A stretch of DNA of 62,839 nucleotides. Origin: a virus. Its lineage: Duplodnaviria > Caudoviricetes. The notes under the pieces are model-generated. The model ran no database searches. It was not told where the DNA came from and saw only the letters and a program-made list of their open reading frames with translations. The position numbers were made by a program, and so were the translations under genes. Shown here piece by piece: positions 1 to 62,839 of the stretch. The stretch is from positions 1 to 62,839 of IMG/VR virus record IMGVR_UViG_3300044844_000500. One strand, written 5' to 3'. The number at the start of each line of letters is the position of its first letter. Position 1 is the first letter of the stretch.

Positions 1-423
1 TGACCGTAGAACATCGTTTTTCTCCTTTAGCTTTGCTTCGATAGCGCGGGCAAAGGAATGCACTGGTCGGAAATAGTCTGCTGGAGACGCGTTTGCTATT
101 TCACTGATCTCTTCATCCGTCAGCCCGACCCATTGGCGCGGTGCTGTGGGTTGTGCGGTGTAGCCAGATTTTGGATGCAATATTGCGGAAAGCAATCTGT
201 TAGCAAACTGTTTTTCATCCTCTGACTCTGGGTACACCAAGCATTCATCGATGATCCATGCAAGCAAGCGTTTAATGTTATCGCCCACCGGCTCCTGCTT
301 CTCAGCCTGATCGATGGCAGCGCGGAGGGCGGTGTGAAGCGCATCGCGTGTTGCAATCTGTGTCGGGTGAACTTTCACGCTATCAATAAACTCCAGCGCT
401 TGTTTCATAGCTGCAATGCTCAC
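1..423 (-). CDS. Modular accessory protein (MSIAAMKQALE...KQEPV...PRQWVGLTDEEI...FARAIEAKLKEKN); runs off the window edge
   Basis: Hand-translated; GTG start overlaps the upstream TGA; paralogous to 62220..62600 and 61982..62239. Confidence 0.8.
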   Translation of the reverse strand, partial: MSIAAMKQALEFIDSVKVHPTQIATRDALHTALRAAIDQAEKQEPVGDNIKRLLAWIIDECLVYPESEDEKQFANRLLSAILHPKSGYTAQPTAPRQWVGLTDEEISEIANASPADYFRPVHSFARAIEAKLKEKNDVLRS

Positions 424-554
424 AATATCCCCCTGCCAGTAAGCACCCACATAAACGGGAATGCAATCAATCGAACCAGTCGCCCCATGACGCTTGAGTT
501 CTTGCTCGTGTTGAACTCGATGACTTGCTCTGTGTAGTCTGTTTGGTTGTTCAT
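420..554 (-). CDS. 44-aa small protein with hydrophobic C-terminus
   Basis: Hand-translated MNNQTDYTEQ...LIAFPFMWVLTGRGIL; ATGA/GTGA coupled on both sides. Confidence 0.65.
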   Translation of the reverse strand: MNNQTDYTEQVIEFNTSKNSSVMGRLVRLIAFPFMWVLTGRGIL

Positions 555-802
555 TCCACCCTCTCATACGTTGCTTCAAAGATGTCGGGCTTGCAGGGGT
601 AGTTTTCGTTTTTAACCCCGGTGATGATCCAGTCTCCGGGGGTGACGATGTGACCGCCCTCAAGGGTCTGCACCCATCCGTGATAACCAAGCCGGTATCC
701 GCTCGGCAGTCCATCCAATGGCACTTTCAAGACCGCTGGGTGATCGCCGTCCTTCAACCACTGCGTAGCCTCGATGACCACGGGCTTCTTTCTGAACTTC
801 AT
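551..802 (-). CDS. PGDYG/PGDWI-type phage protein
   Basis: RKKPVVIEA...TLEG...PGDWII...YPCKPDIF..TYE signature. Confidence 0.8.
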   Translation of the reverse strand: MKFRKKPVVIEATQWLKDGDHPAVLKVPLDGLPSGYRLGYHGWVQTLEGGHIVTPGDWIITGVKNENYPCKPDIFEATYERVE

Positions 803-1050
803 TTCTCACCTCTTGCTCGGATAGAAGCAGCTATGCGTTGACGCTCAGATTGCAGTATCTCTAGCGTTCTGGTTTGTACAGCCTCTCCTGTTCCATGTAG
901 CGCTAACTGAGCGCATGCCTCTCGTTCTGCTTCAACTGCGGCGTTAACCACCTTCTGTACTGCTTCTTCCGCTGCGGCCAGAGCGTCGGCCACGCCCCTG
1001 TCGTAGCTCTCCATGAGCATGTTGGTTATTTGTTTGTTCAGGTCAGTCAT
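799..1050 (-). CDS. EREACA-family small protein
   Basis: AEREACA...IRARG; ATG 1050 overlaps upstream stop. Confidence 0.75.
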   Translation of the reverse strand: MTDLNKQITNMLMESYDRGVADALAAAEEAVQKVVNAAVEAEREACAQLALHGTGEAVQTRTLEILQSERQRIAASIRARGEK

Positions 1051-1349
1051 GCTTGCCCCCTTGCTCGGATGGCGGCGGCACATTCTTCTGCTTGGTTGTA
1101 GGGTGTTCCGTCATTGATGCTTTCACACAACTTCGCACACGCCTCGCGCTCGGCAAACTGCCCCGCCTCATACGCCTCCTGATAGGACATAAACTTGCTT
1201 GGGTCAATGTTGGAAAGCGTATGAGCGGCGACAAGGGCGGCGAAGCGTTCAAGCCTTTTCTCAATCATGCGGCCAGTGCTCGGTGTGCGGGGTGACCCGC
1301 TGTAAAGCCCCGCCTCTCTCGCCATGCGGATGATGTCTTCGTTGGTCAT
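1047..1349 (-). CDS. EREACA-family small protein
   Basis: MTNEDIIRMAREAG...LERFAALVAA...AEREACAKLCE...AAAIRARG; ATG 1349. Confidence 0.8.
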   Translation of the reverse strand: MTNEDIIRMAREAGLYSGSPRTPSTGRMIEKRLERFAALVAAHTLSNIDPSKFMSYQEAYEAGQFAEREACAKLCESINDGTPYNQAEECAAAIRARGQA

Positions 1350-2035
1350 ATCGTCTCCGGCGCAAAGGCCTTCTCGTTGATCTTGTAGTCGTGGAACACC
1401 GCGCCGCGCGTTTTGTCCCCGACCTCGCAGTTCTTCACCCACACCTGCTTGCCAGACTTGAGCGTGCGCCAATGCCCACGGCGCTCGTGCCAGCGTGGGC
1501 TCGCGTGCGTGCCACCTTGGTCCTCGGACCGTGGTCTGCGCGGCTCGATCACCACCGTGGTCCAGTCGTAGGACGGGACCTTGCCCTGGCGGATTTTCTT
1601 GGCCCAGTTCGCGCGCTTGAGTGGTGTGTAGCCCGTGGCGGGGGCCACGTCCAAGGACTCAAGGAACGCGCAGATGAAGGCCAGCACGCCGGTGGCGGGA
1701 CTGGTGCGGTAGTCGAACTGGGTGCCGTCTTCGTGCCGCACCTTGACACCGTCGGGTGTGACGATGAAGGTGAACGGCACGGTCGGGTGGTAGGACTTGC
1801 CGTGGAACTGCCAGCCCACCACCGCAGTCACCGTGCCCACACGGTTGGCCAGGATCAGCACCTTCTTGCCCTCGTACCCGCACACCAGCGCGGTCTTTGG
1901 GAAGGGCAGCGGCCGCTCCAGGAGCTCGCCACTGATGTGCTGCTCGTGGCGGTAGACAGCGGTCATGTCGAACCACTGGTAGTTGATGGCCTCTTCGGGT
2001 TCGAGGCTCACCATCTCCTGGATCAGCGGGCTCAT
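1346..2035 (-). CDS. Hypothetical phage protein with C-terminal THASPRxHxRRGHWR motif
   Basis: 229-aa ORF, coupled; motif common in phage proteins of unknown function. Confidence 0.8.
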   Translation of the reverse strand: MSPLIQEMVSLEPEEAINYQWFDMTAVYRHEQHISGELLERPLPFPKTALVCGYEGKKVLILANRVGTVTAVVGWQFHGKSYHPTVPFTFIVTPDGVKVRHEDGTQFDYRTSPATGVLAFICAFLESLDVAPATGYTPLKRANWAKKIRQGKVPSYDWTTVVIEPRRPRSEDQGGTHASPRWHERRGHWRTLKSGKQVWVKNCEVGDKTRGAVFHDYKINEKAFAPETI

Positions 2036-2280
2036 TGGTCCCTCGCTTTCAGCATGGCGTCGGCATAGGTGTAGGCGCTTTCACAGATGCCCGCCTTGTG
2101 CTTGGCCATCAGCTCTTCTGGCGTTCCGTGGTGCGTCCCATCCTCAAGAACTGCTCGAATGAGCACCTCAGTCTTTTCAATCAGGGCCTGCATCGCCTTC
2201 GCCGCGAAGTAATCACGCAGAGTCATGCCTTGATAAGCCGTGCCCGTTGGAAACGCTGGGCCACCTGTTGGTTTATTCAT
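2032..2280 (-). CDS. GGPAFP...GMTLRDYFAAKAM family small protein
   Basis: Recognisable widespread phage motif. Confidence 0.8.
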   Translation of the reverse strand: MNKPTGGPAFPTGTAYQGMTLRDYFAAKAMQALIEKTEVLIRAVLEDGTHHGTPEELMAKHKAGICESAYTYADAMLKARDQ

Positions 2281-2283
2281 CTC

Positions 2284-2523
2284 TCACCTCTGCTTAAACC
2301 CAAGACGCCGCATACCCAACTCGATCAGCATCGCAGCGTCCTCAAGACTGTTTTGACTGCTGCTCATACCTGTCTGCCACTCACCGCCAATTCGTTTGCC
2401 GACCAGACCGACCGTGACGATCTGCCCGTCCTTAGCTTCCTCTAACCACTTCTCAAGCATTGCAATAGCGTCGGCGTTGTCGGGGGTCGTTGCTTTCAAG
2501 AATGGTTTGATGTTGTCGGTCAT
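2284..2523 (-). CDS. Hypothetical protein
   Basis: 79-aa coupled ORF. Confidence 0.7.
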   Translation of the reverse strand: MTDNIKPFLKATTPDNADAIAMLEKWLEEAKDGQIVTVGLVGKRIGGEWQTGMSSSQNSLEDAAMLIELGMRRLGFKQR

Positions 2524-2717
2524 TTCTCACTCCTTTCGCGAATAGCTTTCGCAAACATCACCCCGTAAAAGGGCTCTGTTTCTTCACACAACTCAGCACA
2601 CGCCTCACGCTCTGCTGCAGCGACAAGGGCGGCGAAGCGTCGCAGTGACCCGTTGTCTCCATCAAAGCCTACGAATCCAGCTTCCCTAGCCATGCGGGTG
2701 ATGTCGTCCTTGGTCAT
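2520..2717 (-). CDS. EREACA-family small protein
   Basis: MTKDDITRMAREAG...RFAALVAAAEREACAELCE. Confidence 0.8.
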   Translation of the reverse strand: MTKDDITRMAREAGFVGFDGDNGSLRRFAALVAAAEREACAELCEETEPFYGVMFAKAIRERSEK

Positions 2718-2887
2718 CTCGTCTCTCCTTTTACTTTAGGCCCTGGCTTTTTTGGTTCGTACTTCAAACCACGCTCCATGATGATTTCCATCGTCTTCCA
2801 CCGTTCACCGCACTGGCAGGCGTAGTATCTGAAATCGCCCTTGACGGTTCGATGGCGCACGTCCGCCGTACATGCAGGGCACATCAT
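2714..2887 (-). CDS. 57-aa zinc-ribbon protein
   Basis: Hand-translated MMCPAC...RYYACQCGERWKTMEI; ATGA overlaps at both ends. Confidence 0.7.
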   Translation of the reverse strand: MMCPACTADVRHRTVKGDFRYYACQCGERWKTMEIIMERGLKYEPKKPGPKVKGETR

Positions 2888-3099
2888 TTCCGCCTCCTGA
2901 TCGCCGCTGCGATAACGAGGCTGCCATAACCCTCTTGCCCCAGGTCCTCGGTCAATGCAGCGCAGGCCTTGCGCTCTGCTGTCCGGCCTGCCTCAAAGGC
3001 CTCTTGCCAGTATTTCTCCAGGCCCTGTGCACTGAAGATCCAGCCTGCTGTCAGCGCGCCGTGGTTCTCGGCCCGTGAAAGGATTTCATCTCGCGTCAT
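2884..3099 (-). CDS. EREACA-family small protein (divergent)
   Basis: MTRDEI...AERKACA...IAAAIRRR. Confidence 0.75.
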   Translation of the reverse strand: MTRDEILSRAENHGALTAGWIFSAQGLEKYWQEAFEAGRTAERKACAALTEDLGQEGYGSLVIAAAIRRRK

Positions 3100-3323
3100 G
3101 TCGTCTCCTTTGGTTTGTAGGTGGGCTCAATCAACGCGCGGATCTCCGGTGGGATCTTGGGCAGTGGATACCAGCCCACGAACCACGTGTCCTTGCCATC
3201 CCACCAGCCTGTGCTGGCAATGCCGGCTTGATTGAGCAGGAGCACCTTCGGGCCTGTGGGGCAGGTCTCCATCGGCCGATAAACCAGCGTCGGGTCCGTG
3301 ATGGCGTCTTGGTTGGTGGTCAT
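3096..3323 (-). CDS. DUF551-like small protein
   Basis: RPMETCP...VLLL...GWYPLP; ATG 3323. Confidence 0.65.
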   Translation of the reverse strand: MTTNQDAITDPTLVYRPMETCPTGPKVLLLNQAGIASTGWWDGKDTWFVGWYPLPKIPPEIRALIEPTYKPKETT

Positions 3324-3634
3324 CCTTGTTCCTCGTTCCGTAGTTCTCGGGCCAGGAACCGAAGTTCCACGATCCGCGCGCACTCACGCAGTTTGCTCAC
3401 ATTCGTGCGCTTCATGACTTCGATCGCAATCGCGATGAACGTCTCAAGCTCGGCGCGTTCATCGTCGCCCCATCCAACGAGCTCGGCCACGCACTCTTGC
3501 AGGCGCTGGTCCTTGAGCCGTGAGACTCGATCGACGACGTACTCGAGGTCGTCGCGATCGAGGGCGGCTCGTTGTTGAAGCAGTGCTTGCATACGCTTGG
3601 CCTGTTCAGCAACGAAGCTGTGGTCCGGCTTCAC
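3320..3634 (-). CDS. Hypothetical protein
   Basis: 104-aa coupled ORF. Confidence 0.65.
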   Translation of the reverse strand: MKPDHSFVAEQAKRMQALLQQRAALDRDDLEYVVDRVSRLKDQRLQECVAELVGWGDDERAELETFIAIAIEVMKRTNVSKLRECARIVELRFLARELRNEEQG

Positions 3635-3846
3635 GCGCCGCCTTTGCGCTTGGCGGGCACGACGAAGGACTGCAAGGGGACGCTGGGATCGCCGGGCTCG
3701 TCGTAGAAGTTCCTTTTGTGTAGGTCTGCGGGCAGCAGGAAGTGGTTGGGATAGATCTGTCGGACCCTGTTAATGGCGTCGTCAAGATCTTTGTTGGGCT
3801 TGGCGTAGTCCTTGGTCCGTGGGACGTTGCGCAGTTCATCAAACAT
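3631..3846 (-). CDS. Hypothetical protein
   Basis: ATG 3846 (MFDELRN) overlaps upstream ORF end. Confidence 0.6.
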   Translation of the reverse strand: MFDELRNVPRTKDYAKPNKDLDDAINRVRQIYPNHFLLPADLHKRNFYDEPGDPSVPLQSFVVPAKRKGGA

Positions 3847-4126
3847 CGTTTTTCCCCGAGAAGAAGCGCTTGATGCGTTGCCAGAGGATCCGGCGAACGG
3901 AAAGGTTGGAAAGACGGCGATGGAGTTCGGCGTTCTCAAGCTCCAGCGCGGTGGTGTGCTTGGAAAGGAGGGCATAGGCGTGCTCGTACTCCGCGCGGAT
4001 AAGCCCGCGTTCGGCCTCTAGTAGAGCGTCGCACTGGTGTTCAAGTTCCAGTATCGTTTGAGCGCGTATCTTCTCCGTCAGCTCTGCGAAGGTGGGGCGG
4101 GGTCGGGCGGTGCGTCTTTTGTTCAC
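3839..4126 (-). CDS. Hypothetical coiled-coil protein
   Basis: 95-aa coupled ORF. Confidence 0.6.
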   Translation of the reverse strand: MNKRRTARPRPTFAELTEKIRAQTILELEHQCDALLEAERGLIRAEYEHAYALLSKHTTALELENAELHRRLSNLSVRRILWQRIKRFFSGKNDV

Positions 4127-4338
4127 AGCAGTTCCTCGATGGTTATTTTGACTCGGGTGATGGTGGGGCTTGGAAGGCGTTTGCCGCCAAGCAGGTCGTA
4201 GTACTTGAGATAGGTCTCGGCGTCACGCTTGGTTTTCCAAATGCCGTAGGGCACCAAGGCGTCGTCGTCGCCTGTCTTGACCACTCCGGCATTGGATGTC
4301 TGGATGATCCAGCCCCATTTGACGATGCGCGTGGTCAT
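4123..4338 (-). CDS. Hypothetical protein
   Basis: 71-aa ORF in operon. Confidence 0.6.
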   Translation of the reverse strand: MTTRIVKWGWIIQTSNAGVVKTGDDDALVPYGIWKTKRDAETYLKYYDLLGGKRLPSPTITRVKITIEELL

Positions 4339-4343
4339 GGCGA

Positions 4344-4541
4344 TTAAATGTGGACGGGCATTGAGGGCTCTTCGTCGCTGCCCCGGCCGATGAACTTGGA
4401 GAAAAGTTCGATGGCGATATCGCCGTGGGTGGTGTGGACAATGAGGCGGCGAAAGCAGTAGGACTGGCTTTCAGTGATGCTCTGGGGTTCCACGGTGATG
4501 TGGGTGACGTCGTGAACTTGGAAGGCGCTGATGGTGGACAT
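4344..4541 (-). CDS. Hypothetical protein
   Basis: ATG 4541 preceded by AGAAAGGAGAA SD. Confidence 0.65.
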   Translation of the reverse strand: MSTISAFQVHDVTHITVEPQSITESQSYCFRRLIVHTTHGDIAIELFSKFIGRGSDEEPSMPVHI

Positions 4542-4624
4542 GGTTTCTCCTTTCTGAGAGGTGGGTATAGTGCAGGAACCTTGGCCGGGCGCGATGTTCA
4601 TCCACACCCAGGCGTTGTTGGGGA

Positions 4625-4819
4625 TCACAGGAAGTTCCATAAAGACCTACGGGGCTTGGGCAAAAGGCTGCGTTGAATGATCCTCTCATCGCGCGACATG
4701 GCCGGCGGTGGGCGCTGATAGAGAATGCCAATGCGGACCTTGCCCGTGTTGTAGAAGAAGGTCTCGCGCGGGGACGGGACGATTTCAATCTTGCCGGTCT
4801 GCGGGTTCTTGACGAGCAT
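4625..4819 (-). CDS. Hypothetical protein (YNTGKVxIGxxY motif)
   Basis: 64-aa ORF in operon. Confidence 0.6.
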   Translation of the reverse strand: MLVKNPQTGKIEIVPSPRETFFYNTGKVRIGILYQRPPPAMSRDERIIQRSLLPKPRRSLWNFL

Positions 4820-4821
4820 GA

Positions 4822-5007
4822 TCAGAACCTCGCCTCTGGAACGTCGGACAGGTCCGGGGTCCGGGAAGATTTTTTCTCGGAACGAAGGAACTCCTTGCGC
4901 TGCGCGGGCGTGAGCCGCTCAAGCGGAGGGACGAACCGCTCACCATCCCATGTGGCAAAGGGCCATATGACGGCAGGTAGCTCGACAGGGGCGGACTTCT
5001 TGGACAT
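4822..5007 (-). CDS. Hypothetical protein
   Basis: GAAAGGAGAA SD upstream. Confidence 0.6.
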   Translation of the reverse strand: MSKKSAPVELPAVIWPFATWDGERFVPPLERLTPAQRKEFLRSEKKSSRTPDLSDVPEARF

Positions 5008-5043
5008 CGCGTTCTCCTTTCTGGTTGCGACTAAGACTTGCGT

Positions 5044-5217
5044 CTAGGATTTGGATCTTAACACTTCCAATTCACGTGTCAAGGCCTCATTGCGAAGTTC
5101 TGATTGAGTCCACGCAAGCTTCCATTGCCGGGACTCCTCGAGCTTGTCGGCGCAGGCGGCCAGGAACTCAGCGTGCTCTGGATAGCGGCTGCCAAGAGAG
5201 CGTAGTTCGTCACTCAT
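5044..5217 (-). CDS. Hypothetical protein
   Basis: ATG 5217 (MSDELRS). Confidence 0.55.
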   Translation of the reverse strand: MSDELRSLGSRYPEHAEFLAACADKLEESRQWKLAWTQSELRNEALTRELEVLRSKS

Positions 5218-5461
5218 TTTCACTGTATGCCTCGATGATTTCATCTTCTAAGAGTATGCGCAGGTCGTCGTCGATGCCTTGTGTGATATCAATCGTCCGG
5301 GGCTTGCCGCTCGGGCCGGTGACCGTGAGCATGACGCGTGTGATATCGACCATCGGAGGCATCATCGTACCGTTGATTTCCAGCGATGGCCAGACCTCAA
5401 AAGTGAGTTCGACGGGGAGCTTTAGCTCCGTCTTGTAGTACATCTTCGTTAGCTTTTCCAT
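5210..5461 (-). CDS. Hypothetical acidic protein
   Basis: MEKLTKMYYKTE... with GAAGGA SD. Confidence 0.55.
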   Translation of the reverse strand: MEKLTKMYYKTELKLPVELTFEVWPSLEINGTMMPPMVDITRVMLTVTGPSGKPRTIDITQGIDDDLRILLEDEIIEAYSENE

Positions 5462-5978
5462 CTGCACTTTCCTTCTGTCGGTTGGCTTCAATGCGTGCGA
5501 GGAGGGCGGACTCTTCCGAGGCCCTTGCAAACGCCTCGTCGACGAGTTTGGATATGACCTGTGAGATCGGCATTTCGTAAAAGAGAGACATCTCTTTGAG
5601 CTGCGCGTGGGCGAGCTCTGGAACGCTGACCGTGTGCCATCGTGCGCCGGGGCGCGTGGACGGTGACAAGCGGTACGGGTCCTCGCGCCACTTTTTCTTT
5701 GGCCCAATCTTGCGTGGGCGGCCGCGCTTTTTAGGCTTGGGCGGCTTGGGGGGTTTCTTTAAGTGGTCCAATCCGTTAGCTCCTAGACGATCTTTGAATT
5801 TGTACTTCTTGGGTTCAACCTCCTTGGGGAGGTTCATCCAATGTTCAATCACCCAGTCTTCTGGGACGCGATAGCCGTTGACGACCTCTCGTGGGACGTA
5901 AACGATTTCAAGGGGCCGTGGACCGCGCTTGTACTTAGGCGGGATCGGGGGCTGCTTGATGACATATCGCTTTTTCAC
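5397..5978 (-). CDS. Basic putative DNA-binding protein (AT-hook-like KKRGRPRK, ribbon-helix-helix-like C-terminal part)
   Basis: GTG 5978 after purine-rich SD; KRGRPRK motif. Confidence 0.6.
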   Translation of the reverse strand: MKKRYVIKQPPIPPKYKRGPRPLEIVYVPREVVNGYRVPEDWVIEHWMNLPKEVEPKKYKFKDRLGANGLDHLKKPPKPPKPKKRGRPRKIGPKKKWREDPYRLSPSTRPGARWHTVSVPELAHAQLKEMSLFYEMPISQVISKLVDEAFARASEESALLARIEANRQKESADGKANEDVLQDGAKAPRRTHF

Positions 5979-5996
5979 AAGCTTTCTTTCTTTCTG

Positions 5997-6024
5997 AAAA
6001 AGGGCCGGGAAGTGATCCCGGCCC
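5997..6024 (-). terminator. Intrinsic terminator after DNA polymerase
   Basis: 9-bp stem GGGCCGGGA/TCCCGGCCC followed by T5 on the minus strand. Confidence 0.75.
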
Positions 6025-6062
6025 AACCATCACCACAAGGAGACAACGGAAACCAGCATCCA

Positions 6063-7943
6063 TTATGCCGCCTCTCCCCAAGAAGGTCCAGTCTCCACGT
6101 CCACGCGTGAGGGTACTTCCAGGCTCACCGCCTTGGTCATGATGTCCGCCGCTTCGCGGGCCTCGTCCCGTGAGCCGACCGACACGGCCAGCTCGTCGTG
6201 GACCTGGAGCAAAAGCTTAAAGCCCGCCTTGTGAAGCGCGACCATGGCAGCCTTGGTCTGATCCGCTGCCGAGCCTTGGATGAGGCGATTGAGGCCCTTA
6301 TAGGTGCCGGCGCGCTTAATCCGTTGTCCGTAGGCCATGATCGCCTGCTCGTACGGGAGCGCCTTGTTCACGCCGTACTGCACGGGCTCCCAGAGCGGGA
6401 AGCGGCACTTGCGGCCGAGCAGGGTGCGGATCGCGCCACCGGAGGCCGGGTGCTCGATGCGGCGCATGACCGCGTCCACCGTACCGCGCAGGAAAGGGAC
6501 TTTGGCGTGGAAGGTTGCGATGAGCTCGCTCGCCTCTTCCAAAGGCAGATCCAGGCTGTTGGCAAGCTTTTGCTTACCCATGCCGTACATAAGCCCCAGG
6601 CCGATGGTCTTGGCGGCCTTGCGTTTGATGCCGGCCATGTCCGCGACCATTTGGTGGAAGTCGGTATTGGGGTCGGAGCGATAGGCATCGGCCATCTTCT
6701 CAGCGCCGGGAAGACCGAGTAAGGTGGCGTAGTGCACCAGCAGCCTCGGCTCCTGTGAGGAGAAGTCATTTGCCGCCCAGATCTGGTCCTCCTCCGGCAG
6801 GAATAGACTGCGCACCATCGGGCCGATGATCTCGTGCCGACTCGGAACCTGCTGGAGGTTGGGGTTGGCAGCCGACAGGCGGCCGGTGACCGTGCCACCG
6901 TCCTCGTTTCGCATCTGATTAAAGTGCGTGTGGATGCGGCCGTCGCGTCGAGCGTGCTCCAGGTAAGGTGTCAAGAACGTGCCGTGGGTCTTGTTCAGTT
7001 CTCGCGCCTCCACGATCATCTTGGCCATCGGATGGTCGTGACTGTCCAAAAAGCTCTTGGTGAAGCTTGGTGCCCCTTGAGCCGTGCGCGGGTATTCGAT
7101 GCCCAGTCTGTCAAACGCCTTGGCAATGCTTGCCGCCGCCCAGATATCGACCTGCTCTCCGGCCTGCTCTTTGAGCGTTTGCAGGATCTGTTTTTCTTGT
7201 TGCCGCAGATTGTGGACAAGGCGGTCACATTTTGTGTGATCGAAACGGATGCCTCGATAGGTAACGTCAATGAGGATGGGCAGCAGTTCCGTCTCTAGGT
7301 TGAAGATGGATTCGACGTCCTCAGAGCGAAGGAGGGACTTGAGGTGATGCCAGAGCTTGAGCGTGAGCGCTGCGTCCTGCTCGGCGTACTCGCCCACGTG
7401 CATGGCCGGCAGCTTCCACAGCTCCTTTTTGGCATGCACACCAAAGTCCTGTGCGGCCTCCTTCAGCCCCTGCTCAGACTTCACCTCCTTGAGGTAATCA
7501 AAGCCCAGGCTGTTGAGCGCGTAGCTGAAGCGGTTCTCGTCTAACAGAGGCGCGGCGAGCATCGTGTCGATGATGCGGCCGTTGACCGTGAAGCCCGATG
7601 CTCGAAGCCAGCCTATGTCGTAGGCGGCGTTGTGGCAGATTTTGTCAGCCGGCGTCGCAAGGACATCGGCCACCCATCGCTCCACAATCCGACGATCAAG
7701 GTTACCGCCGCCGCCATGAGCAACAGGAAAATAGCCTGCCCATCCGTCAACGGCAACAGCGTACCCAACAATGTAGCCGTCACGACGAGGCCAGCCTGGG
7801 CCCATGGATTCCATGTTGGGGTCGCAGGTTTCGAGGTCAATTGCAATCTCCGTGGCTGTGGATAGGTTGGGGAAAGACTGTGGAGGGATCCACTCCGACT
7901 GTCGCGGAAAGAGAGATAGGGTATTAAAGTCGCGTTTGGTCAC
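6063..7943 (-). CDS. polA: DNA polymerase, family A, with 3'-5' exonuclease
   Basis: Exo motifs DLET, HNAAYD, YAEQD; TGRLS..NPNLQQ; motif A DFSSQEPR; motif B KTIGLGLMYG; motif C QVHDEL. Confidence 0.97.
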   Translation of the reverse strand: MTKRDFNTLSLFPRQSEWIPPQSFPNLSTATEIAIDLETCDPNMESMGPGWPRRDGYIVGYAVAVDGWAGYFPVAHGGGGNLDRRIVERWVADVLATPADKICHNAAYDIGWLRASGFTVNGRIIDTMLAAPLLDENRFSYALNSLGFDYLKEVKSEQGLKEAAQDFGVHAKKELWKLPAMHVGEYAEQDAALTLKLWHHLKSLLRSEDVESIFNLETELLPILIDVTYRGIRFDHTKCDRLVHNLRQQEKQILQTLKEQAGEQVDIWAAASIAKAFDRLGIEYPRTAQGAPSFTKSFLDSHDHPMAKMIVEARELNKTHGTFLTPYLEHARRDGRIHTHFNQMRNEDGGTVTGRLSAANPNLQQVPSRHEIIGPMVRSLFLPEEDQIWAANDFSSQEPRLLVHYATLLGLPGAEKMADAYRSDPNTDFHQMVADMAGIKRKAAKTIGLGLMYGMGKQKLANSLDLPLEEASELIATFHAKVPFLRGTVDAVMRRIEHPASGGAIRTLLGRKCRFPLWEPVQYGVNKALPYEQAIMAYGQRIKRAGTYKGLNRLIQGSAADQTKAAMVALHKAGFKLLLQVHDELAVSVGSRDEAREAADIMTKAVSLEVPSRVDVETGPSWGEAA

Positions 7944-9439
7944 AGCCGAAATCCTTTTCGCTCATCCTTCGGGAGCACGATGTGCAGGGTCTGTTTGGCG
8001 CGGGTGATGCCCACATACAGCAGCCGGTTCACGTCGTCCGCGTTGCGATCGTATTCTTTTGCGAATTTGGTGGTCAGATCCGCCATCAGGAGCACGTTGT
8101 CCGCCTCGCCGCCCTTGGCTGCGTGAATCGTGGACAGCTTAATGGGCACTTTACCCGTGAGCCGTGTTCCGCGACGCAGAACAGCGATCAAGTAGCGTCG
8201 CTGGTTCTCGGCGATCTTGGTAAGCGCCTCATGCCAGATTTCTGTAGAAAGAAGTCCGTGCTTTTCTTTCAGGAGATCGAGTGTGTACAGGGCCGCCGGG
8301 TCGGCGGTGCGCAGGCCTTTGTAGCCGTGTTTCACGAGCTTGGTGTCAATGTACTTGTAGATCGTCTGGACGACTTGGAACGGCACTTCCTGACCCTTTC
8401 TCAGGCGCTCCCAGCCGATGACGGCCGTGAGCACGGACTCAGGGATGGACCGTTGCCCAAAGCGCTCAAAGAGTAAGCCCTGGCTCTTGAGCCAGTCGTA
8501 CATGTCGGCGAGCATGTAGTTGGCGGCCGCAAGGATCAACCAATCGCCTTGAGCGACGTTGACGTCGTGCCAGTCCTGGTAGTACTGGATGCTGCCGACT
8601 TCTTCGCGGGCACGCCACTCTTTGGGCTGGCGCTTTTTGATCCGGTGGACGACGGCGTTGGCAAGCTTGTGGATCTTGGCCGGCACGCGGTACGACTGCT
8701 CGAGCACTTTGATCTGGCCTGCAAAGTTCAGAAAGCTATCGACGTCGGCCCCGGCCCAGGTGTAGATGGCTTGGTCGTCGTCGCCTGCCAGAAAGCAGCG
8801 CTGGGAGCGCAACGCGAGTTGCTCTACCAGCCTCCATTGCAAAGGTGAAAGGTCCTGTGCTTCGTCGATGATGAGCGCCTCGAGCCGTGGCAAGCGCTCC
8901 GGCTGCTGGACGATCAGCTCCAAGAGGTCAGTGAAGTCCAGAAGGTTGCGGGCGTTTTTGTAATGACGGTACGCACGCTCAATGAACTCAAAGTAGTGCC
9001 ACTCGATTTCAATCTCTGAGCGGTTGTAGTGCTCGCGCAGGTCCAGGCCCTTGATCCGTGCGATGTTGATCTCGTTCAGAATCGGGTGGTCCGTCTTGAC
9101 AATGAAATCCTCTTCGCCCGTATCAGTTGCGAGCGTGATGCCTGCCTCGCGTGCGAACTCCTGGTAGTGCTCGACATCCATCATGTCTTTTGTGCCGAGG
9201 CCCAGGCAGCGGTAGGCGAGGCTGTGGAGCGTGCGAAACCAGGGAAAGTCAGTGTCAGGTTTTAGGTGCGGGAACTTTGCAACGCCCCGTTCCTTGGCTT
9301 CGTTTGCAGCCTTGCGCGTAAACGCAAAGTAGCCAATGCTGGCAGGGGCGACGCCGGACTCGAGCTCGTGCTCAACGATGCTTAGGAGGAAGGTTGTCTT
9401 GCCACTACCTGGGGGACCGAAGACTTTGGTGATGTTCAA
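7940..9439 (-). CDS. UvrD/Rep-like SF1 helicase
   Basis: GPPGSGKT, IDEAQD, GDDDQAIY, QSYR, STIHAAKGGE, YVGITRAK. Confidence 0.95.
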   Translation of the reverse strand: MNITKVFGPPGSGKTTFLLSIVEHELESGVAPASIGYFAFTRKAANEAKERGVAKFPHLKPDTDFPWFRTLHSLAYRCLGLGTKDMMDVEHYQEFAREAGITLATDTGEEDFIVKTDHPILNEINIARIKGLDLREHYNRSEIEIEWHYFEFIERAYRHYKNARNLLDFTDLLELIVQQPERLPRLEALIIDEAQDLSPLQWRLVEQLALRSQRCFLAGDDDQAIYTWAGADVDSFLNFAGQIKVLEQSYRVPAKIHKLANAVVHRIKKRQPKEWRAREEVGSIQYYQDWHDVNVAQGDWLILAAANYMLADMYDWLKSQGLLFERFGQRSIPESVLTAVIGWERLRKGQEVPFQVVQTIYKYIDTKLVKHGYKGLRTADPAALYTLDLLKEKHGLLSTEIWHEALTKIAENQRRYLIAVLRRGTRLTGKVPIKLSTIHAAKGGEADNVLLMADLTTKFAKEYDRNADDVNRLLYVGITRAKQTLHIVLPKDERKGFRL

Positions 9440-10965
9440 AACGGGCTCCCTTTCTTCTGTTCAGGGGACTCGAAAGGCGAGTCTTGCTTGGCAAACGCAG
9501 GCATGTGCCAGCAGCGCACGGTCCTGTTTTTGATGAAGAGGCTGATCGGCTCACCGCCCAGTTCACGCATGCGCTGCGCGATCTTCGCAGTGGACAGGCC
9601 CTTGAAGTTGCTGCGAAGCAGATGAGCCTCGAGGTCCTTCATGCGGAAGTAGACGCGGGCCTCGTCCTCATTCACCCAAGGACGGCCCATGAGCAACTCG
9701 TCACGGTCCATGGCCTGTTGTCGGTGGGCCGCGAACTCTTCCAAGAGATCATTGAAGCGGCCGGTCAGGCTCGTGTCTTCAGGCGCTTCGACGATCTGCT
9801 CGCTCTCAACCATCTCGCGCAAGAGCGCGTTGAGCGTCTGCTCCCAGTCTTGCTTACGCAGCGTCGGAGGCAGCACGTTGATTTTCTCCAAGCACGCCTT
9901 CTGGAAAGCGGCTTGGTTAAAAAGTGCCTCGGTGTCAAGCTCGATGCGTCGGCCGTTGATGTCGAGGAACCAAAGTGGTGGCTCGCTGTTGTACTTGGAG
10001 AGCGACGACATCTGCGGGCTGTCCGGCCCGTCTGCGCCCACGCCGTACTTGCGCGTGCGGCACAGGCCGCTATTGCAGAACTGGTTGAGCGGGGCGTCCT
10101 TGCACTTGTACTTGTAGTCTTTCTTGTGAAGCTGCTTGATGATGATCTGGAGCTCGTTGTTCGGGAGCGGCGGACCTACGTACTTGAGGTTGTGCTCGAC
10201 GAGCTTGTCATCCCAGTGCACAGGATCCAGGCGCTTCAAGTAGATCCCGATGTTGAAGAGTGAGTTGTTCCGTGTTCCTTCAGGCACGCCCTGTGTGCAA
10301 AGCGTCTGGAGGCAGGGCGGGCCGTCTTTGATTGGATGGTCAGGCTTTTTGGGTTCTTCGGGCGGATCGTGGTCCGGGGGCCGTGCCCACTGGGCGTGTA
10401 GCTCGTAGAACTCTTCGAGGGTCGCGGCGCTGCCATCGTCGCGGATGGCGTAGCGCATGGTCTGGTCGCCGCCGAAGTAGGGCAGGTTCAGAAAGTTGCC
10501 GGTGTCGCCGCGCTCGACCAGGATCTCGGCTTGCTTGGGGAAGATCTCGCGCCCTGCTTCGCCCAGCACGGCCGCACAGGCCTTGAGGTAGCGCTGCATG
10601 TTGGCAGCGGGCATGGGCTCGGTAGAGAAACGAAAGACGTGAGCGCCGCCTGACTTGCTGCGGCAGACCACCAGCGGCAGCTCAAGCTTGCGGATCTTTT
10701 GCACCAGCCCCGCGTGATCGAGCGGATACTGGTCGATGTCGATACAGCCCCAGATGCAGGTGTTGTCTGCGCGAATGGGGATAATGCCTAGCGAGGGCTC
10801 TACGCCCTCCAGATGCTTGGCCCAAAGATCGTCGGTCGGCGGCTTGCGAACGACAACAGCTTTGCCAGCTTGTTTGCCGCTTTCCTTCGACGTCTCGATC
10901 TTGTACGTCCCATAAGCGACGTCAAGACCGCTAAAGATCGCCTTGAAACGGGTGATGTCTGTCAT
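9436..10965 (-). CDS. Primase (AEP/prim-pol-like N-terminus, PriCT-like domain)
   Basis: CIDID, SKSGGAH, GNFLNLPY, PPCL, EGTRNNSLF. Confidence 0.85.
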   Translation of the reverse strand: MTDITRFKAIFSGLDVAYGTYKIETSKESGKQAGKAVVVRKPPTDDLWAKHLEGVEPSLGIIPIRADNTCIWGCIDIDQYPLDHAGLVQKIRKLELPLVVCRSKSGGAHVFRFSTEPMPAANMQRYLKACAAVLGEAGREIFPKQAEILVERGDTGNFLNLPYFGGDQTMRYAIRDDGSAATLEEFYELHAQWARPPDHDPPEEPKKPDHPIKDGPPCLQTLCTQGVPEGTRNNSLFNIGIYLKRLDPVHWDDKLVEHNLKYVGPPLPNNELQIIIKQLHKKDYKYKCKDAPLNQFCNSGLCRTRKYGVGADGPDSPQMSSLSKYNSEPPLWFLDINGRRIELDTEALFNQAAFQKACLEKINVLPPTLRKQDWEQTLNALLREMVESEQIVEAPEDTSLTGRFNDLLEEFAAHRQQAMDRDELLMGRPWVNEDEARVYFRMKDLEAHLLRSNFKGLSTAKIAQRMRELGGEPISLFIKNRTVRCWHMPAFAKQDSPFESPEQKKGSPF

Positions 10966-10984
10966 TTCTTCTTTCTCGAAGGCA

Positions 10985-11011
10985 GGGCCTACCGGCTAAT
11001 GCTTTCGGCCC
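10985..11011 (-). promoter_or_regulatory. Hairpin with loop-E-like internal loop upstream of primase
   Basis: GGGCC-GAAA-GC-AUUA-GC-CGGUA-GGCCC just 5' of the SD. Confidence 0.4.
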
Positions 11012-11018
11012 CGGTCAA

Positions 11019-11786
11019 TCAGAATGGTGCGTCAGTGGGTGTTCCCTCTGCACCCTCGTGCTTGACCTTCACGTCGCCGGCTGACACCGACTGCGCGAAT
11101 GCCTTGCAGGTCTGGTAAAGGCCTGCGTCTTCGACCGGACCAAAGCGCTCAACTTCCCAGCCGTACCACTTGCCCTTGTCGTTGCTCTCGGCAACGGTCG
11201 TGAGCTGGTAGATCTGGCTGTACATCGGGGGAGTGAAGAGACCGTTCTTACCCTGCATCTTGACGCTCTGCATCATGCTGTTCCACTTGCGGCTCTTTTT
11301 GAGCTGCGTGGACTTCATGCTGATGAGCGCGGGGCTCGGCACGCCGTCTTCGTCGATGACCATCACGTAGTGATTGGCCGTGTTCTCGATGTAGTTTCCG
11401 TTGTCGAGATAGTCCTTGTTGTCCCCCGGCTCGCGGTGCGTCTTGGACAGAATGTCGCTGGTGGCTGGGTGGATATGCACCGGGGCACCCGTGCCTTGGC
11501 CACGCGGAGCCCATTCGATGTACTGGCGAACGTAGGCGCACGGAATGACTTGGATGCCTTTCTTGCCGTCATAGATCTTGCCTGTAACGGTGTTGTAGAT
11601 CATCCCAGGCATTGCGCCATCGATCTCACCCACTTCCGGTGAGGTGTTGGTCAAGAGCCGCAGGAATGGAAGTGCGTAGTCTTCCTGCGTCATGCCGTCA
11701 AAGCCAGCGCCAGCATCCTGCTCAAGGTCGCCGAGGATGGCGAGTGCAGTGCTCGCCGTTTTTACTGCAACGTCAGTCTTAGCCAT
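11019..11786 (-). CDS. Putative single-stranded DNA-binding protein
   Basis: Position in replication operon; aromatic beta-rich core; acidic tail ending DAPF. Confidence 0.7.
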   Translation of the reverse strand: MAKTDVAVKTASTALAILGDLEQDAGAGFDGMTQEDYALPFLRLLTNTSPEVGEIDGAMPGMIYNTVTGKIYDGKKGIQVIPCAYVRQYIEWAPRGQGTGAPVHIHPATSDILSKTHREPGDNKDYLDNGNYIENTANHYVMVIDEDGVPSPALISMKSTQLKKSRKWNSMMQSVKMQGKNGLFTPPMYSQIYQLTTVAESNDKGKWYGWEVERFGPVEDAGLYQTCKAFAQSVSAGDVKVKHEGAEGTPTDAPF

Positions 11787-11815
11787 GATTCCTGATCCTT
11801 GGTTCGTGATAAATG

Positions 11816-12370
11816 TTAAACAGACTTGATAGTTGCTTTCTGGCCGATGAACACGCCAAAAAGCTCCGAATCGACGGGCTGCCCCTTCTCGATCCGTTCC
11901 TTAACCCAGGCCTTGAGGGTCTGGGGCTCTACCTTCTCCGACTGCTCAGGAATGAACCCTTGCGTACGAAGAAGCTCCAGCAAACGAGAGCACAACTCAT
12001 CCTCTCGCCGGCCGAATCGGACACTGACAGTGTTCTTGATGATGTCGTCAAAGCCATGGTCGCGCAGCCATTTGAACGCCTCGGCTTGGCGCGCTTTGGG
12101 AATGCTCGCGCCGTAGAACGGTTTGACGTCGATCATCGACCCATCCTCCATGACAAACTTCTTCATGCCCGCTTCGGCCATGGCCTCGGGGATGGACACC
12201 TCAGTGAGGTTGCGGTACTGCTCTTCCTTTTCCTTTAACGACGCGCCGAGGTCCTCGAGCTCTTTCTCAAGCATCTTGGCACGTTTGGCGAGACCGGCAA
12301 TGCCAGACACGCTTTCGTCCGACACCTTGAGGGCGTCGGCGTCGTTTTCGAACAGGTTAGTAAGAGTCAT
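11816..12370 (-). CDS. Conserved replication-module protein
   Basis: Coiled coil + AFxWLRxxGxxDIIK + VEPQTLKAWVKE; ATG 12370 with strong SD. Confidence 0.8.
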   Translation of the reverse strand: MTLTNLFENDADALKVSDESVSGIAGLAKRAKMLEKELEDLGASLKEKEEQYRNLTEVSIPEAMAEAGMKKFVMEDGSMIDVKPFYGASIPKARQAEAFKWLRDHGFDDIIKNTVSVRFGRREDELCSRLLELLRTQGFIPEQSEKVEPQTLKAWVKERIEKGQPVDSELFGVFIGQKATIKSV

Positions 12371-12692
12371 CAGATTCTCCTTTCTTGAACAGATCAACCT
12401 CGATGGGGATGTAGCGGTGCTCGCGCTTGTCCCATTTGAGGCACTTAAAACGGCCGTTGTTACGGGCCGCAGCTACTGCGCAGCAGATGCCAATCGCAGA
12501 GGGGTCGCCAATGAGGAGCAGGTAGTCCTCATCAGAGAATTTTTCCAGCTTGCGCTGAACGCGGCGCACGGTAGGTACGATGCTGAACGCGACCTGCGCA
12601 TTGGGCGGGAGGATTGTTTCAATTTTGCCGTAGTCCAAAGCCGGCGCAATGTTGTGCGTGGTTGTTTCGGATACGACGTAAACGGTAGGCAC
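12357..12692 (-). CDS. Hypothetical protein (DYLLLIGDP motif)
   Basis: GTG start with GAAAGGAGAA SD; first gene of operon. Confidence 0.8.
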   Translation of the reverse strand: MPTVYVVSETTTHNIAPALDYGKIETILPPNAQVAFSIVPTVRRVQRKLEKFSDEDYLLLIGDPSAIGICCAVAAARNNGRFKCLKWDKREHRYIPIEVDLFKKGESDDSY

Positions 12693-12722
12693 TGAATTTC
12701 TCCTTTCTCAAGTAGAGCGGCC

Positions 12723-12753
12723 AGTGTACACTACGTCGCACGGGTCTTGTCAA
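12723..12753 (-). promoter_or_regulatory. Putative sigma70 promoter in divergent intergenic region
   Basis: TTGACA-19 nt-TACACT; -10 lies in 10-bp palindrome AGTGTACACT; spacer suboptimal. Confidence 0.45.
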
Positions 12754-12778
12754 GCCCCGCCATAGAAAGGAGATCCTC

Positions 12779-14230
12779 ATGGACCATTTTCTCTCGACGT
12801 ACCCATTCAAGAACAAGCCTTACACGCACCAAGCCGCTTACCTTGAGCGCTTTTGGGATCAGCGAGTTGCGGCCCTCTTTGCTGAGATGGGCACTGGTAA
12901 GAGCTACATGCTCATCAACAACATTGCCATGCTCTACGACAAGGGCAAGATCAACGCCGCTTTGATCGTAGCGCCTAAAGGGGTGTACCGCAATTGGGTG
13001 AACATCGAGCTGCCCAAGCACATGCCCGACCACGTCGAGCACCGTGTGGCGCTGTGGGCCGCAACGCCACGTAAAGCCGAGCAGCAGGCGCTCGACAGGC
13101 TGTTTGAGGTGACTGAGGACTTGAAGATCTTGGTCATGAACATTGAGGCGTTCAGCACGAAGAAGGGCACCGCTTTCGCCACCCGCTTTTTGCTCTCGCA
13201 CGAGGCGTTGATGGCGATCGACGAGAGCACGACCATCAAGTCCCACACCTCTGCACGCAGTAAGAACACTGAGAAGGTTGGAATCGGCGCGCGCTACCGG
13301 CGCATCATGACAGGGTCTCCGGTCACCAAGTCCCCGATGGACCTCTATCAGCAGTGCGCGTTCTTGTCCGATGATTGCCTGAACATTCACAGCTTCTACG
13401 CTTTCCAGGCGCGGTATGCCGTCGTGGTTGAGCGCCAGCTTGCGAGCCACAGCTTTAGGCAAGTCGTGGGCTATCGGCACTTGGATGAACTCAAGATCAT
13501 GCTGGACACCTTTAGCTTTCGCGTAAAGAAGGAAGAGTGCCTGGATCTGCCGGAGAAGGTCTACATTCGTCGCGAGGTCGAGTTGACCGACGAGCAAGTC
13601 AAGGCATACAACCAGATGAAGGAACTTGCGCTCGCCAACATTGAGGGGGGCTTTGTCTCAACGGTCAATACACTCACCCAAATCATGCGCCTGCATCAGA
13701 TCGTCTGCGGCCACGTGAAGCTCGATGACGGTACGGTGGTGAACCTTCCCAACAAGCGCATCGACGAATTGCTTGCCACACTTGAAGAGGTGGACGGCAA
13801 GGTGATTATTTGGGCGACCTATCGTCACGACATCGAAGACATCAAGTTCCACCTGCAAACGGCCTATGGCATGACAAGCGTAGCGGCCTATTACGGCGAC
13901 ACGTCGAGCGACGAGCGCGAGCGCATCGTGAACGACTTCCAAGACCCCAACAGCGAGCTGCGCTTTTTCGTGGGCAATCCGTCCACCGGCGGCTATGGCC
14001 TCACGCTTACAGCGGCGAACACGGTCATCTACTACAGCAACAGCTTTGACCTTGAGAAGCGCTTGCAGTCCGAGGACCGCGCTCACCGTATCGGGCAAAC
14101 CAAGAACGTGACCTACGTCGACTTGATTGCACCCAACACGGTCGACGAGAAGATCGTCAAGGCGCTCCGTGACAAGATCGACATCGCAACCCAAGTGCTC
14201 GGCGAGGACCTCCAACAATGGCTCATCTGA
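12779..14230 (+). CDS. SNF2-family helicase
   Basis: EMGTGKS, IDEST, MTGSP, GGYGLTL, QSEDRAHRIGQ. Confidence 0.95.
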   Translation: MDHFLSTYPFKNKPYTHQAAYLERFWDQRVAALFAEMGTGKSYMLINNIAMLYDKGKINAALIVAPKGVYRNWVNIELPKHMPDHVEHRVALWAATPRKAEQQALDRLFEVTEDLKILVMNIEAFSTKKGTAFATRFLLSHEALMAIDESTTIKSHTSARSKNTEKVGIGARYRRIMTGSPVTKSPMDLYQQCAFLSDDCLNIHSFYAFQARYAVVVERQLASHSFRQVVGYRHLDELKIMLDTFSFRVKKEECLDLPEKVYIRREVELTDEQVKAYNQMKELALANIEGGFVSTVNTLTQIMRLHQIVCGHVKLDDGTVVNLPNKRIDELLATLEEVDGKVIIWATYRHDIEDIKFHLQTAYGMTSVAAYYGDTSSDERERIVNDFQDPNSELRFFVGNPSTGGYGLTLTAANTVIYYSNSFDLEKRLQSEDRAHRIGQTKNVTYVDLIAPNTVDEKIVKALRDKIDIATQVLGEDLQQWLI

Positions 14231-14922
14231 TCCGTCAGCGGCAAGACTTCAACTACCCTACGCTGTCCCGCGTCGATGCGGCGACCGGCCGCGTCTACAA
14301 GGTGCCGGAGTTTGAGAACGTACCGTCGGTCACGACGATCCTTGACCGGACCAAGGACAAGGCCAAGCTCAAAGAGTGGGCCGATCGCGTGGGCCATGAA
14401 GAGGCAGAACGGATCAAGCGCGAGGCAGCCTATGTGGGCACCACCATGCACGCGACCATCGAGTCATTCTTGGCCAGTGAGCCGTTGACCATGGGCCAGG
14501 ACTGGCTGGCCTTGCGCGGCCATCAGATGGCGTTCGCCCTCATCAATCGCCACTTCAGGAACATTGACGTTGTCCACGGCTTTGAAGTGGGCCTGCATTA
14601 CGAAGGTCGTTATGCAGGGACCACGGACATGGTGGCGCAGTACCGTGGCAAGCTTGCGATTGTGGACTTCAAGCAAGCGCTAAAGCCGAAGCGCCATGAA
14701 TGGATCACGGACTACTACCATCAGCTCGCGGCCTATGCGCTCGCGCACGACAAGATGTTTGGGACCAACATCGAGCTAGGCGTGATTCTGGTGGCCGTGC
14801 AGGACGGCTCCACGCAGGAGTTCACCACAGCCGGCCGAGAGTTTGAGGACTACAAGGCCGGCTGGATGGAGCGACTTAACCGGGCGGAGGCGGCTGCTGT
14901 TGCTGGGCAGCCATCGCGCTGA
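14218..14922 (+). CDS. PD-(D/E)xK exonuclease
   Basis: PSVTTIL, GTxMH, YAGTTD, IVDFK, QLAAYA. Confidence 0.9.
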   Translation: MAHLIRQRQDFNYPTLSRVDAATGRVYKVPEFENVPSVTTILDRTKDKAKLKEWADRVGHEEAERIKREAAYVGTTMHATIESFLASEPLTMGQDWLALRGHQMAFALINRHFRNIDVVHGFEVGLHYEGRYAGTTDMVAQYRGKLAIVDFKQALKPKRHEWITDYYHQLAAYALAHDKMFGTNIELGVILVAVQDGSTQEFTTAGREFEDYKAGWMERLNRAEAAAVAGQPSR

Positions 14923-17900
14923 TGGTGTCAAACGGGAATAGCTGCTCAAGCATGGCACGGCTCTGCGTACTAGGGCCTTGTGACTGCGGGCCTGAAGGCG
15001 GCTGCCCACCGCCTTGACCGCCTTGCGGCATGCCAGGAACGCCGCGTGTGCTGGGTGCAGGAGGCATCTGTTTGAACATCCGCGAGGACTGCGAAGGCTG
15101 GGAGAACGGTTCCGGTTCGGGCGGCGGGGGCTCGTCGAAAATCGAGCTAACCGCATTCAATCCTGAAGAGATCATGTAGGAGTTGAGTTTTCTTGCGATC
15201 TCAAACTTCTCTCGCGCAGTGCGTCCTTGCTTGAGAAGCTCCGCCATGAACGCAGGATCTTGGCTTGCCTTTTCGATGACGCGGCGAAGCTCCAGTGTTG
15301 GGAGCTGGTCGAAGATCTGCCGCATGTATTTCGAGCCCGCCGAAGCAGCGATTAGGGATCCTGGGCCTGATCCGGCAGCCGAGGTTCCAATCCGTGAGCC
15401 GATGATCCGAAGCGCAAGGTCTTCAATCGCACCAGCACCGGTGATGAAGTTATCCAATGGCACATTGTTCTCGATGCCGTTTTCAATCCGAATCATCGGA
15501 TTCATCAAACGCTGAATGTTCTTTTGTTCACTCAGTGTAATGATGCCGTTCTGGCGCATGATGTTCATGGCAGACGGCTGCTGGAACGAGGGCCCCTGCT
15601 CTCCAGGAGCGCGGCCGTACAGAATCTCCAGATATTTTTTCGGACTAAAGTTTCCTGCACCACCAGCAGCGTCGTAGGCATATTCATACACAGAGGCCTT
15701 GAGCCCGTTGATCGCCTCAGGGCCCCCGGCTCGGGCAAGCTTGGCGATCTGTGCGAAGTCGCGAACTGGATTCTTGCCTTTGAGGGCATCTGCTACTGCA
15801 ACAACAGGATTCTCTCCACCAGCCAGCACCTTGGCAAAGGCGGTTTGTTCCCGCAGGGTCTTATTGAGGGCGCTGTTCTCAAGGCGCACAAGGTCGAACG
15901 CGTTCTGAGCCTTAACGGCGTCCGTTAAGGTGTCGGTCAGTCCAAGGCTGTCCAGGAGTTGCTTGTTCTCCGTGACGAAGTTGGTGAGCGCAGCCGGATC
16001 GACGCGAGTTGCCATCTGCCCCGTTGCGGGATCCATCTGCTGCTTCATCGTCTTCGTTGCTGCGGTCAGCAACACTGACTGGAACGCGCCGTTGAGCGTG
16101 TCAAGCTGAGAGTCCGCCATCTCGGCCAAGGGCTTGAGACCGATCGTGATCTCATTGTCGGGACCCAGGCGTTGTAGCGCGTCCTCGTACTGACGTTTTG
16201 GGAACTCCAGCGCGCCACGCAGTTCCGTCATCCGCGCCGTCGTCTGGTCCATGTTCGACGGACTGAAAGCACGGCGCACGAGCATTTCGGGCGTCATGCG
16301 CTCTGCGCCGCGTCCGCTCATTGCCGTGATGTCGTTGGCATAGGTGCGTGTGAACGTATCGTTCAAGGCCTTAGAGAATGCCCGTGCTTCGTCCAACAAC
16401 GGCGCATTCAATGACCCGATGTCATCCAACAAGCCTGCTGCGACCGTGTCGTAGATGCCTGCGAGGTTATTGTCGCCCTGTGCCCGTGCAGTACGGGCAA
16501 GATTCATGAGCTCTGAGCGATTGCTCAGGAGATCTACTGCATTGACGGCCTTGAGCTTGGGCAAGAATTGCTGAGGCACGGACCCTGTCTCAAGGGCCTC
16601 CACCGTCCGAGCGCCATTCTTGTACGTGTTCCAGACATTGGCGTTAACTCCAAGACCCTGCATGACGTTACGCAACGAGGCGGGCAAGGACTCAAAGTTC
16701 TCCAGACTGATGTCTTTAGTGCGATTCAGGAAGTTCTGTGCCGCGTTCGAGGGGACCACATCAGCAGGGTTCGCGGCTCCAGTGCCCTTCTTCAGCGCTT
16801 CGATCTCAAGGAAACTTCTGATCGGATTTAGATCGTTATAAATCCTTTGAGCTCGGGTAGGAATCGTGCTTAGGTATTCGGACCTACGCGGGCCAAACGG
16901 CGGAATGGTCGTCCTTAGTTGCTGTTCTATGTCCTCAAGGGACTGCGATGCTTTTTCCCGCAAGAAAGGATTTGTTCGTATGTTTGCTTCGATACTATCG
17001 TATTGCTTTTGGGACATGCCGGCCGTCTTCATGGCCTCTTTGGCCGCAGCCGCCTGCGCATCCGGATCGACAGCAGAACCCTTGAGTACCTGAAGCAGTC
17101 CCGCGCGCCACAGTTCGCCCTCTACCATCCGGGCGTTTTGAAGCGCCAGCTCAACCTCTGTCTTGACCGTGTCGCCCAGTTCGCGTCGGCCCGCTACATC
17201 GACGCGTGGAATGCGGGCAATCTTTGTCGCTGCATCGGCTTCCGCCGCCGTCAGGCGGTTTTGAAGCATTTGATTGAATGCGGTCTCGCGCATCTCTGCC
17301 GCTAACCGCAGCGCTTCAGGATCACCAACCTCGCTCAGTCGCCGTGTGAGAATCCGAAGCGCGTTAAACGCAAGCTCTCCCTGCTTTAGAGTCTCAGGGG
17401 CATAGCGGTCCTTGCCGCCAAGGGCCAGCCGGGCTTCTAGCCCCGCCAGCGTCTTGTTGCCCGTCTTCTGCGCCGCCGTCATTGTGGGAATGCCCTCAAT
17501 ACCGGGGTCTTCCAACGCACGAATCAGCGCAGGGATGTCTTCTCTGTTTTGCTCAAGGATGTCGTACAGTGTGTTCGCAGCACGCGTGTACTGCCGCGTG
17601 CGCAGGGCTTCGGTTGCTGAATCCCGCAGTTCCCCGAACCGTTCTCCAGGGCCCGCGACCCACGGCAGAGGATTCGCGGCATCGGCAACCGCCCGCAGTC
17701 CTCGCCCAGTCTTGTCAATGACGTTCTGCACAATGGACGATGGGGCCGAGAACAACACGCCCCCAATAACCGACCCACCCAAACGAGGCAATGCCTCCCC
17801 AGGAGCCATCCCTTCAGCCAAACCAGCCCCTACGCCGGATCCAAGCGAAGTCAATGACTCAGCGGTCAGATAAGCTCCCGGTGACTTACGCGCCGACTCG

Positions 17901-18517
17901 CCAATCTTGGAGATGAAAGTCGCAATGCGGCCGCCCGTCTGCACCGGCAAGAAGAAGGCCGTCGGGGCAATCGCCATCGACTCGCCAATCGTCTGGCCCA
18001 TGATTCGTAAAGGAAGGTCCTCGGGCCGTGCTTGGGGAATCAAGGGCTTCAAGCCCTGGCCACCGAGATAGCCTGCAAGGAGCCCGGTCCCCGCGCCAAT
18101 GGCTATGCCTGGGAGACCGGCCGGAGCACCGCGCACGGCTCCTGCAAGCATGCCCGCAAAAGGAAGGCCTGTCTCAGCCGCAGCCTCGGACATGCCGTAG
18201 CCGATTTGCTTCAAGCCGCCCATGAATCCGCCTTCTCCGAGGTCTGAAGAGGTCGTATTTAAGAGGCGAAGAAAGGCTGCTTGATCAAACTCGGTGCTTG
18301 GCGCAACTGAAAGCCCGGAGGCATCAGGAGGCACCGGGACCATGGCAGGGCCGGTGTCCGGGGTCGATGGACGACGGAACTGCTGCGCCTGGATGTTGGG
18401 GGCCATGCCCTGCGGCGACGTGCCGGTGGCGGAAGGAGGATAGCGAGGAGTCTCGCGGGAAGGCTCCTCGTCCAAGGGACGCGAGGTGGACTCGAGCAGT
18501 TTTTCAAAGTCATTCAT
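14876..18517 (-). CDS. Large ejection/internal virion protein
   Basis: 1213 aa, Ala/Gly-rich helical; last gene of post-tail operon. Confidence 0.7.
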   Translation of the reverse strand: MNDFEKLLESTSRPLDEEPSRETPRYPPSATGTSPQGMAPNIQAQQFRRPSTPDTGPAMVPVPPDASGLSVAPSTEFDQAAFLRLLNTTSSDLGEGGFMGGLKQIGYGMSEAAAETGLPFAGMLAGAVRGAPAGLPGIAIGAGTGLLAGYLGGQGLKPLIPQARPEDLPLRIMGQTIGESMAIAPTAFFLPVQTGGRIATFISKIGESARKSPGAYLTAESLTSLGSGVGAGLAEGMAPGEALPRLGGSVIGGVLFSAPSSIVQNVIDKTGRGLRAVADAANPLPWVAGPGERFGELRDSATEALRTRQYTRAANTLYDILEQNREDIPALIRALEDPGIEGIPTMTAAQKTGNKTLAGLEARLALGGKDRYAPETLKQGELAFNALRILTRRLSEVGDPEALRLAAEMRETAFNQMLQNRLTAAEADAATKIARIPRVDVAGRRELGDTVKTEVELALQNARMVEGELWRAGLLQVLKGSAVDPDAQAAAAKEAMKTAGMSQKQYDSIEANIRTNPFLREKASQSLEDIEQQLRTTIPPFGPRRSEYLSTIPTRAQRIYNDLNPIRSFLEIEALKKGTGAANPADVVPSNAAQNFLNRTKDISLENFESLPASLRNVMQGLGVNANVWNTYKNGARTVEALETGSVPQQFLPKLKAVNAVDLLSNRSELMNLARTARAQGDNNLAGIYDTVAAGLLDDIGSLNAPLLDEARAFSKALNDTFTRTYANDITAMSGRGAERMTPEMLVRRAFSPSNMDQTTARMTELRGALEFPKRQYEDALQRLGPDNEITIGLKPLAEMADSQLDTLNGAFQSVLLTAATKTMKQQMDPATGQMATRVDPAALTNFVTENKQLLDSLGLTDTLTDAVKAQNAFDLVRLENSALNKTLREQTAFAKVLAGGENPVVAVADALKGKNPVRDFAQIAKLARAGGPEAINGLKASVYEYAYDAAGGAGNFSPKKYLEILYGRAPGEQGPSFQQPSAMNIMRQNGIITLSEQKNIQRLMNPMIRIENGIENNVPLDNFITGAGAIEDLALRIIGSRIGTSAAGSGPGSLIAASAGSKYMRQIFDQLPTLELRRVIEKASQDPAFMAELLKQGRTAREKFEIARKLNSYMISSGLNAVSSIFDEPPPPEPEPFSQPSQSSRMFKQMPPAPSTRGVPGMPQGGQGGGQPPSGPQSQGPSTQSRAMLEQLFPFDTISAMAAQQQQPPPPG

Positions 18518-18530
18518 CGATCACCTCGGA

Positions 18531-21065
18531 TTAGTCTTTCTGGCGAATCTTACCGTTCGGGTGAATGTAGTATGCACCAGAGGGTAGCGCGAGGTAAGCA
18601 TCCATTCCCTCTTTACTGTTGATGATCCGTGGCGGCATGCCCAGTTGGGCGCGGAGGTTCCGGACCTCTTCAAAGTTCGCGGCTGCTTTGCGAATATCGG
18701 CGACGTTCATCGTGGGCGAGTTGTACGACCGGATGGCCCGTTGTTCGAGATTGCCGAGCAGATTGTCCAGGCCCAAGAGCCTGTTGCGGTAGGCAGCCGG
18801 GTTGTCAATCAACTGCGGCAGGGCGTCCAGTTGGTCTTGGATCTGTTTACGCTCACTTTCTGTAAAGCGATCGCCGACCGACAGTGAGCGGTTGATTTGA
18901 TTAGCCGCGAGACGCAGGAAGGTTGTTGCAGTCTGCTCTTCTGGGGCAAGGTTACCGAAGCCCGGGATCTTTGCCGCTGCCGACCCTATGACAGGAACCG
19001 GTCCCGTACCCTTACCCGCAAGATTGAAAAACGTGTTGGCCTGTTCTTCAGGGGTAAGTGAGAAAGGACGCGTGTCTAAAGGCTGACGCCCCGGAGGAGG
19101 CACTGTCCCGGGAGCCGGGGTCGGTGCGCCAGGAGCCGCGCCCGCCGCAGGCGCGCCCATGGTCGGCGCGCCAAGGGGCACTTGGCCGCTTTGCGGAATA
19201 AGATCCTGACGACCGCGAGCGGTCAACGCCGTGACAACAAACTTCGGAAGCGCCGGGACACGACTAAACCGTTCGCCCGTAACCGGATCGGTTGTTGAGG
19301 TCGTGTTGCGGTTGATGTAATCCACCACTGCCGTCTCAAACATCCGATCGCCCTCTTCCCCGAGCGAGCCTGAGGCAAAGCCAGGAGAGAGCTGGTAGAA
19401 GGTGTTGAGCTGGGTTGCAGCCAGCCCCTTGCCGAAGCCGGGCGTTGCGGCCGCTGATGCACGCTCCGCCGCCACTTGCAAGATGGTGGCATTGCGATCC
19501 AGCGCATTCAACCGCGAGGTGAGGTTCTTGTCGTCGGCGATCCGGCCTTGGAGTTCCATCCGCGCCGTCTCGAGCTTGTCACGCAGCGCAAGGCGCTCGG
19601 CTTCCAGCCCTTTCTTGGTGTCGTTGTCCAAGTTCGCGATCTGCAAGCGGCTCTCAAGCTGCTTGTCCAAGCGCTCCATGGCGGCAACTTCTCGGGCCTT
19701 AGCCATATTCTCGGCAGAGCCGATTTTGGCTCGACCCAGCGCATCTTGCATCTCAGCAATGCGTGAGTTCAACGCATTGACTTGGTTGGCCATGTTTTGC
19801 TTGGCTTCCAAGCCCATCGTAGTGGTTTGAATCTTGGTAGCCAAGGCATCGCGCTGACGCTCGGCCTCTGCAATGTTGTTGACCTCGGTCACAAAACGAC
19901 GCGTGTCGTTGGTGGCCTGATTGCGTAGCGTCAAAGCCTCTTGCCTGTTTTTCTCGAGCTCAGATCGCGCGGTCATCGCATCACGCTGCAAGCGTTCCCG
20001 GCGCTCGTCTGTACCCTCCCTGACTGCCTGCCCGGACAACGCTCCCAAAAGCTTGTCCTGCGACGTTTGCAGGCGCTGATTGAGCTCTTGAATACGCTGT
20101 GCTTCCTTCTCCGCCGAACTAAGCGCAGCAGACTTGATTGCGCGCTCGCCTTTCTCAAGCTCCGCGACCCGCGCTCCAATTACACCCGGAAGACCTTGGA
20201 AGGCACCAGCAAGACGCGAGAGCTGACCGCCCCGCATCGGTCGACCCCGCTCATCGACGTTCGCGGCATAGCCAAAGGCCCGCTGCGCGAGATCAAACAG
20301 CATCTGCGATTGCGTAGCCTGCTGGTTCTCCCCAAGCAAACGACGGTAGGTAGGCAGCTTGGCCTCGTAGAGAGACTCAATGTTCGGCACCTCTTGAGGC
20401 TTTTGCCCAAGCGTCGATTCAATCCGTTGCCGCAATAGGTCTCGAACGGCGGGGTTGTACATCGCTGCCGAGGAGGGCTCTTCCGCAGGGGTCACGCCCT
20501 CCTCATCTGACCCCTCTTGAAAACGCTGTACAAACCCACCACGCGCCATGCCAACCGGCGGCTGGCCCGCAGGCGGCCCAGGCGGAGGCCCGGGAGGCGC
20601 TCCCATCGCGCCCGGAGGCGGCATGGCACCGAGCCCTGCTCCGGGGCCCATGGGCGGTGGTCCGGGAGGCATGCCGGGCGCACCACCCGGAGGAGGCATC
20701 ATCGGGGGCTGTGGCCCTTGGGCCATGGGCTCTGACTGGGGAAGCTCGCCGATCCCACCGCCGCCTTGTTGCGCGAGCACGGGTTGCAGCATCGCGAGCA
20801 CCGACTCGGGGGTCTCGGTGGCCGCCGCATAGCCGACGAGGTCAGCAAGCTCTTCACGGCGAGCGTCAATAGAGCGCATGTCACCGCGAAGGTTGTTCAT
20901 GAGGATTTCGGGCGAGTCGGGACGGCGCTCCATCATCTCGCCTTCATCCCGGTCATTGCCTTCCTCGTCGTCGCCCTCGAGATCGTCCTCGAACATGTCA
21001 AGGAAGCCTTGCATGATGCCGACATTGTCAATCGGGGGGTTGCCATTCATTGCCTTGTCTTTCAT
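18531..21065 (-). CDS. Ejection/internal virion protein
   Basis: 844 aa; acidic N-terminus, Pro/Gly/Met linker, MARGG motif, long coiled coil. Confidence 0.7.
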   Translation of the reverse strand: MKDKAMNGNPPIDNVGIMQGFLDMFEDDLEGDDEEGNDRDEGEMMERRPDSPEILMNNLRGDMRSIDARREELADLVGYAAATETPESVLAMLQPVLAQQGGGGIGELPQSEPMAQGPQPPMMPPPGGAPGMPPGPPPMGPGAGLGAMPPPGAMGAPPGPPPGPPAGQPPVGMARGGFVQRFQEGSDEEGVTPAEEPSSAAMYNPAVRDLLRQRIESTLGQKPQEVPNIESLYEAKLPTYRRLLGENQQATQSQMLFDLAQRAFGYAANVDERGRPMRGGQLSRLAGAFQGLPGVIGARVAELEKGERAIKSAALSSAEKEAQRIQELNQRLQTSQDKLLGALSGQAVREGTDERRERLQRDAMTARSELEKNRQEALTLRNQATNDTRRFVTEVNNIAEAERQRDALATKIQTTTMGLEAKQNMANQVNALNSRIAEMQDALGRAKIGSAENMAKAREVAAMERLDKQLESRLQIANLDNDTKKGLEAERLALRDKLETARMELQGRIADDKNLTSRLNALDRNATILQVAAERASAAATPGFGKGLAATQLNTFYQLSPGFASGSLGEEGDRMFETAVVDYINRNTTSTTDPVTGERFSRVPALPKFVVTALTARGRQDLIPQSGQVPLGAPTMGAPAAGAAPGAPTPAPGTVPPPGRQPLDTRPFSLTPEEQANTFFNLAGKGTGPVPVIGSAAAKIPGFGNLAPEEQTATTFLRLAANQINRSLSVGDRFTESERKQIQDQLDALPQLIDNPAAYRNRLLGLDNLLGNLEQRAIRSYNSPTMNVADIRKAAANFEEVRNLRAQLGMPPRIINSKEGMDAYLALPSGAYYIHPNGKIRQKD

Positions 21066-21074
21066 GACGATCCC

Positions 21075-21857
21075 TTAGAAAAGTCCACCACCACCCTGGT
21101 TACCGCCGCCACCGGGTTGATTGGGCCGGCCGAATCCCGGCATAACCGCAGCCGAAAACGTATTGTCGCTGCCGTAGTTTGTAGGCAGAACTTCCGGATT
21201 AGCGTTATAGCTCTGCGGCATAACCGCAGCCATGGCCATTGGCTGCCCCATGCCCGGAGCGCGCTGGTTTGCTCGCTGCATCTTGCCGAACATGTCGGAT
21301 AAAAAGTCCCTCGGGCCTGTCGGCTGCGCAGGCTGTGCCTGTTGGCCCATTGAGGGCGTTTGCGCCATGCCTGGACCTCCTATACCTAAGACGGGAGGCG
21401 GACTTTGCTGGGGCCCACCAAACGGTGCCTGTTGCATGGGCTGCACTTGCGCACGCTGTTGTTGACGTTGGTTAAACACGGCCCTCATGGAACTATACGG
21501 ATTCGAGGGCGGGGTGGGCTGAGGCGTGCCACCAAACCCAACCATGGGCCGTTGACCGCCGTACATGTCAAACCCGCCGCCATAACCACCCATCATCTGT
21601 GGGGGGAAGCCGCCGTAACCACCGTAGCCCATCATCTGTGGAGGAAAGCCCCCACCGTAACCGCCGAAAGACTGCTGCATACTCAACTGCTGGGCCAATA
21701 GTCCTCCCATGCCACCCATGCCAGGGCCATACGGGCCGATTTGCCCCAGCCCTTGTGACATGTCGCCCATGTAGTTGCTGTAGTCCACCGGGCCTGATAG
21801 CCAGTTTTGCTCGGCTTGGGCTTGGGCTGGTCCATAGAGTCCCGGCATAAATAGCAT
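21075..21857 (-). CDS. Low-complexity G/M/P/Q-rich protein
   Basis: 260 aa filling the gap in the operon; AAGGA SD; GGYGGFPPQMM repeats. Confidence 0.65.
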   Translation of the reverse strand: MLFMPGLYGPAQAQAEQNWLSGPVDYSNYMGDMSQGLGQIGPYGPGMGGMGGLLAQQLSMQQSFGGYGGGFPPQMMGYGGYGGFPPQMMGGYGGGFDMYGGQRPMVGFGGTPQPTPPSNPYSSMRAVFNQRQQQRAQVQPMQQAPFGGPQQSPPPVLGIGGPGMAQTPSMGQQAQPAQPTGPRDFLSDMFGKMQRANQRAPGMGQPMAMAAVMPQSYNANPEVLPTNYGSDNTFSAAVMPGFGRPNQPGGGGNQGGGGLF

Positions 21858-21866
21858 GTCAGTTCC

Positions 21867-24800
21867 TTAGAAGAGTTTGATGCCGGCTCGTTGAGCGCCA
21901 GCAGCCGTGGCCAAGCCGCCTAGCCCAATGCCCACCGCCTGCTGGAAGGGGCTGGCAGAGGGCTGGCTTGCCGCTGTGGTGGACATCTGCGAGGACGGCG
22001 CACCGCGATAGATGTCTGACAAGAACGCCGCCTGTTGGTACGGTGCGTAAACCCCTTGCATGGTATTGGCACGCTGCGCATCCAGGATCTGCTGGTTGAG
22101 CGCCTGTTGCGACTGCCCGACGTTGTACAGGAAGTTGACGTCGCCTTGTTGGAGCGCCTGTGCGGTTTGACCGAGCGCTGCCTGTTGCACACCCATCTGG
22201 CCAAGCTGCCCGCCCAACTGCCCAAGGCCCTGCGCAGTGGACTGCCCGATGCCGAACTGTTGCCCGGCCAACTGCCCGATGCCCTGTGCAATGTTCTGGA
22301 ACTGCCCAGCTTGCTGGCCATAGATGCCGGCCTGCGCCTGCCCAGCCTGGACGCGCTGCGCGCCCTGTTGCATGAGCAAGTTGGCGATGTTCTGGTTGAT
22401 CGAGGCCTCCTGCCCCGCAAGCGCGCCCTGCTGCGACGCCAGATTGCCATACTGCTGTGCGGCTTGTTGATACAGCCCGGCTGCTCCCTGCCCCAACTGC
22501 GCTTGCTGCACGCCCAACTGACCAAGGCCCTGGCCCGCTGCAATCTGCTGTTGCGAAAGGTTGCCGTAAAGCCCCGCACCCGCCTGCCCAAGCTGCGTTT
22601 GCTGCACAGCCTGCTGGCCAAGCGTCTGGCCGATGTTGGCCAATTGCCCAGCCGCTGCCTGTCCAAGCTGCGCTCTCTGGGTCTCAAACTGCCCAAGCTG
22701 CGCCCCGCCCTGAAGCCCGAGCTGCGCCCTTTGCATGGCAGTCTGTGCAGCCTGTTGCCCCAGCGCCCCTTGCGCCTGCGCTTGCTGACCGTACAAGCTG
22801 CCAATTCCTGACATCAACTGAGACTGCTGCGCGGCCTGCTGCTGTTGTGTTTGTTGCAGTTGCGCCATCTGCATGGCCGTCTGTGCATCAAACCCCGCCG
22901 CTTGGAACTGCTGTGCTGCTGCCTGCAATCCAAGCTGCGCTTGCTGGCCCGCCAGTTGGCCCGTGAGCCCCGCTTGTTGTGCCTGTAGCTGTGCTGCCTG
23001 CTGCCCAAGTCCTGCTTGCTGTGCAGCAGCACTGATCGCGCCTTGCCCGGCCTGTTGCGTCATGCCCGCTGCCGCTTGGCCCAGCCCTGCCTGCTGTGCA
23101 GCGGTCTGGGTTTGCAATTGAGCGGCCTGCGCCAGTTGCTGGGCGGCGCTCTGCCCGAGCCCTGCCTGCTGCGCGGCAATCGAAGCTTGCAGACCGGCCT
23201 GCGTGCCGAGGGCCTGTGCGCCTTGTTGTTGGAGGGTGGCCTGCTGTGCTGCCGCTGCGGTCTGGGCAGCGCCTGCTTGGCCGAACTGCTGTGCCGCCGC
23301 TTGGCCCAGCCCCGCTTGTTGCGCGGCAATTGAGGCCTGTTGCGTGCCAAGCTGGCCAATGCCTTGGGCTGCCGCTGCTTGGCGTTGCTGCTGTTGCTCA
23401 AACGCAGCCATTGATTGCGCTTGAGCTTGGCTGTAGCCCTGCGACAAAAGGTTTGCAATGGTGCTGGCCTTTTGCTCGAGCAACCCTCGCTCCATCTCCG
23501 CCCGCTGCACGCCCTCACGCGTGCCGCCAAACGCGCCTGCCCGAACCGCCTGTGCTGCCAGCCCTTGCTGCGCGATCTGCCCCTGTCGATTGATCTGGCG
23601 CATCGCCTCGTCGATCACCTGCTGTTGATAGGGGTTCATAAAAGCTTGCGCAGCAGCCGGGTTGTAGGCTTGCGCAGCCCCACCCAATCGGCCGATGCCT
23701 TGTTGGATGGCTTGTTGCGCAGCAGCAAAGCCCGGCTGACGGGCTGCTTGTGCGGCCTGTTGCGCCGCCGTGAACTGTGCGCCGACACCCTGCTGTAGCC
23801 CTGGCTGGAATGCAGCAGCTTGCGCGGCCCGCGCCGCTTCCATGCCGGTTTCTTGTGCGCGCTGAAATCCGGGCTGTGCGGCGGCTTGCTGCGCCCTTTG
23901 CGCAGCAGTCAACGCGGTTTGAATGCCTTGTTGAAACCCTGGCTGACGCGCGGCAGCGGCGGCCTGTTGCGCGCCCCCAAACAGAGCCTGCGTGCCTTGT
24001 ATAAACCCTGGCTGCATGGCCGCGCGCTGTGCCATTTGCACAGCCTGCTGACCTTGCAGCCCTGCCTGCCCAAACCCCGCCTGACGCGTGGCTTGTTGCG
24101 CCATTTCGGCAGCAGTCTGGCCTGTAGCCGTTGCCCCCAACAGCCGTTGTTGCGCTGCGGCAAAGTCAGAGGGCCCAGCACCGGCTGCTGCAAGCCCTGC
24201 CAAATCCAAATACTGGCCCTGTTGCGCGAACCCGGGTTGTTGTGCCGCTGCGGCGGCCTGCTCGGCAGCAGTTCCCGCTTGGCCAAGACTACCCAGCGTG
24301 GTCCGTCGTGCGTCACCAAAGCGTGGTGCTGCGGCTTCGAGCGCCGTAGCAGCTTGGCCCAACAGGCCCTGCGAACCAGTAAAATCGGCCCCTCCCGACA
24401 GCGCAGCCATGCGCTGGGCCTCGGATATTCCCGTGAGCCCTTGACCAATCGCGGCGGTCGCCGGTGCCAGATTCGCTTGGCTTGAGGCGGCTGCCATGTT
24501 TTGCGCAGACGCCAGCGCGCCAATGCCCGTGTCGATATCCTGTCGAGCTGTCCCAAATCGGCCCGTCGTGTCCGACGCAATCGCACGCTGCGCAGCCAGA
24601 TCCAAAAAGCCTGGGACGTACTGGCCCTCAGCGGTGGTATAGCCGGTTGCCGCTTGCAACTGCCCAAGGCCCGACGTTATGCCTGCTGTCGCACCGCCCG
24701 CCTGTTGCATGGCGAGCTGGGCGTCGGTGAACTGGTTGCGGGTATCTGCGCCACGCAGAACATCAGCAGCTTCGGCTGTCGTCCCGATCCCAGCTCCAAG

Positions 24801-25046
24801 CGCTTGATTGGCAGCCGTCATATAGGGGCTGTAGCCGCCTACGCCTTGCGCTTCTGCGGCTTGAATGGCTGCAACCTGGGCCGGAGAAAACCCGGCGATT
24901 TGATACTGCGGGAGCTGCTGGCCAAGCGGCGTTCTACCGCCTACGTTTAGCGCAAGATTCTCCGCCTCGCGCAGCAAGCGCAGCTTATAGTCCTCGATTT
25001 CCTTCGCTTCGCGGACAATCTGTTGCGTGGTGGTGATGTCTGCCAT
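21867..25046 (-). CDS. Gln/Ala/Gly-rich DNA ejection (pilot-like) protein
   Basis: 1059 aa; core FMNPYQQQVID...AGAFGGTR; 23- and 25-aa repeats; hydrophobic C-terminus. Confidence 0.75.
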   Translation of the reverse strand: MADITTTQQIVREAKEIEDYKLRLLREAENLALNVGGRTPLGQQLPQYQIAGFSPAQVAAIQAAEAQGVGGYSPYMTAANQALGAGIGTTAEAADVLRGADTRNQFTDAQLAMQQAGGATAGITSGLGQLQAATGYTTAEGQYVPGFLDLAAQRAIASDTTGRFGTARQDIDTGIGALASAQNMAAASSQANLAPATAAIGQGLTGISEAQRMAALSGGADFTGSQGLLGQAATALEAAAPRFGDARRTTLGSLGQAGTAAEQAAAAAQQPGFAQQGQYLDLAGLAAAGAGPSDFAAAQQRLLGATATGQTAAEMAQQATRQAGFGQAGLQGQQAVQMAQRAAMQPGFIQGTQALFGGAQQAAAAARQPGFQQGIQTALTAAQRAQQAAAQPGFQRAQETGMEAARAAQAAAFQPGLQQGVGAQFTAAQQAAQAARQPGFAAAQQAIQQGIGRLGGAAQAYNPAAAQAFMNPYQQQVIDEAMRQINRQGQIAQQGLAAQAVRAGAFGGTREGVQRAEMERGLLEQKASTIANLLSQGYSQAQAQSMAAFEQQQQRQAAAAQGIGQLGTQQASIAAQQAGLGQAAAQQFGQAGAAQTAAAAQQATLQQQGAQALGTQAGLQASIAAQQAGLGQSAAQQLAQAAQLQTQTAAQQAGLGQAAAGMTQQAGQGAISAAAQQAGLGQQAAQLQAQQAGLTGQLAGQQAQLGLQAAAQQFQAAGFDAQTAMQMAQLQQTQQQQAAQQSQLMSGIGSLYGQQAQAQGALGQQAAQTAMQRAQLGLQGGAQLGQFETQRAQLGQAAAGQLANIGQTLGQQAVQQTQLGQAGAGLYGNLSQQQIAAGQGLGQLGVQQAQLGQGAAGLYQQAAQQYGNLASQQGALAGQEASINQNIANLLMQQGAQRVQAGQAQAGIYGQQAGQFQNIAQGIGQLAGQQFGIGQSTAQGLGQLGGQLGQMGVQQAALGQTAQALQQGDVNFLYNVGQSQQALNQQILDAQRANTMQGVYAPYQQAAFLSDIYRGAPSSQMSTTAASQPSASPFQQAVGIGLGGLATAAGAQRAGIKLF

Positions 25047-25050
25047 GGTT

Positions 25051-27144
25051 TTACGCCTTTACAGCGCCACCTTCCAGCGCTTTCATGAGTTTGTACATGC
25101 GAGCCGCACCCTTGCGTCGACTGCCATTGCCCGCATTGCGTACCGCCTTGGCCGTGAAGACGAACTCTCCGTCAGACAGCATCGCCGGAATGGAGTCGGA
25201 CGTCCCCGTGCCAGGGCCGTTGATCGGGCCCGTTTTACGCGGGAACTCCGTCATCTTCATCTCGCCGCCGCGTGCCCGCTGTACCGGCTCTTGCCCGTAC
25301 AAGAGAGGGATGCCGTACAGGCCGGCTACGTTGTAGGGTTGCGCCACGCCTTGGGGCATGTTCGTGATGCCCGTAGGCATTGACACTGGGGCAGCCGTCT
25401 GCGCCATGCGAGCGTATGCGGGAGTTTCTACAAGAACAGGCCCACGAGGAGCTGGCCCCATCGAGCCCCTGGTCAGCCCGTATCCGTACAAATCCAGCTC
25501 TCGTTGACGGGCTTCAGCGCGTTCTCTCGATTCTTTTTCCTGCTCAGAAATCTTGTACAAGGGTTCTGGCTCGTCCGCAGGCTTCTTAAATGCCCCACCG
25601 GCCGCTGCAACACCAAGGCCGGCCCCCAACAACGGCCCGTACCGCCGCAACAACCCAGCATCCGGTGGCAGCCCAGGACGATCCGGCGAAAGATATTCGC
25701 CGTACAAGTCCTTGGCGCGTTGGATCAACCCCGGTGCCGAAGCGCCGGGCAGCGCCCCGGTGCCGATCGCCGCCTGCTGTGAGGGCGATACGGTATCCAT
25801 CCAACTCAAGTCCCCTTGAGGGGTGGTGGGCGGCGCAAACTGGCTGGGCGGCGGTGTAAAGGGCAATCCACCCGGTTCGCCAGCGGCCGGCAACATGCCT
25901 GCTGCCGTGCCGATCCGTTCGACGCCGCCGGCAGGGCCTGTCGCACCCGGAGCACCCGTTCCGGTAACTGCCGAAGCGGTGGGCGACGCAGGGATGGCAC
26001 CTTCGGCACCGGGCAGCGGCCCTGTGCCAATCGCCGCTTCCTGAGAAGCCGAGGTGACAGGCTGTTGTGGGCCTTGAAGGCCTTGCAACGCACCCGCAGT
26101 CAACCCGGCCATCGCACCCGAACGAAGTGCTTCACCCGGTTTCATGCCCATCACCAAGCCTGCGCCAGTGCCCAAAGCAGCCGTGGTCAGACCGGTGTTG
26201 AGCGCCGAACCGGCGGCTCCTGGCAAGTAGCTGCTCAAGCCCTTCAACGGGCTGCCAAGGCCTCCAAAGTCGCCGCCACCGCCGATGTAGCCTAGCGCAC
26301 CCGAGACCAGCGCATCCTTGATGTTTCCACCCGCTAATAGCGTGGTTCCAGCACCGGCAACCGCCGCCGCAGCCGGCGCGCTCATCAAGCCAAGACCCAT
26401 GGCCCCTGGTCCGAGGACCGTGGCCAACGCAACCGTAGCCAGGACTCGGCCAACCGGCGACTGAACGACCTTTTTGGCGATGTTTACAACGCTTTTGACG
26501 ACTCCGGTTACTGCCCCAACAACGCCTTTGACCAGTTTCTTGATAAAGTATTCAGGCAGCCCTGTATCGGGGTTGATCGTCCCCGATCCACCCATGCGCT
26601 TGAGCATCTGCGCCTCTTCCGGCGTGATGTGCGCAAGCATTGTGTCGCCATGTCGGCCTTTGGACGCCAGATACTGCGCCATGTCCGCTAGGCCACCCTG
26701 GGCCATGGCCATAGGAGCAACAGGCTCGGCCATTGCCGGGCCCATGGTTGCCGCTTGTTCTGCCCCTTGGATTTGACGTGATTTCAGCTCGTTGAGCACC
26801 GCAAGAACGGCGCTCAAAAACTCCATGTCAAACTCTTCGGGCAGGTCCTCTGGATCCACCCCTTCTGCGATCACCTCTTGCCGCCGTTTTTTGTACTCTC
26901 GCGGGCTTTGTAAAAGGTACTCAAAGAGCCCAATGGCGGCGTCTATCTCGTTCGGGGTAAGTTCCATCCCCTGCGAGTTGCGGTCAATCTCGGCACGCAG
27001 ATCTGTAACTGCCTGGGGATCCAACATCCCCATAGCCGTCGTTGCGGCATCATAAGCATCATAGCTGCTGACCGCCTGCGGGGCACGACCGTTGCCTTGC
27101 ATGGCTTCCATTCCGGGAAGCGACATGATGCCTTCATTTTCCAT
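25051..27144 (-). CDS. Ejection/internal virion protein with Gly-rich hydrophobic segments
   Basis: GRHGDT..TINPDTGLPEY and C-terminal GPGTGTSDSIPAMLSDGEFV modules. Confidence 0.75.
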   Translation of the reverse strand: MENEGIMSLPGMEAMQGNGRAPQAVSSYDAYDAATTAMGMLDPQAVTDLRAEIDRNSQGMELTPNEIDAAIGLFEYLLQSPREYKKRRQEVIAEGVDPEDLPEEFDMEFLSAVLAVLNELKSRQIQGAEQAATMGPAMAEPVAPMAMAQGGLADMAQYLASKGRHGDTMLAHITPEEAQMLKRMGGSGTINPDTGLPEYFIKKLVKGVVGAVTGVVKSVVNIAKKVVQSPVGRVLATVALATVLGPGAMGLGLMSAPAAAAVAGAGTTLLAGGNIKDALVSGALGYIGGGGDFGGLGSPLKGLSSYLPGAAGSALNTGLTTAALGTGAGLVMGMKPGEALRSGAMAGLTAGALQGLQGPQQPVTSASQEAAIGTGPLPGAEGAIPASPTASAVTGTGAPGATGPAGGVERIGTAAGMLPAAGEPGGLPFTPPPSQFAPPTTPQGDLSWMDTVSPSQQAAIGTGALPGASAPGLIQRAKDLYGEYLSPDRPGLPPDAGLLRRYGPLLGAGLGVAAAGGAFKKPADEPEPLYKISEQEKESRERAEARQRELDLYGYGLTRGSMGPAPRGPVLVETPAYARMAQTAAPVSMPTGITNMPQGVAQPYNVAGLYGIPLLYGQEPVQRARGGEMKMTEFPRKTGPINGPGTGTSDSIPAMLSDGEFVFTAKAVRNAGNGSRRKGAARMYKLMKALEGGAVKA

Positions 27145-27149
27145 GACAT

Positions 27150-27214
27150 TCCTTTCCTTGACTGGCCAATGGCCCTAACGAGGGCCGCGCGCCGGGAAAG
27201 GACGCGAGATTGGC
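27150..27214 (-). ncRNA. Candidate cis-regulatory 5'-UTR RNA (three-way junction with anti-SD)
   Basis: Three stems read by eye; UCCUUUCC (27195-27202) is the exact complement of SD GGAAAGGA (27150-27157). Confidence 0.55.
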
Positions 27215-27218
27215 TGAG

Positions 27219-27248
27219 ATTATCCGATAGGTCATAGGGCCCTGTCCA
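27219..27248 (-). promoter_or_regulatory. Putative promoter of ejection-protein operon
   Basis: TGGACA-18 nt-GATAAT directly upstream of the structured leader. Confidence 0.45.
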
Positions 27249-27251
27249 CTG

Positions 27252-27584
27252 TCAAGTCCGGTCAATTTCTAGGTAGGAAAGCCAGAAATCGACGTCCGCA
27301 ACGCTTGAGGTCACCTTCAAGACATCGCCCGCCTCCAAAATGCACGAAACACCCGACAACACGTCCATGGTTTGCATGGTAGGCAAAGCGTATGTCTTCA
27401 AAAGCTTGTAGTTGGTGCCACCGCCGCCAGGATAGACGGCAACCGTCAAACTGGTGACGCTAGCGTTCTCGTTGGTCACCCGCAATGACGAAATGATGGC
27501 CGCGTTTGCTGCCGGTACGGTGTAGAGCGTCGTCTCCGTGGCGGCAGAAGGCGTGAGGTATTTGCGCAGATACTTGTTGGCCAT
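27252..27584 (-). CDS. Small beta-rich tail/virion protein
   Basis: TLYTVP...LEAGDVLKV...SYLEI; tail operon. Confidence 0.75.
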   Translation of the reverse strand: MANKYLRKYLTPSAATETTLYTVPAANAAIISSLRVTNENASVTSLTVAVYPGGGGTNYKLLKTYALPTMQTMDVLSGVSCILEAGDVLKVTSSVADVDFWLSYLEIDRT

Positions 27585-27585
27585 G

Positions 27586-28299
27586 TCACATCGCCGATAT
27601 GAAGTTGATGGTGAGAATCACCGAGGAGATGGCCGGGCGTGTTGGTGTGGTGTCCGCCCCATAGTGCTCCAAGAACACGTCTGTGCTGCTCGCCCACCAC
27701 GCGATCTCCAGATAATTGACGCTTGGGTCACTAACCGTGAAGATGCCTGTGACCGTTGGAACCACATGAGACCAGGTAGTGGCGTCCTTGCGGGCGGCGA
27801 TGTCAAAGCGCGTTCGACTGTCCGGAAAATTAACGCCTGTGTCTTTGGCCCAAATTTCTACTTCTTGGGTGGCATTGCTGCGGTTGGAGACCTGTAGCCT
27901 GAAGGTCACAAGGTACTGCCCCGAGCACGGGACATAGATCTTACTGTTGTCCACCACGCGGATGCCATTGGCAGCGGCGACCACGTCGTAAGTCAAAAGC
28001 TCTTCTGTGGTCGTGCTGGTCAGGTCTTGATCCAACACAGAAAGCAACATCGCGTGCGGCAAGATGATGCCGTTAGAGAGCTGAAACCCGCGTACCCCAC
28101 CAGCAAACCCGCCGCCTGCACCGCTGCCCGCGGCCATCCAAGTGGATGCCCCAGCTTTGTCGTCGCTGGTAGTGGGCGTGTAGGTGCTATTTAGTTGCAG
28201 GATGACCTGCTCAAGTGAGCGCACCAACTGATTGAATTGTTCTGGGCTGTAGGCCGGCGTGATCGCATTCGGCAACCGAACATTGGTGATCTTGCTCAT
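27586..28299 (-). CDS. Tail-associated protein with jelly-roll/C1q-like C-terminus
   Basis: Follows nozzle gene; SKIYVPCSGQYLVTFRLQ. Confidence 0.65.
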   Translation of the reverse strand: MSKITNVRLPNAITPAYSPEQFNQLVRSLEQVILQLNSTYTPTTSDDKAGASTWMAAGSGAGGGFAGGVRGFQLSNGIILPHAMLLSVLDQDLTSTTTEELLTYDVVAAANGIRVVDNSKIYVPCSGQYLVTFRLQVSNRSNATQEVEIWAKDTGVNFPDSRTRFDIAARKDATTWSHVVPTVTGIFTVSDPSVNYLEIAWWASSTDVFLEHYGADTTPTRPAISSVILTINFISAM

Positions 28300-30146
28300 C
28301 GCAAGCCATCCGGCTGGATGTCGACCCGCATCGTGCCAAATCGCCAGTTCGTATCAATCTCGTCGCTTTCAATCCGTAGACTGATTTGACGTCCGCGTGC
28401 GCGAGTGTCGACTTTCTCCGTGCTTGAGGTAATGACGTAAGGGTCCAGCGAACTGGGCACCGCAGAGGACTGCGGGTAGGGTCTCAGCAACAGGTGAACC
28501 GTCAGATTCCCGTCTTGGTTCTTAAAGTCAGGGATGAAACGCTGCATGAACATCATCTGATCGCCATCGCCAATGTCAAAGTACCCAGACTTGATGTACG
28601 CCGTCATTGGTTGACCGTTAGCATTTTTGCCGGTTTCTTGGTTAAAGATCACAGATCTCCCTGCGGTAAGGCCATAGATGGTGGAAATGGTAGCCGCATT
28701 ACTATCCGGATCGTAGAAGCTGGCAAGTGGTCTCTCAAATACACCAGAGTCCCGCCATGCGGTTCGAGGCATCGTCCCTACAGACCAAACATTCTCCAAG
28801 TAGTTGTAGGTCACGTAGCGATCGATATAGTCATTGTCGTCGGCGCAATACCACCAAGTCACTTCGTTAAATTTGGTGTTGACACCAGCCGCTACTTTAT
28901 AGCCTTGTACGGGGTTGAACGCATCAAAGACGTAGTCCTGCACGGTGCAAGGCAGCTTCTTGGTCACCCCATCAAACACAAAGAAAGCGTCTTTGGACAT
29001 CCAGTAGGCAACACCGTTGACGTCCACCGCTGCGTGCGGTCCCACCACCCCACAGTTAGCACCCAACTGGGTGAAACCAAACGTGTAGGGCGGCCCGATA
29101 AACTGCATGCCATGCAGCGCCGTGTCGGTCCAAATTAATATCTGACCGCGAGAACGTGCTGCCGAAATGATGAGGTTGCCGTCGGTTAGACGTTGGCCGC
29201 CCGCGGTGTTTGTGGCGGTCGACTCAAAGACGTTGATGTCTTCTTGATTAGAAAACCGGACAAACATTGGATCCTGCGTAGCAGGCACACCGATGGTCCC
29301 TTCTGTCCCAAAGCAGACCAAATGCCTGTCAGGCGTTGAGACTAAGGCGAATTTGCTCTTGGTCGGAGCGCCTGCAATCGGGGTGGCTCGCGTACTTAGT
29401 CCCAACGTGGGATCCCACTCGTAAATCCCGCCATTACACAACTGCAGGATCAGTTTTTGTCCAAATTCGTCAAATTGCCAGACCCGAGAAAACAGTTGTA
29501 AGGCTGCCGTAGCTGGCCGTGCCGTTCCCCAAAAACCTAGTCCATACAGTCCCACTCCCCAACCAAAGTCAAAGAAACTGCGGTCTTGACCTACATTAAT
29601 CTGGAACGTCGCGGTGGCCGTACCAGCTGCCGTGGCGGTGGAAGTCGCATTTACGGGGCAAGTGATGACAAAAGTGTTGGCGGTCAAAACGTCAACAATT
29701 TCATACTCATTATTCAATGTTGCATTAGGAATGCCACCGGGATCCCCCGTTGTGCTGGAAAAGGTGACAAAGTCCCCAACAATGGCCCCATGTGCCGTTG
29801 CATTGACTGTCACGGTAGGCAAGTTGATCGTGGTGTCGAACGTCACCGACTTGGTCGTGCGGATTGGCGTGATATCTGCCCAATCTCCGCCGTAGTACGC
29901 ATATACCTTACGGTTAGTGCCGATTGCAGCGTAAGGAGCACCGCTTAGGGTATTCCAAGTAAAAATCTCACTGACGGATCCGACAAAGTACGTCAATCCA
30001 CCATCAAGGGGCTCCCAGCCACCGATCTTTTCAGGCAGCCCGTACTGGAAGCGTACGTGGTCGCTGTCAGTCCAGCCGCCCTCCGCCCCGTATTCGGTGT
30101 TTTGCTTGTCAATTCCAGGCTTTAAGAACAGTCGTAACAGCGGCAT
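28296..30146 (-). CDS. Tail nozzle / packaged-DNA stabilisation protein (P22 gp10 / T7 gp12-like)
   Basis: 616 aa beta-propeller-like; VRFSNQED, LIWTD, RARGRQ, WRFG. Confidence 0.8.
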   Translation of the reverse strand: MPLLRLFLKPGIDKQNTEYGAEGGWTDSDHVRFQYGLPEKIGGWEPLDGGLTYFVGSVSEIFTWNTLSGAPYAAIGTNRKVYAYYGGDWADITPIRTTKSVTFDTTINLPTVTVNATAHGAIVGDFVTFSSTTGDPGGIPNATLNNEYEIVDVLTANTFVITCPVNATSTATAAGTATATFQINVGQDRSFFDFGWGVGLYGLGFWGTARPATAALQLFSRVWQFDEFGQKLILQLCNGGIYEWDPTLGLSTRATPIAGAPTKSKFALVSTPDRHLVCFGTEGTIGVPATQDPMFVRFSNQEDINVFESTATNTAGGQRLTDGNLIISAARSRGQILIWTDTALHGMQFIGPPYTFGFTQLGANCGVVGPHAAVDVNGVAYWMSKDAFFVFDGVTKKLPCTVQDYVFDAFNPVQGYKVAAGVNTKFNEVTWWYCADDNDYIDRYVTYNYLENVWSVGTMPRTAWRDSGVFERPLASFYDPDSNAATISTIYGLTAGRSVIFNQETGKNANGQPMTAYIKSGYFDIGDGDQMMFMQRFIPDFKNQDGNLTVHLLLRPYPQSSAVPSSLDPYVITSSTEKVDTRARGRQISLRIESDEIDTNWRFGTMRVDIQPDGLR

Positions 30147-30153
30147 AGTTCAC

Positions 30154-30591
30154 CTATCGGATGGGACCGCCCACGAGCCATGCGTCGCAAGTGCGGTCAC
30201 CCGCACACTTGAAGTGGAACAGCTCGCAATAACCCAAGTTAGCAGCTTCAATGACCTCGTCCGCATAACCTTCGTGCTCTTCCGGCTCGTCATGTATGCC
30301 CTCAGCCATGCATTTCAGCATCTGAGGTGTCTGGATAAACGCTCCACAGTTTCCGCATCGCGCCTTCTTGGCCTCGCGTACCGTGGTATCCCACATGTCC
30401 GCCTTCTTCTGCCAGAAGACTCGCGACTCTGACTCCGGATTCAATGGCCCATAGCCATACTCTTTGATCGCATTGTTGCGGTTCTTTAGGTTGATATGGA
30501 TGTCAACGGTCGCAGTCGGACAAGCCCTGACCCCCTTGGCGTAGGCCTGCTTGATACCGTCAACGATTGCATCTTTTTTCACCGTAGCCAT
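30154..30591 (-). CDS. Cys-rich protein with HiPIP-like pattern
   Basis: CGNC..F...GYCELF...TCDAW. Confidence 0.7.
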   Translation of the reverse strand: MATVKKDAIVDGIKQAYAKGVRACPTATVDIHINLKNRNNAIKEYGYGPLNPESESRVFWQKKADMWDTTVREAKKARCGNCGAFIQTPQMLKCMAEGIHDEPEEHEGYADEVIEAANLGYCELFHFKCAGDRTCDAWLVGGPIR

Positions 30592-30594
30592 GAT

Positions 30595-30825
30595 TTACCT
30601 GTAGCTTGCTGTTTTCTTGGCGATCGTTTTGGGCTGTTTTACAAACTGCTTGCCCTGTGCATTGCCCTTGGCCTTCGCCCGATTGGTGGCCGCCTTCTCC
30701 CCAGGCGACAACGACTTCCACGCCGCATCCGGAAGATACCGCTTCTTGCCCTTGCTGGGCTTGCCATCAGACGTGCGCCACTTCTGCGCAGTCCAATCCT
30801 TGAGCGACTGCTGCGGGGCCTTCAT
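30595..30825 (-). CDS. Small basic protein, DUF5872-like C-half (copy 1)
   Basis: QQSLKDWTAQKWRT...RYLP...GKQFVKQP. Confidence 0.8.
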   Translation of the reverse strand: MKAPQQSLKDWTAQKWRTSDGKPSKGKKRYLPDAAWKSLSPGEKAATNRAKAKGNAQGKQFVKQPKTIAKKTASYR

Positions 30826-31004
30826 GACTTGTAGCCTCCGCCCTTCTTCTTATACTGCTGCGCCAAGAGCTGAGCTTTTCTCGCGGACCACTCGCCCGGG
30901 TCGCCACCTTTGGTCCCTGCCTTGATCTTCTGAAACAGCGCCTTGCGCATGCCCGGCTTGGTGTAGTTACCCGCTGCGTTTACTTTGGACTTGCTGGTTG
31001 CCAT
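30822..31004 (-). CDS. Small basic protein, DUF5872-like N-half (copy 1)
   Basis: NYTKPGMRK...WSARKAQLLA..YK..GGGY. Confidence 0.8.
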   Translation of the reverse strand: MATSKSKVNAAGNYTKPGMRKALFQKIKAGTKGGDPGEWSARKAQLLAQQYKKKGGGYKS

Positions 31005-31016
31005 TTGTCTACGCCT

Positions 31017-31229
31017 TTACATAACCCCACCCGACGCCGCAGGCATCGTGGTCACCTGAATATGCACGCTTTGCTGGAGATTGAGCGGCTGGCCGCAGTC
31101 GGAACACGTGTCATTGGCTAGTTCCGAGGCGTCCAGATCGTATCCACATGCCTGACAACAAATCTCAACCGCATGCGTAGGCTCGATCGTGCCGTTCTCA
31201 AGCGTGCGACATACATTCAGAACTCTCAT
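31017..31229 (-). CDS. Zinc-ribbon protein
   Basis: CQACG...CSDCG. Confidence 0.7.
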   Translation of the reverse strand: MRVLNVCRTLENGTIEPTHAVEICCQACGYDLDASELANDTCSDCGQPLNLQQSVHIQVTTMPAASGGVM

Positions 31230-31861
31230 GCCAGTGCCTCCATCGCCGCAGCGTGCAACGAGGCCCGCTGCTCAAGGCCGATTGTGCCTCCGTTGACGCG
31301 CTTTGTCATGCCCTCGACATCTTCTTCATCGGCGAAAAGATTGAGGCCCTTAGACTGCCAAAACCAACCGGCCGATAAGGCAGCGACAACCGGGTCGGTC
31401 AGTCGATCCGGGTCATCCAACAATGCTACTCCAAGCGCCTGACCACACCGACGATAATTGTCACGCCCAGTTAGTTGCTTGAGGCCACGCCCACGGTACT
31501 TCCACCCATCACCGGGTTCCGTGTTGCCCAAATTCTTAGCCCCCCAATCCCCACCGTAAAGAAGGTTGGCGATTCGCTCTTGGTCAGCAGGCTGATCTTT
31601 TGTCCTGCCGTACTTCTTACAGTCTGCCTCACTAATACGGTGTCGTCCAAACATGGCCATTAACGCTTCTACCCGGTAGTTCAGGTTCTCCGTCATGGTG
31701 GACAGCCCTGCAGACTCATGCCCAATTTGCGATAAGAATCCCGCTTGCCGCTGCGGCGTGTCGATGCCGTACAGTTGCATGGCGTCTTGAATAGGCTTCA
31801 AGAACCGCTCCGCGTGTTCCTTTTTAGCGCCAGTACAGATCATCAGTTCTTCAAGAGTCAT
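31226..31861 (-). CDS. Endolysin, glycoside hydrolase family 19
   Basis: QIGHES, ENLNY, GDGWKYRGRGLKQLTGRDNY, SAGWFW, TKRVNGG. Confidence 0.93.
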   Translation of the reverse strand: MTLEELMICTGAKKEHAERFLKPIQDAMQLYGIDTPQRQAGFLSQIGHESAGLSTMTENLNYRVEALMAMFGRHRISEADCKKYGRTKDQPADQERIANLLYGGDWGAKNLGNTEPGDGWKYRGRGLKQLTGRDNYRRCGQALGVALLDDPDRLTDPVVAALSAGWFWQSKGLNLFADEEDVEGMTKRVNGGTIGLEQRASLHAAAMEALA

Positions 31862-32349
31862 TTTTTAAGTTCCGCGGCCAATGCCTCTGTCTTTTCCTTT
31901 GACCCCGCACTGGACCCCAAAAAGAAGTTCAGGATCGTCGCTACTACAGTGCCCAGAAGAAACCCAAGGATCGTATCGGCAAACCGAATGTTTAGCTCAG
32001 GGATGTTTGTGAACGTGATCAGAAATATGTACACCACCGCAGTAAATGACCAGAACATCGCCAGATACATCACAAAACGCTTAGAAAACCTATCGTCCTG
32101 CTGCAGCGCAGCTACCTGCATGGCCCGCGCATCGGCGGTGTTCTTGTTGGCCTGTTCGACCATGAACTCTTCATGCTTCATGGCGGATTCACGCAGAGCT
32201 TTGACCTCTTCCTGGCTCATGTCCGGTTTAAGCTCAATGCCCGTCTTCTCTTGTACGTAATCCAACCCCTTGTCAACAACCGCTTGCGCAACCTTCGGCA
32301 GGTTGTTTTGCAGGAGCGAAGAGACGATGCCTGCAAGTAATGGTGCCAT
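31858..32349 (-). CDS. Putative holin
   Basis: Two C-terminal TM helices, FFLGSSAGS; adjacent to endolysin. Confidence 0.7.
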   Translation of the reverse strand: MAPLLAGIVSSLLQNNLPKVAQAVVDKGLDYVQEKTGIELKPDMSQEEVKALRESAMKHEEFMVEQANKNTADARAMQVAALQQDDRFSKRFVMYLAMFWSFTAVVYIFLITFTNIPELNIRFADTILGFLLGTVVATILNFFLGSSAGSKEKTEALAAELKK

Positions 32350-32799
32350 TTATTGCTCCAACATGAAGGACAGGTTCTTGTGCCGTGGGTAAGTGACTAC
32401 GCGCTCGCCTTCTGGGCACTTGTACTTGATCGTGGCAAGCAATGTTGCTTTACCCGGCGCAGGGTCTTCTTTGAGCGTCAAGAAGTAGGTGAATGTATCT
32501 ACTTCGGGCCCAGCAGGCCCAGAGAACTTTGAGTTCGAGGGCACCGCTTCACGAACCACGCCCTTGCCGTCTCTAATGGCTGGGATGAACGACTCTACAG
32601 AGCAGTCATCACGCTTCTTGATGCGAGCGACCGTTACTTCAATTGGCGCTCCAATCTTGGAATTTGCCACGTTGAAGTGGTCCGGCGCCCACTCAATGAT
32701 TGACTTCTCAAACCATCCAAACTTGTCAAATAGCGTATAACCGCCCCCAAGGGCGGCAACACTTGCAGCAACAGCGCTGATAACCTTGGGTATATCCAT
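32350..32799 (-). CDS. Membrane-anchored hypothetical protein of the lysis cassette
   Basis: N-terminal hydrophobic segment, two Cys. Confidence 0.65.
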   Translation of the reverse strand: MDIPKVISAVAASVAALGGGYTLFDKFGWFEKSIIEWAPDHFNVANSKIGAPIEVTVARIKKRDDCSVESFIPAIRDGKGVVREAVPSNSKFSGPAGPEVDTFTYFLTLKEDPAPGKATLLATIKYKCPEGERVVTYPRHKNLSFMLEQ

Positions 32800-32808
32800 A
32801 TTTTCCCT

Positions 32809-35199
32809 TTAGATGAACATAAGGAACATATTGCCCCCAGGGAAAATCCAGCCGGTGTTGTTGCCCAGGTTGGTGCTATAGAGCGCGTTCCACACCGCCC
32901 CACCGGTGGCGTTACTGTCCCGAATAGACAAATACTGGGCATCGACAGTGCCAGAGGCTTTGGACAGGGTGAACTGCGAACCCGGCGTAGAACTGTTAAT
33001 GGTAATCAAATTCCCAGCAGTACCGGACAAGCCAAAATTTGATACGGTCTGCGTTGTGCCCGCTGTAAACGTCACCGTGGCAGGCTGGGTGTTATTGGTA
33101 ATATTGTTGAAAGTGTTGGAGCCGCTGATGGTAAGCGCCCCAGCGCCACCTTGGTTGAGGTTGTAATAAGTCAACCCACCTCCGGCAAAAATCTTTGCCG
33201 AAGCATTTGTCATGGTTATCGTGGAAGTGCTGGCGTTGATGGTCAGGTTTGTACTTGTCGCGGTGTTCCATGTCGTAAACGCATTACTCCCAGAAACTGT
33301 CCAAGTGCCTGTCCCCATATTAAGTGTCCTCGTGTTTGAATTATTCGAGGAAAAATAAACGGTTGTGACATTAAAATTTGCAGCGTCAAATGTGCCCTGC
33401 GTAAGCGTAAGCGTATTGTTAGAAGCCATTGCATCCGCAAGCGTAACGGTGATTCCGGAGCCGTTAACCGTTGTGTTGCCAAGAGTTTTACCTACGCTTG
33501 TAATGGTTCCAGACGCAAGGAATGTTGGGGCAAAGGATGTGTAAGTGCTTCCAACACCAGCAATCAAAGTCAAGTTGCCATATAAGTTAGTGGTGCCAGA
33601 AATTGTCTGTAACGAAGGATTTGCGGTGGAGCAGGTGATGCTTTTGACTGATGAGCCATTAGGAAACTCAACAATTAGCCCCCCTGACGTTGAAACAACT
33701 AAATCAAGTACGTTTGAACTTGTTGCTCCTCCCGTGGTGCCAAACGCAAAACGTCCAGTACCTGCGCCGCCTGTCAACGTAACACCACCCGTACCCGACC
33801 TTGTAAAGTTGGTAGCGGTATCCATCCGAAATAAATCTATGTCATTACTGGTTAGTGTAATGCCCCCACCTGAGCCAAAGTTTATGCTGCGAACATTGCT
33901 GCCGGAGGATGACAACCGAGGCGCGGTTAAAGTAAACCCTGCAAGAGCAATTGTGCCTTGCGTTAGGGTGAAATTTGTAGCAGAAACGCCGACGGTCACT
34001 GCGTCAGCAAGCGTGACAGTAATTCCGGAGCCGCTAACCCCCATGTTTCCAATTGTTCGACCTAAAGTCGAAATAGTCGCGGACGCAATAAACTGAAAGC
34101 CTACGCCTGTGTAAGTTCCGCCTGCGGCAAGAGTCAGATTTCCCGCAACATTTAGTACGCCCCCACCAGTACCGCCCAGGACAGTGCATGTACTCCCAGT
34201 AAAGATAAGGTTTTTGAAATAACTGCCGCTTGAAATGGTTGCTTGGGACGCACCTGCATTGATTGTGAGGTTGCAAGCATTTGATGCGGTGCCACCCGTC
34301 GGGCCAAACTGTATAGTGGAGGTTGCTGCCTGATTGCGAGTAAAGCCCCCACCACTGGTAGTCATCGTAAAGTTGGTGGCCGTTGACATAGATAACACGG
34401 TCGCTGCTGCGGTAGTGCTTGTCAGCGCAATGTTGCCTGAACCAAAAGAAATTGCGCGAGTATTGCTGTTACTGGAACTAAAATTTCCAGTGCTTAAAGT
34501 AAAGTTTGCAAGCGCGAGAGTCCCGGCAGTCAGAGTTGTGGTGTTTGTAATACCCGTCGTCATCGCATCAACAAGCGTAACCGTACCAGCGGCAGTATTG
34601 ACCGTTGTATTACCAAGTGTTTTACCTACGCTTGTAACAGACGCGCTGGCAAGAAATGTTGGGGCAAGAGCTGTAAATGTGCCGCCAGACGATAAGGTCA
34701 AATTCTGGTACATGGAAATAGAACCAGAGGCGGTGCAACCACTGCCCGTAAATGTCAACGCTCTAAATCCTGTGCCGCTCAAGGTTAGCGCATAAGTTCC
34801 ACCGGTAAAACTAAAGTTTGGAGCATTGGTAGCACTTGGGCTGGCATGATTACAGGTCACCGATATGGCTGTAGAACCCGTAGAACTTACAGTTAGTGTT
34901 GGTGCGCCAGTAATTGTGCAGGTTGACGGTGAAGTCCAAACGGTGCCCGTAGCGTTAAGCGTTTTGTTTTGACCGGCCGTTGCCAGTGTACCCGTGAAAC
35001 CGGTGCAATTGATGCTTCTTACTGTCGCACTAGCACCGCCCCAAGTAACCGTTACGGCCCCTGATGCCGCATCAAAAAACACATCATCGGCGGAAGTTGG
35101 TACGGCCTGACCGCCAGCCCCGCCGGACGTTAACGCCCATTTGGTGCCCGCAGTGCCATTCCAAGTGTTCGTGCCGCCGACCCAGTACCTTGCAGCCAT
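32809..35199 (-). CDS. Receptor-binding fibre/spike, beta-solenoid
   Basis: RYWVGG..W...W N-terminus; T/S/G/N-rich long repeats; GNNTGWIF C-terminus; lower GC. Confidence 0.8.
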   Translation of the reverse strand: MAARYWVGGTNTWNGTAGTKWALTSGGAGGQAVPTSADDVFFDAASGAVTVTWGGASATVRSINCTGFTGTLATAGQNKTLNATGTVWTSPSTCTITGAPTLTVSSTGSTAISVTCNHASPSATNAPNFSFTGGTYALTLSGTGFRALTFTGSGCTASGSISMYQNLTLSSGGTFTALAPTFLASASVTSVGKTLGNTTVNTAAGTVTLVDAMTTGITNTTTLTAGTLALANFTLSTGNFSSSNSNTRAISFGSGNIALTSTTAAATVLSMSTATNFTMTTSGGGFTRNQAATSTIQFGPTGGTASNACNLTINAGASQATISSGSYFKNLIFTGSTCTVLGGTGGGVLNVAGNLTLAAGGTYTGVGFQFIASATISTLGRTIGNMGVSGSGITVTLADAVTVGVSATNFTLTQGTIALAGFTLTAPRLSSSGSNVRSINFGSGGGITLTSNDIDLFRMDTATNFTRSGTGGVTLTGGAGTGRFAFGTTGGATSSNVLDLVVSTSGGLIVEFPNGSSVKSITCSTANPSLQTISGTTNLYGNLTLIAGVGSTYTSFAPTFLASGTITSVGKTLGNTTVNGSGITVTLADAMASNNTLTLTQGTFDAANFNVTTVYFSSNNSNTRTLNMGTGTWTVSGSNAFTTWNTATSTNLTINASTSTITMTNASAKIFAGGGLTYYNLNQGGAGALTISGSNTFNNITNNTQPATVTFTAGTTQTVSNFGLSGTAGNLITINSSTPGSQFTLSKASGTVDAQYLSIRDSNATGGAVWNALYSTNLGNNTGWIFPGGNMFLMFI

Positions 35200-35202
35200 G
35201 CT

Positions 35203-35370
35203 TTACTCCTGCGGAGCTTCGACGGCAGGATTGACCACGGCAAGCCAGTTGGTCAGGCGTTCTTGCTTCATGGCCTCCAGTTGCTCATCAGACAGGCCGT
35301 GATCATCGGGCAGATGTAACGCATCGCAAAACGAGCCAAACGGGGTGTCAAATTTGAAGATGATTTGCAT
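35203..35370 (-). CDS. 55-aa fibre-associated protein
   Basis: Hand-translated MQIIFKFDTPFGSFCDALHLPDDH...MKQERLTNW; AGGAG SD. Confidence 0.7.
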   Translation of the reverse strand: MQIIFKFDTPFGSFCDALHLPDDHGLSDEQLEAMKQERLTNWLAVVNPAVEAPQE

Positions 35371-35379
35371 GATTTCTCC

Positions 35380-36312
35380 TTATGCTTGCGTAGTGACCGC
35401 AACAACATCCCAACGGGTGTTTGCAGCGTTGTAAATGCACCCAACATAAGTCATCTTGTTTGCGGTCGTCGTGGTCGGAAGCGTCGTTCCTATGACCGTA
35501 TAAGTACCGTCCCAAGTCAAGGCTCTTGGTGTTCCGTTGTCTAAAAGCCGAAAGATCAGCCTGTTGCCATCGACCGGGGTGCCCGTTGGGGCGTTGATTG
35601 CCAAAGCAGCGGCCTGAGCCGTAACAGCGTACTGATCAAAAGAACTGATGTCAGGGGTAATGGAGGCTGTGGAAGCAGTACTCGATACACGCGGGTCAAT
35701 CCGTTTGTTCGTCAACGTCGCCGTACCGTTAATGGTCGTAAAACCATTAGAAGCATTTGCCGTGTTCCCTAACGCCGTTGCAACATTAGTGCCCAATCCG
35801 GCAACACCGGTGGATATCGGCAATCCCGTGCAACTGGCCAAGTTCCCTGAAGAAGGCGTACCCAGCACCGGTGTCAAAAAAGTTGGACTTATAAGGTAGT
35901 CCACCATTTGCACGACATCCGTGCCGTTGACATATACGTGTGCTTTCCTGCCGTTGGGAATGGTGACCCCGGATCCCGCGGAGGTCTTGACCGTTATACT
36001 TTGCGCACCGGTTGTGTTGTTTTGAACAATGTACTGTTTCTGATTAGTCGGGACAATCAGCTCTCGTGTCACGGTCAGACTGACTGACGAAGTCACATTG
36101 AGCACAAGCGCTCGAGCAGTCTGCGACGCGTTGCTGTCTGTTAAAGAAATCGTCAGATTGGCGTCCGAAGCGTAGTCAGGATTGCCCAACCCCACAATGG
36201 CTTGCTCAAGCGCTGTTCCTAAGTTGGTGTTAGTCGTGCTGCCCCACGTGCCGGAGTTCTCCCCGGTCGCCATTAATTCGATTTTTAGGTTGGTTGAGTA
36301 GGTACTAGGCAT
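35380..36312 (-). CDS. Tail fibre (proximal) protein
   Basis: MPSTYS.NL.IEL..TGE.SGTWG..TN.NL N-terminus; TLTNKRI. Confidence 0.8.
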   Translation of the reverse strand: MPSTYSTNLKIELMATGENSGTWGSTTNTNLGTALEQAIVGLGNPDYASDANLTISLTDSNASQTARALVLNVTSSVSLTVTRELIVPTNQKQYIVQNNTTGAQSITVKTSAGSGVTIPNGRKAHVYVNGTDVVQMVDYLISPTFLTPVLGTPSSGNLASCTGLPISTGVAGLGTNVATALGNTANASNGFTTINGTATLTNKRIDPRVSSTASTASITPDISSFDQYAVTAQAAALAINAPTGTPVDGNRLIFRLLDNGTPRALTWDGTYTVIGTTLPTTTTANKMTYVGCIYNAANTRWDVVAVTTQA

Positions 36313-36323
36313 TGCGCTTTCCT

Positions 36324-37625
36324 TTACGAGACAACCGGAACCCAGACCACTGTGTTCCCGTCATTAACAATTTGCCATGTTATGGCTTGACCATCATCCA
36401 CGGCCTGCCAATTAACAGTCTGACTGCTATCGACTCCCTGCCAACTTGAGGCTTGCGCATCATTTACAGCTTGCCAGTTGGGAACTTGATCGTCGTTGAT
36501 TACACTCCATACCAACGCCGATGATACAAATCCGGTCGCTGTTACTCCAATGGGATAGACAGTTGCATTGCCCGCCACCGTAACAGCACCAACAGCGCTC
36601 GTGCCGGCTACCCCTGATACGGGCACGTCCGCGCCCGCCTGTGCCTGCGCAATGCCAACTTCACCCGTTGCAAAGACGCCTGTTACATTGACATCGACGC
36701 CACAGATTACGCTAACGCTGCCCACCGCGCCAGTAGCGGAAAGTCCCGTTACAGAAACAATGGCGTCTGCGGTGATCGCTACCGTGCCGACCGCGCCATT
36801 GGCCGCGATACCGGTAACGGCAACATTAGCAGTCCCAGTTGTGGTTACAGAACCAACGAATCCGGAAGCCGTGACACCAGTGACAAAAATATCCGCATTA
36901 GCTGAAACGGTGACTTGGCCAACTTGGCCCAATGCGGCTAAACCACTAACGGGTACGTTACCCTGACCAGAAACGGCAACTTGGCCAACATTTCCGGTTG
37001 CCGAAATTCCGGTCAACGAAATGTCGGCTGTACCCGTGACATTTACCGTGCCAACTGCGCCAGTCGCTGAGAGGCCGGTAACAGGTACATCGGCACCCGC
37101 TTGGGCTACAACCTGCCCAACCAGCCCCGTTCCAGCTACGCCAGTTAGAGTAACCAGGGCCGTGCCGGTAACCGCACCGGACCCAACGCTGCCCGTCGCC
37201 GATAGGCCCGTAACAGAAACATTGGCCGCGCCAGCGACCGCAACTGACCCAACGCTGCCTGTTGCAGATAACCCTGTAACAGAGACATTAGCCGCACCAG
37301 CAACCGTAACCGACCCGACGTTGCCTGTTGCAGATAACCCCGTAACAGAAACATTGGCTGTTCCCGTTACAGTGACCGACCCGACGTTGCCTGTTGCAGA
37401 TAGCCCCGTAACAGAAACATTGGCTGTTCCCGTTACAGTGACCGACCCGACGTTACCGGTAGCCGAGACCCCAGTAACCGATACGCCTACTCCCTCGGCA
37501 ACAGTAACTGTTCCAACCGCACCCGTACCGGTGGGCAGAGCCGCAAGACTCTGCCCCCACGGGTCGTCACCCCAGCCTACGCCGGAGGCATTCCACCCTT
37601 GGAATGCAACGGTTGCATCAGCCAC
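36324..37625 (-). CDS. Val/Thr/Gly-repeat fibre-like virion protein
   Basis: 22-aa VxVTGxxATGxVGxVxV repeats; C-terminal 11-aa Trp repeats. Confidence 0.8.
   Translation of the reverse strand: MADATVAFQGWNASGVGWGDDPWGQSLAALPTGTGAVGTVTVAEGVGVSVTGVSATGNVGSVTVTGTANVSVTGLSATGNVGSVTVTGTANVSVTGLSATGNVGSVTVAGAANVSVTGLSATGSVGSVAVAGAANVSVTGLSATGSVGSGAVTGTALVTLTGVAGTGLVGQVVAQAGADVPVTGLSATGAVGTVNVTGTADISLTGISATGNVGQVAVSGQGNVPVSGLAALGQVGQVTVSANADIFVTGVTASGFVGSVTTTGTANVAVTGIAANGAVGTVAITADAIVSVTGLSATGAVGSVSVICGVDVNVTGVFATGEVGIAQAQAGADVPVSGVAGTSAVGAVTVAGNATVYPIGVTATGFVSSALVWSVINDDQVPNWQAVNDAQASSWQGVDSSQTVNWQAVDDGQAITWQIVNDGNTVVWVPVVS
37185..37455. repeat. 66-bp coding tandem repeat, about 4 units
   Basis: Units starting 37321 and 37387 differ at one base. 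Confidence 0.85.
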
Positions 37626-37634
37626 CTAGACTCC

Positions 37635-38072
37635 TTAAGCAATCCGAATGATCGCACTGGTCGAGTCAGCAGTCGGGAAGATGATAGTAAAGGTGCCGCT
37701 GGTTGAGGTCTTAGCGCCCCCAAAGTCCAGCACAACAACGGATGGATCGCCCACTGCACTGTCGTTGTAAATCAAAGCGCCATATGCTGTGATGGTGGCG
37801 CTGGTGAAGGACAGGTCAGCAAAATCCGTGAACGCCGTTGTACCAGAGCTGGTCGGAGTCACATTTGTCAACGTGCCGCCGCCCGCCGAATACGTACCAG
37901 AAGCCCCAACCTCACCAGAAGACGTGTAAGCCGTAGTGGCGGCAGTAAACGACGGGGTATTGTCGTACAACGCCAACTTGAACGTGTTACCCGTACCATT
38001 GGTAAAGTTGTGCACGGCTTGCATAAGTTCGACTTTGAAGCTGGTACACATAAAGTTGCCAGAGAAGGCCAT
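37635..38072 (-). CDS. Virion structural protein
   Basis: MCTSFKVEL...FKLALY...VLDFGG..TST.GTFTI.FP. Confidence 0.8.
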   Translation of the reverse strand: MAFSGNFMCTSFKVELMQAVHNFTNGTGNTFKLALYDNTPSFTAATTAYTSSGEVGASGTYSAGGGTLTNVTPTSSGTTAFTDFADLSFTSATITAYGALIYNDSAVGDPSVVVLDFGGAKTSTSGTFTIIFPTADSTSAIIRIA

Positions 38073-38074
38073 GA

Positions 38075-38362
38075 TCACTCTCCAATTAAATGAACAAGTT
38101 CAGGATGACCGGCCTCGCGAACCCGCATGGCAATCGTGGCACGATCCTGTTCAACAGCTTCTTTCAAATAAAACGCCACAACTTGCCGCACGGCATCCTT
38201 GAAGGCTCGAGCTTGTGCCTGAACAGCCGGATGAGACTTGTCCCCAACATACACAATTTTGTCAGCGGCGCGTTGCGCTAACTCTTCGATCGTCCAGCCC
38301 CGGTGTTCAGTCGTAGCAACCTGAACACCGCTAGTGAGCACTGGTGCTGAAACTGTAATCAT
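38075..38362 (-). CDS. Conserved virion-module protein
   Basis: 95-aa coupled ORF. Confidence 0.75.
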   Translation of the reverse strand: MITVSAPVLTSGVQVATTEHRGWTIEELAQRAADKIVYVGDKSHPAVQAQARAFKDAVRQVVAFYLKEAVEQDRATIAMRVREAGHPELVHLIGE

Positions 38363-39015
38363 GGCCCTGGAGACTCCGATTTAAGCGGAATGCGCAGCAT
38401 TCCGTCTCTGTATTCATCCCGACGACGACGGCCTTGCTGTTCATTGCCAAGACCCTGTAGCGCCTCTTGATATGCTGCTCGGAAATAGTCCATCATTTCT
38501 TTTGGACCCTTAGTGTAGCTGTATGCCTGAATCAGGCAGGCGTACAACAGTGCTTCAGGCGCGTTATTACTGATCCACGTCGTAGTGTTTGTTGACGACA
38601 ACTGCGCGGGCCGGTAGATGTATCCCATCTCAGCCGTAAACGACGCATTAGGCGTTGGCGCCACGTAGAACGTGTTTTGATCCCATACGGAGTAGTACTT
38701 TGGGACGCCTGTACTTGCACCATTCGGCCAATACTCCTTCATGAAGGACGTGTCCCGAAAATCCAAAAAAATCTGATCCGTTCCCGACGTGATCATCAGG
38801 TATCGATGGGTCAGTATGTCCGATGGCGCCGTCAAAAACTTGTTGCCCGAAGTCATGTTGCCACTGACCTCGAGCTTGAACACGTCCAAATCAATCTGGC
38901 GAAGGATCTGGTTCTCCGCCATGGTGATGAAGGTATTGATCACAGAGTTTGTGAACACATTTGCGTTCACCTCTGTGTAATTCCGGATGTTGGTGACAAG
39001 CTCATCGTAGGTCAT
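38359..39015 (-). CDS. Head-tail adaptor-like protein
   Basis: FITMAE..I.R, G.PKYY, APTP, P.ALLYACL.QA. Confidence 0.75.
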   Translation of the reverse strand: MTYDELVTNIRNYTEVNANVFTNSVINTFITMAENQILRQIDLDVFKLEVSGNMTSGNKFLTAPSDILTHRYLMITSGTDQIFLDFRDTSFMKEYWPNGASTGVPKYYSVWDQNTFYVAPTPNASFTAEMGYIYRPAQLSSTNTTTWISNNAPEALLYACLIQAYSYTKGPKEMMDYFRAAYQEALQGLGNEQQGRRRRDEYRDGMLRIPLKSESPGP

Positions 39016-39362
39016 GACGTGCTCACTGTGACAGACCCGACGGAACCCAAGGCAATGAGCGCTTGGCCCTGTACATAAGGCCGCATGTCGTTGGTGCCTC
39101 GCGCACTACCATAGCTCTGAAAAGCGGTGAAGCCGGGAGCCCCAACAAAAACAGAGACCGGTTCGATCCGATCAGGCCTCGGATCGCGTAGCGCAATCGC
39201 ATCACCTCGATAGCGCAACGGCTCGAGCTGCGGCTCTTTAGGCTCATAGTCGTCTGGGCAGACCATGTAGCCTTCCCAGTTCTTGCGCAAGACATTGTAC
39301 GGATACCGCTGTCCGCAGAAGTCGCAGAGCGCAAGCGCGTATTTGCCAGTTGCATACGCCAC
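39012..39362 (-). CDS. Cys-containing virion-module protein
   Basis: CDFCG.RY...VCPDDYEPKEPQL...DPRPD. Confidence 0.75.
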   Translation of the reverse strand: MAYATGKYALALCDFCGQRYPYNVLRKNWEGYMVCPDDYEPKEPQLEPLRYRGDAIALRDPRPDRIEPVSVFVGAPGFTAFQSYGSARGTNDMRPYVQGQALIALGSVGSVTVSTS

Positions 39363-39363
39363 T

Positions 39364-40029
39364 TCACACCCCTAGATCGGGCACAAACTGCACGCTGGCA
39401 GTGTCCCGATCTTCCAAAGCGGCTCGCTGAAAGTCCTCTTCGTAAATCGCCTTGAGCGCCGCTGACCGATCAGGAGCAAACTTGAGCGACAGGTAGTAGG
39501 CAAGGCCCGACGCCAAGCACGGCAAGAACCTAAAGTTTACGTCCGCCGTGTTGGTGTAGTCGCCCGCATCTTGGATGCGGCGGATGCGATAGTAGACAAA
39601 GGTGTAGTTCTGATCGGCCGCAGGGTAGAAAAAAACCTTCGGTGTGTTGGTCCGCTGCACATAAAACTGCGCCGGCCGCGCCTCTGAGGTCTTGTTCGGG
39701 ACGTTCAGCCAGTCCTCGCGACTGATGCGTTCAATGTAGACGTCAGTGTTAGTGCCTTGGCTGTTTTGGCGGATGATCGCCTCCAACACGTTCACCGTGT
39801 CGGTCGGCAACGTGATCTCATTGACGCCTTGCGTCAACGCGTATGTCGCCTGCTCGATGGTCCAAAGGTTCAAACCACGATTGGCCCAGTCCAAGAAAAG
39901 CAGATTGAGCGAGCGGCGTGCGGTGTTGAGCTGATATCCGCTCTGCGGCCGCATGCCACAACGCTCAAACGCCTCCTCAACAAGGTCGTCAATCGACAGG
40001 TTGAAGTCAGTGGTGCCCGAGGTGGCCAT
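39364..40029 (-). CDS. Head-tail adaptor (tail tubular protein A-like)
   Basis: EEAFERCG, ARRSLNL...WANRGLNLW, RFLPCLASGLAYYL. Confidence 0.8.
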   Translation of the reverse strand: MATSGTTDFNLSIDDLVEEAFERCGMRPQSGYQLNTARRSLNLLFLDWANRGLNLWTIEQATYALTQGVNEITLPTDTVNVLEAIIRQNSQGTNTDVYIERISREDWLNVPNKTSEARPAQFYVQRTNTPKVFFYPAADQNYTFVYYRIRRIQDAGDYTNTADVNFRFLPCLASGLAYYLSLKFAPDRSAALKAIYEEDFQRAALEDRDTASVQFVPDLGV

Positions 40030-40254
40030 TTAGGAGCACATCCCGCCTTTGCGATAGCCCTTGACCATCCCACCGCCCATGTAGCCCTTGACCTTTTTGC
40101 CCATGGCCATGCGCTTGTGCTGATTGATCGCGCCGCCCTTGGACATCATCACAGGACCCGTCTTTTTGCTGGTCTCAGAGACCATCTTGTTGGCTGGACC
40201 GCTCTCCACGGCACCACCGCCACGCGTCGCGCAACCCATTCCACGTCCGGCCAT
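40030..40254 (-). CDS. Small basic K/M/G-rich peptide
   Basis: GRGMGCATRGG, MSKGG, YMGGG, YRKGG. Confidence 0.75.
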   Translation of the reverse strand: MAGRGMGCATRGGGAVESGPANKMVSETSKKTGPVMMSKGGAINQHKRMAMGKKVKGYMGGGMVKGYRKGGMCS

Positions 40255-40256
40255 GA

Positions 40257-40424
40257 TTATTTCCCCTTTTTCATTGCCCGACCGCGCGCGTCAGCGGTCT
40301 TGGTTTTCATGGCACGGCCCATCTTGTCCGCCATGCCGCCCTTTTTCATCTTGCCCACGCCATCGGCCGCGAAAGAAGGCACCATTTTGCCTCCTTTTTT
40401 GACCATCTTCATCTTGCCCATCAT
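40257..40424 (-). CDS. Small basic K/M/G-rich peptide
   Basis: VKKGG, VPSFAADGVGKMKKGG. Confidence 0.7.
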   Translation of the reverse strand: MMGKMKMVKKGGKMVPSFAADGVGKMKKGGMADKMGRAMKTKTADARGRAMKKGK

Positions 40425-40428
40425 CGGA

Positions 40429-40674
40429 TTACCCTGCCTTTCGGATTTCGTCCAGTTTTGCTTCCAGACGGTTAAACCGTTGATCAACGTGGCTGACAAA
40501 ACGATCGATTCGCTCGTCAACCTCCTTACGCGTGACATGGTCGCGCGCCACTTCCTCGCGGGTTTTGTTGAGAAGGATGCCTAAACGCGCCAATTCATCC
40601 ACCTTACTCTTCAACAAAAACCCCATGACACCTACCACCGCAGTCAAAACCACGTTCCAGACCATCATTTCCAC
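40429..40674 (-). CDS. Small membrane-anchored coiled-coil protein
   Basis: N-terminal TM helix; LLNKTREEVARD; RLEAKLD. Confidence 0.75.
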   Translation of the reverse strand: MEMMVWNVVLTAVVGVMGFLLKSKVDELARLGILLNKTREEVARDHVTRKEVDERIDRFVSHVDQRFNRLEAKLDEIRKAG

Positions 40675-40677
40675 AGG

Positions 40678-40965
40678 TTAGCACCTCCATCGCCTGCGCG
40701 CCTGTCGAATTCGACTGTTTGGATCCTTGGCTGCCTCTGGAAACATCTTCATCTGGCCCGCCGATCGCGCGCAAAACGACGCCCGTCGTTTAGAACGAGC
40801 GGGCGACGGGTCCTTTTCAGTCACTGCCGTTTGCAGCTTGCTACCAGGGTTGGCACGCCGGTAAGCGGTCACCCCCTTTTTGGTCATGCCAGCACCTTGC
40901 TTGGTGGGTCGGAAATTGCCCGACTTCACCGAAGTTTTGATGCCCATGCCCTTTTTGGTAGCCAT
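40678..40965 (-). CDS. Small basic protein (DUF6321-like)
   Basis: NPGSKL...RRASFCAR...DPNSR...RRRWRC. Confidence 0.8.
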   Translation of the reverse strand: MATKKGMGIKTSVKSGNFRPTKQGAGMTKKGVTAYRRANPGSKLQTAVTEKDPSPARSKRRASFCARSAGQMKMFPEAAKDPNSRIRQARRRWRC

Positions 40966-41267
40966 TACGCAGCAGCCCCGCCCTCAAAAAGCAGCGTCAC
41001 ACTGGTGATCTCGGCCGAGCTCAGGTCAATATAGATCCCGTTCTCAAATAAGATCCCCATGTCGGGGATGATGAGATCCTGCGAGCCAATTGCTGCGGGC
41101 GACGACAACGTCAACTTGGCCGTACCACCACTCGTGCTCCCGTCCTTGAGAGTAATCGTGGCAGAGGTAGCCGTGTGCGTGAAGTAGACCCCCAGCAAAC
41201 GCGTGCGGCCAGAGACCGCTGCCGCAGCAGCAGTCTTCCGTACCGACTGAATGTTGCTGAAGCTCAT
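40965..41267 (-). CDS. Small beta-rich virion protein
   Basis: IPDMGILFENGIY; head operon. Confidence 0.75.
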   Translation of the reverse strand: MSFSNIQSVRKTAAAAAVSGRTRLLGVYFTHTATSATITLKDGSTSGGTAKLTLSSPAAIGSQDLIIPDMGILFENGIYIDLSSAEITSVTLLFEGGAAA

Positions 41268-41279
41268 GACGGCCTCCTA

Positions 41280-41990
41280 TTAACGGGTGGCCGCTGCGAA
41301 GATGTAGTCAACAGTGGTCGTCCGAGTCCCCGTGGCACTGCCCGACAGCGACATGGCGGCAAGCGCCAGCTCGGTCGTCGGAATGTTAGTGCTGTGATAA
41401 GCAACCTGGGTGCGGTCGATGTAGAAGAACACTTGGCCCGTGCCCACGACCCGAATGCCTAGCGTCACATACGTGTTGTCAACGAGGTCAATACCCGAGT
41501 CCGTGGAGGTTTCGGTGCCGCCCGACTCGGTCTTGCACAGGATCGATGCATTGCCGTCGTCGATCTGGAAGCAGATCCGATCGGCAGCGGTCAGCATGTT
41601 CTCGGGGTTGGTCGCAAAGTTTACCGTCAGGCCCACGCAAATGTCGGTCTGATCAGCGTCGTTGCACTTGATTTTGGTCTCAAACCAAAGCGACTTGTCC
41701 GCTTGCGCTTTGAAGATCTCATTGCCCTGCACCGACGCGCCGTCGTTGTCGGTCGTAGCGGCAGAGGTCAGCTCGAGAACACCGTTGACAATATCCGCGC
41801 CAATGCCGGCCGAGGCTCCAGAGTCTTTGACCACGGTCCAGTCATTGGTCGAATCCAGCGCAACAGCCGTGAAGTCGTCCATGTACGTGACGACGTCAGT
41901 GTCAACAGCGGTGGTGAGATCGGTGCCCCAGGCACCGGTTGCGCCTTTTCCAGAGTACTGGAGCGGGCCGGAGTAGTGGGTAGCAGCCAT
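41280..41990 (-). CDS. Capsid decoration/minor capsid protein (lectin-like fold candidate)
   Basis: ATG 41990 with GAGGA SD; THYSGP N-terminus; directly after MCP. Confidence 0.7.
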   Translation of the reverse strand: MAATHYSGPLQYSGKGATGAWGTDLTTAVDTDVVTYMDDFTAVALDSTNDWTVVKDSGASAGIGADIVNGVLELTSAATTDNDGASVQGNEIFKAQADKSLWFETKIKCNDADQTDICVGLTVNFATNPENMLTAADRICFQIDDGNASILCKTESGGTETSTDSGIDLVDNTYVTLGIRVVGTGQVFFYIDRTQVAYHSTNIPTTELALAAMSLSGSATGTRTTTVDYIFAAATR

Positions 41991-41995
41991 AACTT

Positions 41996-42075
41996 TCCTC
42001 ACATGCGAGTGATAGTGCGCCTGTCTGCATGTCGTCAGCCGGGACTGTCAGACGCACCGAGAATGACCCCGGAAT
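41996..42075 (-). ncRNA. Structured RNA downstream of the major capsid gene, probably Mu-gpT-DE-like
   Basis: Three interleaved pairings (CCGGGG/UCCCGG, GUGCGUCUG/CAGGCGCAC, ACAUGC/GCAUGU); lies after a gpT-like MCP. Confidence 0.6.
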
Positions 42076-42105
42076 GCCCTCAATATACTCGATGTTGAGG
42101 GAAAG

Positions 42106-42130
42106 AAAAAGGGGGCCGAAGCCCCCTTTT
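42106..42130 (-). terminator. Intrinsic terminator after MCP
   Basis: GGGGGC-UUCG-GCCCCC then UUUUUCUUU; A/T tracts on both sides. Confidence 0.9.
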
Positions 42131-42138
42131 CTAGGCCA

Positions 42139-43044
42139 TCAGGCCCCAGGCGATCCAAACAAGCCGCGCGGATCGCTAAAGCCGAAGCTGTAGCGCTCGC
42201 GAGCCTTGTAGCGGACGTTGCCAGTGTCGAAGTCGCCCTCGAAACCGGTCTTGATCGCCACGCGCGAGAACATCTTCATGCCGTTCGGCGCATCGGTCTT
42301 GATGAACCATGCGTCGGGGTCGGTCAGGAAGTGGTTCACAGTGTAGCCCTGCGGAACCATGCCCATGTTCCGAACCGCGTTGATGTCGTTGTCAGCCGTG
42401 CCAACACGAAGCGTGGACTTCATGATGCGGTCGGCAGTAAACATCAGCTCTTTCGGAATGATGAGCTTTAGGCCCTGAACAGCGATCTTCAGGCCACGCT
42501 CGTCCGTGAACGCGGCGATGTCGATCAGCGCCTGCTCAAGGGAGGTCTCAGACAGGTCAGCCGGAACGGTCAGCTCGTTCTTCAGGTCCGGGCCGCCCAG
42601 GGTCGGGTGATCCAGAGCACAAAGAGGCTTGCCGTCACCGCCGATCGAGGTGTCGAACGCGCCATTGAGCACGGCCGCCGCCTTGATCTGCTTGGTCTGC
42701 GACATCGAACGGGCCAGCGCCTTGGTGTAACGCGCAGACAGACGATCGTAGAGGTTGTCCTCCACGGCTTCTTCGGTCAGCGAGAACGCCAGCGCGATGG
42801 TCTCGTGCGTGTAGCGAGCGGTGTAGACTTCTTGCGCTTGGTCGTATGCAACGCCAGCACCTTCGGTCTTGACCGGAGCCTCGCCGAAGCCCGATTCCAT
42901 CACCTCTTCCTCGAACGCGCGGTCAGAGGTCTCGATTGCATAAATTTCGGTGTGTTCCTGCTCGTAGTTTTTGTACTCCAAGCCGAACAGAGCATTGAGA
43001 CCGGGCTCAAGCTCTTTCACCAGTTGTGCACGTGAAATTGCCAT
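42139..43044 (-). CDS. Major capsid protein (Mu gpT-like HK97 fold)
   Basis: MAISRAQLVKELEPGLNALFGLEY...YKARERYSFGFSDPRG; follows scaffold. Confidence 0.92.
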   Translation of the reverse strand: MAISRAQLVKELEPGLNALFGLEYKNYEQEHTEIYAIETSDRAFEEEVMESGFGEAPVKTEGAGVAYDQAQEVYTARYTHETIALAFSLTEEAVEDNLYDRLSARYTKALARSMSQTKQIKAAAVLNGAFDTSIGGDGKPLCALDHPTLGGPDLKNELTVPADLSETSLEQALIDIAAFTDERGLKIAVQGLKLIIPKELMFTADRIMKSTLRVGTADNDINAVRNMGMVPQGYTVNHFLTDPDAWFIKTDAPNGMKMFSRVAIKTGFEGDFDTGNVRYKARERYSFGFSDPRGLFGSPGA

Positions 43045-43046
43045 GA

Positions 43047-43628
43047 TTAAGCTCCTTGACCGGCAACACCAGCACTACCGTACAGGTGCTCGTTAATCTT
43101 CACCACAACCACAGCATTGGTGCCAAAAGTGTTGCCTGGAACATCCCACAGGCCAACAATCTTCAGGTTCAATGCGGCCGTTTTGTCAATGGTGGACGAA
43201 TCCAGTTCCATCGTCGAAACGCCCGTGGTCGTGCTACCGCCGGTACCCACAACGTCAGCGTTCATCCCCACTTGAGTCTGAGCAACCGACTCATCTACTT
43301 GGATGATGAACAACTGGTTGGGATCATCAATCACGTCGGCGATGATCTTGCCTTGCGTGATGTTGATCGAACCTGGATAAAAATTCTTCCAAGTCGGCTT
43401 GCCAGTGGTTGGGTCAATGTAATTGCAGCCGTTAAACACACCCACCGCAGCGGTATGGGTTGCAGGTGCAAACTTGACGAGGTAACCGTCATAAACGGTG
43501 ACCAAGTCGCCTTGGTAAATCGCCCCGGACTGGTTATCGGCAATCTCGTATCCGTACTGCTTTTGGCCGCCAGTGGCGGACAGATTGCCGAGGGCACGCA
43601 GACCAAAGGGCTTGTCAACATTAGCCAT
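43047..43628 (-). CDS. Capsid cement/decoration protein
   Basis: MANVDKPFGLR, IYQGDLV, VGVFNGC, DDPN. Confidence 0.7.
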   Translation of the reverse strand: MANVDKPFGLRALGNLSATGGQKQYGYEIADNQSGAIYQGDLVTVYDGYLVKFAPATHTAAVGVFNGCNYIDPTTGKPTWKNFYPGSINITQGKIIADVIDDPNQLFIIQVDESVAQTQVGMNADVVGTGGSTTTGVSTMELDSSTIDKTAALNLKIVGLWDVPGNTFGTNAVVVVKINEHLYGSAGVAGQGA

Positions 43629-43649
43629 TTGATGGTTCCTTCAAAGGGG

Positions 43650-44144
43650 TTACTGGTCTTTCGACCCGCCAAATGAGACTCGAGATCTGCGGGTTGGGCG
43701 TTCGATGACCATGCTCGAATGCGCATTGGCCTTCATCAGCTCATTGTCCGCAGCTTGAAGCTGATCTCCCGCTCGTTGTTGGTAGTACGCGTTTCGTTCC
43801 TGAACTGTCTCTTCGGGGATACGGGCCAGAAGAAGGGCACCGACGCTAATCACGCCAGCATGCCGACCATCTTCAGGACTGGATGAGTGAAAGTCAGGGT
43901 ATTCATCGGCACGTACCAGTTCGTAGCCTTCGCGAAGACGGCCTGCGACGTTGGTACGGTCTTGAATGCCTGCTGATTCAGCTCGAATCCAGCGGTGTTT
44001 GTATCCGGGAGGCGGCTCAGGTGCATCAAGCCGCGAAGGTGCCTGCCACGGACGACGTCGCGTAATCTTCGCGCGAAGCTCTGCGTCTCGCGAAGTACGG
44101 TTAAGAGCTGGAGCAGCTCCTACTACAGGTTTAACGTCACTCAT
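43650..44144 (-). CDS. Head-module protein
   Basis: W..PS.LDAP.PPPGYKHRWIR, REGYELV, LLLARIP. Confidence 0.75.
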   Translation of the reverse strand: MSDVKPVVGAAPALNRTSRDAELRAKITRRRPWQAPSRLDAPEPPPGYKHRWIRAESAGIQDRTNVAGRLREGYELVRADEYPDFHSSSPEDGRHAGVISVGALLLARIPEETVQERNAYYQQRAGDQLQAADNELMKANAHSSMVIERPTRRSRVSFGGSKDQ

Positions 44145-44146
44145 GA

Positions 44147-45076
44147 TCACTCCTTCACGTACTTGGCGTATTCCTCAAGCGGAACACCCAGTTTTTTGGC
44201 AATGGCCACCTGACTTGGAGTCAGACGTACCGTGCGGCGTGCAGCTTGGTTGATCCCGGAAGACCGGGAAGCGGGTGCGACCGGCTGCACGTTACGCGCC
44301 GCCCCGTTTTGCGCACCGGAAAACTTCTTTGGAAAAGCGTCCCGGATACGTCGATCCAATTCATGATAGTACTCGTCAGAGCTGGCGTCAAACCCCTCCG
44401 CCTCAATTAGCTGACGGTGTATGCCCCACGCAGCATGTGTCATGGCCGTATCGCGCCCATACCACGGGTTGCGCTCCGCCCAATCCTCTACCTTTGGATC
44501 GACCTGACGTTGCTGCTGTGCAGGCTGTTGATATGCCACCTGCTGCGCGGCTTGCTGCTGTTGCGCTACAAGATTCTGCTCATAGGCTTGGCGCTGCGCA
44601 TTTTGCGCCTGGACAGAGGCCTGCTCCATTGTCAGCGAAGTCAGGCGCTGTTGTGCCTCTGTTTCCGTGTCAACGTCGCCTTCTTCGCGCGCTTTGCGAA
44701 TGATCTGCTTAAGCGCCATGACCTGCGTTTCAATACGGCCCGTAGCCTCGGCCACGCGCTGCTGATCCGTGTTCAGGTACTGGTATTCAAGCTGCTGGGC
44801 CCGCGCCTGTACGTTTCGTGCGTAATCAAGTGCCGCCTGCTCGCGTCGCTGCGTCTCCCGCAGCCGCGCCGTCAGTTTGTCGATCCGTTTTTTGACGTTT
44901 TCGCTGTATTGATCCAGCTCGCCTCGGTCACCGTGATCACTTTGATCGCCGCTGGGGGCAACAACCTCCGGGGGCTGTGGCTTGTCAATGACTTCTGCCT
45001 GCCCGTCCTCACTAAGCCTGACGGTGGCGGGTGCTTCGTCCTCTCCAATCTTAAACTCCAACTGCTCACCACTCAT
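44147..45076 (-). CDS. Capsid scaffolding protein
   Basis: Acidic N-terminus, coiled coil, C-terminal VRLTPSQVAIAKKLGVPLEEYAK. Confidence 0.85.
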   Translation of the reverse strand: MSGEQLEFKIGEDEAPATVRLSEDGQAEVIDKPQPPEVVAPSGDQSDHGDRGELDQYSENVKKRIDKLTARLRETQRREQAALDYARNVQARAQQLEYQYLNTDQQRVAEATGRIETQVMALKQIIRKAREEGDVDTETEAQQRLTSLTMEQASVQAQNAQRQAYEQNLVAQQQQAAQQVAYQQPAQQQRQVDPKVEDWAERNPWYGRDTAMTHAAWGIHRQLIEAEGFDASSDEYYHELDRRIRDAFPKKFSGAQNGAARNVQPVAPASRSSGINQAARRTVRLTPSQVAIAKKLGVPLEEYAKYVKE

Positions 45077-45087
45077 GATGCTCTCCT

Positions 45088-45561
45088 TTACATGTGCAGA
45101 ATGTTTTCTGGATCACTGACCACGCCCAAAACCTCGTCGTCATTGATCAAACGGATCTCCCCACCATCGATGGGAATGCGTGCGCCTGCATATCGGCCGA
45201 AAATGATCCAGTCCCCCTCCTTGCACCACGCGCCGGTGGGAAATTTGGACTCATCGTTGTACGCCAGACTGCCAACCTTCAATACGTAGCCGCAAACGGT
45301 CGCAAGATTGGATTTGCGCTGAGTCTCCTCGGCCAAAACAATTCCGCCCTTGCTTTTTTCCGCGCCACGATAAGGAAGAATCGCGATCCGCCAACCTGTA
45401 GGCGTTGGGATACGATCCAGTACAGTCTCATGAAGCTTTGACGGGTCAAAGCCGTCCTCGGTATACGAGTCCTCAAGCCTTGGTCCCTTGTTCTCAGCCT
45501 CTTCGCGCCACTTGCGCTCCAATGCCGTCAAGCTTTCGTCTGCTACAGCTTCCATCTGCAT
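45088..45561 (-). CDS. groES: GroES/Cpn10-like co-chaperonin
   Basis: PTGWRI, KSKGGIVL, WCKEGDWIIFGRYAG, RLINDDEVL. Confidence 0.9.
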   Translation of the reverse strand: MQMEAVADESLTALERKWREEAENKGPRLEDSYTEDGFDPSKLHETVLDRIPTPTGWRIAILPYRGAEKSKGGIVLAEETQRKSNLATVCGYVLKVGSLAYNDESKFPTGAWCKEGDWIIFGRYAGARIPIDGGEIRLINDDEVLGVVSDPENILHM

Positions 45562-45564
45562 CTC

Positions 45565-45762
45565 CTAGTCAAGAAGGTCTTCGTCCGAATGCTTTTTCAA
45601 AAGCCCTTTCACGGATTCTTCGACCATCCTCAACCCTTCGAGCCGTCCCATCATGAAGCGATAGCGCTCCATGTCGGCAATCGTGCCGTTTAGCACGATC
45701 TGCTCTGACTGATGCTGTAGCTTTCTGACTTCTTTCAGAACTGCTTCTGCAAATTCGAGCAT
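45565..45762 (-). CDS. Small head-module protein
   Basis: ERYRFMMGRLEGL motif; between portal and GroES. Confidence 0.75.
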   Translation of the reverse strand: MLEFAEAVLKEVRKLQHQSEQIVLNGTIADMERYRFMMGRLEGLRMVEESVKGLLKKHSDEDLLD

Positions 45763-45819
45763 GGTGATTCCATGAAAGCAGTCGGTTTACCACACCGACT
45801 GAAAGCGGTCTTACAGAGC

Positions 45820-46092
45820 CTAGTATATGCGAACCGGGCGATTGCCGTCCTTCTTTTTGACAATCTGCACAGCCTTCTGCACTCCTTTGGGCGTCGAAAT
45901 CATCGTTCCGCCCTTGGCCATCTTGCGCGCCTTGCCCGCCTTCTCGTATGCAATAGCCGCCGCCTGCTTGGTGGCCGCTTTTACGCTCTTGGGCTTGCTC
46001 GTACCAAGCTTGCCCGACTCCTTGTACGATCGGACCATCTCACCAATGTTGGAACTAATGGTCTTTTGACTTGAACCACGTTTAAGCGGCAT
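45820..46092 (-). CDS. Small basic protein
   Basis: MPLKRGSSQKTISSNI...KQAAAIAY..A...MAKGG; ATG 46092. Confidence 0.8.
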   Translation of the reverse strand: MPLKRGSSQKTISSNIGEMVRSYKESGKLGTSKPKSVKAATKQAAAIAYEKAGKARKMAKGGTMISTPKGVQKAVQIVKKKDGNRPVRIY

Positions 46093-48409
46093 TTCTAGCT
46101 CCTTGAGATTGCATGGTCTTGACTTCCTGCAAGCGCAGGCGTTGCTGGTTGAGCTGATTGTTCTGCTGAAGCTTTTGTTGGTCAAGTCCCAAGCGCTGTT
46201 GCTCCATCTGAATGCGTTGTTGATCGGCCTGCGCACGCTGTTGAATCTCCATGCGTTTCAGTTCGATCAACGGATCCTCTCCACCCTCGCCAGAAAGCTT
46301 GCCTTGCAGGTCTTTCATCTCCTGCATGTACGTCGCAACCTTGATGGCGACCATGCCTTCCTTCTGGATTGGCGAAACCATGCGGTCAGGATCAGTGCCA
46401 TACGTCTTGAAGAGGTCTGCTTCCACATCCTCCTCCGCTTTCAGCCGGATGTGCTCCAAAATATGCTTTTGCAACTCCATTGCCGACATCGGATTGGACT
46501 GCAAGAGCGGTGACATGCCCATCATCAGGTGTGCGGCGATGTGTGCATCATGTTGCTGGCCTGCAAACGCCTTCAACTTCATGCCGTTCAGTACATCGCT
46601 GTTCTCGGCCGCCGGATCACGGGGCATATTCGTGTTTTGGGGCATCAAAATGCCGTCGATATCCCGAATGTTGAGCGCCGCGTACATCCGATAGTACGCC
46701 TCGTACATGTTGTGCATGTTCGGCGCGCTCTGGGCAAGCTGCAACTGCATCTGAGCAAGCTGAATACGCTGCGCAGTGCTGAAAATGTTGGGATCGGCCA
46801 CCGGCTGGACCGAAACCATGCGACTGAAGTCCGCCTTTTTGATTCGGCGGCTTGCTCCAGGCACATCGTAGGGGTATTCGTCCGGCAAATAGTACGCAAA
46901 GCCCTCAAAAAGCAGTCTGAACTCGAGCGTTTGCGCATAATGAAGCCGTTTGTGGATGCTCGACATCACCATCGAGCCCCGTTCCAGGAGCGCAAGCGTC
47001 GTTCCGACCTGCGCGTACTGGTTTCCATCCCCCACTTGCATGTCCGCTGTGCTCGAAAGCCGCTTTCCAGCGTCCACCAAGAAGCCCAACAGCGCAAAAA
47101 GCACTTGACTGGGCTCTTTGTAGGGCAGCGGCATGAGCGACGCGCTCAATTCCGCCCCACCCGCATCAATATCGCGCCATTCCCCAGGCTGGATCGGGTC
47201 CGAATCGTCCGCGATCCGCGCGCCTTTGGCCTTGAACCCCGCCGGCAGGTTCGCCAGCGTGCCCGCATCGATCAATTGGCGCAGCGCACTGGTCGCTGCC
47301 TTGGACAAACCACCAATCAAGTGCACAAAACCAAGGCCATAGGCCCCCGGACCCTCAACCAAGACGTAGTGAACGAAGTAGTTCCGACGATTTTTTTGCT
47401 CGTCGTTCTCTTTCCAGTTCCTCCGAATGCCTATAACCTGCAACGAATCCTCGGCCAAGGTCACCACATAGGGCAACTTCACCCCAGTTGGGTTGCCATC
47501 TTCGTCCTTGTCCTCAAAACCAGGGATGTCTAGGTCAACCAACTGCTCAAGCAAGAACACTTCGCCCACGTCATCGGTCGGCTGCACGCCCACAACCTTG
47601 TCCGTTGCCGCTTGGATGGGGCTCGGATCGGCTGGCGCGGCCGACGTTTCCACCGGGATGTCCAAGTACTCACCCGCAAGCACCCGCTTTTTGTACTCGT
47701 TCGAATCCATCGCGATGCGATGCGTCAGTCGCGGGCACTGGGACACGACACTTGAGCCGTTATACGGGATGTACACGTCATCGGCCAAGCAAAGCTTGGA
47801 CACCATGCGCTTTAGCTGATGGTCGTAGTAGACCTTCTTGAACGTCGAGCCGCCGTAGCCGGTGTAAAAGAGGAGCTGGTCGAACTCGGGCGTGTACTCT
47901 TCCATCACGGTCGTGATTTGGTAGTTCATAAAGTCCTGCACGCGACCTGCCTGCTGGTACTTCTCGACCGTTTCTTTGCCCATGATTTGCGTGCGCACAG
48001 GGCCACCCGCCGGCAGGAGCTCTTTCAAAGCCTGCGCCTGGAACTGGATGATCGCTTCCATCAGCATGGGATGAGCGACGCCCGCCGCGCCCCGGAAGGG
48101 CTTCGTGCGCTCTTCCATCCGCAAGCCCAAAAGATCAAGGCCCTTGGCGAACATGTTTTCCCAGTCGGACCGCGAACCCTTGTCCGCTTCGAACATCGCC
48201 GATACGTCGATCGAGATCTTGGCCAAAGCCTCCGGCTCGATCACACCCGCGAGGTTGGCGTAGAAGTCAACCTCCTCAGCTTCGTCGCTTCCGATTTCGA
48301 TTGTCGCGCCGCCGTCTTCGTCGATCTCGATTTCAATGTCAACTGGCTCGTCTTCGAGCGCGATGATCCCGAGTGACGGGGCAGGATTTACAGACTTGTC
48401 GATAGGCAT
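46082..48409 (-). CDS. Portal protein
   Basis: 775 aa; GSTFKKVYYD, YGLGFVHLIGG, LIDAGTLANLPAGFK; Gln-rich coiled-coil barrel. Confidence 0.9.
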   Translation of the reverse strand: MPIDKSVNPAPSLGIIALEDEPVDIEIEIDEDGGATIEIGSDEAEEVDFYANLAGVIEPEALAKISIDVSAMFEADKGSRSDWENMFAKGLDLLGLRMEERTKPFRGAAGVAHPMLMEAIIQFQAQALKELLPAGGPVRTQIMGKETVEKYQQAGRVQDFMNYQITTVMEEYTPEFDQLLFYTGYGGSTFKKVYYDHQLKRMVSKLCLADDVYIPYNGSSVVSQCPRLTHRIAMDSNEYKKRVLAGEYLDIPVETSAAPADPSPIQAATDKVVGVQPTDDVGEVFLLEQLVDLDIPGFEDKDEDGNPTGVKLPYVVTLAEDSLQVIGIRRNWKENDEQKNRRNYFVHYVLVEGPGAYGLGFVHLIGGLSKAATSALRQLIDAGTLANLPAGFKAKGARIADDSDPIQPGEWRDIDAGGAELSASLMPLPYKEPSQVLFALLGFLVDAGKRLSSTADMQVGDGNQYAQVGTTLALLERGSMVMSSIHKRLHYAQTLEFRLLFEGFAYYLPDEYPYDVPGASRRIKKADFSRMVSVQPVADPNIFSTAQRIQLAQMQLQLAQSAPNMHNMYEAYYRMYAALNIRDIDGILMPQNTNMPRDPAAENSDVLNGMKLKAFAGQQHDAHIAAHLMMGMSPLLQSNPMSAMELQKHILEHIRLKAEEDVEADLFKTYGTDPDRMVSPIQKEGMVAIKVATYMQEMKDLQGKLSGEGGEDPLIELKRMEIQQRAQADQQRIQMEQQRLGLDQQKLQQNNQLNQQRLRLQEVKTMQSQGARNAA

Positions 48410-48424
48410 GATGTGTCCTTGGCG

Positions 48425-48658
48425 TTATCTAAAACGCGCGGTCTTCTTGGCAATGGCCTTGGGCTGTTTGACGAACTGCTTGCCAGCGGCCTTGCCTGCC
48501 CGCTTGGCTCTTGTGGTCGCTGCGTATTCTTGCGGGGACAAGGACTTGATGGCGGCCTCCGGCAGATAGCGCTCGCCGGTCTTAGAGGATGGCTTACCGC
48601 TCTTGGTCCGCCATTTTTGGGCGGTCCAATTTTTCAGGCTTTGCTGCGGCGCTTTCAA
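48425..48658 (-). CDS. Small basic protein, DUF5872-like C-half (copy 2)
   Basis: Paralogue of 30595..30825; TTG start overlapping upstream TGA. Confidence 0.8.
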   Translation of the reverse strand: MKAPQQSLKNWTAQKWRTKSGKPSSKTGERYLPEAAIKSLSPQEYAATTRAKRAGKAAGKQFVKQPKAIAKKTARFR

Positions 48659-48855
48659 TCTTTATACCCTCCGCCCTTGGCCTTGTACTGCTTCGCCAAG
48701 AGCTGGGCTTTTCTCGCGGACCACTGGCCTGCGGCCGTACCTTGCGTTGCCGAGGCCTTGATCCTGCTGAACAAAGCTTTCCGCATGCCGGGCTTCGTGT
48801 AGTTGCCTGCTTGGTTCACGCGGCTCTTACTTGCTTTGGTGCTCTTGGTTGCCAT
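48655..48855 (-). CDS. Small basic protein, DUF5872-like N-half (copy 2)
   Basis: Paralogue of 30822..31004. Confidence 0.8.
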   Translation of the reverse strand: MATKSTKASKSRVNQAGNYTKPGMRKALFSRIKASATQGTAAGQWSARKAQLLAKQYKAKGGGYKD

Positions 48856-48869
48856 GGCTGTGCCTTCGC

Positions 48870-51800
48870 TCACGCGGCCTTCAGTTTAGCAAGCTGGCCC
48901 TTGGCCGTCGAGGTGTCTACAAGACCCCCTTGAGCGTAGCCTCTTTGAAGTTGATCTCCAAGCTTTGACATCCACGTGTCCAAGATGTCTTGTGGCATCT
49001 CGTTTTCAACCGCCATCTGCCTCAATTCATCCAAAGAGTAAAGGCCTGGAGGAATGGTCTTAGAGAACCCTGGCAGGCGCTGGCCTTCGGTCACACTGAC
49101 CAGTCCAGCGTTTTGAAGATCACCGATCGATTCCCAATTGCCGCTTCTTACGAAGTCCTGCACGAAAGGCAAGTACTTTTCCTTGGGCGCGGCATTGCTC
49201 TTTCCCTTGATCTGAGTGATCTGGCTGAGATCGTTTTTTCCCTCCATAAGCTCAACCACTCGCTCTGCAAAAGCTTGGCCACGGAGCCCTTCTGCCCGCG
49301 CCTGTTTTGCTGCTTGATCCTGAGAAATACCTGGAGTAGAACCGACCTCGATCGTCACGTGGGGTTCGCCTTTCTCATCAACCAAAGAGTAGACTTTTGC
49401 TCGTCCGCTTTTGATGGCTTCCCAGCCGCCATGGCCGTAACTGGGATTACCAAACCTTTCGGACGCCTCTATCCAGTCGGGATGTCCTTTTGGAGGCTCG
49501 TACCCTCGAACAGAGTGCCCCATGGCCTCAGACTCGGCGACAAAGGACCCTGGACGATTGAGCTCAATCCAACGGAATTTTTCTGGGTATTCTTTGTAAA
49601 CCGGAAGCCCCTCCCTGGCTGACGCGCGAGCTGCGTTTGCTTTTGCAATCAGCTCCTGGTCGTATTCAAATGTCCTGCGAACTGCTTGGTCCATTGACAC
49701 CTTGTTCAACTGTTCGGGACGAATGCGCCCGCTGGCAAGGTCTTCCCGAAGAACATCGACCACGTGGTCAAACCCGAAGTTCCTCATAAGACCTCTGGCG
49801 GTGTAGACCTGGGTCTCGTCTGGCAGCTTGTAAATCCAAGGGTTCTGAATTGCCAAAAGCTCATCATCCCCCTCGTTAAACGACTTGTCGTTTTTGTAAA
49901 ACGACGCAGGCCTGGGATCAATCATGCGGTCCGTCAAATCTTCCCATGCTTGGCCTTGAGCGGTCTGCGACACAGGTGCTGGAGGCATGCCGGCCGTCGT
50001 GCGCTTTTGCGCAAGAGACATTCCTGGGGTCAGTTGTAAATTTTTGGCAACAATCCCTTGTTCCGCGAGCAGTCGAACGGGATCGTCCACCGTGCCCATT
50101 TCTTTTTTGACATAGTTCGTCAGGTTTCGGTCGATCCACTGGTTTAAGGCAACATTCTTCGGCTCGTCCTCAAGCCTTCTGATTGCATTGTCCACCTGCC
50201 ATTGGGAGGCATAGGGCCTTGGACCGGGCTTGTTTGAGATTCCCGCAATATCTTCCAACAGGGATTTTTCTTCCGCTGTCATTTCGTCGCTTTTGAATGC
50301 GGCCAATTGCTCTTCGACAGGGCCTTTGAGCCAGTTCCCTCCCTTGGGCTTGATGACATACGACGCTCCTGCGGGGCCCAAGGCACGGTTGTACTGCTGG
50401 AAGTCCTCGGCCAACATTCGCGCTGCCTCGCCCGCTTTCTCCGCGCCACGGGCCGCTGCACGCACCGGTGCCGCCGGGTTGACAAGGCTGCTTCCGATGT
50501 CGGCGGCTGAGTACAGGGCGCGCTGCGTGGGGTCCGTAGGCGGCTCAGGCCGCACGCCAAGGTCCGTCATTTTTTGCTTGATCCACTCACTGCCCATGAC
50601 CGGGCGCTCTGAGCCCAGCCCAGCCGGCGTCAAGAGCATGTTCGCCAAGTCAACCGGCGCACCGACGAGGTTGTACGGCATGTTCGCCACGCCCTGCGCA
50701 ACTGCGCGACTCAATGCTTCGTTTTCTTCTTGAGTCGCGCGTCGGCGCGTGCGCTGCTGCAAAGGTTTGCCGGACCGGAACGGATCGTCGTATTGCGGCC
50801 GTGCTTCTTTCTCACTTTCTTCGGAGGACTTTTTTACCTCACCGCCTTCCTCAAACCGGCGCTTGGTCAGGGAGCCTTTGGTAAGTGAAGGTTTTTCCAA
50901 GGTCGGGGCGTTGAACGTGTCACGAGACAGGCCACGGGCCATGTTCTCCGCCTCTCGCGCCTTTAGCTTGTACGTTCGTGCAAGCTCCATGAAGTCGTCT
51001 TTGGCCGTGTTCTTGAGTGCCTTGGGCGATGTGCCTTTGCTCGTGGTCAACGACTCGACTTCCATCGCCATGCCCTTACCAAAGCCCTCACTGCTCTTGG
51101 CTTCCAACGGCCGCTTCGTGATCTTTTTGACCGTCTTTGTAGACGGCGTTTCACTGTAGCGCGTCTCACTCATGCCCGGCATTTCCTGGAGCATGTTGCG
51201 CGACTCGCTGTAGTACTCCGGATCGTCCCCGTACAGGTTGTATTCGTTCACGCGCTGCAACAAGGCGTCCGTGCTCACGTCCCCGCCGCGCGCAAATGCG
51301 AACACCGGGCGCGGCATCATCGGCGAACGAATCATGTTGCCCAGCCGGTCCGTCATGTAGCCCATGTTGCGCTGACCACCCAGCGGCTGCGGAGCGAGTG
51401 ACGGGTTCTGCTGCAAAAGGTCCACGGCCGTCGGGCCTTGGTAAGTCATAACTGGGATGTAGGGCCGCGTGCCCGGCATACCCCGAGCAACAGGCTTTGG
51501 GGGAACAGGCGTAGGCGCGGGTGCTGGCGCGGGCGGCAAAATGGGTGAAGGAACCGTCGGCTGGCGCGGCGTCTCCTGGCCCGGGAGCCGTGGCCCAACA
51601 AAATCTGGCGGCAACGGTGGATAGTCCGTCCCAGGGCCTGATAGCGGTGGCGTCGAGGGCTTCCATCCCTTGGACACGGCCAACGCATCGGCCGACGTGA
51701 TTCGCCCGTCCCCATTGGTGTCGTACTGCAAATCCGGCGTGATCTTTTTGACCGCCATCTGCAAAACCCGCTCCGCCAATGCCTGATTAGGATTAGCCCC

Positions 51801-53150
51801 TTTAGGTGGCTGTGCTACAGGCGGCTGTGACTGCTTTGGCGGCAGCGGCGGTCCTACGAAATCCGAGGGCGGGGACTGGTTTGGTTGGGGCAAGAAAATC
51901 GGTGCGCCCATGTTCGGCGACGAGTTAACCGGCGGGGTATTGGTCGTCGGGCTCGGAAGCGGTTGATTACTTACCGGGCTGTTGTCCCACCACTGGCCAC
52001 CGGAGTAAAACTTCTGACCGTCTGGAGATTTAATCGGGGCATACTCGCTTTCGCGACCGCCCACGCCCGAAATTGGCTTAATAAGTGCGGGCCCTCCACG
52101 AACGATCAGATCCTCCCTACGAGAGTCTGGCGCTGGCTGGGTAGCCGCTGGGGGTGCAACGGTGGGGGCTTGACGCGTGGGTTGTGACGGCGTTGTCGCT
52201 CCACGGATCAAGGACCCAAAGTTAAAGGTCGGCACCGGAGAGACGCCCGTGGGAATCGGCGATCCGCTTAGCCCCTTTTGCCCAGCCGCGCCTACGCCCG
52301 GCGTCTCGACCAACGGCGATACGGGGGATCGGGGGGTTGTTGATGTTGCTGCTGCGGCCGATGGCGGTGTTGCTGACGCAGGTGTTGCCGCTGCCGATGT
52401 TGCCGCCGGTGGTGGCAGATTTGAGGCCGCGATGACAGCCGCCACCTGATTGGAGATTGGCCTTAACACAGAAGCAAAATACTCCGGCAACCCCGTCTTC
52501 GGATTGATCGTCCCCGCCCCGCCCATGCCCTTGAGCATGTCCCGCGCCGAAGGACTTAAATACGCCAGCTTCGTGTCCCCGTTGCGCCCGGCTTTCGCCA
52601 CACGCCTCAACATATCCTTTGCCTTCACCTCGCCTCCCTTCGCCATAAAGGCACTGGCCACGGACAACGAGCCCAGGTTGTATTTGCTCGGATCACTGAC
52701 CACGTCAATCGCAAGCCCTCGCTGTGCAGCCGCTTCCTGCGCCCGCCGGGCCGCCGCCTTCTGAAACTCCACCACCGCCTGCGGGTCAAACGACACCTCC
52801 GGCTTGGCAACCGTGAACGGCGCTAACTCCGGCGCGGCCGGCCCAGCATAGTCCTCGGTCCGTGGCCCTTCATTCCAGGCGTTGATCGACTTTTCGTATT
52901 CCCCATACGCTTTTTCGTAAGGGGTATACACGTCCCGGTTGTACGCCTCTACCGCCCGATCGTACGCCGCCAACCTTTCAAGATCCGCCTGCTTCCCCTC
53001 CAAATACTCCCGGTCCGCCTTGGACAAGAAAGGCTGCTGGCTCGGGTTCGCTATCCCCCCGAACGCAAACCGCTGAACAGGCATCTCACTGTTCAGGTCG
53101 TTAGGCACCGATACATTTTCAGCGCCCTGGAAAGGCAGGTAATTAGGCAT
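48870..53150 (-). CDS. 1426-aa multidomain virion-associated protein with C-terminal PcfJ-like domain
   Basis: Five xxGG tags, GRNGDT module, Pro-rich region, DTNGDGRITSAD loop, E..AMGHSV.GY...YSL.D..G.PHVTIEV...QIKGK.N. Confidence 0.8.
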   Translation of the reverse strand: MPNYLPFQGAENVSVPNDLNSEMPVQRFAFGGIANPSQQPFLSKADREYLEGKQADLERLAAYDRAVEAYNRDVYTPYEKAYGEYEKSINAWNEGPRTEDYAGPAAPELAPFTVAKPEVSFDPQAVVEFQKAAARRAQEAAAQRGLAIDVVSDPSKYNLGSLSVASAFMAKGGEVKAKDMLRRVAKAGRNGDTKLAYLSPSARDMLKGMGGAGTINPKTGLPEYFASVLRPISNQVAAVIAASNLPPPAATSAAATPASATPPSAAAATSTTPRSPVSPLVETPGVGAAGQKGLSGSPIPTGVSPVPTFNFGSLIRGATTPSQPTRQAPTVAPPAATQPAPDSRREDLIVRGGPALIKPISGVGGRESEYAPIKSPDGQKFYSGGQWWDNSPVSNQPLPSPTTNTPPVNSSPNMGAPIFLPQPNQSPPSDFVGPPLPPKQSQPPVAQPPKGANPNQALAERVLQMAVKKITPDLQYDTNGDGRITSADALAVSKGWKPSTPPLSGPGTDYPPLPPDFVGPRLPGQETPRQPTVPSPILPPAPAPAPTPVPPKPVARGMPGTRPYIPVMTYQGPTAVDLLQQNPSLAPQPLGGQRNMGYMTDRLGNMIRSPMMPRPVFAFARGGDVSTDALLQRVNEYNLYGDDPEYYSESRNMLQEMPGMSETRYSETPSTKTVKKITKRPLEAKSSEGFGKGMAMEVESLTTSKGTSPKALKNTAKDDFMELARTYKLKAREAENMARGLSRDTFNAPTLEKPSLTKGSLTKRRFEEGGEVKKSSEESEKEARPQYDDPFRSGKPLQQRTRRRATQEENEALSRAVAQGVANMPYNLVGAPVDLANMLLTPAGLGSERPVMGSEWIKQKMTDLGVRPEPPTDPTQRALYSAADIGSSLVNPAAPVRAAARGAEKAGEAARMLAEDFQQYNRALGPAGASYVIKPKGGNWLKGPVEEQLAAFKSDEMTAEEKSLLEDIAGISNKPGPRPYASQWQVDNAIRRLEDEPKNVALNQWIDRNLTNYVKKEMGTVDDPVRLLAEQGIVAKNLQLTPGMSLAQKRTTAGMPPAPVSQTAQGQAWEDLTDRMIDPRPASFYKNDKSFNEGDDELLAIQNPWIYKLPDETQVYTARGLMRNFGFDHVVDVLREDLASGRIRPEQLNKVSMDQAVRRTFEYDQELIAKANAARASAREGLPVYKEYPEKFRWIELNRPGSFVAESEAMGHSVRGYEPPKGHPDWIEASERFGNPSYGHGGWEAIKSGRAKVYSLVDEKGEPHVTIEVGSTPGISQDQAAKQARAEGLRGQAFAERVVELMEGKNDLSQITQIKGKSNAAPKEKYLPFVQDFVRSGNWESIGDLQNAGLVSVTEGQRLPGFSKTIPPGLYSLDELRQMAVENEMPQDILDTWMSKLGDQLQRGYAQGGLVDTSTAKGQLAKLKAA

Positions 53151-53184
53151 GGCTCACGGCTCCCGGCTCACGCCATTGTAGTCG

Positions 53185-54651
53185 TCAATAGTACTCCGGA
53201 ACAAGATCACGCTGCACAGGCTCCCCCCAATCATCCGTCTTCAAACTCACAAAGTTCCCCTGCCGGAACCGCATTAGCGCCATCGTCGTCACGTCCACCA
53301 TGTCGTCATTGTCCCCGTTCGGGAACGACGCACACTCCTCCACCAACTGCTCGGCCCAGTCCGTGTCCGGGGCCCACACAATCCCCGACTCCAATACCGG
53401 CGCAACCGCATTGGCCCGCGCCACCTTGTCCGTCCCCGACCTTCGCCCGCCCGGCGAATACGTCGTCACCGGAATGTTCATCCGCCGCAACTCCTGCTGC
53501 AACGGCGTCCCCGTCGCCTTGGCCTCAATCAAAAGGTTGTCCGGCTGCCAGTGGTCATACTGCTCTTTCGCGACCCGCTTCAACTCCGGAAAGTCCCACC
53601 GCCCACGCTTCACGTCCAACAAGATGATGTGCGCGCCCGAGTCCTCGTCCGGATAAAACACTCCCCACGTCGTAATCACCGAGTAGTCAGCCGTCTCCTT
53701 CTTCGAGTACGCCGTGTCCATCGTCTGAATGATGTAGTTCACGATCGGCGGGTCATCGTGCGGCCACACGCGCCACCACTCCCGCTTCAGAATCGCACCC
53801 TCATCGTTCGTGGGCTGCTGCTGGTACATCGCATTCCACTTTTGCACCGACAACGACGCCTTGACAGCATTCAACTCCTCCAGCTTCCAAAACTCCGGCC
53901 ACAACGGCCGGCCACTGGGCAATATCGCCGGGAACTCAATCACCTCCCACTTGTCCGCGTTGTGACTGGACTGCGCCTTGATCAAGCGCGCCGTCAGATC
54001 CTTCGTCCCCCACCGCGTCATCACCAGGACCACGGCCCCGCCCGGCTGCAAACGGGTGCGGGGGCCAGAGCTATACCACTCCCACGCGTTGTCCAAAGCA
54101 AGATCACTCAACGCATCCTGCTCCGAATGCGGGTCGTCAATAATCAAAACGTCCGCACCCCGCCCAGTCATCGCCCCACCCACGCCGACAGCAAAATACT
54201 CCCCACCTTTGTTCGTGTCCCACCGGCCAGCAGCCTTTGAGTCCTGCTTCAAACTCACATCCGGAAACACTTCTTTGTATACGTCCGTGTCCATCAGGTC
54301 CCGGACCTTCCGGCCAAAGCGCACGGCAAGTTCGCTGTTGTGGGTCGCTTCAATGGCCTTGGTTCGCGGATCACGGCCCATGAGATAGGCAGGCAAGAGA
54401 TAAGACGCAAACTCAGACTTCGTGTGTCGAGGCGGCATGTTGATGATCAGCCGCTTCAAGGTTCCCTTTGCAATCCTGTCAAAAGCTGTCGCCATCTTCG
54501 AGTGGTGAGGACCAAGGATCGCGGCCGGCCAGACGTACTTCACGAAGTCCAGGAAGTTGTTCCTGGCGCGTTCTTGCGCCTCAAGCTGCGAGAGCCGCAG
54601 CTCCAAACGAAGACGTTCCGCTTCTAACTCTTCAGGGATCAGATTTGACAT
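53185..54651 (-). CDS. terL: Terminase large subunit
   Basis: INMPPRHTKS, LIIDDP, VMTRW, IEAKATG, FPNGDNDDMVD. Confidence 0.95.
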   Translation of the reverse strand: MSNLIPEELEAERLRLELRLSQLEAQERARNNFLDFVKYVWPAAILGPHHSKMATAFDRIAKGTLKRLIINMPPRHTKSEFASYLLPAYLMGRDPRTKAIEATHNSELAVRFGRKVRDLMDTDVYKEVFPDVSLKQDSKAAGRWDTNKGGEYFAVGVGGAMTGRGADVLIIDDPHSEQDALSDLALDNAWEWYSSGPRTRLQPGGAVVLVMTRWGTKDLTARLIKAQSSHNADKWEVIEFPAILPSGRPLWPEFWKLEELNAVKASLSVQKWNAMYQQQPTNDEGAILKREWWRVWPHDDPPIVNYIIQTMDTAYSKKETADYSVITTWGVFYPDEDSGAHIILLDVKRGRWDFPELKRVAKEQYDHWQPDNLLIEAKATGTPLQQELRRMNIPVTTYSPGGRRSGTDKVARANAVAPVLESGIVWAPDTDWAEQLVEECASFPNGDNDDMVDVTTMALMRFRQGNFVSLKTDDWGEPVQRDLVPEYY

Positions 54652-54871
54652 AACGCGGCTTTCTTCAAGTTTTACTTTAACTTTGGATCCACGTGAAACC
54701 AAAATTTATGGGGGAGTGCAGCAATCATAGAACAAGGGGGTGGGTTTTTGGAACAAGGCAAAGAGGGCCAAAGCTGGGTGGAAAAGGGGACCCAATTCTG
54801 TTTTGAGCAGCATTTAGCGTGTGAAATCGGGCCAAGGCCCGCGCAGCTCGCGACCCGGTCTGTTTTTTGGC

Positions 54872-55165
54872 CCCTGGTCCTCGGGCCTGGGTTCGCGGGC
54901 CGGGAGCCTGGGGACCCGAACCGCGTACCAGGGCGCTCGGTCCAGGGAGCTCGGGCGGTTCGGCCGGAGCTCGGGCCACGTACCAGGGAGCTCGGCGCGT
55001 GAGCTCGGCGCGTGAGCTCCAGGGCCGATTGCCTGCCGATTGCCCCGAAAAGAGCCAATCGAATCAAGCCATTATCACAATGCACGGCCTGGACGAATCA
55101 CACGCCAGGGCCGCGATACACGCGCCACGGGCCAGGGCCTGAGCGGGCCGGCTCGAGGGCCAAGC
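54872..55165. repeat. Non-coding short-repeat region (7-bp CCKYGRN array, CCAGGGAGCTCGG-type repeats); putative terminus/packaging region
   Basis: Six tandem heptamers 54872-54913; repeated GAGCTC units; G/C skew flips near 54700. Confidence 0.6.
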
Positions 55166-55238
55166 TCGGGCGACTAGGTAAAACGGCGGCCGGCCTGGAC
55201 GATCTCAGGCGGCCGGCCTAAATCGCGATACCTGGGCG

Positions 55239-55264
55239 AAAAAAAGCCCGCCGAGAGGGCGGGC
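55239..55264 (-). terminator. Intrinsic terminator after DUF932 gene
   Basis: GCCCGCC/GGCGGGC stem followed by T7. Confidence 0.85.
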
Positions 55265-55379
55265 CTGAGAGAGGAAAAGCGCTCCCGAGACTATGGGAAA
55301 AGAGCACCTAATCCGTGCAAAACCGCGAGGGCCACGGCAAGGCCCGCTAGGGCCCCGCCGATGATGTTGGCGTCCGGTT

Positions 55380-56474
55380 TCATGCGGCGACGAGCTCGAG
55401 AAGGTCGCCGGCCTGGGTTTCAAATTCGACACGGTCGGCCGTCCAGGGGATCGAGCGAGCGTAAGCCGTCGCGCCGGTTACCGCGTCCCAGAGAGTCTCA
55501 ATCGGGCGACCTTCGTCAAGAACGTGCGCATGCTCGATTCGCTGAGCGATACGCGGGCCGAATCGTTTTGCGAGCCAGTCTTGCGAGCGATCAAGCTTCG
55601 TCGCCTGGGCGGTCCGCAGCACTGTCTCGACGTTTTCCGCGCTCGAGTTTGCATAAGCGATCAATGCCGGCGCGGCCTGTTCGAGAAAGCGATCAGGCGC
55701 GCTCGCAGTGTGGCGAATCACAATCTCATCGAGCTCATGAGCACCCCACACAATTCGGTTTTCGCAAGCGTAATCGAAGAGAAAAGCTTTCAATCGGAAA
55801 GTGCCCGCGCCGGTTTCAGAATTCGACGCGAAAAACCCACGGGCGAGCGTGCCGGTTTTCCCGTCGCGCCGATTCGGGAGCTCGAGCCGATTTATTTCGT
55901 CGGCCAGGAAAACGAACATATCGCGATCGCCGGCGTAAAGCGTAGTGTTATCGGCCGTGACACTGTCCAGGGCCTTGCCCCGAATCCCGGGGACGCGCCA
56001 ATCGCCGCTCACCCCGTCGCCGAATCGATCAATTAGGGCTCGCACTACGTCAGAGTCCCAGATTCGCCCGTATTTGGGGCCCGTCGCCGCTCGCAACATG
56101 GGCTCGCCAGTCGAATCGCGCGACAGTAAAACGCCGATATCCTCGACGGCGCGGGTCTGCAATCCATAATCAATGCAATCGGCCGCGAGCGGCGCGGGTA
56201 GATCGCGAAGATAACCGGCCGGCGCGCCGGCGAGATTAGACAATTGCCCGAATGCCCAATGAGTCGGGGCAATCGGATTGCCTTTCGGGCCGACAATGGC
56301 CACGCCGGCGTTATCCTGGGTTGCGACGGCGCGAAGCGAGCGCGACGAAAGGACGGCCGCGCGACTGATTGCCTTGCGGGCTTCCATAGCGGCGAGCATA
56401 GCGGGCAGGGACGTGAAACGCTCTTCGGCCGGACGGGTTGCCCATTGGCGATTCGCTTGCATGAGTGTCGACAT
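55380..56474 (-). CDS. DUF932-family early protein
   Basis: QWA.RP..ERF.SL, YAGDRDMFVFL.D, RGFF..NSE.G, CENRIVWG, IRHT. Confidence 0.8.
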   Translation of the reverse strand: MSTLMQANRQWATRPAEERFTSLPAMLAAMEARKAISRAAVLSSRSLRAVATQDNAGVAIVGPKGNPIAPTHWAFGQLSNLAGAPAGYLRDLPAPLAADCIDYGLQTRAVEDIGVLLSRDSTGEPMLRAATGPKYGRIWDSDVVRALIDRFGDGVSGDWRVPGIRGKALDSVTADNTTLYAGDRDMFVFLADEINRLELPNRRDGKTGTLARGFFASNSETGAGTFRLKAFLFDYACENRIVWGAHELDEIVIRHTASAPDRFLEQAAPALIAYANSSAENVETVLRTAQATKLDRSQDWLAKRFGPRIAQRIEHAHVLDEGRPIETLWDAVTGATAYARSIPWTADRVEFETQAGDLLELVAA

Positions 56475-56524
56475 TTTGCATTCTCCAATCTAGGGTTACG
56501 CGGGCCGGATTGGCCCGCGAACAA

Positions 56525-56554
56525 ATAGTAACTCGAAAAAAAGTTAGTCGTCAA
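56525..56554 (-). promoter_or_regulatory. Early sigma70 promoter
   Basis: TTGACG-18 nt-TACTAT, then a GC hairpin and GGAG SD. Confidence 0.7.
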
Positions 56555-57315
56555 GCGGCGATCCGAACACGCTCGAAAGCGCGGGCGGCCGGACCATGCA
56601 CGATGATCGCAATCGACGCGCGGCCGGCATTCGAGCCCGCACCGTCGCAAGCTTGGCACTCAAGACACGTCCGACGGTTCCCTCTCTCAGGGCTCGCCGG
56701 GCATGCAATCTCACGAGCGGCGAGCGCTTCGCCTTCGGTCCGCACGCGAAAAACCCTCCAACCCAGCGAACGCGCGACGTCGCGATCGAGCGATGAATCG
56801 GCGCTCGCCATGACGATATCGCGAAAGTCGGCCGCGACGAGTTTTCGCCATTGGTGGGTGTATCCCGTATGCCCTGAAGCTTGCGCCAATAACGCGCGCC
56901 AGATATGCGCAGGGATCGCGGCCGGATCGCCATATGTGCCAAGTCGGACCGCGCGGCCGGCGAGCGCTTGCGCACCGTCGGCCGGATCGATCAAGGGATA
57001 CGCGCCGCGAATCCATGCGCCGAACACGGACGCGACGGATTGGCCAACATTGACGTAACACGTCCGAACACGCTTCGAGCGCTTGCGGCCGCGCTTGTCA
57101 ATGGTTTCGACGGTGCGAGCGCGGTGCATACAATCGCCGCATATGCTCGAATCCTCCCCTGTGCGGATCGCGTCGACCGGGTGCACGTCCGATCGAATAA
57201 TGTAGGTTTGCACCATGTCGCCGGTTTTGCGATTACTCGAGCGCAAAACGGCAATTCCGACAATAGGCGCACCGTCGAGCATCGACGGACCATCATAAAA
57301 AACAAAGCTTTTCAT
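56551..57315 (-). CDS. Cys-rich Fe-S / radical-SAM-like early protein
   Basis: N.KTGDMVQTYI, CGDC.HR...CYV, RLG.YGDP, GYTHQW, CP...CxxCxxC; ATG with AGAAAGGA SD. Confidence 0.75.
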   Translation of the reverse strand: MKSFVFYDGPSMLDGAPIVGIAVLRSSNRKTGDMVQTYIIRSDVHPVDAIRTGEDSSICGDCMHRARTVETIDKRGRKRSKRVRTCYVNVGQSVASVFGAWIRGAYPLIDPADGAQALAGRAVRLGTYGDPAAIPAHIWRALLAQASGHTGYTHQWRKLVAADFRDIVMASADSSLDRDVARSLGWRVFRVRTEGEALAAREIACPASPERGNRRTCLECQACDGAGSNAGRASIAIIVHGPAARAFERVRIAA

Positions 57316-57372
57316 TGTGCGATCCTTTCTAACTTTCTCTCGGCGGCCACGGAATGCGGCTGCACAATCGGA

Positions 57373-57401
57373 AGCATACCGGGCTATTTTAAAAAATGCA
57401 A
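57373..57401 (-). promoter_or_regulatory. Early sigma70 promoter
   Basis: TTGCAT-17 nt-TATGCT. Confidence 0.65.
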
Positions 57402-57445
57402 AGCCCGGCACGCGGCCGGGCTCGAGCGGCGCCAGGGCGGCCGAG

Positions 57446-57646
57446 TCAGGCCGGCACCCTCACCCATTGCAGGCCGTACACGCTCGGGAAGTACTCTCCC
57501 CCTCCCCGCGTGTATACGCGGCCGGTCGAGCCTGGATGATGAGGCGGCCGCGCGTATTCAATGACGTCACGCCTGCCGCGAAAGCTTACTGCGTCACGCG
57601 GCAGTGTGGCCAGCTGGCCATCTTCGGTTCTAAGTTCCCATTGCAT
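57446..57646 (-). CDS. Small early protein
   Basis: PPHHPGSTGRVY...EYFPSVY.L.W; AAGGAGG SD. Confidence 0.75.
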   Translation of the reverse strand: MQWELRTEDGQLATLPRDAVSFRGRRDVIEYARPPHHPGSTGRVYTRGGGEYFPSVYGLQWVRVPA

Positions 57647-57658
57647 GGTGGTCCCTCC

Positions 57659-58093
57659 TTAGATTGAAAGCTTGACAGTGTTTTCGCTGAAAAAATCAGA
57701 TATCGCGCCCTCAAGGTCGATATGCTCCGCGATGCTATCCAGGTCAAATTCCCCCGCGAGCTCCGACAAGTCGATTCCACTGACAATTTCGCTATAGTCC
57801 AGGACTTCGGACCAGTCTACGCATTCAAGCAGATCAGGCAATGAGATATTGCGCGCGATGGTGCGGAGCTGGGCGTCAGTCAGGAAGCCTGCGAGCTCAT
57901 GAACCGAAGCACGCTCGATCGCCTGCTCTTCGGGCCTGTCCCGCAACATCCGAATTTCACCCAGGGCCCCGTCCAGCAGGCGGCCTTGCGACTCGAGGGC
58001 CTGCTCAAGCTGAACAATGCGCAACTGCAACGGATCAGTGAAAAGCGCAATGTAATCGCGCAGCGCACTGGAAAAAACAGCGTTCAAGTCCAT
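57659..58093 (-). CDS. Acidic early protein with about 9-aa hDhxxh repeats
   Basis: Coiled coil + VDWSEVL/IDLSELAGE/FDLDSIAEH/IDLEGAISD. Confidence 0.75.
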   Translation of the reverse strand: MDLNAVFSSALRDYIALFTDPLQLRIVQLEQALESQGRLLDGALGEIRMLRDRPEEQAIERASVHELAGFLTDAQLRTIARNISLPDLLECVDWSEVLDYSEIVSGIDLSELAGEFDLDSIAEHIDLEGAISDFFSENTVKLSI

Positions 58094-58142
58094 GATGTAC
58101 CTTTCTCTCTTTCTAGACAGCCCTCCGCGAGGGCCAGACTCA

Positions 58143-58172
58143 ATTGCAGCACGAAATCAAAACCAGTGTCAA
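58143..58172 (-). promoter_or_regulatory. Early sigma70 promoter
   Basis: TTGACA-18 nt-TGCAAT, then hairpin GCCCTC/GAGGGC and purine-rich SD. Confidence 0.7.
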
Positions 58173-58175
58173 GCG

Positions 58176-58364
58176 CTACCTTCTGCGGTTGCCTGTCATC
58201 GCCTGGATGATGCCGTGCCATAGAAGAAACAAAGCAAGCTTTCCTATCTCCCGCCATGTCCGATGCTGGGCAGCACGGCGGGCCTCTTCGTCAATCTCCT
58301 TTCTTCTCCTCTGGTTCTGAATCGCATCTCGAATGTGTGGAGGCCATCGCACAGGCCGCTTCAC
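58176..58364 (-). CDS. Small hypothetical protein
   Basis: GTGA-coupled to upstream gene; hydrophobic C-terminus. Confidence 0.5.
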   Translation of the reverse strand: MKRPVRWPPHIRDAIQNQRRRKEIDEEARRAAQHRTWREIGKLALFLLWHGIIQAMTGNRRR

Positions 58365-58681
58365 ATTCCAATGCCCTGCGGGATCTCTACCTCATCCCCT
58401 AGTTTGTTGGCGACATAGCAGCGCATTGCTGCAATGAGGGGGGTGGGGCCGGTGATCCCGTCCTGACCCACCTGACGGCTGTGTGCAACCCACAACGTGC
58501 CGTGCTCCCGCGCATCGATGGTGATGCGCTCTCGCTCAATGATCGGTCCTCCCTGCCTCCAATCCGACGAATAGTTGCAGTCAACACGACAGTTACGCCA
58601 AACAAACTCGAAATTGATTTCGTAGTTCGCTCGAGTCACCGCCCAGTCGAGAGCGCGGCCGGTCAGTTCACTTGTCTTCAT
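58361..58681 (-). CDS. NinX/DUF2591-like protein
   Basis: ELTG.ALDWAV...YSSDW.QGGPIIERE.I...GPTPLIAAMR. Confidence 0.8.
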   Translation of the reverse strand: MKTSELTGRALDWAVTRANYEINFEFVWRNCRVDCNYSSDWRQGGPIIERERITIDAREHGTLWVAHSRQVGQDGITGPTPLIAAMRCYVANKLGDEVEIPQGIGM

Positions 58682-58700
58682 CTTCTTTCTCCTATCCTCA

Positions 58701-59402
58701 TCAAGGACGACCATCTCTGCCGACCCAGCCCATGCCAGCGTAATCGTTGGGGTCTTCATGCTCGGGCAGTTCCTTGCGCCATGCCTTGATTTCCCAATCA
58801 CCGATACGCAGCGAATGTGTCTTGCGGCGACCGAACGCCCAGTCGTTCGCAAACTTCTCGAATGCCGCGACCGTCTCGACGGGTATGTCCGGATGCGGTA
58901 CGCCGACGGTGTCGTCTGCGCCATCGTACTGCCAGCCCCACCAGTGATAGCTGTCACCCGGAGGTGATATGTCTTCACCCCAGCCGATGTTGACTAGGTA
59001 GGTCTCGACCCACGATAACAGTGGCACCCCCTCTGCGGCCTCTTGATGTTTCAAAATACTAAATCCTTCGTAGGTCTGGTTGATGTCCCGGTCAATCTCG
59101 GCTTCCTCCCATGCCTGAGCCACCGCTTCCGCGACCGATTCAAGCGTTGCCTCGCTTGCGGTTACGCCCCCGTTCCCACAGGTGTCGAAGTCATCCGATA
59201 CGCTAGCCTCAACCTGAATGAACTTGCCATCGAGCGAGTAGATGCGGGCGCTGGCGATCTCTTTCTTACTTGAGTACCACCCGGTATCGAACGGGGCACC
59301 GTCGGCAAGTGCAGCGGCGAGCGCAGCCTCTTTCTCCGGATACCAATCTGACAGACCACAATGTGCTCCGTCGCCGTGCTGAAATGCTTCTAGCTTTTTC
59401 AT
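58701..59402 (-). CDS. Acidic Trp-rich hypothetical protein
   Basis: ATG 59402 after GAGAAAGAAG; FDTGWYSSKKEI. Confidence 0.7.
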   Translation of the reverse strand: MKKLEAFQHGDGAHCGLSDWYPEKEAALAAALADGAPFDTGWYSSKKEIASARIYSLDGKFIQVEASVSDDFDTCGNGGVTASEATLESVAEAVAQAWEEAEIDRDINQTYEGFSILKHQEAAEGVPLLSWVETYLVNIGWGEDISPPGDSYHWWGWQYDGADDTVGVPHPDIPVETVAAFEKFANDWAFGRRKTHSLRIGDWEIKAWRKELPEHEDPNDYAGMGWVGRDGRP

Positions 59403-59458
59403 CTTCTTTCTCACTTTCTGACCCCTCGAGCACCATTGCCTGAGGACGAATCGCCAGT

Positions 59459-59896
59459 CTACCCATCAATCGGCTGGCCTGTCAACAGCACGTGCTTGAC
59501 CATCGGCCACTGTACCCCCAGCCATGGCCAACGGGCCAACGGCTCGGCCTTAACGCCCAGTTTATGCACGTCCATGATTTGGTCACCACCATACACCAAG
59601 AGCTCAGACTCTTTACGCTTCCCAACAGGCGCATACAGCACCAGGACAAAGGTCGGGCACCGCATGTCCGCGTGCTTCAGATGAAAGGCGATCTGATGCG
59701 GCGATAGATTTACCTTCAGCCCCCTGCTGACAACCTTGAGCTCTACCATCACAAACTCGCCCGAGCGCTTGAACGCGATCAGGCAGTCAGGGATGCCGAG
59801 GCCTACCCTACTTTCGATTCGGGTTAAATGGCAATCGGACGCTGAGAGGTTGTCTCTCAGCCGCCGATACAGGGCGCTTTCTGGCTTCGCTGGCAT
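59459..59896 (-). CDS. Holliday junction resolvase / VRR-NUC-like nuclease
   Basis: PES, RIE...GIPD, VELK, LSPHQIAFH. Confidence 0.85.
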   Translation of the reverse strand: MPAKPESALYRRLRDNLSASDCHLTRIESRVGLGIPDCLIAFKRSGEFVMVELKVVSRGLKVNLSPHQIAFHLKHADMRCPTFVLVLYAPVGKRKESELLVYGGDQIMDVHKLGVKAEPLARWPWLGVQWPMVKHVLLTGQPIDG

Positions 59897-60578
59897 CTTC
59901 CCCTTCTCCTTTGCTTTCAAGCGCTCCTGGAGCCTCCTGGAGGCCTTCGGGGGCGTCTTCAACCGGGTCGGTATCCGGCAGCTCTCGCACGTCAACGCTC
60001 TCGCGCACCTGATCAGGCGTGATATCGATGATCGGGCCGCCATTGCCTCCCCCGTAAAGCTTTTTGATCTCCTCCAGCTTGCGCATGACCTCCTCCTTGC
60101 TCATGGAGTCGATCGTGCCGTGCCTGATCTCCTTGCGGTCGATATAAATCGTCCCAAGGGCCTGCCCGCGCCTGTATTCGGCCTGGACGGCCGCGCCATA
60201 CGCGCCAGCGGCCAAAGCCTGATCCCTGATCACCTGCAAGTCCCGCATGTGCCGCTCATACGTGGTGCCGTACTTCTCGCCCAGCTCCCTGCGCCGCTCC
60301 TGGATCGCAGCCACGATATGCGGGCTCTTGTCCGGATCCGTGAGCTCTCTTGCCCTGGCCCTTGCCCAGGTCTCAGCGTAGCCGGCTCGTAAAGCCGCCT
60401 CCTTCAGGGTAACGTGCCCCTCGCCCGCGACAAACTCTTCAACAAACTTCCATTCCTGCGGCGACAGCACTTTAGGTTTGACAACTTTGACAGGCCGGTT
60501 GATACGCTCTTCAACGCGCTCATCACGGCGACCTAACTTCTTGCCCTGCATGAACTGATCATCTCTTGATGGCATCAC
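59808..60578 (-). CDS. terS: Terminase small subunit
   Basis: HTH FVEEFV...EAALRAGY; A...GAYGAAVQAE..RG. Confidence 0.8.
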   Translation of the reverse strand: MMPSRDDQFMQGKKLGRRDERVEERINRPVKVVKPKVLSPQEWKFVEEFVAGEGHVTLKEAALRAGYAETWARARARELTDPDKSPHIVAAIQERRRELGEKYGTTYERHMRDLQVIRDQALAAGAYGAAVQAEYRRGQALGTIYIDRKEIRHGTIDSMSKEEVMRKLEEIKKLYGGGNGGPIIDITPDQVRESVDVRELPDTDPVEDAPEGLQEAPGALESKGEGEDASEARKRPVSAAERQPLSVRLPFNPNRK

Positions 60579-60597
60579 CGGCCTCCCAGCTTAACAA

Positions 60598-60816
60598 TCA
60601 GCTAACGCGCCAGAATCGCCAGCCCTTGTCAACTCGACGACAGGCAAACTTATGTCCACTGCGTTTGCTGTAGACATAGGCAGCCGCACGTGCGTTCTTT
60701 ACTACATCCTCATCAGTCACTACAAAGCTGTCACCGATCTCCATCAAACGAAACGGATAAACAGACCCAGACTGTCGGACCTCGGGCAGTGGTACACCTT
60801 TCTCAACTTCAAACAT
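60598..60816 (-). CDS. Small putative DNA-binding protein
   Basis: VEKGVPLP...YPF..MEIGDSF...RFWRV. Confidence 0.75.
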   Translation of the reverse strand: MFEVEKGVPLPEVRQSGSVYPFRLMEIGDSFVVTDEDVVKNARAAAYVYSKRSGHKFACRRVDKGWRFWRVS

Positions 60817-60899
60817 TCTCTTTCTCCTCTATGGCAACCCAGGCAGGATTGCCAGGGCAGAGCTCCATCATACCAAAAAGCGCGTTTTAGTAGTCCCTG

Positions 60900-61135
60900 T
60901 GGCCAAAAAAATAAAAACAAAAATCAACTACCTGCGCGCGCGCGATCCCCAGAAGAATTTCACCTGTTTACCTATATGTAATGCAGTGTAGAGTTCTAAG
61001 CCATTGATTTGATTGATCTATTACGTCCATTACGGCATTACGCTCATTTTTCAAAAAAAAAAAAAAAAAAAAGAAAAAAACAGCCCGGGGGGGACGATTT
61101 TGGCTTTTTTGCCCTTGTCCCTTGATCCGCGCCCC
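60900..61135. other. AT-rich origin-like intergenic region
   Basis: IHF consensus 60997-61009, ATTACG x3 (61020-61042), A20-G-A7 tract (61053-61080). Confidence 0.5.
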
Positions 61136-61220
61136 TCGAACCCCTTAAAATGCGCAGGGCTCGGATGCTTCCAACACCCGAGCCCCACTTTCCACCCCAT
61201 CGTTTTGAAGGAACGACAGC

Positions 61221-61493
61221 ATGAACACTGACTATCTTATCCTAATCAAGAACCTGTACCGCTACAACGCCCAGAACGGCCAGATCTATCTTCAGCCTCA
61301 TGTTTCGGGGGGCAGGCGGGCCTATCTTCGCAGGTGTCCCAGTAATGTTTACCAACTGCGCGTAGGCTATGACTATTTAAAGGTTCAAGATGTTGTTTGG
61401 TTCTTGGTCCATGGAACATGGCCAGAGTCTACGGTTAAGCATCGAAACGGTTGTTGGTGGGACAACCGCATCGAGAACCTCACCCTCAATTGA
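61221..61493 (+). CDS. HNH endonuclease-like protein, possibly degenerate
   Basis: W.LVHG.WP...HRNG...DNRIENL. Confidence 0.7.
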   Translation: MNTDYLILIKNLYRYNAQNGQIYLQPHVSGGRRAYLRRCPSNVYQLRVGYDYLKVQDVVWFLVHGTWPESTVKHRNGCWWDNRIENLTLN

Positions 61494-61734
61494 CATCCTC
61501 CCCCTCAAGGTAGCTTCCCTGCAAAAGCTTGAGAGCTTGTGAAGCTTCGACGACTTCACCGAAGGTGATGTCATACACGTTGACTGAGCCTTCCTGTTCG
61601 AACAGTTCCTCGATCACGGGTCCGATGTAGAGGTGCTTGACTCCATTGATAGTGATGGTGACAAACTGCACCAGTTTGACATCTTTGTCCATACCGAGCA
61701 GTCGCTGGAGTCCGTCGAGAAGGTTGGGTTGCAT
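61486..61734 (-). CDS. Hypothetical protein
   Basis: 82-aa ORF in operon. Confidence 0.6.
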   Translation of the reverse strand: MQPNLLDGLQRLLGMDKDVKLVQFVTITINGVKHLYIGPVIEELFEQEGSVNVYDITFGEVVEASQALKLLQGSYLEGEDVN

Positions 61735-61736
61735 GA

Positions 61737-61985
61737 TTAGCCTTTACGAGTTTTGTCTGACAGGGCCAAGTCCAAGGTAAACCGTTCGATCATATCTTCG
61801 AGGCTGGCGATCGTCTTCTGCGCGGATTTGAGCTGATCTGCGAGGATTTCGAGCTGGATGTTTTGGACCTCGATCCGTCGTCGAAGTTCGTTGACGTATT
61901 CTTGGAGGCCCTGGTCCGTGATCCGTGATGGGGGATTCTCGGTCGAATTCAATGCGGGGCGCAGGGCTGTGGTTTGTGTGCTCAT
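61737..61985 (-). CDS. Coiled-coil hypothetical protein
   Basis: ATG 61985 overlapping upstream stop. Confidence 0.65.
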   Translation of the reverse strand: MSTQTTALRPALNSTENPPSRITDQGLQEYVNELRRRIEVQNIQLEILADQLKSAQKTIASLEDMIERFTLDLALSDKTRKG

Positions 61986-62239
61986 GTGTTTTTCTCCTTC
62001 AGCTTTGCTTCTGCCCACCAGACTGCCGACTCAAAGGCCTGCTCGGACACCCAGGATTCTTTTTTGCCCTGTTCGATCTCCTCCTCCGTCAGCCCAACCC
62101 ACGGTTTTTTAAACGCCCGGTGCGGTGTGACAACCAGTGGCGCTGAAGCATCCCAAGTCACGAGGTCTGGGCATTTGCAGGTGCTTGCTGTTCCAAGCTC
62201 CCAGCGTTCGCCGCAGGCATTACACTGACCGTAGAACAT
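61982..62239 (-). CDS. WVGLT-family modular protein with N-terminal CxxC..CxC
   Basis: KPWVGLTEEEI...AEAKLKEKN. Confidence 0.75.
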   Translation of the reverse strand: MFYGQCNACGERWELGTASTCKCPDLVTWDASAPLVVTPHRAFKKPWVGLTEEEIEQGKKESWVSEQAFESAVWWAEAKLKEKNT

Positions 62240-62600
62240 CGTTCTTCTCCTTTAGCTTTGCATCGACTATATAAATTAACGCCTGCCAGTTGGTTCTATC
62301 GCCGAACGTCACTCGATTAACCAGCGCACGCGCTTCGTCGTCTGTAAGCTCGACCCATTGGCGCGGTGCTGCCGTCCGTTTAAGTTCAGCTCTCAGCCTC
62401 TGAATCTCATCCAGCATTTCAGCAAACTTTTCGTCGTATGCCTTTACCGTGTCCCAGTCAGGCTTAAAGTCGTTAATTGATTGTGGTGCTGTGTAGAGGG
62501 GCGTTCCGACTGGCGGTACATAGCTGATGTAGTCAACCTCGCCACGCTCATTCAGAACTTCGCCTACCGGCTTCTGATTCATGTTGTGATCGCCACTCAT
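62220..62600 (-). CDS. WVGLT-family modular protein
   Basis: QKPV...PLYTAP...PRQWVELTDDE...AKLKEKN. Confidence 0.75.
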   Translation of the reverse strand: MSGDHNMNQKPVGEVLNERGEVDYISYVPPVGTPLYTAPQSINDFKPDWDTVKAYDEKFAEMLDEIQRLRAELKRTAAPRQWVELTDDEARALVNRVTFGDRTNWQALIYIVDAKLKEKNDVLRSV

Positions 62601-62824
62601 GATGCGTACCCGTCCTTAATAATCTTCGCCTTCGCCTCTTCAATCGCGCCGATCAAACTCAGCCTGTCTTGCTGCATAGACGTTTTAATCATGAATTGAT
62701 TGCGAGCTTTCCAGAACAGCATCACTACAACTGTGTCCGGGTTCTCGTCCATCGCCTCTTGCAAAACCTCGTGTGCAGATTCTTTGTATTGGTTGGGAAT
62801 GTCTACAGGTTTGATGTTAGCCAT
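62597..62824 (-). CDS. Hypothetical protein
   Basis: ATG 62824 with GAGGTG SD. Confidence 0.65.
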   Translation of the reverse strand: MANIKPVDIPNQYKESAHEVLQEAMDENPDTVVVMLFWKARNQFMIKTSMQQDRLSLIGAIEEAKAKIIKDGYAS

Positions 62825-62839
62825 TTCACACCTCAACCC

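Follow-up and report, generated by a model that had tools for sequence, protein, structure and literature searches.

Two conserved cassettes behind a recurrent GG tag in putative ejection proteins of a podovirus-like phage

Three short segments in two large phage genes, each lying a few residues behind a tag of the form [F/Y/M/R]-A-x-G-G, raise the question of whether they are copies of one small mobile module that marks proteins for ejection, as an earlier note on this DNA had proposed, and of what part the tag itself plays. The window, that is, the whole stretch of DNA analysed, is a podovirus-like phage genome of ~62.8 kb, kin of the metagenome-assembled Phage DSL-LC04; among the subset of its ORFs that was scanned, no prohead protease was recognised. 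The three segments, two copies of a motif called here A and one of a motif called B, do exist, at coordinates that differ from those first noted by 1–4 nt. All are encoded on the minus strand, the plus-strand translation at the coordinates first noted being meaningless, and both motifs stand behind an AxGG tag (Table 1).

Table 1. Coordinates in the window of the two proteins, their tags and cassettes, and the flanking genes
Feature	Residues	Position	Strand	Remark
P0002		25051..27144	(-)	697 aa; ORF and translation
Tag 1 of P0002, MAQGG	147-151	26692..26706	(-)	G150 and G151 almost invariant (88 relatives aligned)
Motif A copy 1, P0002	163-200	26545..26658	(-)	profile E 4e-28
Tag 2 of P0002, RARGG	623-627	25264..25278	(-)	G626 invariant, G627 nearly so
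Motif B cassette, P0002	640-697	25054..25227	(-)	profile E 6.3e-19
Motif B core SDSIPAMLSDGEFV, P0002	649-662	25159-25200	(-)	
P0003		48870..53150	(-)	1426 aa
Tag 1 of P0003, FAFGG	28-32	53055..53069	(-)	kept in P0365, a 71%-identical relative
Tag 2 of P0003, MAKGG	169-173	52632..52646	(-)	just ahead of motif A
Motif A copy 2, P0003	188-225	52476..52589	(-)	profile E 1.1e-21
Tag 3 of P0003, FARGG	619-623	51282..51296	(-)	aligned with tags in 4/11 homologs
Tag 4 of P0003, FEEGG	766-770	50841..50855	(-)	domain junction; kept in 10/11 aligned homologs (our own reading)
PcfJ-like domain of P0003	911-1373	49032..50420	(-)	tblastn to DSL-LC04; PF14284 in homologs
Tag 5 of P0003, YAQGG	1405-1409	48924..48938	(-)	kept in 10/11 aligned homologs; K-R-G-G in the eleventh
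Portal		46082-48409		other flank of P0003
Large terminase		53185-54702		P0003 lies between terminase and portal

To judge from its sequence, P0002 is probably a tape-measure-like internal (ejection) protein that is injected with the DNA. It contains no Pfam tape-measure domain, and it is syntenic with a DSL-LC04 protein annotated 'tail tape measure protein'. From the N to the C terminus it consists of a helical domain, a tag, motif A (11 aa behind that tag), hydrophobic glycine-rich helices, a low-complexity region, a second tag, motif B and C-terminal helices, with residues 20–135 modelled by AF2 at pLDDT >90 and helices predicted over residues 201–356. Its motif B cassette is composed of a glycine-rich lead-in, the SDSIPAMLSDGEFV core, two helices (665–671 and 676–692, AF2 pLDDT ~91) and a terminal LEGG. 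P0003, in which 14 aa separate the tag MAKGG from the second copy of motif A, appears to be a giant protein of the polyvalent type. Apart from a sub-threshold dockerin match, it has no Pfam match at E ≤ 0.01; its C-terminal part matches a DSL-LC04 protein annotated 'PcfJ-like' (tblastn, E 3e-28), and by hand count PF14284 is present in 18, and PF18760 (ART-PolyVal) in 24, of the 120 P0003 homologs listed. The Atlas lead for this PcfJ-like domain was weak (score 0.77).

The match between the two copies of motif A far exceeds chance: BLASTP of P0002 against P0003 yields a single significant HSP (37/78 identities, E 3e-15), no other falling below E 1, which bears out the earlier description of the two proteins as otherwise unrelated. 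Motif A is a very large family without a model in Pfam, NCBIfam or PHROGs, none of which gave a match; its matches in the PDB were spurious, mostly to designed proteins, and there was no usable named Atlas cluster. Among 1.84 billion representatives, it was found in 5024 clusters at E ≤ 1e-3 and in 1628 at E ≤ 1e-10, and 1472 of 1507 scored candidates (length range 383–1220 aa) belong to it. The motif is 37 aa long in 304 of 310 instances (37–38 aa in the window), with the consensus G-R-x-G-D-T-x-L-A-H-x-x-P-x-E-A-x-x-L-x-x-x-G-G-x-G-x-x-N-P-x-T-G-L-P-E-F/Y, and conservation across 108 diverse instances reaches 99% for D, 98% for G and for L, 89% for R, 85% for H, 83% for P and 82% for E. Copy 1 is near the family consensus (median identity 81% to 304 family instances); copy 2 is a divergent member, its identity to copy 1 (67.6%) ranking 49th among 304 instances, and it carries Tyr and Ala in place of the His and Glu whose loss had been noted from the sequence.

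In keeping with the ejection role proposed in the earlier note, the carriers of motif A belong to protein classes believed to be packaged and ejected: tape-measure-like ejection proteins and, sporadically, polyvalent proteins. Among the 120 PcfJ-like relatives of P0003, 3 have motif A and none has motif B. Fusions to ART-PolyVal were found, as were fusions to Phage_Mu_F, SLT and PG_binding_1, one each among 70 proteins, and gp46 of Venkman, a cultured short-tailed Methylophilales phage, contains the motif as well. In an architecture sample made up of the best-scoring 150 of the 5024 clusters together with close relatives, the counts of which are skewed toward P0002-like proteins, 41 of 150 proteins scanned have two copies of motif A, and motif B is also present in 98 of the 148 motif A representatives listed. 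Motif A is a discrete module recurring in otherwise unrelated proteins predicted to belong to the virion.

Motif B is a common cassette, already catalogued and characteristic of the C-terminal region of tape-measure proteins, the type to which it had been assigned from its appearance. The copy in P0002 matches 17 PHROG families, 11 of them named tape measure, over internal profile stretches with E 7e-13 to 1e-7 (phrog_23013, 6090, 5448, 3547, 25241, 17300 and others), and the tape-measure chains 8zdo_S and 8rk3_A (JBD30, Douge). In the PHROG tape-measure families the match is limited to the cassette, ~40–60 aa, the rest of P0002 being unmatched, and the PHROG libraries give no function of its own for it. 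Motif B is present in 93 of 93 long tape-measure proteins scanned, in 1–4 copies each; PF10145 occurs in 41 of the 94 long motif B proteins listed (hand count).

Both motifs lie behind the tag at a fixed spacing. Of 167 testable A instances, 94 have a strict tag ahead of them, 75 of these at a distance of 15 or 18 aa; of 148 B instances in tape-measure proteins, 81 do, 69 of them at a distance of 10 aa. The chance expectation is 0.07–0.11 strict tags per 45-aa window. Tags are conserved islands where modules meet. The 120 polyvalent homologs contain 315 of them, versus 51.6 ± 7.5 in shuffles, a six-fold enrichment, and extra domains of homologs are inserted exactly behind the tags aligned with P0003 residues 766 and 1405. 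Most of the aligned homologs that keep tag 4 have an additional block of ~100–350 residues right behind it, which P0003 does not have. Behind tag 5 of P0003 there is a 17-aa C-terminal tail, two aligned homologs have further domains beyond this position, and in 44 of the 120 homologs a tag lies within the last ~50 aa. In the PcfJ-like protein of DSL-LC04 three tags lie in the N-terminal part, one of which, by eye, is in a similar sequence setting, and motif A is absent throughout the protein.

A and B appear to be two distinct cassettes, not a single one; they would not be interchangeable copies, and what they have in common is a context and perhaps a remote origin. The earlier view, in which the two are homologous variants of a single small mobile module behind the tag, we consider doubtful. 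When independently built alignments (108 A, 119 B) were compared by hhalign, the register first read by eye was recovered (DTxLAHinPxE against DSIPAmLSxGE), and a low-threshold realignment extended co-linearly to 47 columns, in which iNPxTGLpEf faces iNxgxxpxfa; however, the score was 15.6 (probability 6%, P 0.006), a value that 7 of 200 column shuffles attained, and the reversed B profile scored 15.35, so that profile–profile similarity is at noise level and homology between A and B is not demonstrated. The B profile scores 42% of the 108 genuine A segments higher than the 95th percentile of shuffled ones, but the A profile does so for only 10% of the 119 B segments, and the p-values of such segment scoring are inflated because the instances are mutually related. 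A hybrid that is B-type in its first half and A-type in its second exists (P0272, residues 2279–2323, E 9.6e-4 among 119 segments), the only one among 362 proteins scanned, and the terminal B variant of P0139 starts with D-D-T-R-L. The upstream tag is common to A and B, but its spacing is unequal, and in all 222 proteins that have both, A stands on the N-terminal side of B, the two never being swapped for each other. The structure check with AF2 gave no confident fold for either core; at low confidence, the secondary structure is coil, helix and short hairpin for A, and coil, helix and helix for B. The shared pattern D-[ST]-h-x-A-x-h-[ST]-x-x-E does fit copy 1 and motif B, which are its only two matches in 85,996 six-frame window residues, but it was written after both had been seen, so this count is no test, and the homology read from it was not borne out. 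On the hhalign result, the fixed order and the low-confidence difference in secondary structure, the single homologous module is not supported.

The reading that we favour, with a probability of about 0.55, is that there are two cassettes, that tags are junctions or processing points, and that the cassette following such a tag is a docking element without a globular fold. The tag would join modules and might also serve as a proteolytic break point, and the cassette, taking up its fold only upon binding a partner or oligomerising, would dock or organise the piece that follows: a membrane-inserting body after A, and a hub- or plug-binding C-terminal fragment after B. The conserved cores of A and B have AF2 pLDDT <60, with flanking helices at ~91; this low confidence may reflect failure of the method rather than disorder.

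The order of elements in P0002 residues 623–697, in which a hydrophobic or glycine-rich body is followed by tag, cassette and C-terminal helices, is the same in lambda gpH (gpHC, ~690–853) and T5 pb2 (pb2C, 1128–1219), the C-terminal helices of which bind the tail hub (PMC12617516 for gpH; PMC10038345 for pb2). Residues 731–786 of gpH correspond to tag, diverged B and tag, with K-Y-E where motif B shows S-D-S, and the B profile matches only the second half (753–786); T5 pb2 has no match to this profile, so that calling its segment tag-plus-B-like is pattern matching by eye. Unlike P0002, neither protein has motif A, and P0002 differs further in its setting, a podovirus-like genome with an SU10-type adaptor in which no tail tube or chaperone genes were recognised.

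T5 pb2 is cut 'after R1127' (PMC10038345), directly ahead of the AEGG of R1127-A-E-G-G, the sole tag in the C-terminal 700 residues of the pb2 record, and this only mapped tape-measure cleavage site that we found leaves room for a part played by the tag in processing. R precedes the A of the tag in 14 of 109 tags ahead of motif B, and the variability of this position (F, Y, R, L, K) does not suggest a single protease specificity. In lambda gpH the tag FATGG occupies residues 733–737, and a cut before A734 would leave ~79.6 kDa (interpolated); the lambda article estimates gpH* at ~78 kDa and the cut near residue 710, ~20 residues ahead of the tag (PMC12617516). By analogy with the one mapped site, in T5, the tag is possibly a proteolytic break point. 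In the lactococcal Tal lysins (Tuc2009, TP901-1), a glycine-run self-processing site parts the distal enzymatic/anchoring piece from the body; they differ from P0002 and P0003 in protein class and in the sequence of the site.

It is improbable that the cassettes are instead directed at the cell wall, as peptidoglycan-binding elements or a minimal muralytic or metal site acting in the periplasm during DNA delivery. In long tape-measure proteins B co-occurs with what we take, for some of the Pfam accessions, to be SLT, lysozyme and LysM-type domains, and a universal target would fit the extreme conservation across very diverse phages; SLT and PG_binding_1 were also found with A, but wall enzymes are rare alongside it (2/70). 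The T5 paper describes the segment right behind the tag as a metallopeptidase motif with muralytic activity (PMC10038345), and the note in the T5 record cites InterPro IPR000834; yet the canonical form of B has Ser at the position taken by His in T5 and lambda, so a common metal site is not conserved, and the B profile does not reach pb2.

Quite improbable, too, is an autoprocessing unit, with the cassette cleaving its carrier protein at the neighbouring tag. Such a unit would suit the T5 cut, directly before the tag and ahead of the segment that follows, the statement in the lambda gpH paper that its cleavage catalyst is unknown (PMC12617516), and the near-invariant polar residues (D and T/S in both motifs, together with H and E in motif A and with S-D-S and E in motif B). 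These candidate catalytic residues are, however, not kept, as gpH is without S-D-S and copy 2 without H and E, which makes a catalytic role of the cassette unlikely; 37 aa without a confident fold are few for an enzyme, Pfam peptidase families give no match even at E ≤ 10, many tags have no cassette behind them, and a cited 1973 paper, by its title, concerns host involvement in T5 tail protein cleavage. Chance or low-complexity noise in glycine-rich proteins is scarcely credible, for although the proteins carrying the motifs abound in low-complexity stretches of G, A and P and the A-to-B resemblance is at noise level, the A-to-A match, the thousands of motif A members with near-invariant columns and the match of B to curated tape-measure families (best E 7e-13) rule it out for A–A and for B, and it survives for the A–B link only.

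P0003 is like the polyvalent proteins of PMC5512222 in being giant and multi-module, with its gene beside those for portal and terminase, and its homologs share with them PcfJ, ART-PolyVal, SLT and ParB-type domains. Packaging and injection have been suggested for the polyvalent proteins of phages and conjugative elements (Iyer et al. 2017, PMC5512222). The terms 'linker', 'glycine-rich' and 'tape measure' are absent from the text of that article, which therefore seems to describe neither the tag nor motif A. What is new is that the tag precedes both motifs at a fixed spacing, that it is enriched six-fold, and that it stands at domain junctions.

Two distinct conserved cassettes stand at fixed spacing behind AxGG-type junction tags, and the proteins that carry them belong to the tape-measure-like and polyvalent classes. 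The three segments that the earlier note had singled out are all encoded on the minus strand; the plus strand, translated at the coordinates given there, makes no sense. The peptides that the note quoted are contained in P0002, a tape-measure-like protein, and P0003, a polyvalent-type protein: a 37–38-aa segment, motif A, present once in each, and a C-terminal cassette of P0002, motif B (see the table). The two proteins are otherwise unrelated, as the note had held, and a BLASTP comparison yielded a single HSP that consists of the tag and motif A (E 3e-15), with nothing further below E 1. Scored against the profile of the motif A family, the P0002 segment (copy 1) gives an E-value of 4e-28 and the P0003 segment (copy 2) 1.1e-21, with no third match among the six-frame ORFs of at least 40 aa in the window.

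Coordinates of the motifs, their host proteins and the surrounding genes
Feature	Position (nt)	Strand	Remarks
Large terminase	53185-54702	-	followed by P0003, then portal
P0003	48870-53150	-	1426 aa; holds motif A copy 2
Motif A copy 2	52476-52589	-	P0003 residues 188-225; 14 aa after MAKGG
Portal	46082-48409	-	P0003 gene lies between portal and large terminase
Cpn10 (GroES-like) gene	45088-45561	-	Pfam E 4.4e-10; directly downstream of portal gene
Coiled-coil protein gene		-	between Cpn10-like gene and major capsid protein, by gene order
Major capsid protein	42139-43044	-	by gene order
Adaptor, SU10 type	38359-39015	-	PF24175, E 4.5e-28
Fibre-like genes, then lysis region		-	after SU10-type adaptor, by gene order
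Glyco_hydro_19 (class I chitinase-like) protein	31226-31861	-	211 aa; E 1.2e-10
'Virion structural protein'	28296-30146	-	precedes P0002 in gene order
P0002	25051-27144	-	697 aa; holds motif A copy 1 and motif B
Motif A copy 1	26545-26658	-	P0002 residues 163-200; 11 aa after MAQGG
Motif B core	25159-25200	-	P0002 residues 649-662; behind RARGG, residues 623-627
Four unnamed proteins		-	1059, 260, 844 and 1213 aa; after P0002, by gene order
Tag M-A-R-G-G, then F-V	about 20535-20549	-	residues 173-177 of the 844-aa protein (18531-21065); no motif A or B behind

A search of 1.84 billion proteins with a profile of the two window copies returned 5024 representative clusters at E<=1e-3 (1628 at E<=1e-10), and 1472 of 1507 candidates from a word-indexed search, all of one length class, match the motif. 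Counted from its first Gly to the Phe or Tyr at its end, the motif measures 37 aa in 304 of 310 instances and likewise in both window copies, and conservation by column across 108 instances filtered to <=75% identity reaches 99% for D, 98% for G, 98% for L, 89% for R, 85% for H, 83% for P and 82% for E. Copy 2 does lack the His and Glu, as had been remarked, and carries Tyr and Ala in those columns; since these residues also occur there in 6% and 6% of the 108 instances, it is a divergent member of the family and not a non-member. Median identity to the family is 81% for copy 1, which is near the consensus, and 62% for copy 2. Among 304 instances compared with copy 2, copy 1 comes only 49th, so the two are not each other's closest relatives, and a recent duplication between P0002 and P0003 was therefore rejected. 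The 120 matches listed are all named 'hypothetical protein' in their sources. Motif A has no match in Pfam, PHROGs or NCBIfam and no usable one in the named Atlas clusters, and PDB sequences returned spurious rows only, of which the top two are designed proteins, a repeat and a TIM-barrel type. A Pfam hmmscan of all three segments gave 0 families at E<=10, peptidase and binding families and those of the S24/S26 and M14 types included, a result in which the HMMER speed filters may hide very weak matches. Literature searches with the motif strings found no relevant paper, and the cyanophage A4 paper says nothing about the motifs.

The association with the tag is above chance. Of 167 motif A instances that could be tested, 94 have a strict form, [FYMLWH]-A-x-G-G, upstream of them, with a gap to the Asp of 15 or 18 aa in 75 of those, and the window copies match both modes (15 aa in P0002, 18 aa in P0003). 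For motif B the strict tag precedes 81 of 148 instances in tape-measure proteins, 69 of them with a 10-aa gap; the chance expectation is 0.07–0.11 tags per 45-aa window. The gap in P0002 itself, 22 aa from G627 to D650, is unlike this tape-measure spacing, and P0002-type proteins have longer tag-to-B gaps, with a mode of 16. The window holds five tags in P0003, two in P0002 and one more good tag in the 844-aa protein, and 120 polyvalent homologs of P0003 contain 315 tags, compared with 51.6 +/- 7.5 in shuffled sequences, Val being the most frequent residue two positions past the GG. In 12 aligned homologs the tags that line up with P0003 residues 766 and 1405 are kept, and because extra blocks of about a hundred to several hundred residues are inserted in other homologs exactly after these two tags, the tags appear to be junction marks between modules. 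Longer relatives of P0002, such as P0050 and P0103, were seen by eye to carry extra tags around their added segments, and many tags have neither motif behind them. Forty-four of the 120 P0003 homologs (P0364-P0483) end in a tag and a short tail; two conserved tail types recur by eye, one ending A-A and the other E-E-R-P-L, and may represent two further kinds of 'micro-domain behind a tag', beside A and B.

Motif B is of the tape-measure type, as the earlier note had it: it matches its family profile with E 6.3e-19, and the C-terminal 89 aa of P0002 hit 17 PHROG families, of which 11 carry the name tape measure, as well as the tape-measure chains 8zdo_S and 8rk3_A (mycobacteriophage Douge, two copies; Pseudomonas phage JBD30). 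All 93 long proteins collected with the motif contain it, in 1–4 copies each; by our count PF10145 occurs in 41 of the 94 long proteins listed, and further domains include PF20155, PF06791, SLT, lysozyme-type and ADP-ribosyltransferase domains. The names behind PF10145, PF20155, PF01476 and PF00959, and the meaning of IPR000834, follow general usage or the source records. Residues 731-786 of lambda gpH form a diverged cassette in the order tag-cassette-tag, of which the B profile covers only the second half (residues 753-786). The cassette lies outside the resolved parts of the virion structures checked (JBD30, Douge and Ur-lambda), these parts being only the last 33 residues in JBD30, residues 1658-1699 in Douge and residues 818-849 of the lambda tape measure (PMC12617516).

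P0002 matches 0 Pfam and 0 NCBIfam families, hence has no tape-measure domain from either, and among the ORFs scanned its neighbours are large unnamed proteins, without the long-tail pattern that runs from chaperones to distal tail or hub genes. The 'tape measure' annotation in DSL-LC04, a related phage genome listed as metagenome-assembled, probably derives from the cassette alone. The protein so named there (L001; record positions 43137-45416) has motifs A and B; it also contains the sequence Y-A-G-M-D-L-S-S-A-Q-G-T-L-G-G-P-S repeated five-fold in tandem, which P0002 lacks. The window, a contig of 62,839 bases, reads as a single phage genome syntenic with DSL-LC04, with identities of 78% for the terminase, 72% for the portal, 90% for the capsid protein and 74% for the Cpn10-like gene product; the Glyco_hydro_19-matching protein is probably the endolysin. 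Because the ORFs scanned included no recognisable gene for a tail tube, a sheath or a tail chaperone, we infer a podovirus-like genome, and the gene order suggests that P0002 and the genes after it form an internal (ejection) protein module. The SU10-type adaptor likewise suggests that the virion is short-tailed; the DSL-LC04 record, in contrast, calls the P0002 homolog a 'tail tape measure protein'.

P0003 is a single polypeptide made up of several unrelated modules, and its gene lies next to those of the portal and terminase, which is the mark of a polyvalent protein. Its C-terminal domain is PcfJ-like, and this part belongs to a giant phage protein family whose members differ by entire inserted domains; among the matches listed for the 120 homologs we count PF14284 (PcfJ) in 18 and PF18760 (ART-PolyVal) in 24. 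The family corresponds to the proteins that Iyer et al. 2017 (PMC5512222) describe as polyvalent, and by analogy with what is proposed for that class P0003 would be packaged and delivered with the DNA. Residues 476-497 (about nt 51660-51725, minus strand), within a long proline-rich region, form a dockerin-like, calcium-loop-like stretch, with a Dockerin_1 match (Pfam E 0.0083) under the curated cut-off.

The architectures of motif A proteins were taken from the best 150 of the 5024 clusters, a set biased toward P0002-like proteins. Among the 148 representatives listed, 98 have the P0002 architecture, A followed by B near the C-terminus, and 50 have A without B, often in two copies; in all 222 proteins with both motifs A is N-terminal to B, which starts at a median of 60 aa from the C-terminus. 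The A-only proteins include ART-PolyVal fusions and, among 70 proteins scanned, one fusion each to Phage_Mu_F, SLT and PG_binding_1. P0256, a 294-aa carrier with two A copies, has a C-terminus resembling the Phage_Mu_F head-morphogenesis domain; the sole Mu_F match among the 70 is attributed to it, which ties motif A to portal-associated packaged proteins. Only three of the 120 P0003 homologs listed contain motif A, and none contains B. The P0003 counterpart in DSL-LC04 (L003, 'PcfJ-like'; record positions 10344-12821) has three N-terminal tags and lacks motif A, and one of these tags lies in surroundings similar, by eye, to those of the tag ahead of copy 2. Judged from these counts, motif A is sporadic in the P0003 lineage, as one would expect if a mobile module had been acquired, or else lost, behind a tag. 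GenBank phages with the motif are DSL-LC04, two more uncultured genomes and Methylophilales phage Venkman (gp46), for which a short tail in electron microscopy is reported (10.1101/2020.04.27.064238).

The earlier note went on to propose that A and B are one homologous module, and this was not borne out. Alignments built independently for the two motifs, from 108 instances of A and 119 of B, were compared with hhalign, which picks exactly the register suggested in the note, at a score of 15.6 (probability 6%, P 0.006); seven of 200 column shuffles equal that score and the reversed B profile reaches 15.35, so that the comparison is at noise level and the score was rejected as proof of homology. 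Permissive realignment extends the pairing co-linearly to 47 columns with the C-terminal halves matched, and the B profile places 42% of the 108 A segments above the shuffled 95th percentile, against just 10% of the 119 B segments in the opposite direction with the A profile; the p-values of these segment scores are overstated because the instances are mutually related. Two sequences also speak for homology: P0139 is a B variant with an A-like start, and P0272, a 2387-aa metagenome protein with lysozyme and tape-measure Pfam domains, has at residues 2279-2323 a B-type first half followed by an A-type second half (G-G-S-G-x-x-N-P ... P-x-F), the sole hybrid among 362 proteins scanned. Structure prediction (AF2) was run on both motifs, with full-length P0002 and 88 relatives as one input and, as the other, an 80-aa segment containing motif A together with a diverse alignment of 70 rows. 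It drew A as coil, helix and short hairpin and B as coil and two helices; both conserved cores are of low confidence, and the folds are therefore not comparable. Foldseek found nothing in the PDB for the full P0002 model at E<=1e-3, and a predicted complex of three motif A segments (score 0.15, mark 0.42) was counted neither for nor against self-association. Homology of A and B is thus not shown, and a remote common origin appears unlikely.

A possible function for the tags comes from processed tape-measure proteins. T5 pb2 is cut after R1127, between a segment of hydrophobic residues and what is termed a 'metallopeptidase motif' (main text, PMC10038345), and in the T5 record the residues next after R1127 are A-E-G-G, the sole tag within the C-terminal 700 residues, which places this one mapped cut directly before a tag. 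Arg precedes the tag Ala in 14 of 109 tags ahead of motif B. For lambda gpH, the Ur-lambda paper calls the site and the catalyst of cleavage unknown and gives about 78 kDa for gpH* (PMC12617516); were the cut to fall before A734, the interpolated mass of the remaining piece would be about 79.6 kDa. The B profile does not detect T5 pb2, and the connection between tag and cleavage is for that reason one that we infer, from one mapped site and one compatible estimate, and hold to be rather doubtful. No other mapped tape-measure cleavage site was found in the literature searched, including the accessible text of the P1, Sf11 and Cluster O papers. A self-cleaving unit, which the earlier note had considered, would keep its catalytic residues in all functional members; lambda gpH lacks S-D-S, and copy 2 the H and E.

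We propose, with a probability of roughly one in five, that [F/Y/M/R]-A-x-G-G tags are programmed break points at which tape-measure proteins, and polyvalent proteins that are injected, come apart into pieces with separate work to do, motifs A and B being conserved handles at the new N-termini that would dock the pieces in the virion or position them in the cell envelope. In the broader mechanism put forward, the tag would act as a hinge or break point, and the cassette would be short and become structured only when bound to a partner or within an oligomer, which would fit its extreme conservation beside hypervariable flanks and the low AF2 confidence. Motif B and the following helices (P0002 residues 624-697) would correspond to T5 pb2C and lambda gpHC, the part that remains docked within the exit channel. 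In P0002 motif A would stand at the head of the membrane-inserting body (helices 201-356), and in P0003 at the head of the central part.

Few parts of tailed phages are understood as poorly as their ejection and tape-measure proteins. Motif A, which is nearly unchanged in sequence across more than 5000 protein clusters and lacks a family entry, is a target for family definition and structure determination, and the tag rule would aid annotators of short-tailed phages, whose P0002-type proteins are now called 'tape measure' from a 40-aa cassette. The rule also offers a concrete and cheap test of an old question, the site and catalyst of lambda gpH cleavage as posed in PMC12617516. If true, break-point tags would explain this long-unmapped cleavage, with a predicted new N-terminus at A734, just before T-G-G, and would provide a sequence rule for the cut sites of phage polyproteins.

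Follow-up and report, generated by a model that had tools for sequence, protein, structure and literature searches.

The translational operators of phage T4 provide the phage precedent for leaders that sequester a ribosome binding site and are bound by protein. The E. coli rpsO/S15 operator and the T4 gene 32, gene 43 and RegA operators are 5′ leaders that fold in such a way as to include the ribosome binding site and to control initiation, as is predicted for the leader described here. In phage Mu com/mom, the start signals of a late gene are buried in mRNA structure and are opened by a small protein that binds a specific upstream hairpin. In preQ1-II and SAM-II/SAM-V, a hairpin loop base-pairs with the ribosome binding site and so turns translation OFF, an arrangement resembling the one predicted for our leader. 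The put RNA of phage HK022 consists of two promoter-proximal stem-loops with one unpaired nucleotide between them, and acts on RNA polymerase. To our knowledge, the cis-regulatory RNAs described for structural genes of phages are few, and hardly any come from uncultured freshwater phages. According to its main text, a 2023 catalogue of IMG/VR 3.0 intergenic regions contains 8495 'DNAVirus_N' candidates with covariation, 879 of which lie no more than 25 bp upstream of a gene whose product has known domains (PMC10690425); these candidates come from the same data source as our leader and are the same kind of object.

We analysed a leader in a virus record (hereafter the window) that is complete at 62,839 bases. 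Nearly all genes of the window lie on the minus strand, a terminase and a portal are present, and the closest named relative is the lake phage DSL-LC04. The leader fills the 107-nt gap separating a 110-amino-acid ORF (27252–27584) from a 697-amino-acid ORF (25051–27144), and it stands at the head of a series of very long genes that share a strand. The upstream ORF, also on the minus strand, matched phrog_1276 (unknown function) in PHROGs and is the usual neighbour of the leader. The downstream ORF encodes a virion-module protein and is the putative regulated gene; its start codon, ATG, is at 27142–27144.

All features of the leader were placed on the minus strand. The leader opens with a −35-like hexamer, TGGACA (27243–27248), and a −10-like hexamer, GATAAT (27219–27224); both were read off the sequence and recovered by a promoter scan, which scored this promoter-like site, with its 18-nt spacer, at 10 of 12 matches. 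Helix P1, based on the sequence, the alignment and a partner-swap test, pairs GCCAAU (27209–27214), which lies 5–10 nt after the −10 hexamer and inside the predicted start-site region, with AUUGGC (27165–27170). Between the two P1 strands stand two hairpins. The first, P2 (27188–27206), has the stem CGCGUC/GGCGCG (27201–27206/27188–27193) and a 7-nt loop, CUUUCCC (27194–27200), that carries the anti-ribosome-site sequence. After a single C (27187), which is a C in 86 of 87 aligned leaders, comes P3, GGCCCU-CGUU-AGGGCC (27171–27186; arms 27181–27186 and 27171–27176), supported by covariation. A single-stranded linker, here CAGUCAA (27158–27164) and mostly A-rich in the alignment columns, leads from P1 to the ribosome binding site GGAAAGGA (27150–27157), to which the sequence UCCUUUCC (27195–27202) is the exact complement.

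An earlier sequence-only reading of this DNA had proposed the same elements, and its coordinates were all correct to the base when read on the minus strand. The exact complementarity that it described, with the ribosome binding site ending 5 nt before the ATG, was reproduced. Its further proposal of a structured leader directly after a candidate promoter was borne out, and the promoter proved to be co-conserved in homologues.

Folding energy within the single sequence did not distinguish the leader. A 122-nt segment had a minimum free energy of −34.0 kcal/mol, compared with a mean of −37.9 kcal/mol for shuffled sequences (z = +1.0), and 174 of 200 shuffles folded as well as the window leader or better. 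By this measure the element is no more than chance, and single-sequence folding was dropped as evidence for it. The minimum-energy fold of the window leader pairs UCCUUUCC with GGAAAGGA. Promoter-like sites in the window showed no excess over shuffles. The evidence for a real element is instead comparative, and lies also in the contrast with the other ribosome binding sites of the phage.

We searched for the P2 hairpin in other phages. The P2 19-mer, with one A/G position left open, has a single copy in the window even when three mismatches are allowed, and the exact 19-mer was present in at least 120 viral contigs. All 133 occurrences examined had the same layout upstream of the same gene family, and the product of the gene that follows started with a conserved (E/Q)-G-I-M motif. 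The upstream ORF was 108–112 amino acids long at most loci. A covariance model of the leader found exactly one copy per locus, with 87 hits in 94 sources. Differences in leader length among homologues were not multiples of three, indicating that the region is non-coding.

Samples chosen by protein were used to avoid the circularity of motif-based searching. The first consisted of relatives of the upstream protein, the best 80 of 451 stretches in viral contigs and one genome contig. Among these 81 loci, the exact 19-mer was found in 60 and a single-base loop variant in 20 (CUUUUCC in 13, CUUUCCU in 6 and CUUUCCA in 1), and one locus was cut off. The second sample, the best 80 of 100 relatives of a second class of upstream protein, contained the exact 19-mer in 58 loci; the remaining 22 were a diverged subgroup B with 11 distinct sequences, a degenerate leader (L255) and one cut-off locus. 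A further scan for subgroup B gave 84 stretches with 44 distinct segments, comprising 12 leaders and 32 unrelated matches elsewhere, and the 12 leaders showed only three P2/loop types, all previously seen.

Relatives of the 697-amino-acid protein were encoded by 19 viral contigs, and 12 of these carried the same leader (L002–L012 and L014). Phage DSL-LC04 (L001) also carries it, with flanking proteins that are only 57% and ~29–30% identical. Seven more distant relatives (L013 and L015–L020) have a short, unrelated leader that did not match the covariance model. An ancestral local mask in these seven was considered and dropped, as their ribosome binding sites are open at 0.36–0.53, like those of ordinary genes. 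In a protein scan of the genomes of 185,579 species, the canonical leader appeared on one 8.4-kb contig (L140) from a metagenome bin, which was not accepted as evidence of a host. Taken together, the comparisons indicate a real and widespread RNA element common to hundreds of uncultured lake-water phages, and conserved over an extensive lineage of uncultured freshwater phages whose genomes are ~60 kb long.

To examine the helices, we used a model-guided alignment of 93 leaders (88 distinct rows). RNAalifold on a plain MAFFT alignment recovered only P2, since P3 was misaligned, and a covariance model was used instead. An alignment fitted to a model favours the modelled structure, but a slid control and independent per-sequence folds of P3 agreed with it. 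Across the 88 distinct rows, 93.7% of cells were paired, compared with 22–52% when the 3′ partners were slid by 1–3 columns. In none of 500 column shuffles were there as many double-change cells as in the alignment, or as high a covariation score; the count of double-change pairs was reached by 5 of 500 and that of further pair types by 1 of 500.

The three helices proposed from the single sequence were upheld by these comparisons, each in its own way. P3 covaries throughout, with double-sided changes in all five modelled pairs. Its pair types were GC 54, AU 21 and GU 12 at the first pair, and further counts were GC 69 and AU 12, and CG 73, UA 6, AU 4 and GC 3; its loop ranges from 3 to 13 nt and is variable in sequence. 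P2 is invariant in the canonical group apart from a U-G/U-A toggle at stem pair 5 (U-G in 57 rows), and its covariation is confined to subgroup B. There the stem is CGCCUC/GAGGUG or CGCCUU/AAGGUG, with two stem pairs altered on both sides; the changes are G-C to C-G in 6 rows, C-G to U-A in 2 and G-C to G-U in 6. As G-U wobbles correspond to C-A mismatches on the opposite strand, they suggest selection for structure in the sense-strand RNA and not for a DNA palindrome.

P1 is less regular, with 3–8 pairs, and its core GCCA/UGGC was paired in 85–88% of cells. It passed the partner-swap test: the cognate duplexes had a mean energy of −6.19 kcal/mol, compared with −4.71 kcal/mol after swapping, and none of 300 permutations was as good. 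Several lineages keep P1 with different sequences (GGCA/UGCC, AGCA/UGCU, UGGCCU/AGGCCA and ACAU/AUGU), and in 16 of the 80 unique leaders it was weak or missing. The junctions J1/2 and J3/1 vary in both sequence and length among the aligned leaders.

We then compared the ribosome binding sites. The motif GGAAAGG was present in all 87 aligned leaders, in which the flanking positions vary, and in all 136 further loci that had the exact P2 stem and sufficient 3′ sequence. The start codon lies 6 nt past it in 68 of 86 unique leaders. The coding strand of the window contains a single GGAAAGG, and the other genes of the phage have assorted AAGGAG-type sites. The 7-nt complementarity between the P2 loop and this site was intact in 101 of 112 unique leaders, and the other 11 were wobble-compatible or differed outside the helix. 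In seven of them, a C-to-U change in the loop gives a G-U pair; in four, the last loop base, which need not pair with the ribosome binding site, is U or A.

Thermodynamic folding, which leaves out pseudoknots, proteins and co-transcriptional folding, predicted that the 7-mer is unpaired with a median probability of only 0.003–0.008 over the 112 unique leaders and three assumed transcript forms (0.008 in the window), whereas 35 other genes whose site could be recognised gave a median of 0.535 and a minimum of 0.149, with none below 0.01. Sequestration of the ribosome binding site by the P2 loop, which the sequence-only reading had put forward for this one leader, is thus predicted in 112 homologous leaders and at none of the 35 other genes. 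The masked fold was more stable than P2 with a free site by a mean of 5.5 kcal/mol when the 5′ strand of P1 was included and 6.9 kcal/mol when it was not. The two folds, one keeping P2 with an unpaired site and the other pairing anti-site and site, are mutually exclusive, as in an ON/OFF expression platform.

The covariation seen in P1, P2 and P3 among homologous leaders did not extend to this pairing. No pair of the loop/site helix was changed on both sides, and both partners barely vary. Subgroup B has an uncompensated C-to-A change in the loop, accounting for 11 broken cells, and its ribosome binding site is predicted to be less occluded (unpaired probability 0.05–0.29); in L255, both loop and site are altered without compensation. 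We infer that loop and site pair in vivo and lower translation from the conserved complementarity and the thermodynamics, not from covariation. The pseudoknot originally proposed for the Shine–Dalgarno sequence is not supported as such: its complementarity is conserved, but compensatory changes are lacking, subgroup B is mismatched, and a nested helix that melts P2 would account for the same complementarity. The pairing may thus be either a pseudoknot with P2 intact or a nested helix formed after P2 has melted.

The promoter hexamers were also compared across the 112 unique leaders. The −35 hexamer was TGGACA in 84, TAGACA in 22 and different in 6, and the −10 hexamer was GATAAT in 54 and CATAAT in 54. 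The consensus T(G/A)GACA was thus matched in 106, (G/C)ATAAT in 108 and the 18-nt spacer in 107, and the −10 hexamer lies at a fixed 12–13 nt before P2. At loci with a short gap to the upstream gene, the −35 hexamer falls within the last codons of that gene (V/I/M-D-R, in one class); where the gap is longer, there is a separate, non-coding copy of the hexamer. As the promoter is also retained where the upstream gene is a different one, we consider that it belongs to the leader. Judged by sequence, a sigma-70-type promoter is co-conserved with the leader. No phage RNA polymerase is annotated in DSL-LC04.

Two other explanations of the hexamers were rejected. They do not appear to be RNA elements, because the second, non-coding −35 copy is found at all loci with a longer gap. 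On the basis of alignment column counts, we also discarded a long-range helix that would join the '−10' sequence to the spacer preceding the AUG: the spacer varies, ATAAT is invariant, and the G/C position shows no covariation.

The positions of P1 and the promoter conflict, a complication absent from the sequence-only reading. The 5′ strand of P1 begins 1–5 nt and ends 5–10 nt past the −10 hexamer. In sigma-70 promoters, the start site is expected about 7–8 nt after the −10 hexamer, and this position corresponds to a conserved C-A in the leaders. Because the 5′ strand of P1 overlaps the predicted start, an RNA begun at the leader's own promoter would miss most of P1. As P1 nevertheless covaries, read-through RNA from the upstream genes would have to matter too. 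The combination of P1 covariation and promoter conservation makes it likely that there are two mRNA forms, differing in leader structure.

Little could be said firmly about the gene that follows. Pfam, NCBIfam, PHROGs, a search of 5.8 billion proteins and the ESM Atlas gave nothing firm on the function of the 697-amino-acid protein; neither Pfam nor NCBIfam returned a match, and tape-measure PHROGs were matched only by its C-terminal residues 616–683. It has more than 1311 relatives, and all source names among the 120 listed are 'hypothetical protein'. The consensus of the relatives has a long, hydrophobic middle rich in Gly and Ala. The 697-amino-acid protein is itself largely low-complexity. 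In DSL-LC04, its counterpart is annotated as 'tail tape measure protein', and a 'DNA transfer protein' is annotated further down. The suggestion that the product is a low-copy, membrane-toxic ejection protein is no more than plausible.

Our main reading, to which we give a probability of roughly 55%, is that the leader is a cis-acting element of translational control for a large virion-module gene, whose ribosome binding site it masks. In this model, a sigma-70-type promoter is followed by three short helices. P2 is a nearly invariant hairpin whose pyrimidine loop, (C)CUUUCC, complements the ribosome binding site GGAAAGG, and P3, one nucleotide beyond it, is a structural hairpin that is free in sequence. 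P1 would clamp P2 and P3 only in RNA begun upstream of the promoter's start site. Once transcribed, the ribosome binding site would pair with the P2 loop, in a loop-to-tail pseudoknot or in a long-range helix after P2 melts, so that the 30S subunit is held off and protein output is low or gated.

Something presumably relieves the masking, and a protein that recognises P2 would be the likeliest modulator. We favour a protein reader because the P2 stem is frozen and P3, in the same 40 nt, covaries and drifts freely; this difference hints strongly at a specific trans-acting partner, and suggests that P2 is read by one, most plausibly a protein. Such a modulator might come from the phage or the host, and might activate as Mu Com does or be an autogenous repressor; T4 gene 32 and T4 gene 43 are further phage precedents. 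A constitutive throttle, with ribosome standby on the A-rich linker, is a simpler alternative. The freezing of the P2 stem, however, is not accounted for by a plain anti-ribosome-site device.

A more elaborate version of translational masking, which we put forward only tentatively, is a switch that responds to the origin of the transcript or to the state of assembly. P1 would form only in read-through mRNA, so that translation would depend on which promoter was used, and the ribosome binding site would be opened or locked by a P2-reading protein, which may be the unassembled product. If this were true, it would mean a new phage RNA–protein regulatory pair that links synthesis of a large and perhaps membrane-active virion protein to the timing of infection or to assembly, and that is common to hundreds of uncultured freshwater phages.

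Other explanations for the leader were weighed against masking. P2, the single C and P3 might act on RNA polymerase, by put-like processive antitermination as in HK022 or by pausing or loading, so that transcription would continue along the long virion operon, with the match to the ribosome binding site secondary. The arrangement fits the put layout, with two hairpins one nucleotide apart and that nucleotide a C in 86 of 87 leaders; it stands directly after a conserved promoter and heads a run of very long same-strand genes, and a frozen P2 would suit contact with a conserved polymerase surface. We nonetheless consider this unlikely. It leaves unexplained both the invariant 7-nt match to GGAAAGG and the freezing of this site while the sites of other genes vary. 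There are also no obvious terminators to override, since positions 24000–31000 contain 3 intrinsic terminator-like sites, fewer than the 7.3 found in shuffles.

The sequence-only reading had called the leader riboswitch-like. If the three-way junction were the aptamer for a metabolite or ion, its ligand would set the masking by the P2 loop; with no match to a known family, the leader would then be a new class. The helices covary, and the junction, the loop-to-tail pairing and the mutually exclusive folds do resemble riboswitch expression platforms. A ligand-sensing riboswitch is nevertheless quite improbable, because J1/2, J3/1 and the P3 loop vary freely, and the parts that are invariant are a whole hairpin, one C and the ribosome binding site, not a pocket. 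Furthermore, P1 is missing or weak in a fifth of the unique leaders (16 of 80) and would be absent from promoter-started RNA, and the leader always precedes one family of virion-module genes with no metabolic domain.

A role in mRNA stability or processing, in which the hairpins would shield the transcript from 5′-end-dependent decay or a cleavage site would split the virion operon into segments that differ in stability, is similarly improbable. Stable, GC-rich hairpins do lie within ~6 nt of the predicted 5′ end, between genes that are likely needed in very different amounts. A protective hairpin, however, has no need of an invariant sequence or of a match to the ribosome binding site. RNase III substrates need roughly two helical turns, and helices of 4–6 bp are too short for this.

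We also considered P2 as DNA. The inverted repeat CGCGTC-N7-GRCGCG, just past the start site, could be an operator at which a dimeric regulator, from the phage or its host, represses or times the promoter; this is a typical repressor position beside a conserved promoter, the sequence itself is frozen and not merely its pairing, and a helix-turn-helix regulator is annotated in DSL-LC04. Several observations make such an operator very doubtful. The repeat is an imperfect palindrome in 57–61 rows, where the RNA has a U-G wobble, and subgroup B alters both arms in ways that keep the RNA pairing, including a G-U. The 7-nt spacer is conserved like the arms and matches the ribosome binding site, the adjoining P3 and P1 covary as RNA, and the genome has no second site even at 3 mismatches. 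The put-type, DNA-operator and stability explanations account for the frozen hairpin or for its position, but not for the conserved match to the ribosome binding site. An RNA thermometer, in which a ribosome binding site paired with a pyrimidine stretch melts with temperature, is scarcely credible and was rejected, as folding in silico keeps the site closed at temperatures between 5 and 55°C (median unpaired probability 0.001 and 0.013, respectively, in 28 of the 112 leaders, taking every fourth, with a pseudoknot-free model) and melting above that range would have no obvious use in lake-water phages.

We searched for known families that might include the leader. With Rfam 15, window positions 26800–27600 gave two hits at E-values up to 10, both outside the leader and far below the gathering score, and twelve homologous loci (56,457 bases) gave two hits at E-values up to 1, both to microRNA models and away from the leaders. 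The earlier judgement that the leader cannot be assigned to a known family thus held for the window and for its homologues. A literature search found no description of it. The main text of the 2023 catalogue does not describe this motif, and the terms 'tape measure', 'Shine-Dalgarno' and 'ribosome binding' occur in it 0 times (PMC10690425). As the motif is abundant, it may already be present, unnamed, among the candidates of that catalogue.

The leader is a candidate for a new Rfam family. It also offers a tractable system, with hundreds of natural variants of ~65 nt, a co-conserved promoter and a testable prediction of masking, and an entry point to how the dose or timing of a large virion protein is set in this abundant lineage of phages. 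Even if it were only a constitutive throttle, it would still be a clean natural example of tuning by occlusion of the ribosome binding site.

Compared with the described systems, the leader shows partial likenesses to each. It has no sequence or covariance-model similarity to the rpsO and T4 operators, which regulate ribosomal or replication proteins; here, a three-way junction is combined with loop-to-tail pairing, and the gene that follows belongs to the virion module. Unlike preQ1-II and SAM-II/SAM-V, it has no Rfam hit, no conserved pocket nucleotides and no metabolic gene context. The put RNA shares the two-hairpin layout but is not known to be linked to a ribosome binding site. A mechanism like that of Mu com/mom, to which the leader is unrelated in sequence, would account for a hairpin that is frozen in sequence next to a masked ribosome binding site. 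Set among these systems, the leader falls with those that sequester the ribosome binding site and represents a new cis-regulatory RNA motif.

Codon 7 of the gene downstream of the masked ribosome site is another AUG in the reading frame (27124-27126, minus strand). Ahead of this codon stands GAAGG(A/C)AUC, which resembles a ribosome site and is represented in the phage record by GAAGGC (27130-27135, minus strand). A further ATG was found within the first 30 nt of the gene in 109 of the 112 unique leaders, in frame every time, and its position was +18 in 85 of them. Translation could start at the second AUG instead and so bypass the masked ribosome site, or this AUG could be a mere consequence of the conserved peptide (E/Q)-G-I-M.

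At some loci the leader itself differs. In L255, a homologous locus from another contig, the leader (L255:1550-1628) has lost the top P2 pair, the loop reads CUUCCCC and the ribosome site has become AAAAAGG. This leader is a natural variant whose masking is probably weakened, and it would be useful as an experimental comparison. In L013 and L016-L020, which carry distant relatives of the 697-aa gene, a short leader of a different kind, in which a pyrimidine run adjoins AAGGAA, lies ~50 nt upstream of the homologous gene start. Masking of the ribosome site was not predicted for these loci, with a modelled unpaired probability of 0.36-0.53.

Where the gap between the leader and the upstream gene measures 26-29 nt (e.g. 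L001:10440-10470, in lake phage DSL-LC04), the final codons of the upstream gene (V/I/M-D-R) encode the -35 hexamer T(A/G)GACA. The promoter and the conserved C-terminus of the upstream protein place mutual constraints on one another. Where the gap measures 45-47 nt, an additional, non-coding copy of the -35 hexamer is present. Separately, a perfect TTGACA (27250-27255, minus strand) lies just 5′ of the TGGACA taken as the -35 hexamer and shares bases with the TGA that ends the 110-aa gene; many relatives have CTTGA(C/T) within the 18-nt spacer instead. Such a motif could be an additional promoter, or alternatively a factor site.

Searches of the 697-aa protein (gene 25051-27144), including Pfam and NCBIfam, returned no family name. 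Its blocks of note cover residues of about 160-200, 220-350 and 630-690. In the family consensus, GD-x-LAHITPxE...GG-GTINP-TGLPEF forms one invariant block, and the middle of the protein is a long hydrophobic stretch rich in Gly and Ala. A second invariant block, around DSIPAMLSDGEFVFTA at the C-terminus, is where the tape-measure PHROG matches fall. When the genomes of 185,579 species were scanned by protein search, the sole match was L140, an 8.4-kb contig (CAYQCU010000016.1) from a metagenome bin labelled uncultured Bifidobacterium. This contig bears the phage module together with a canonical leader. It appears to be a wrongly binned phage contig, and its bin label provides no host evidence for these phages.
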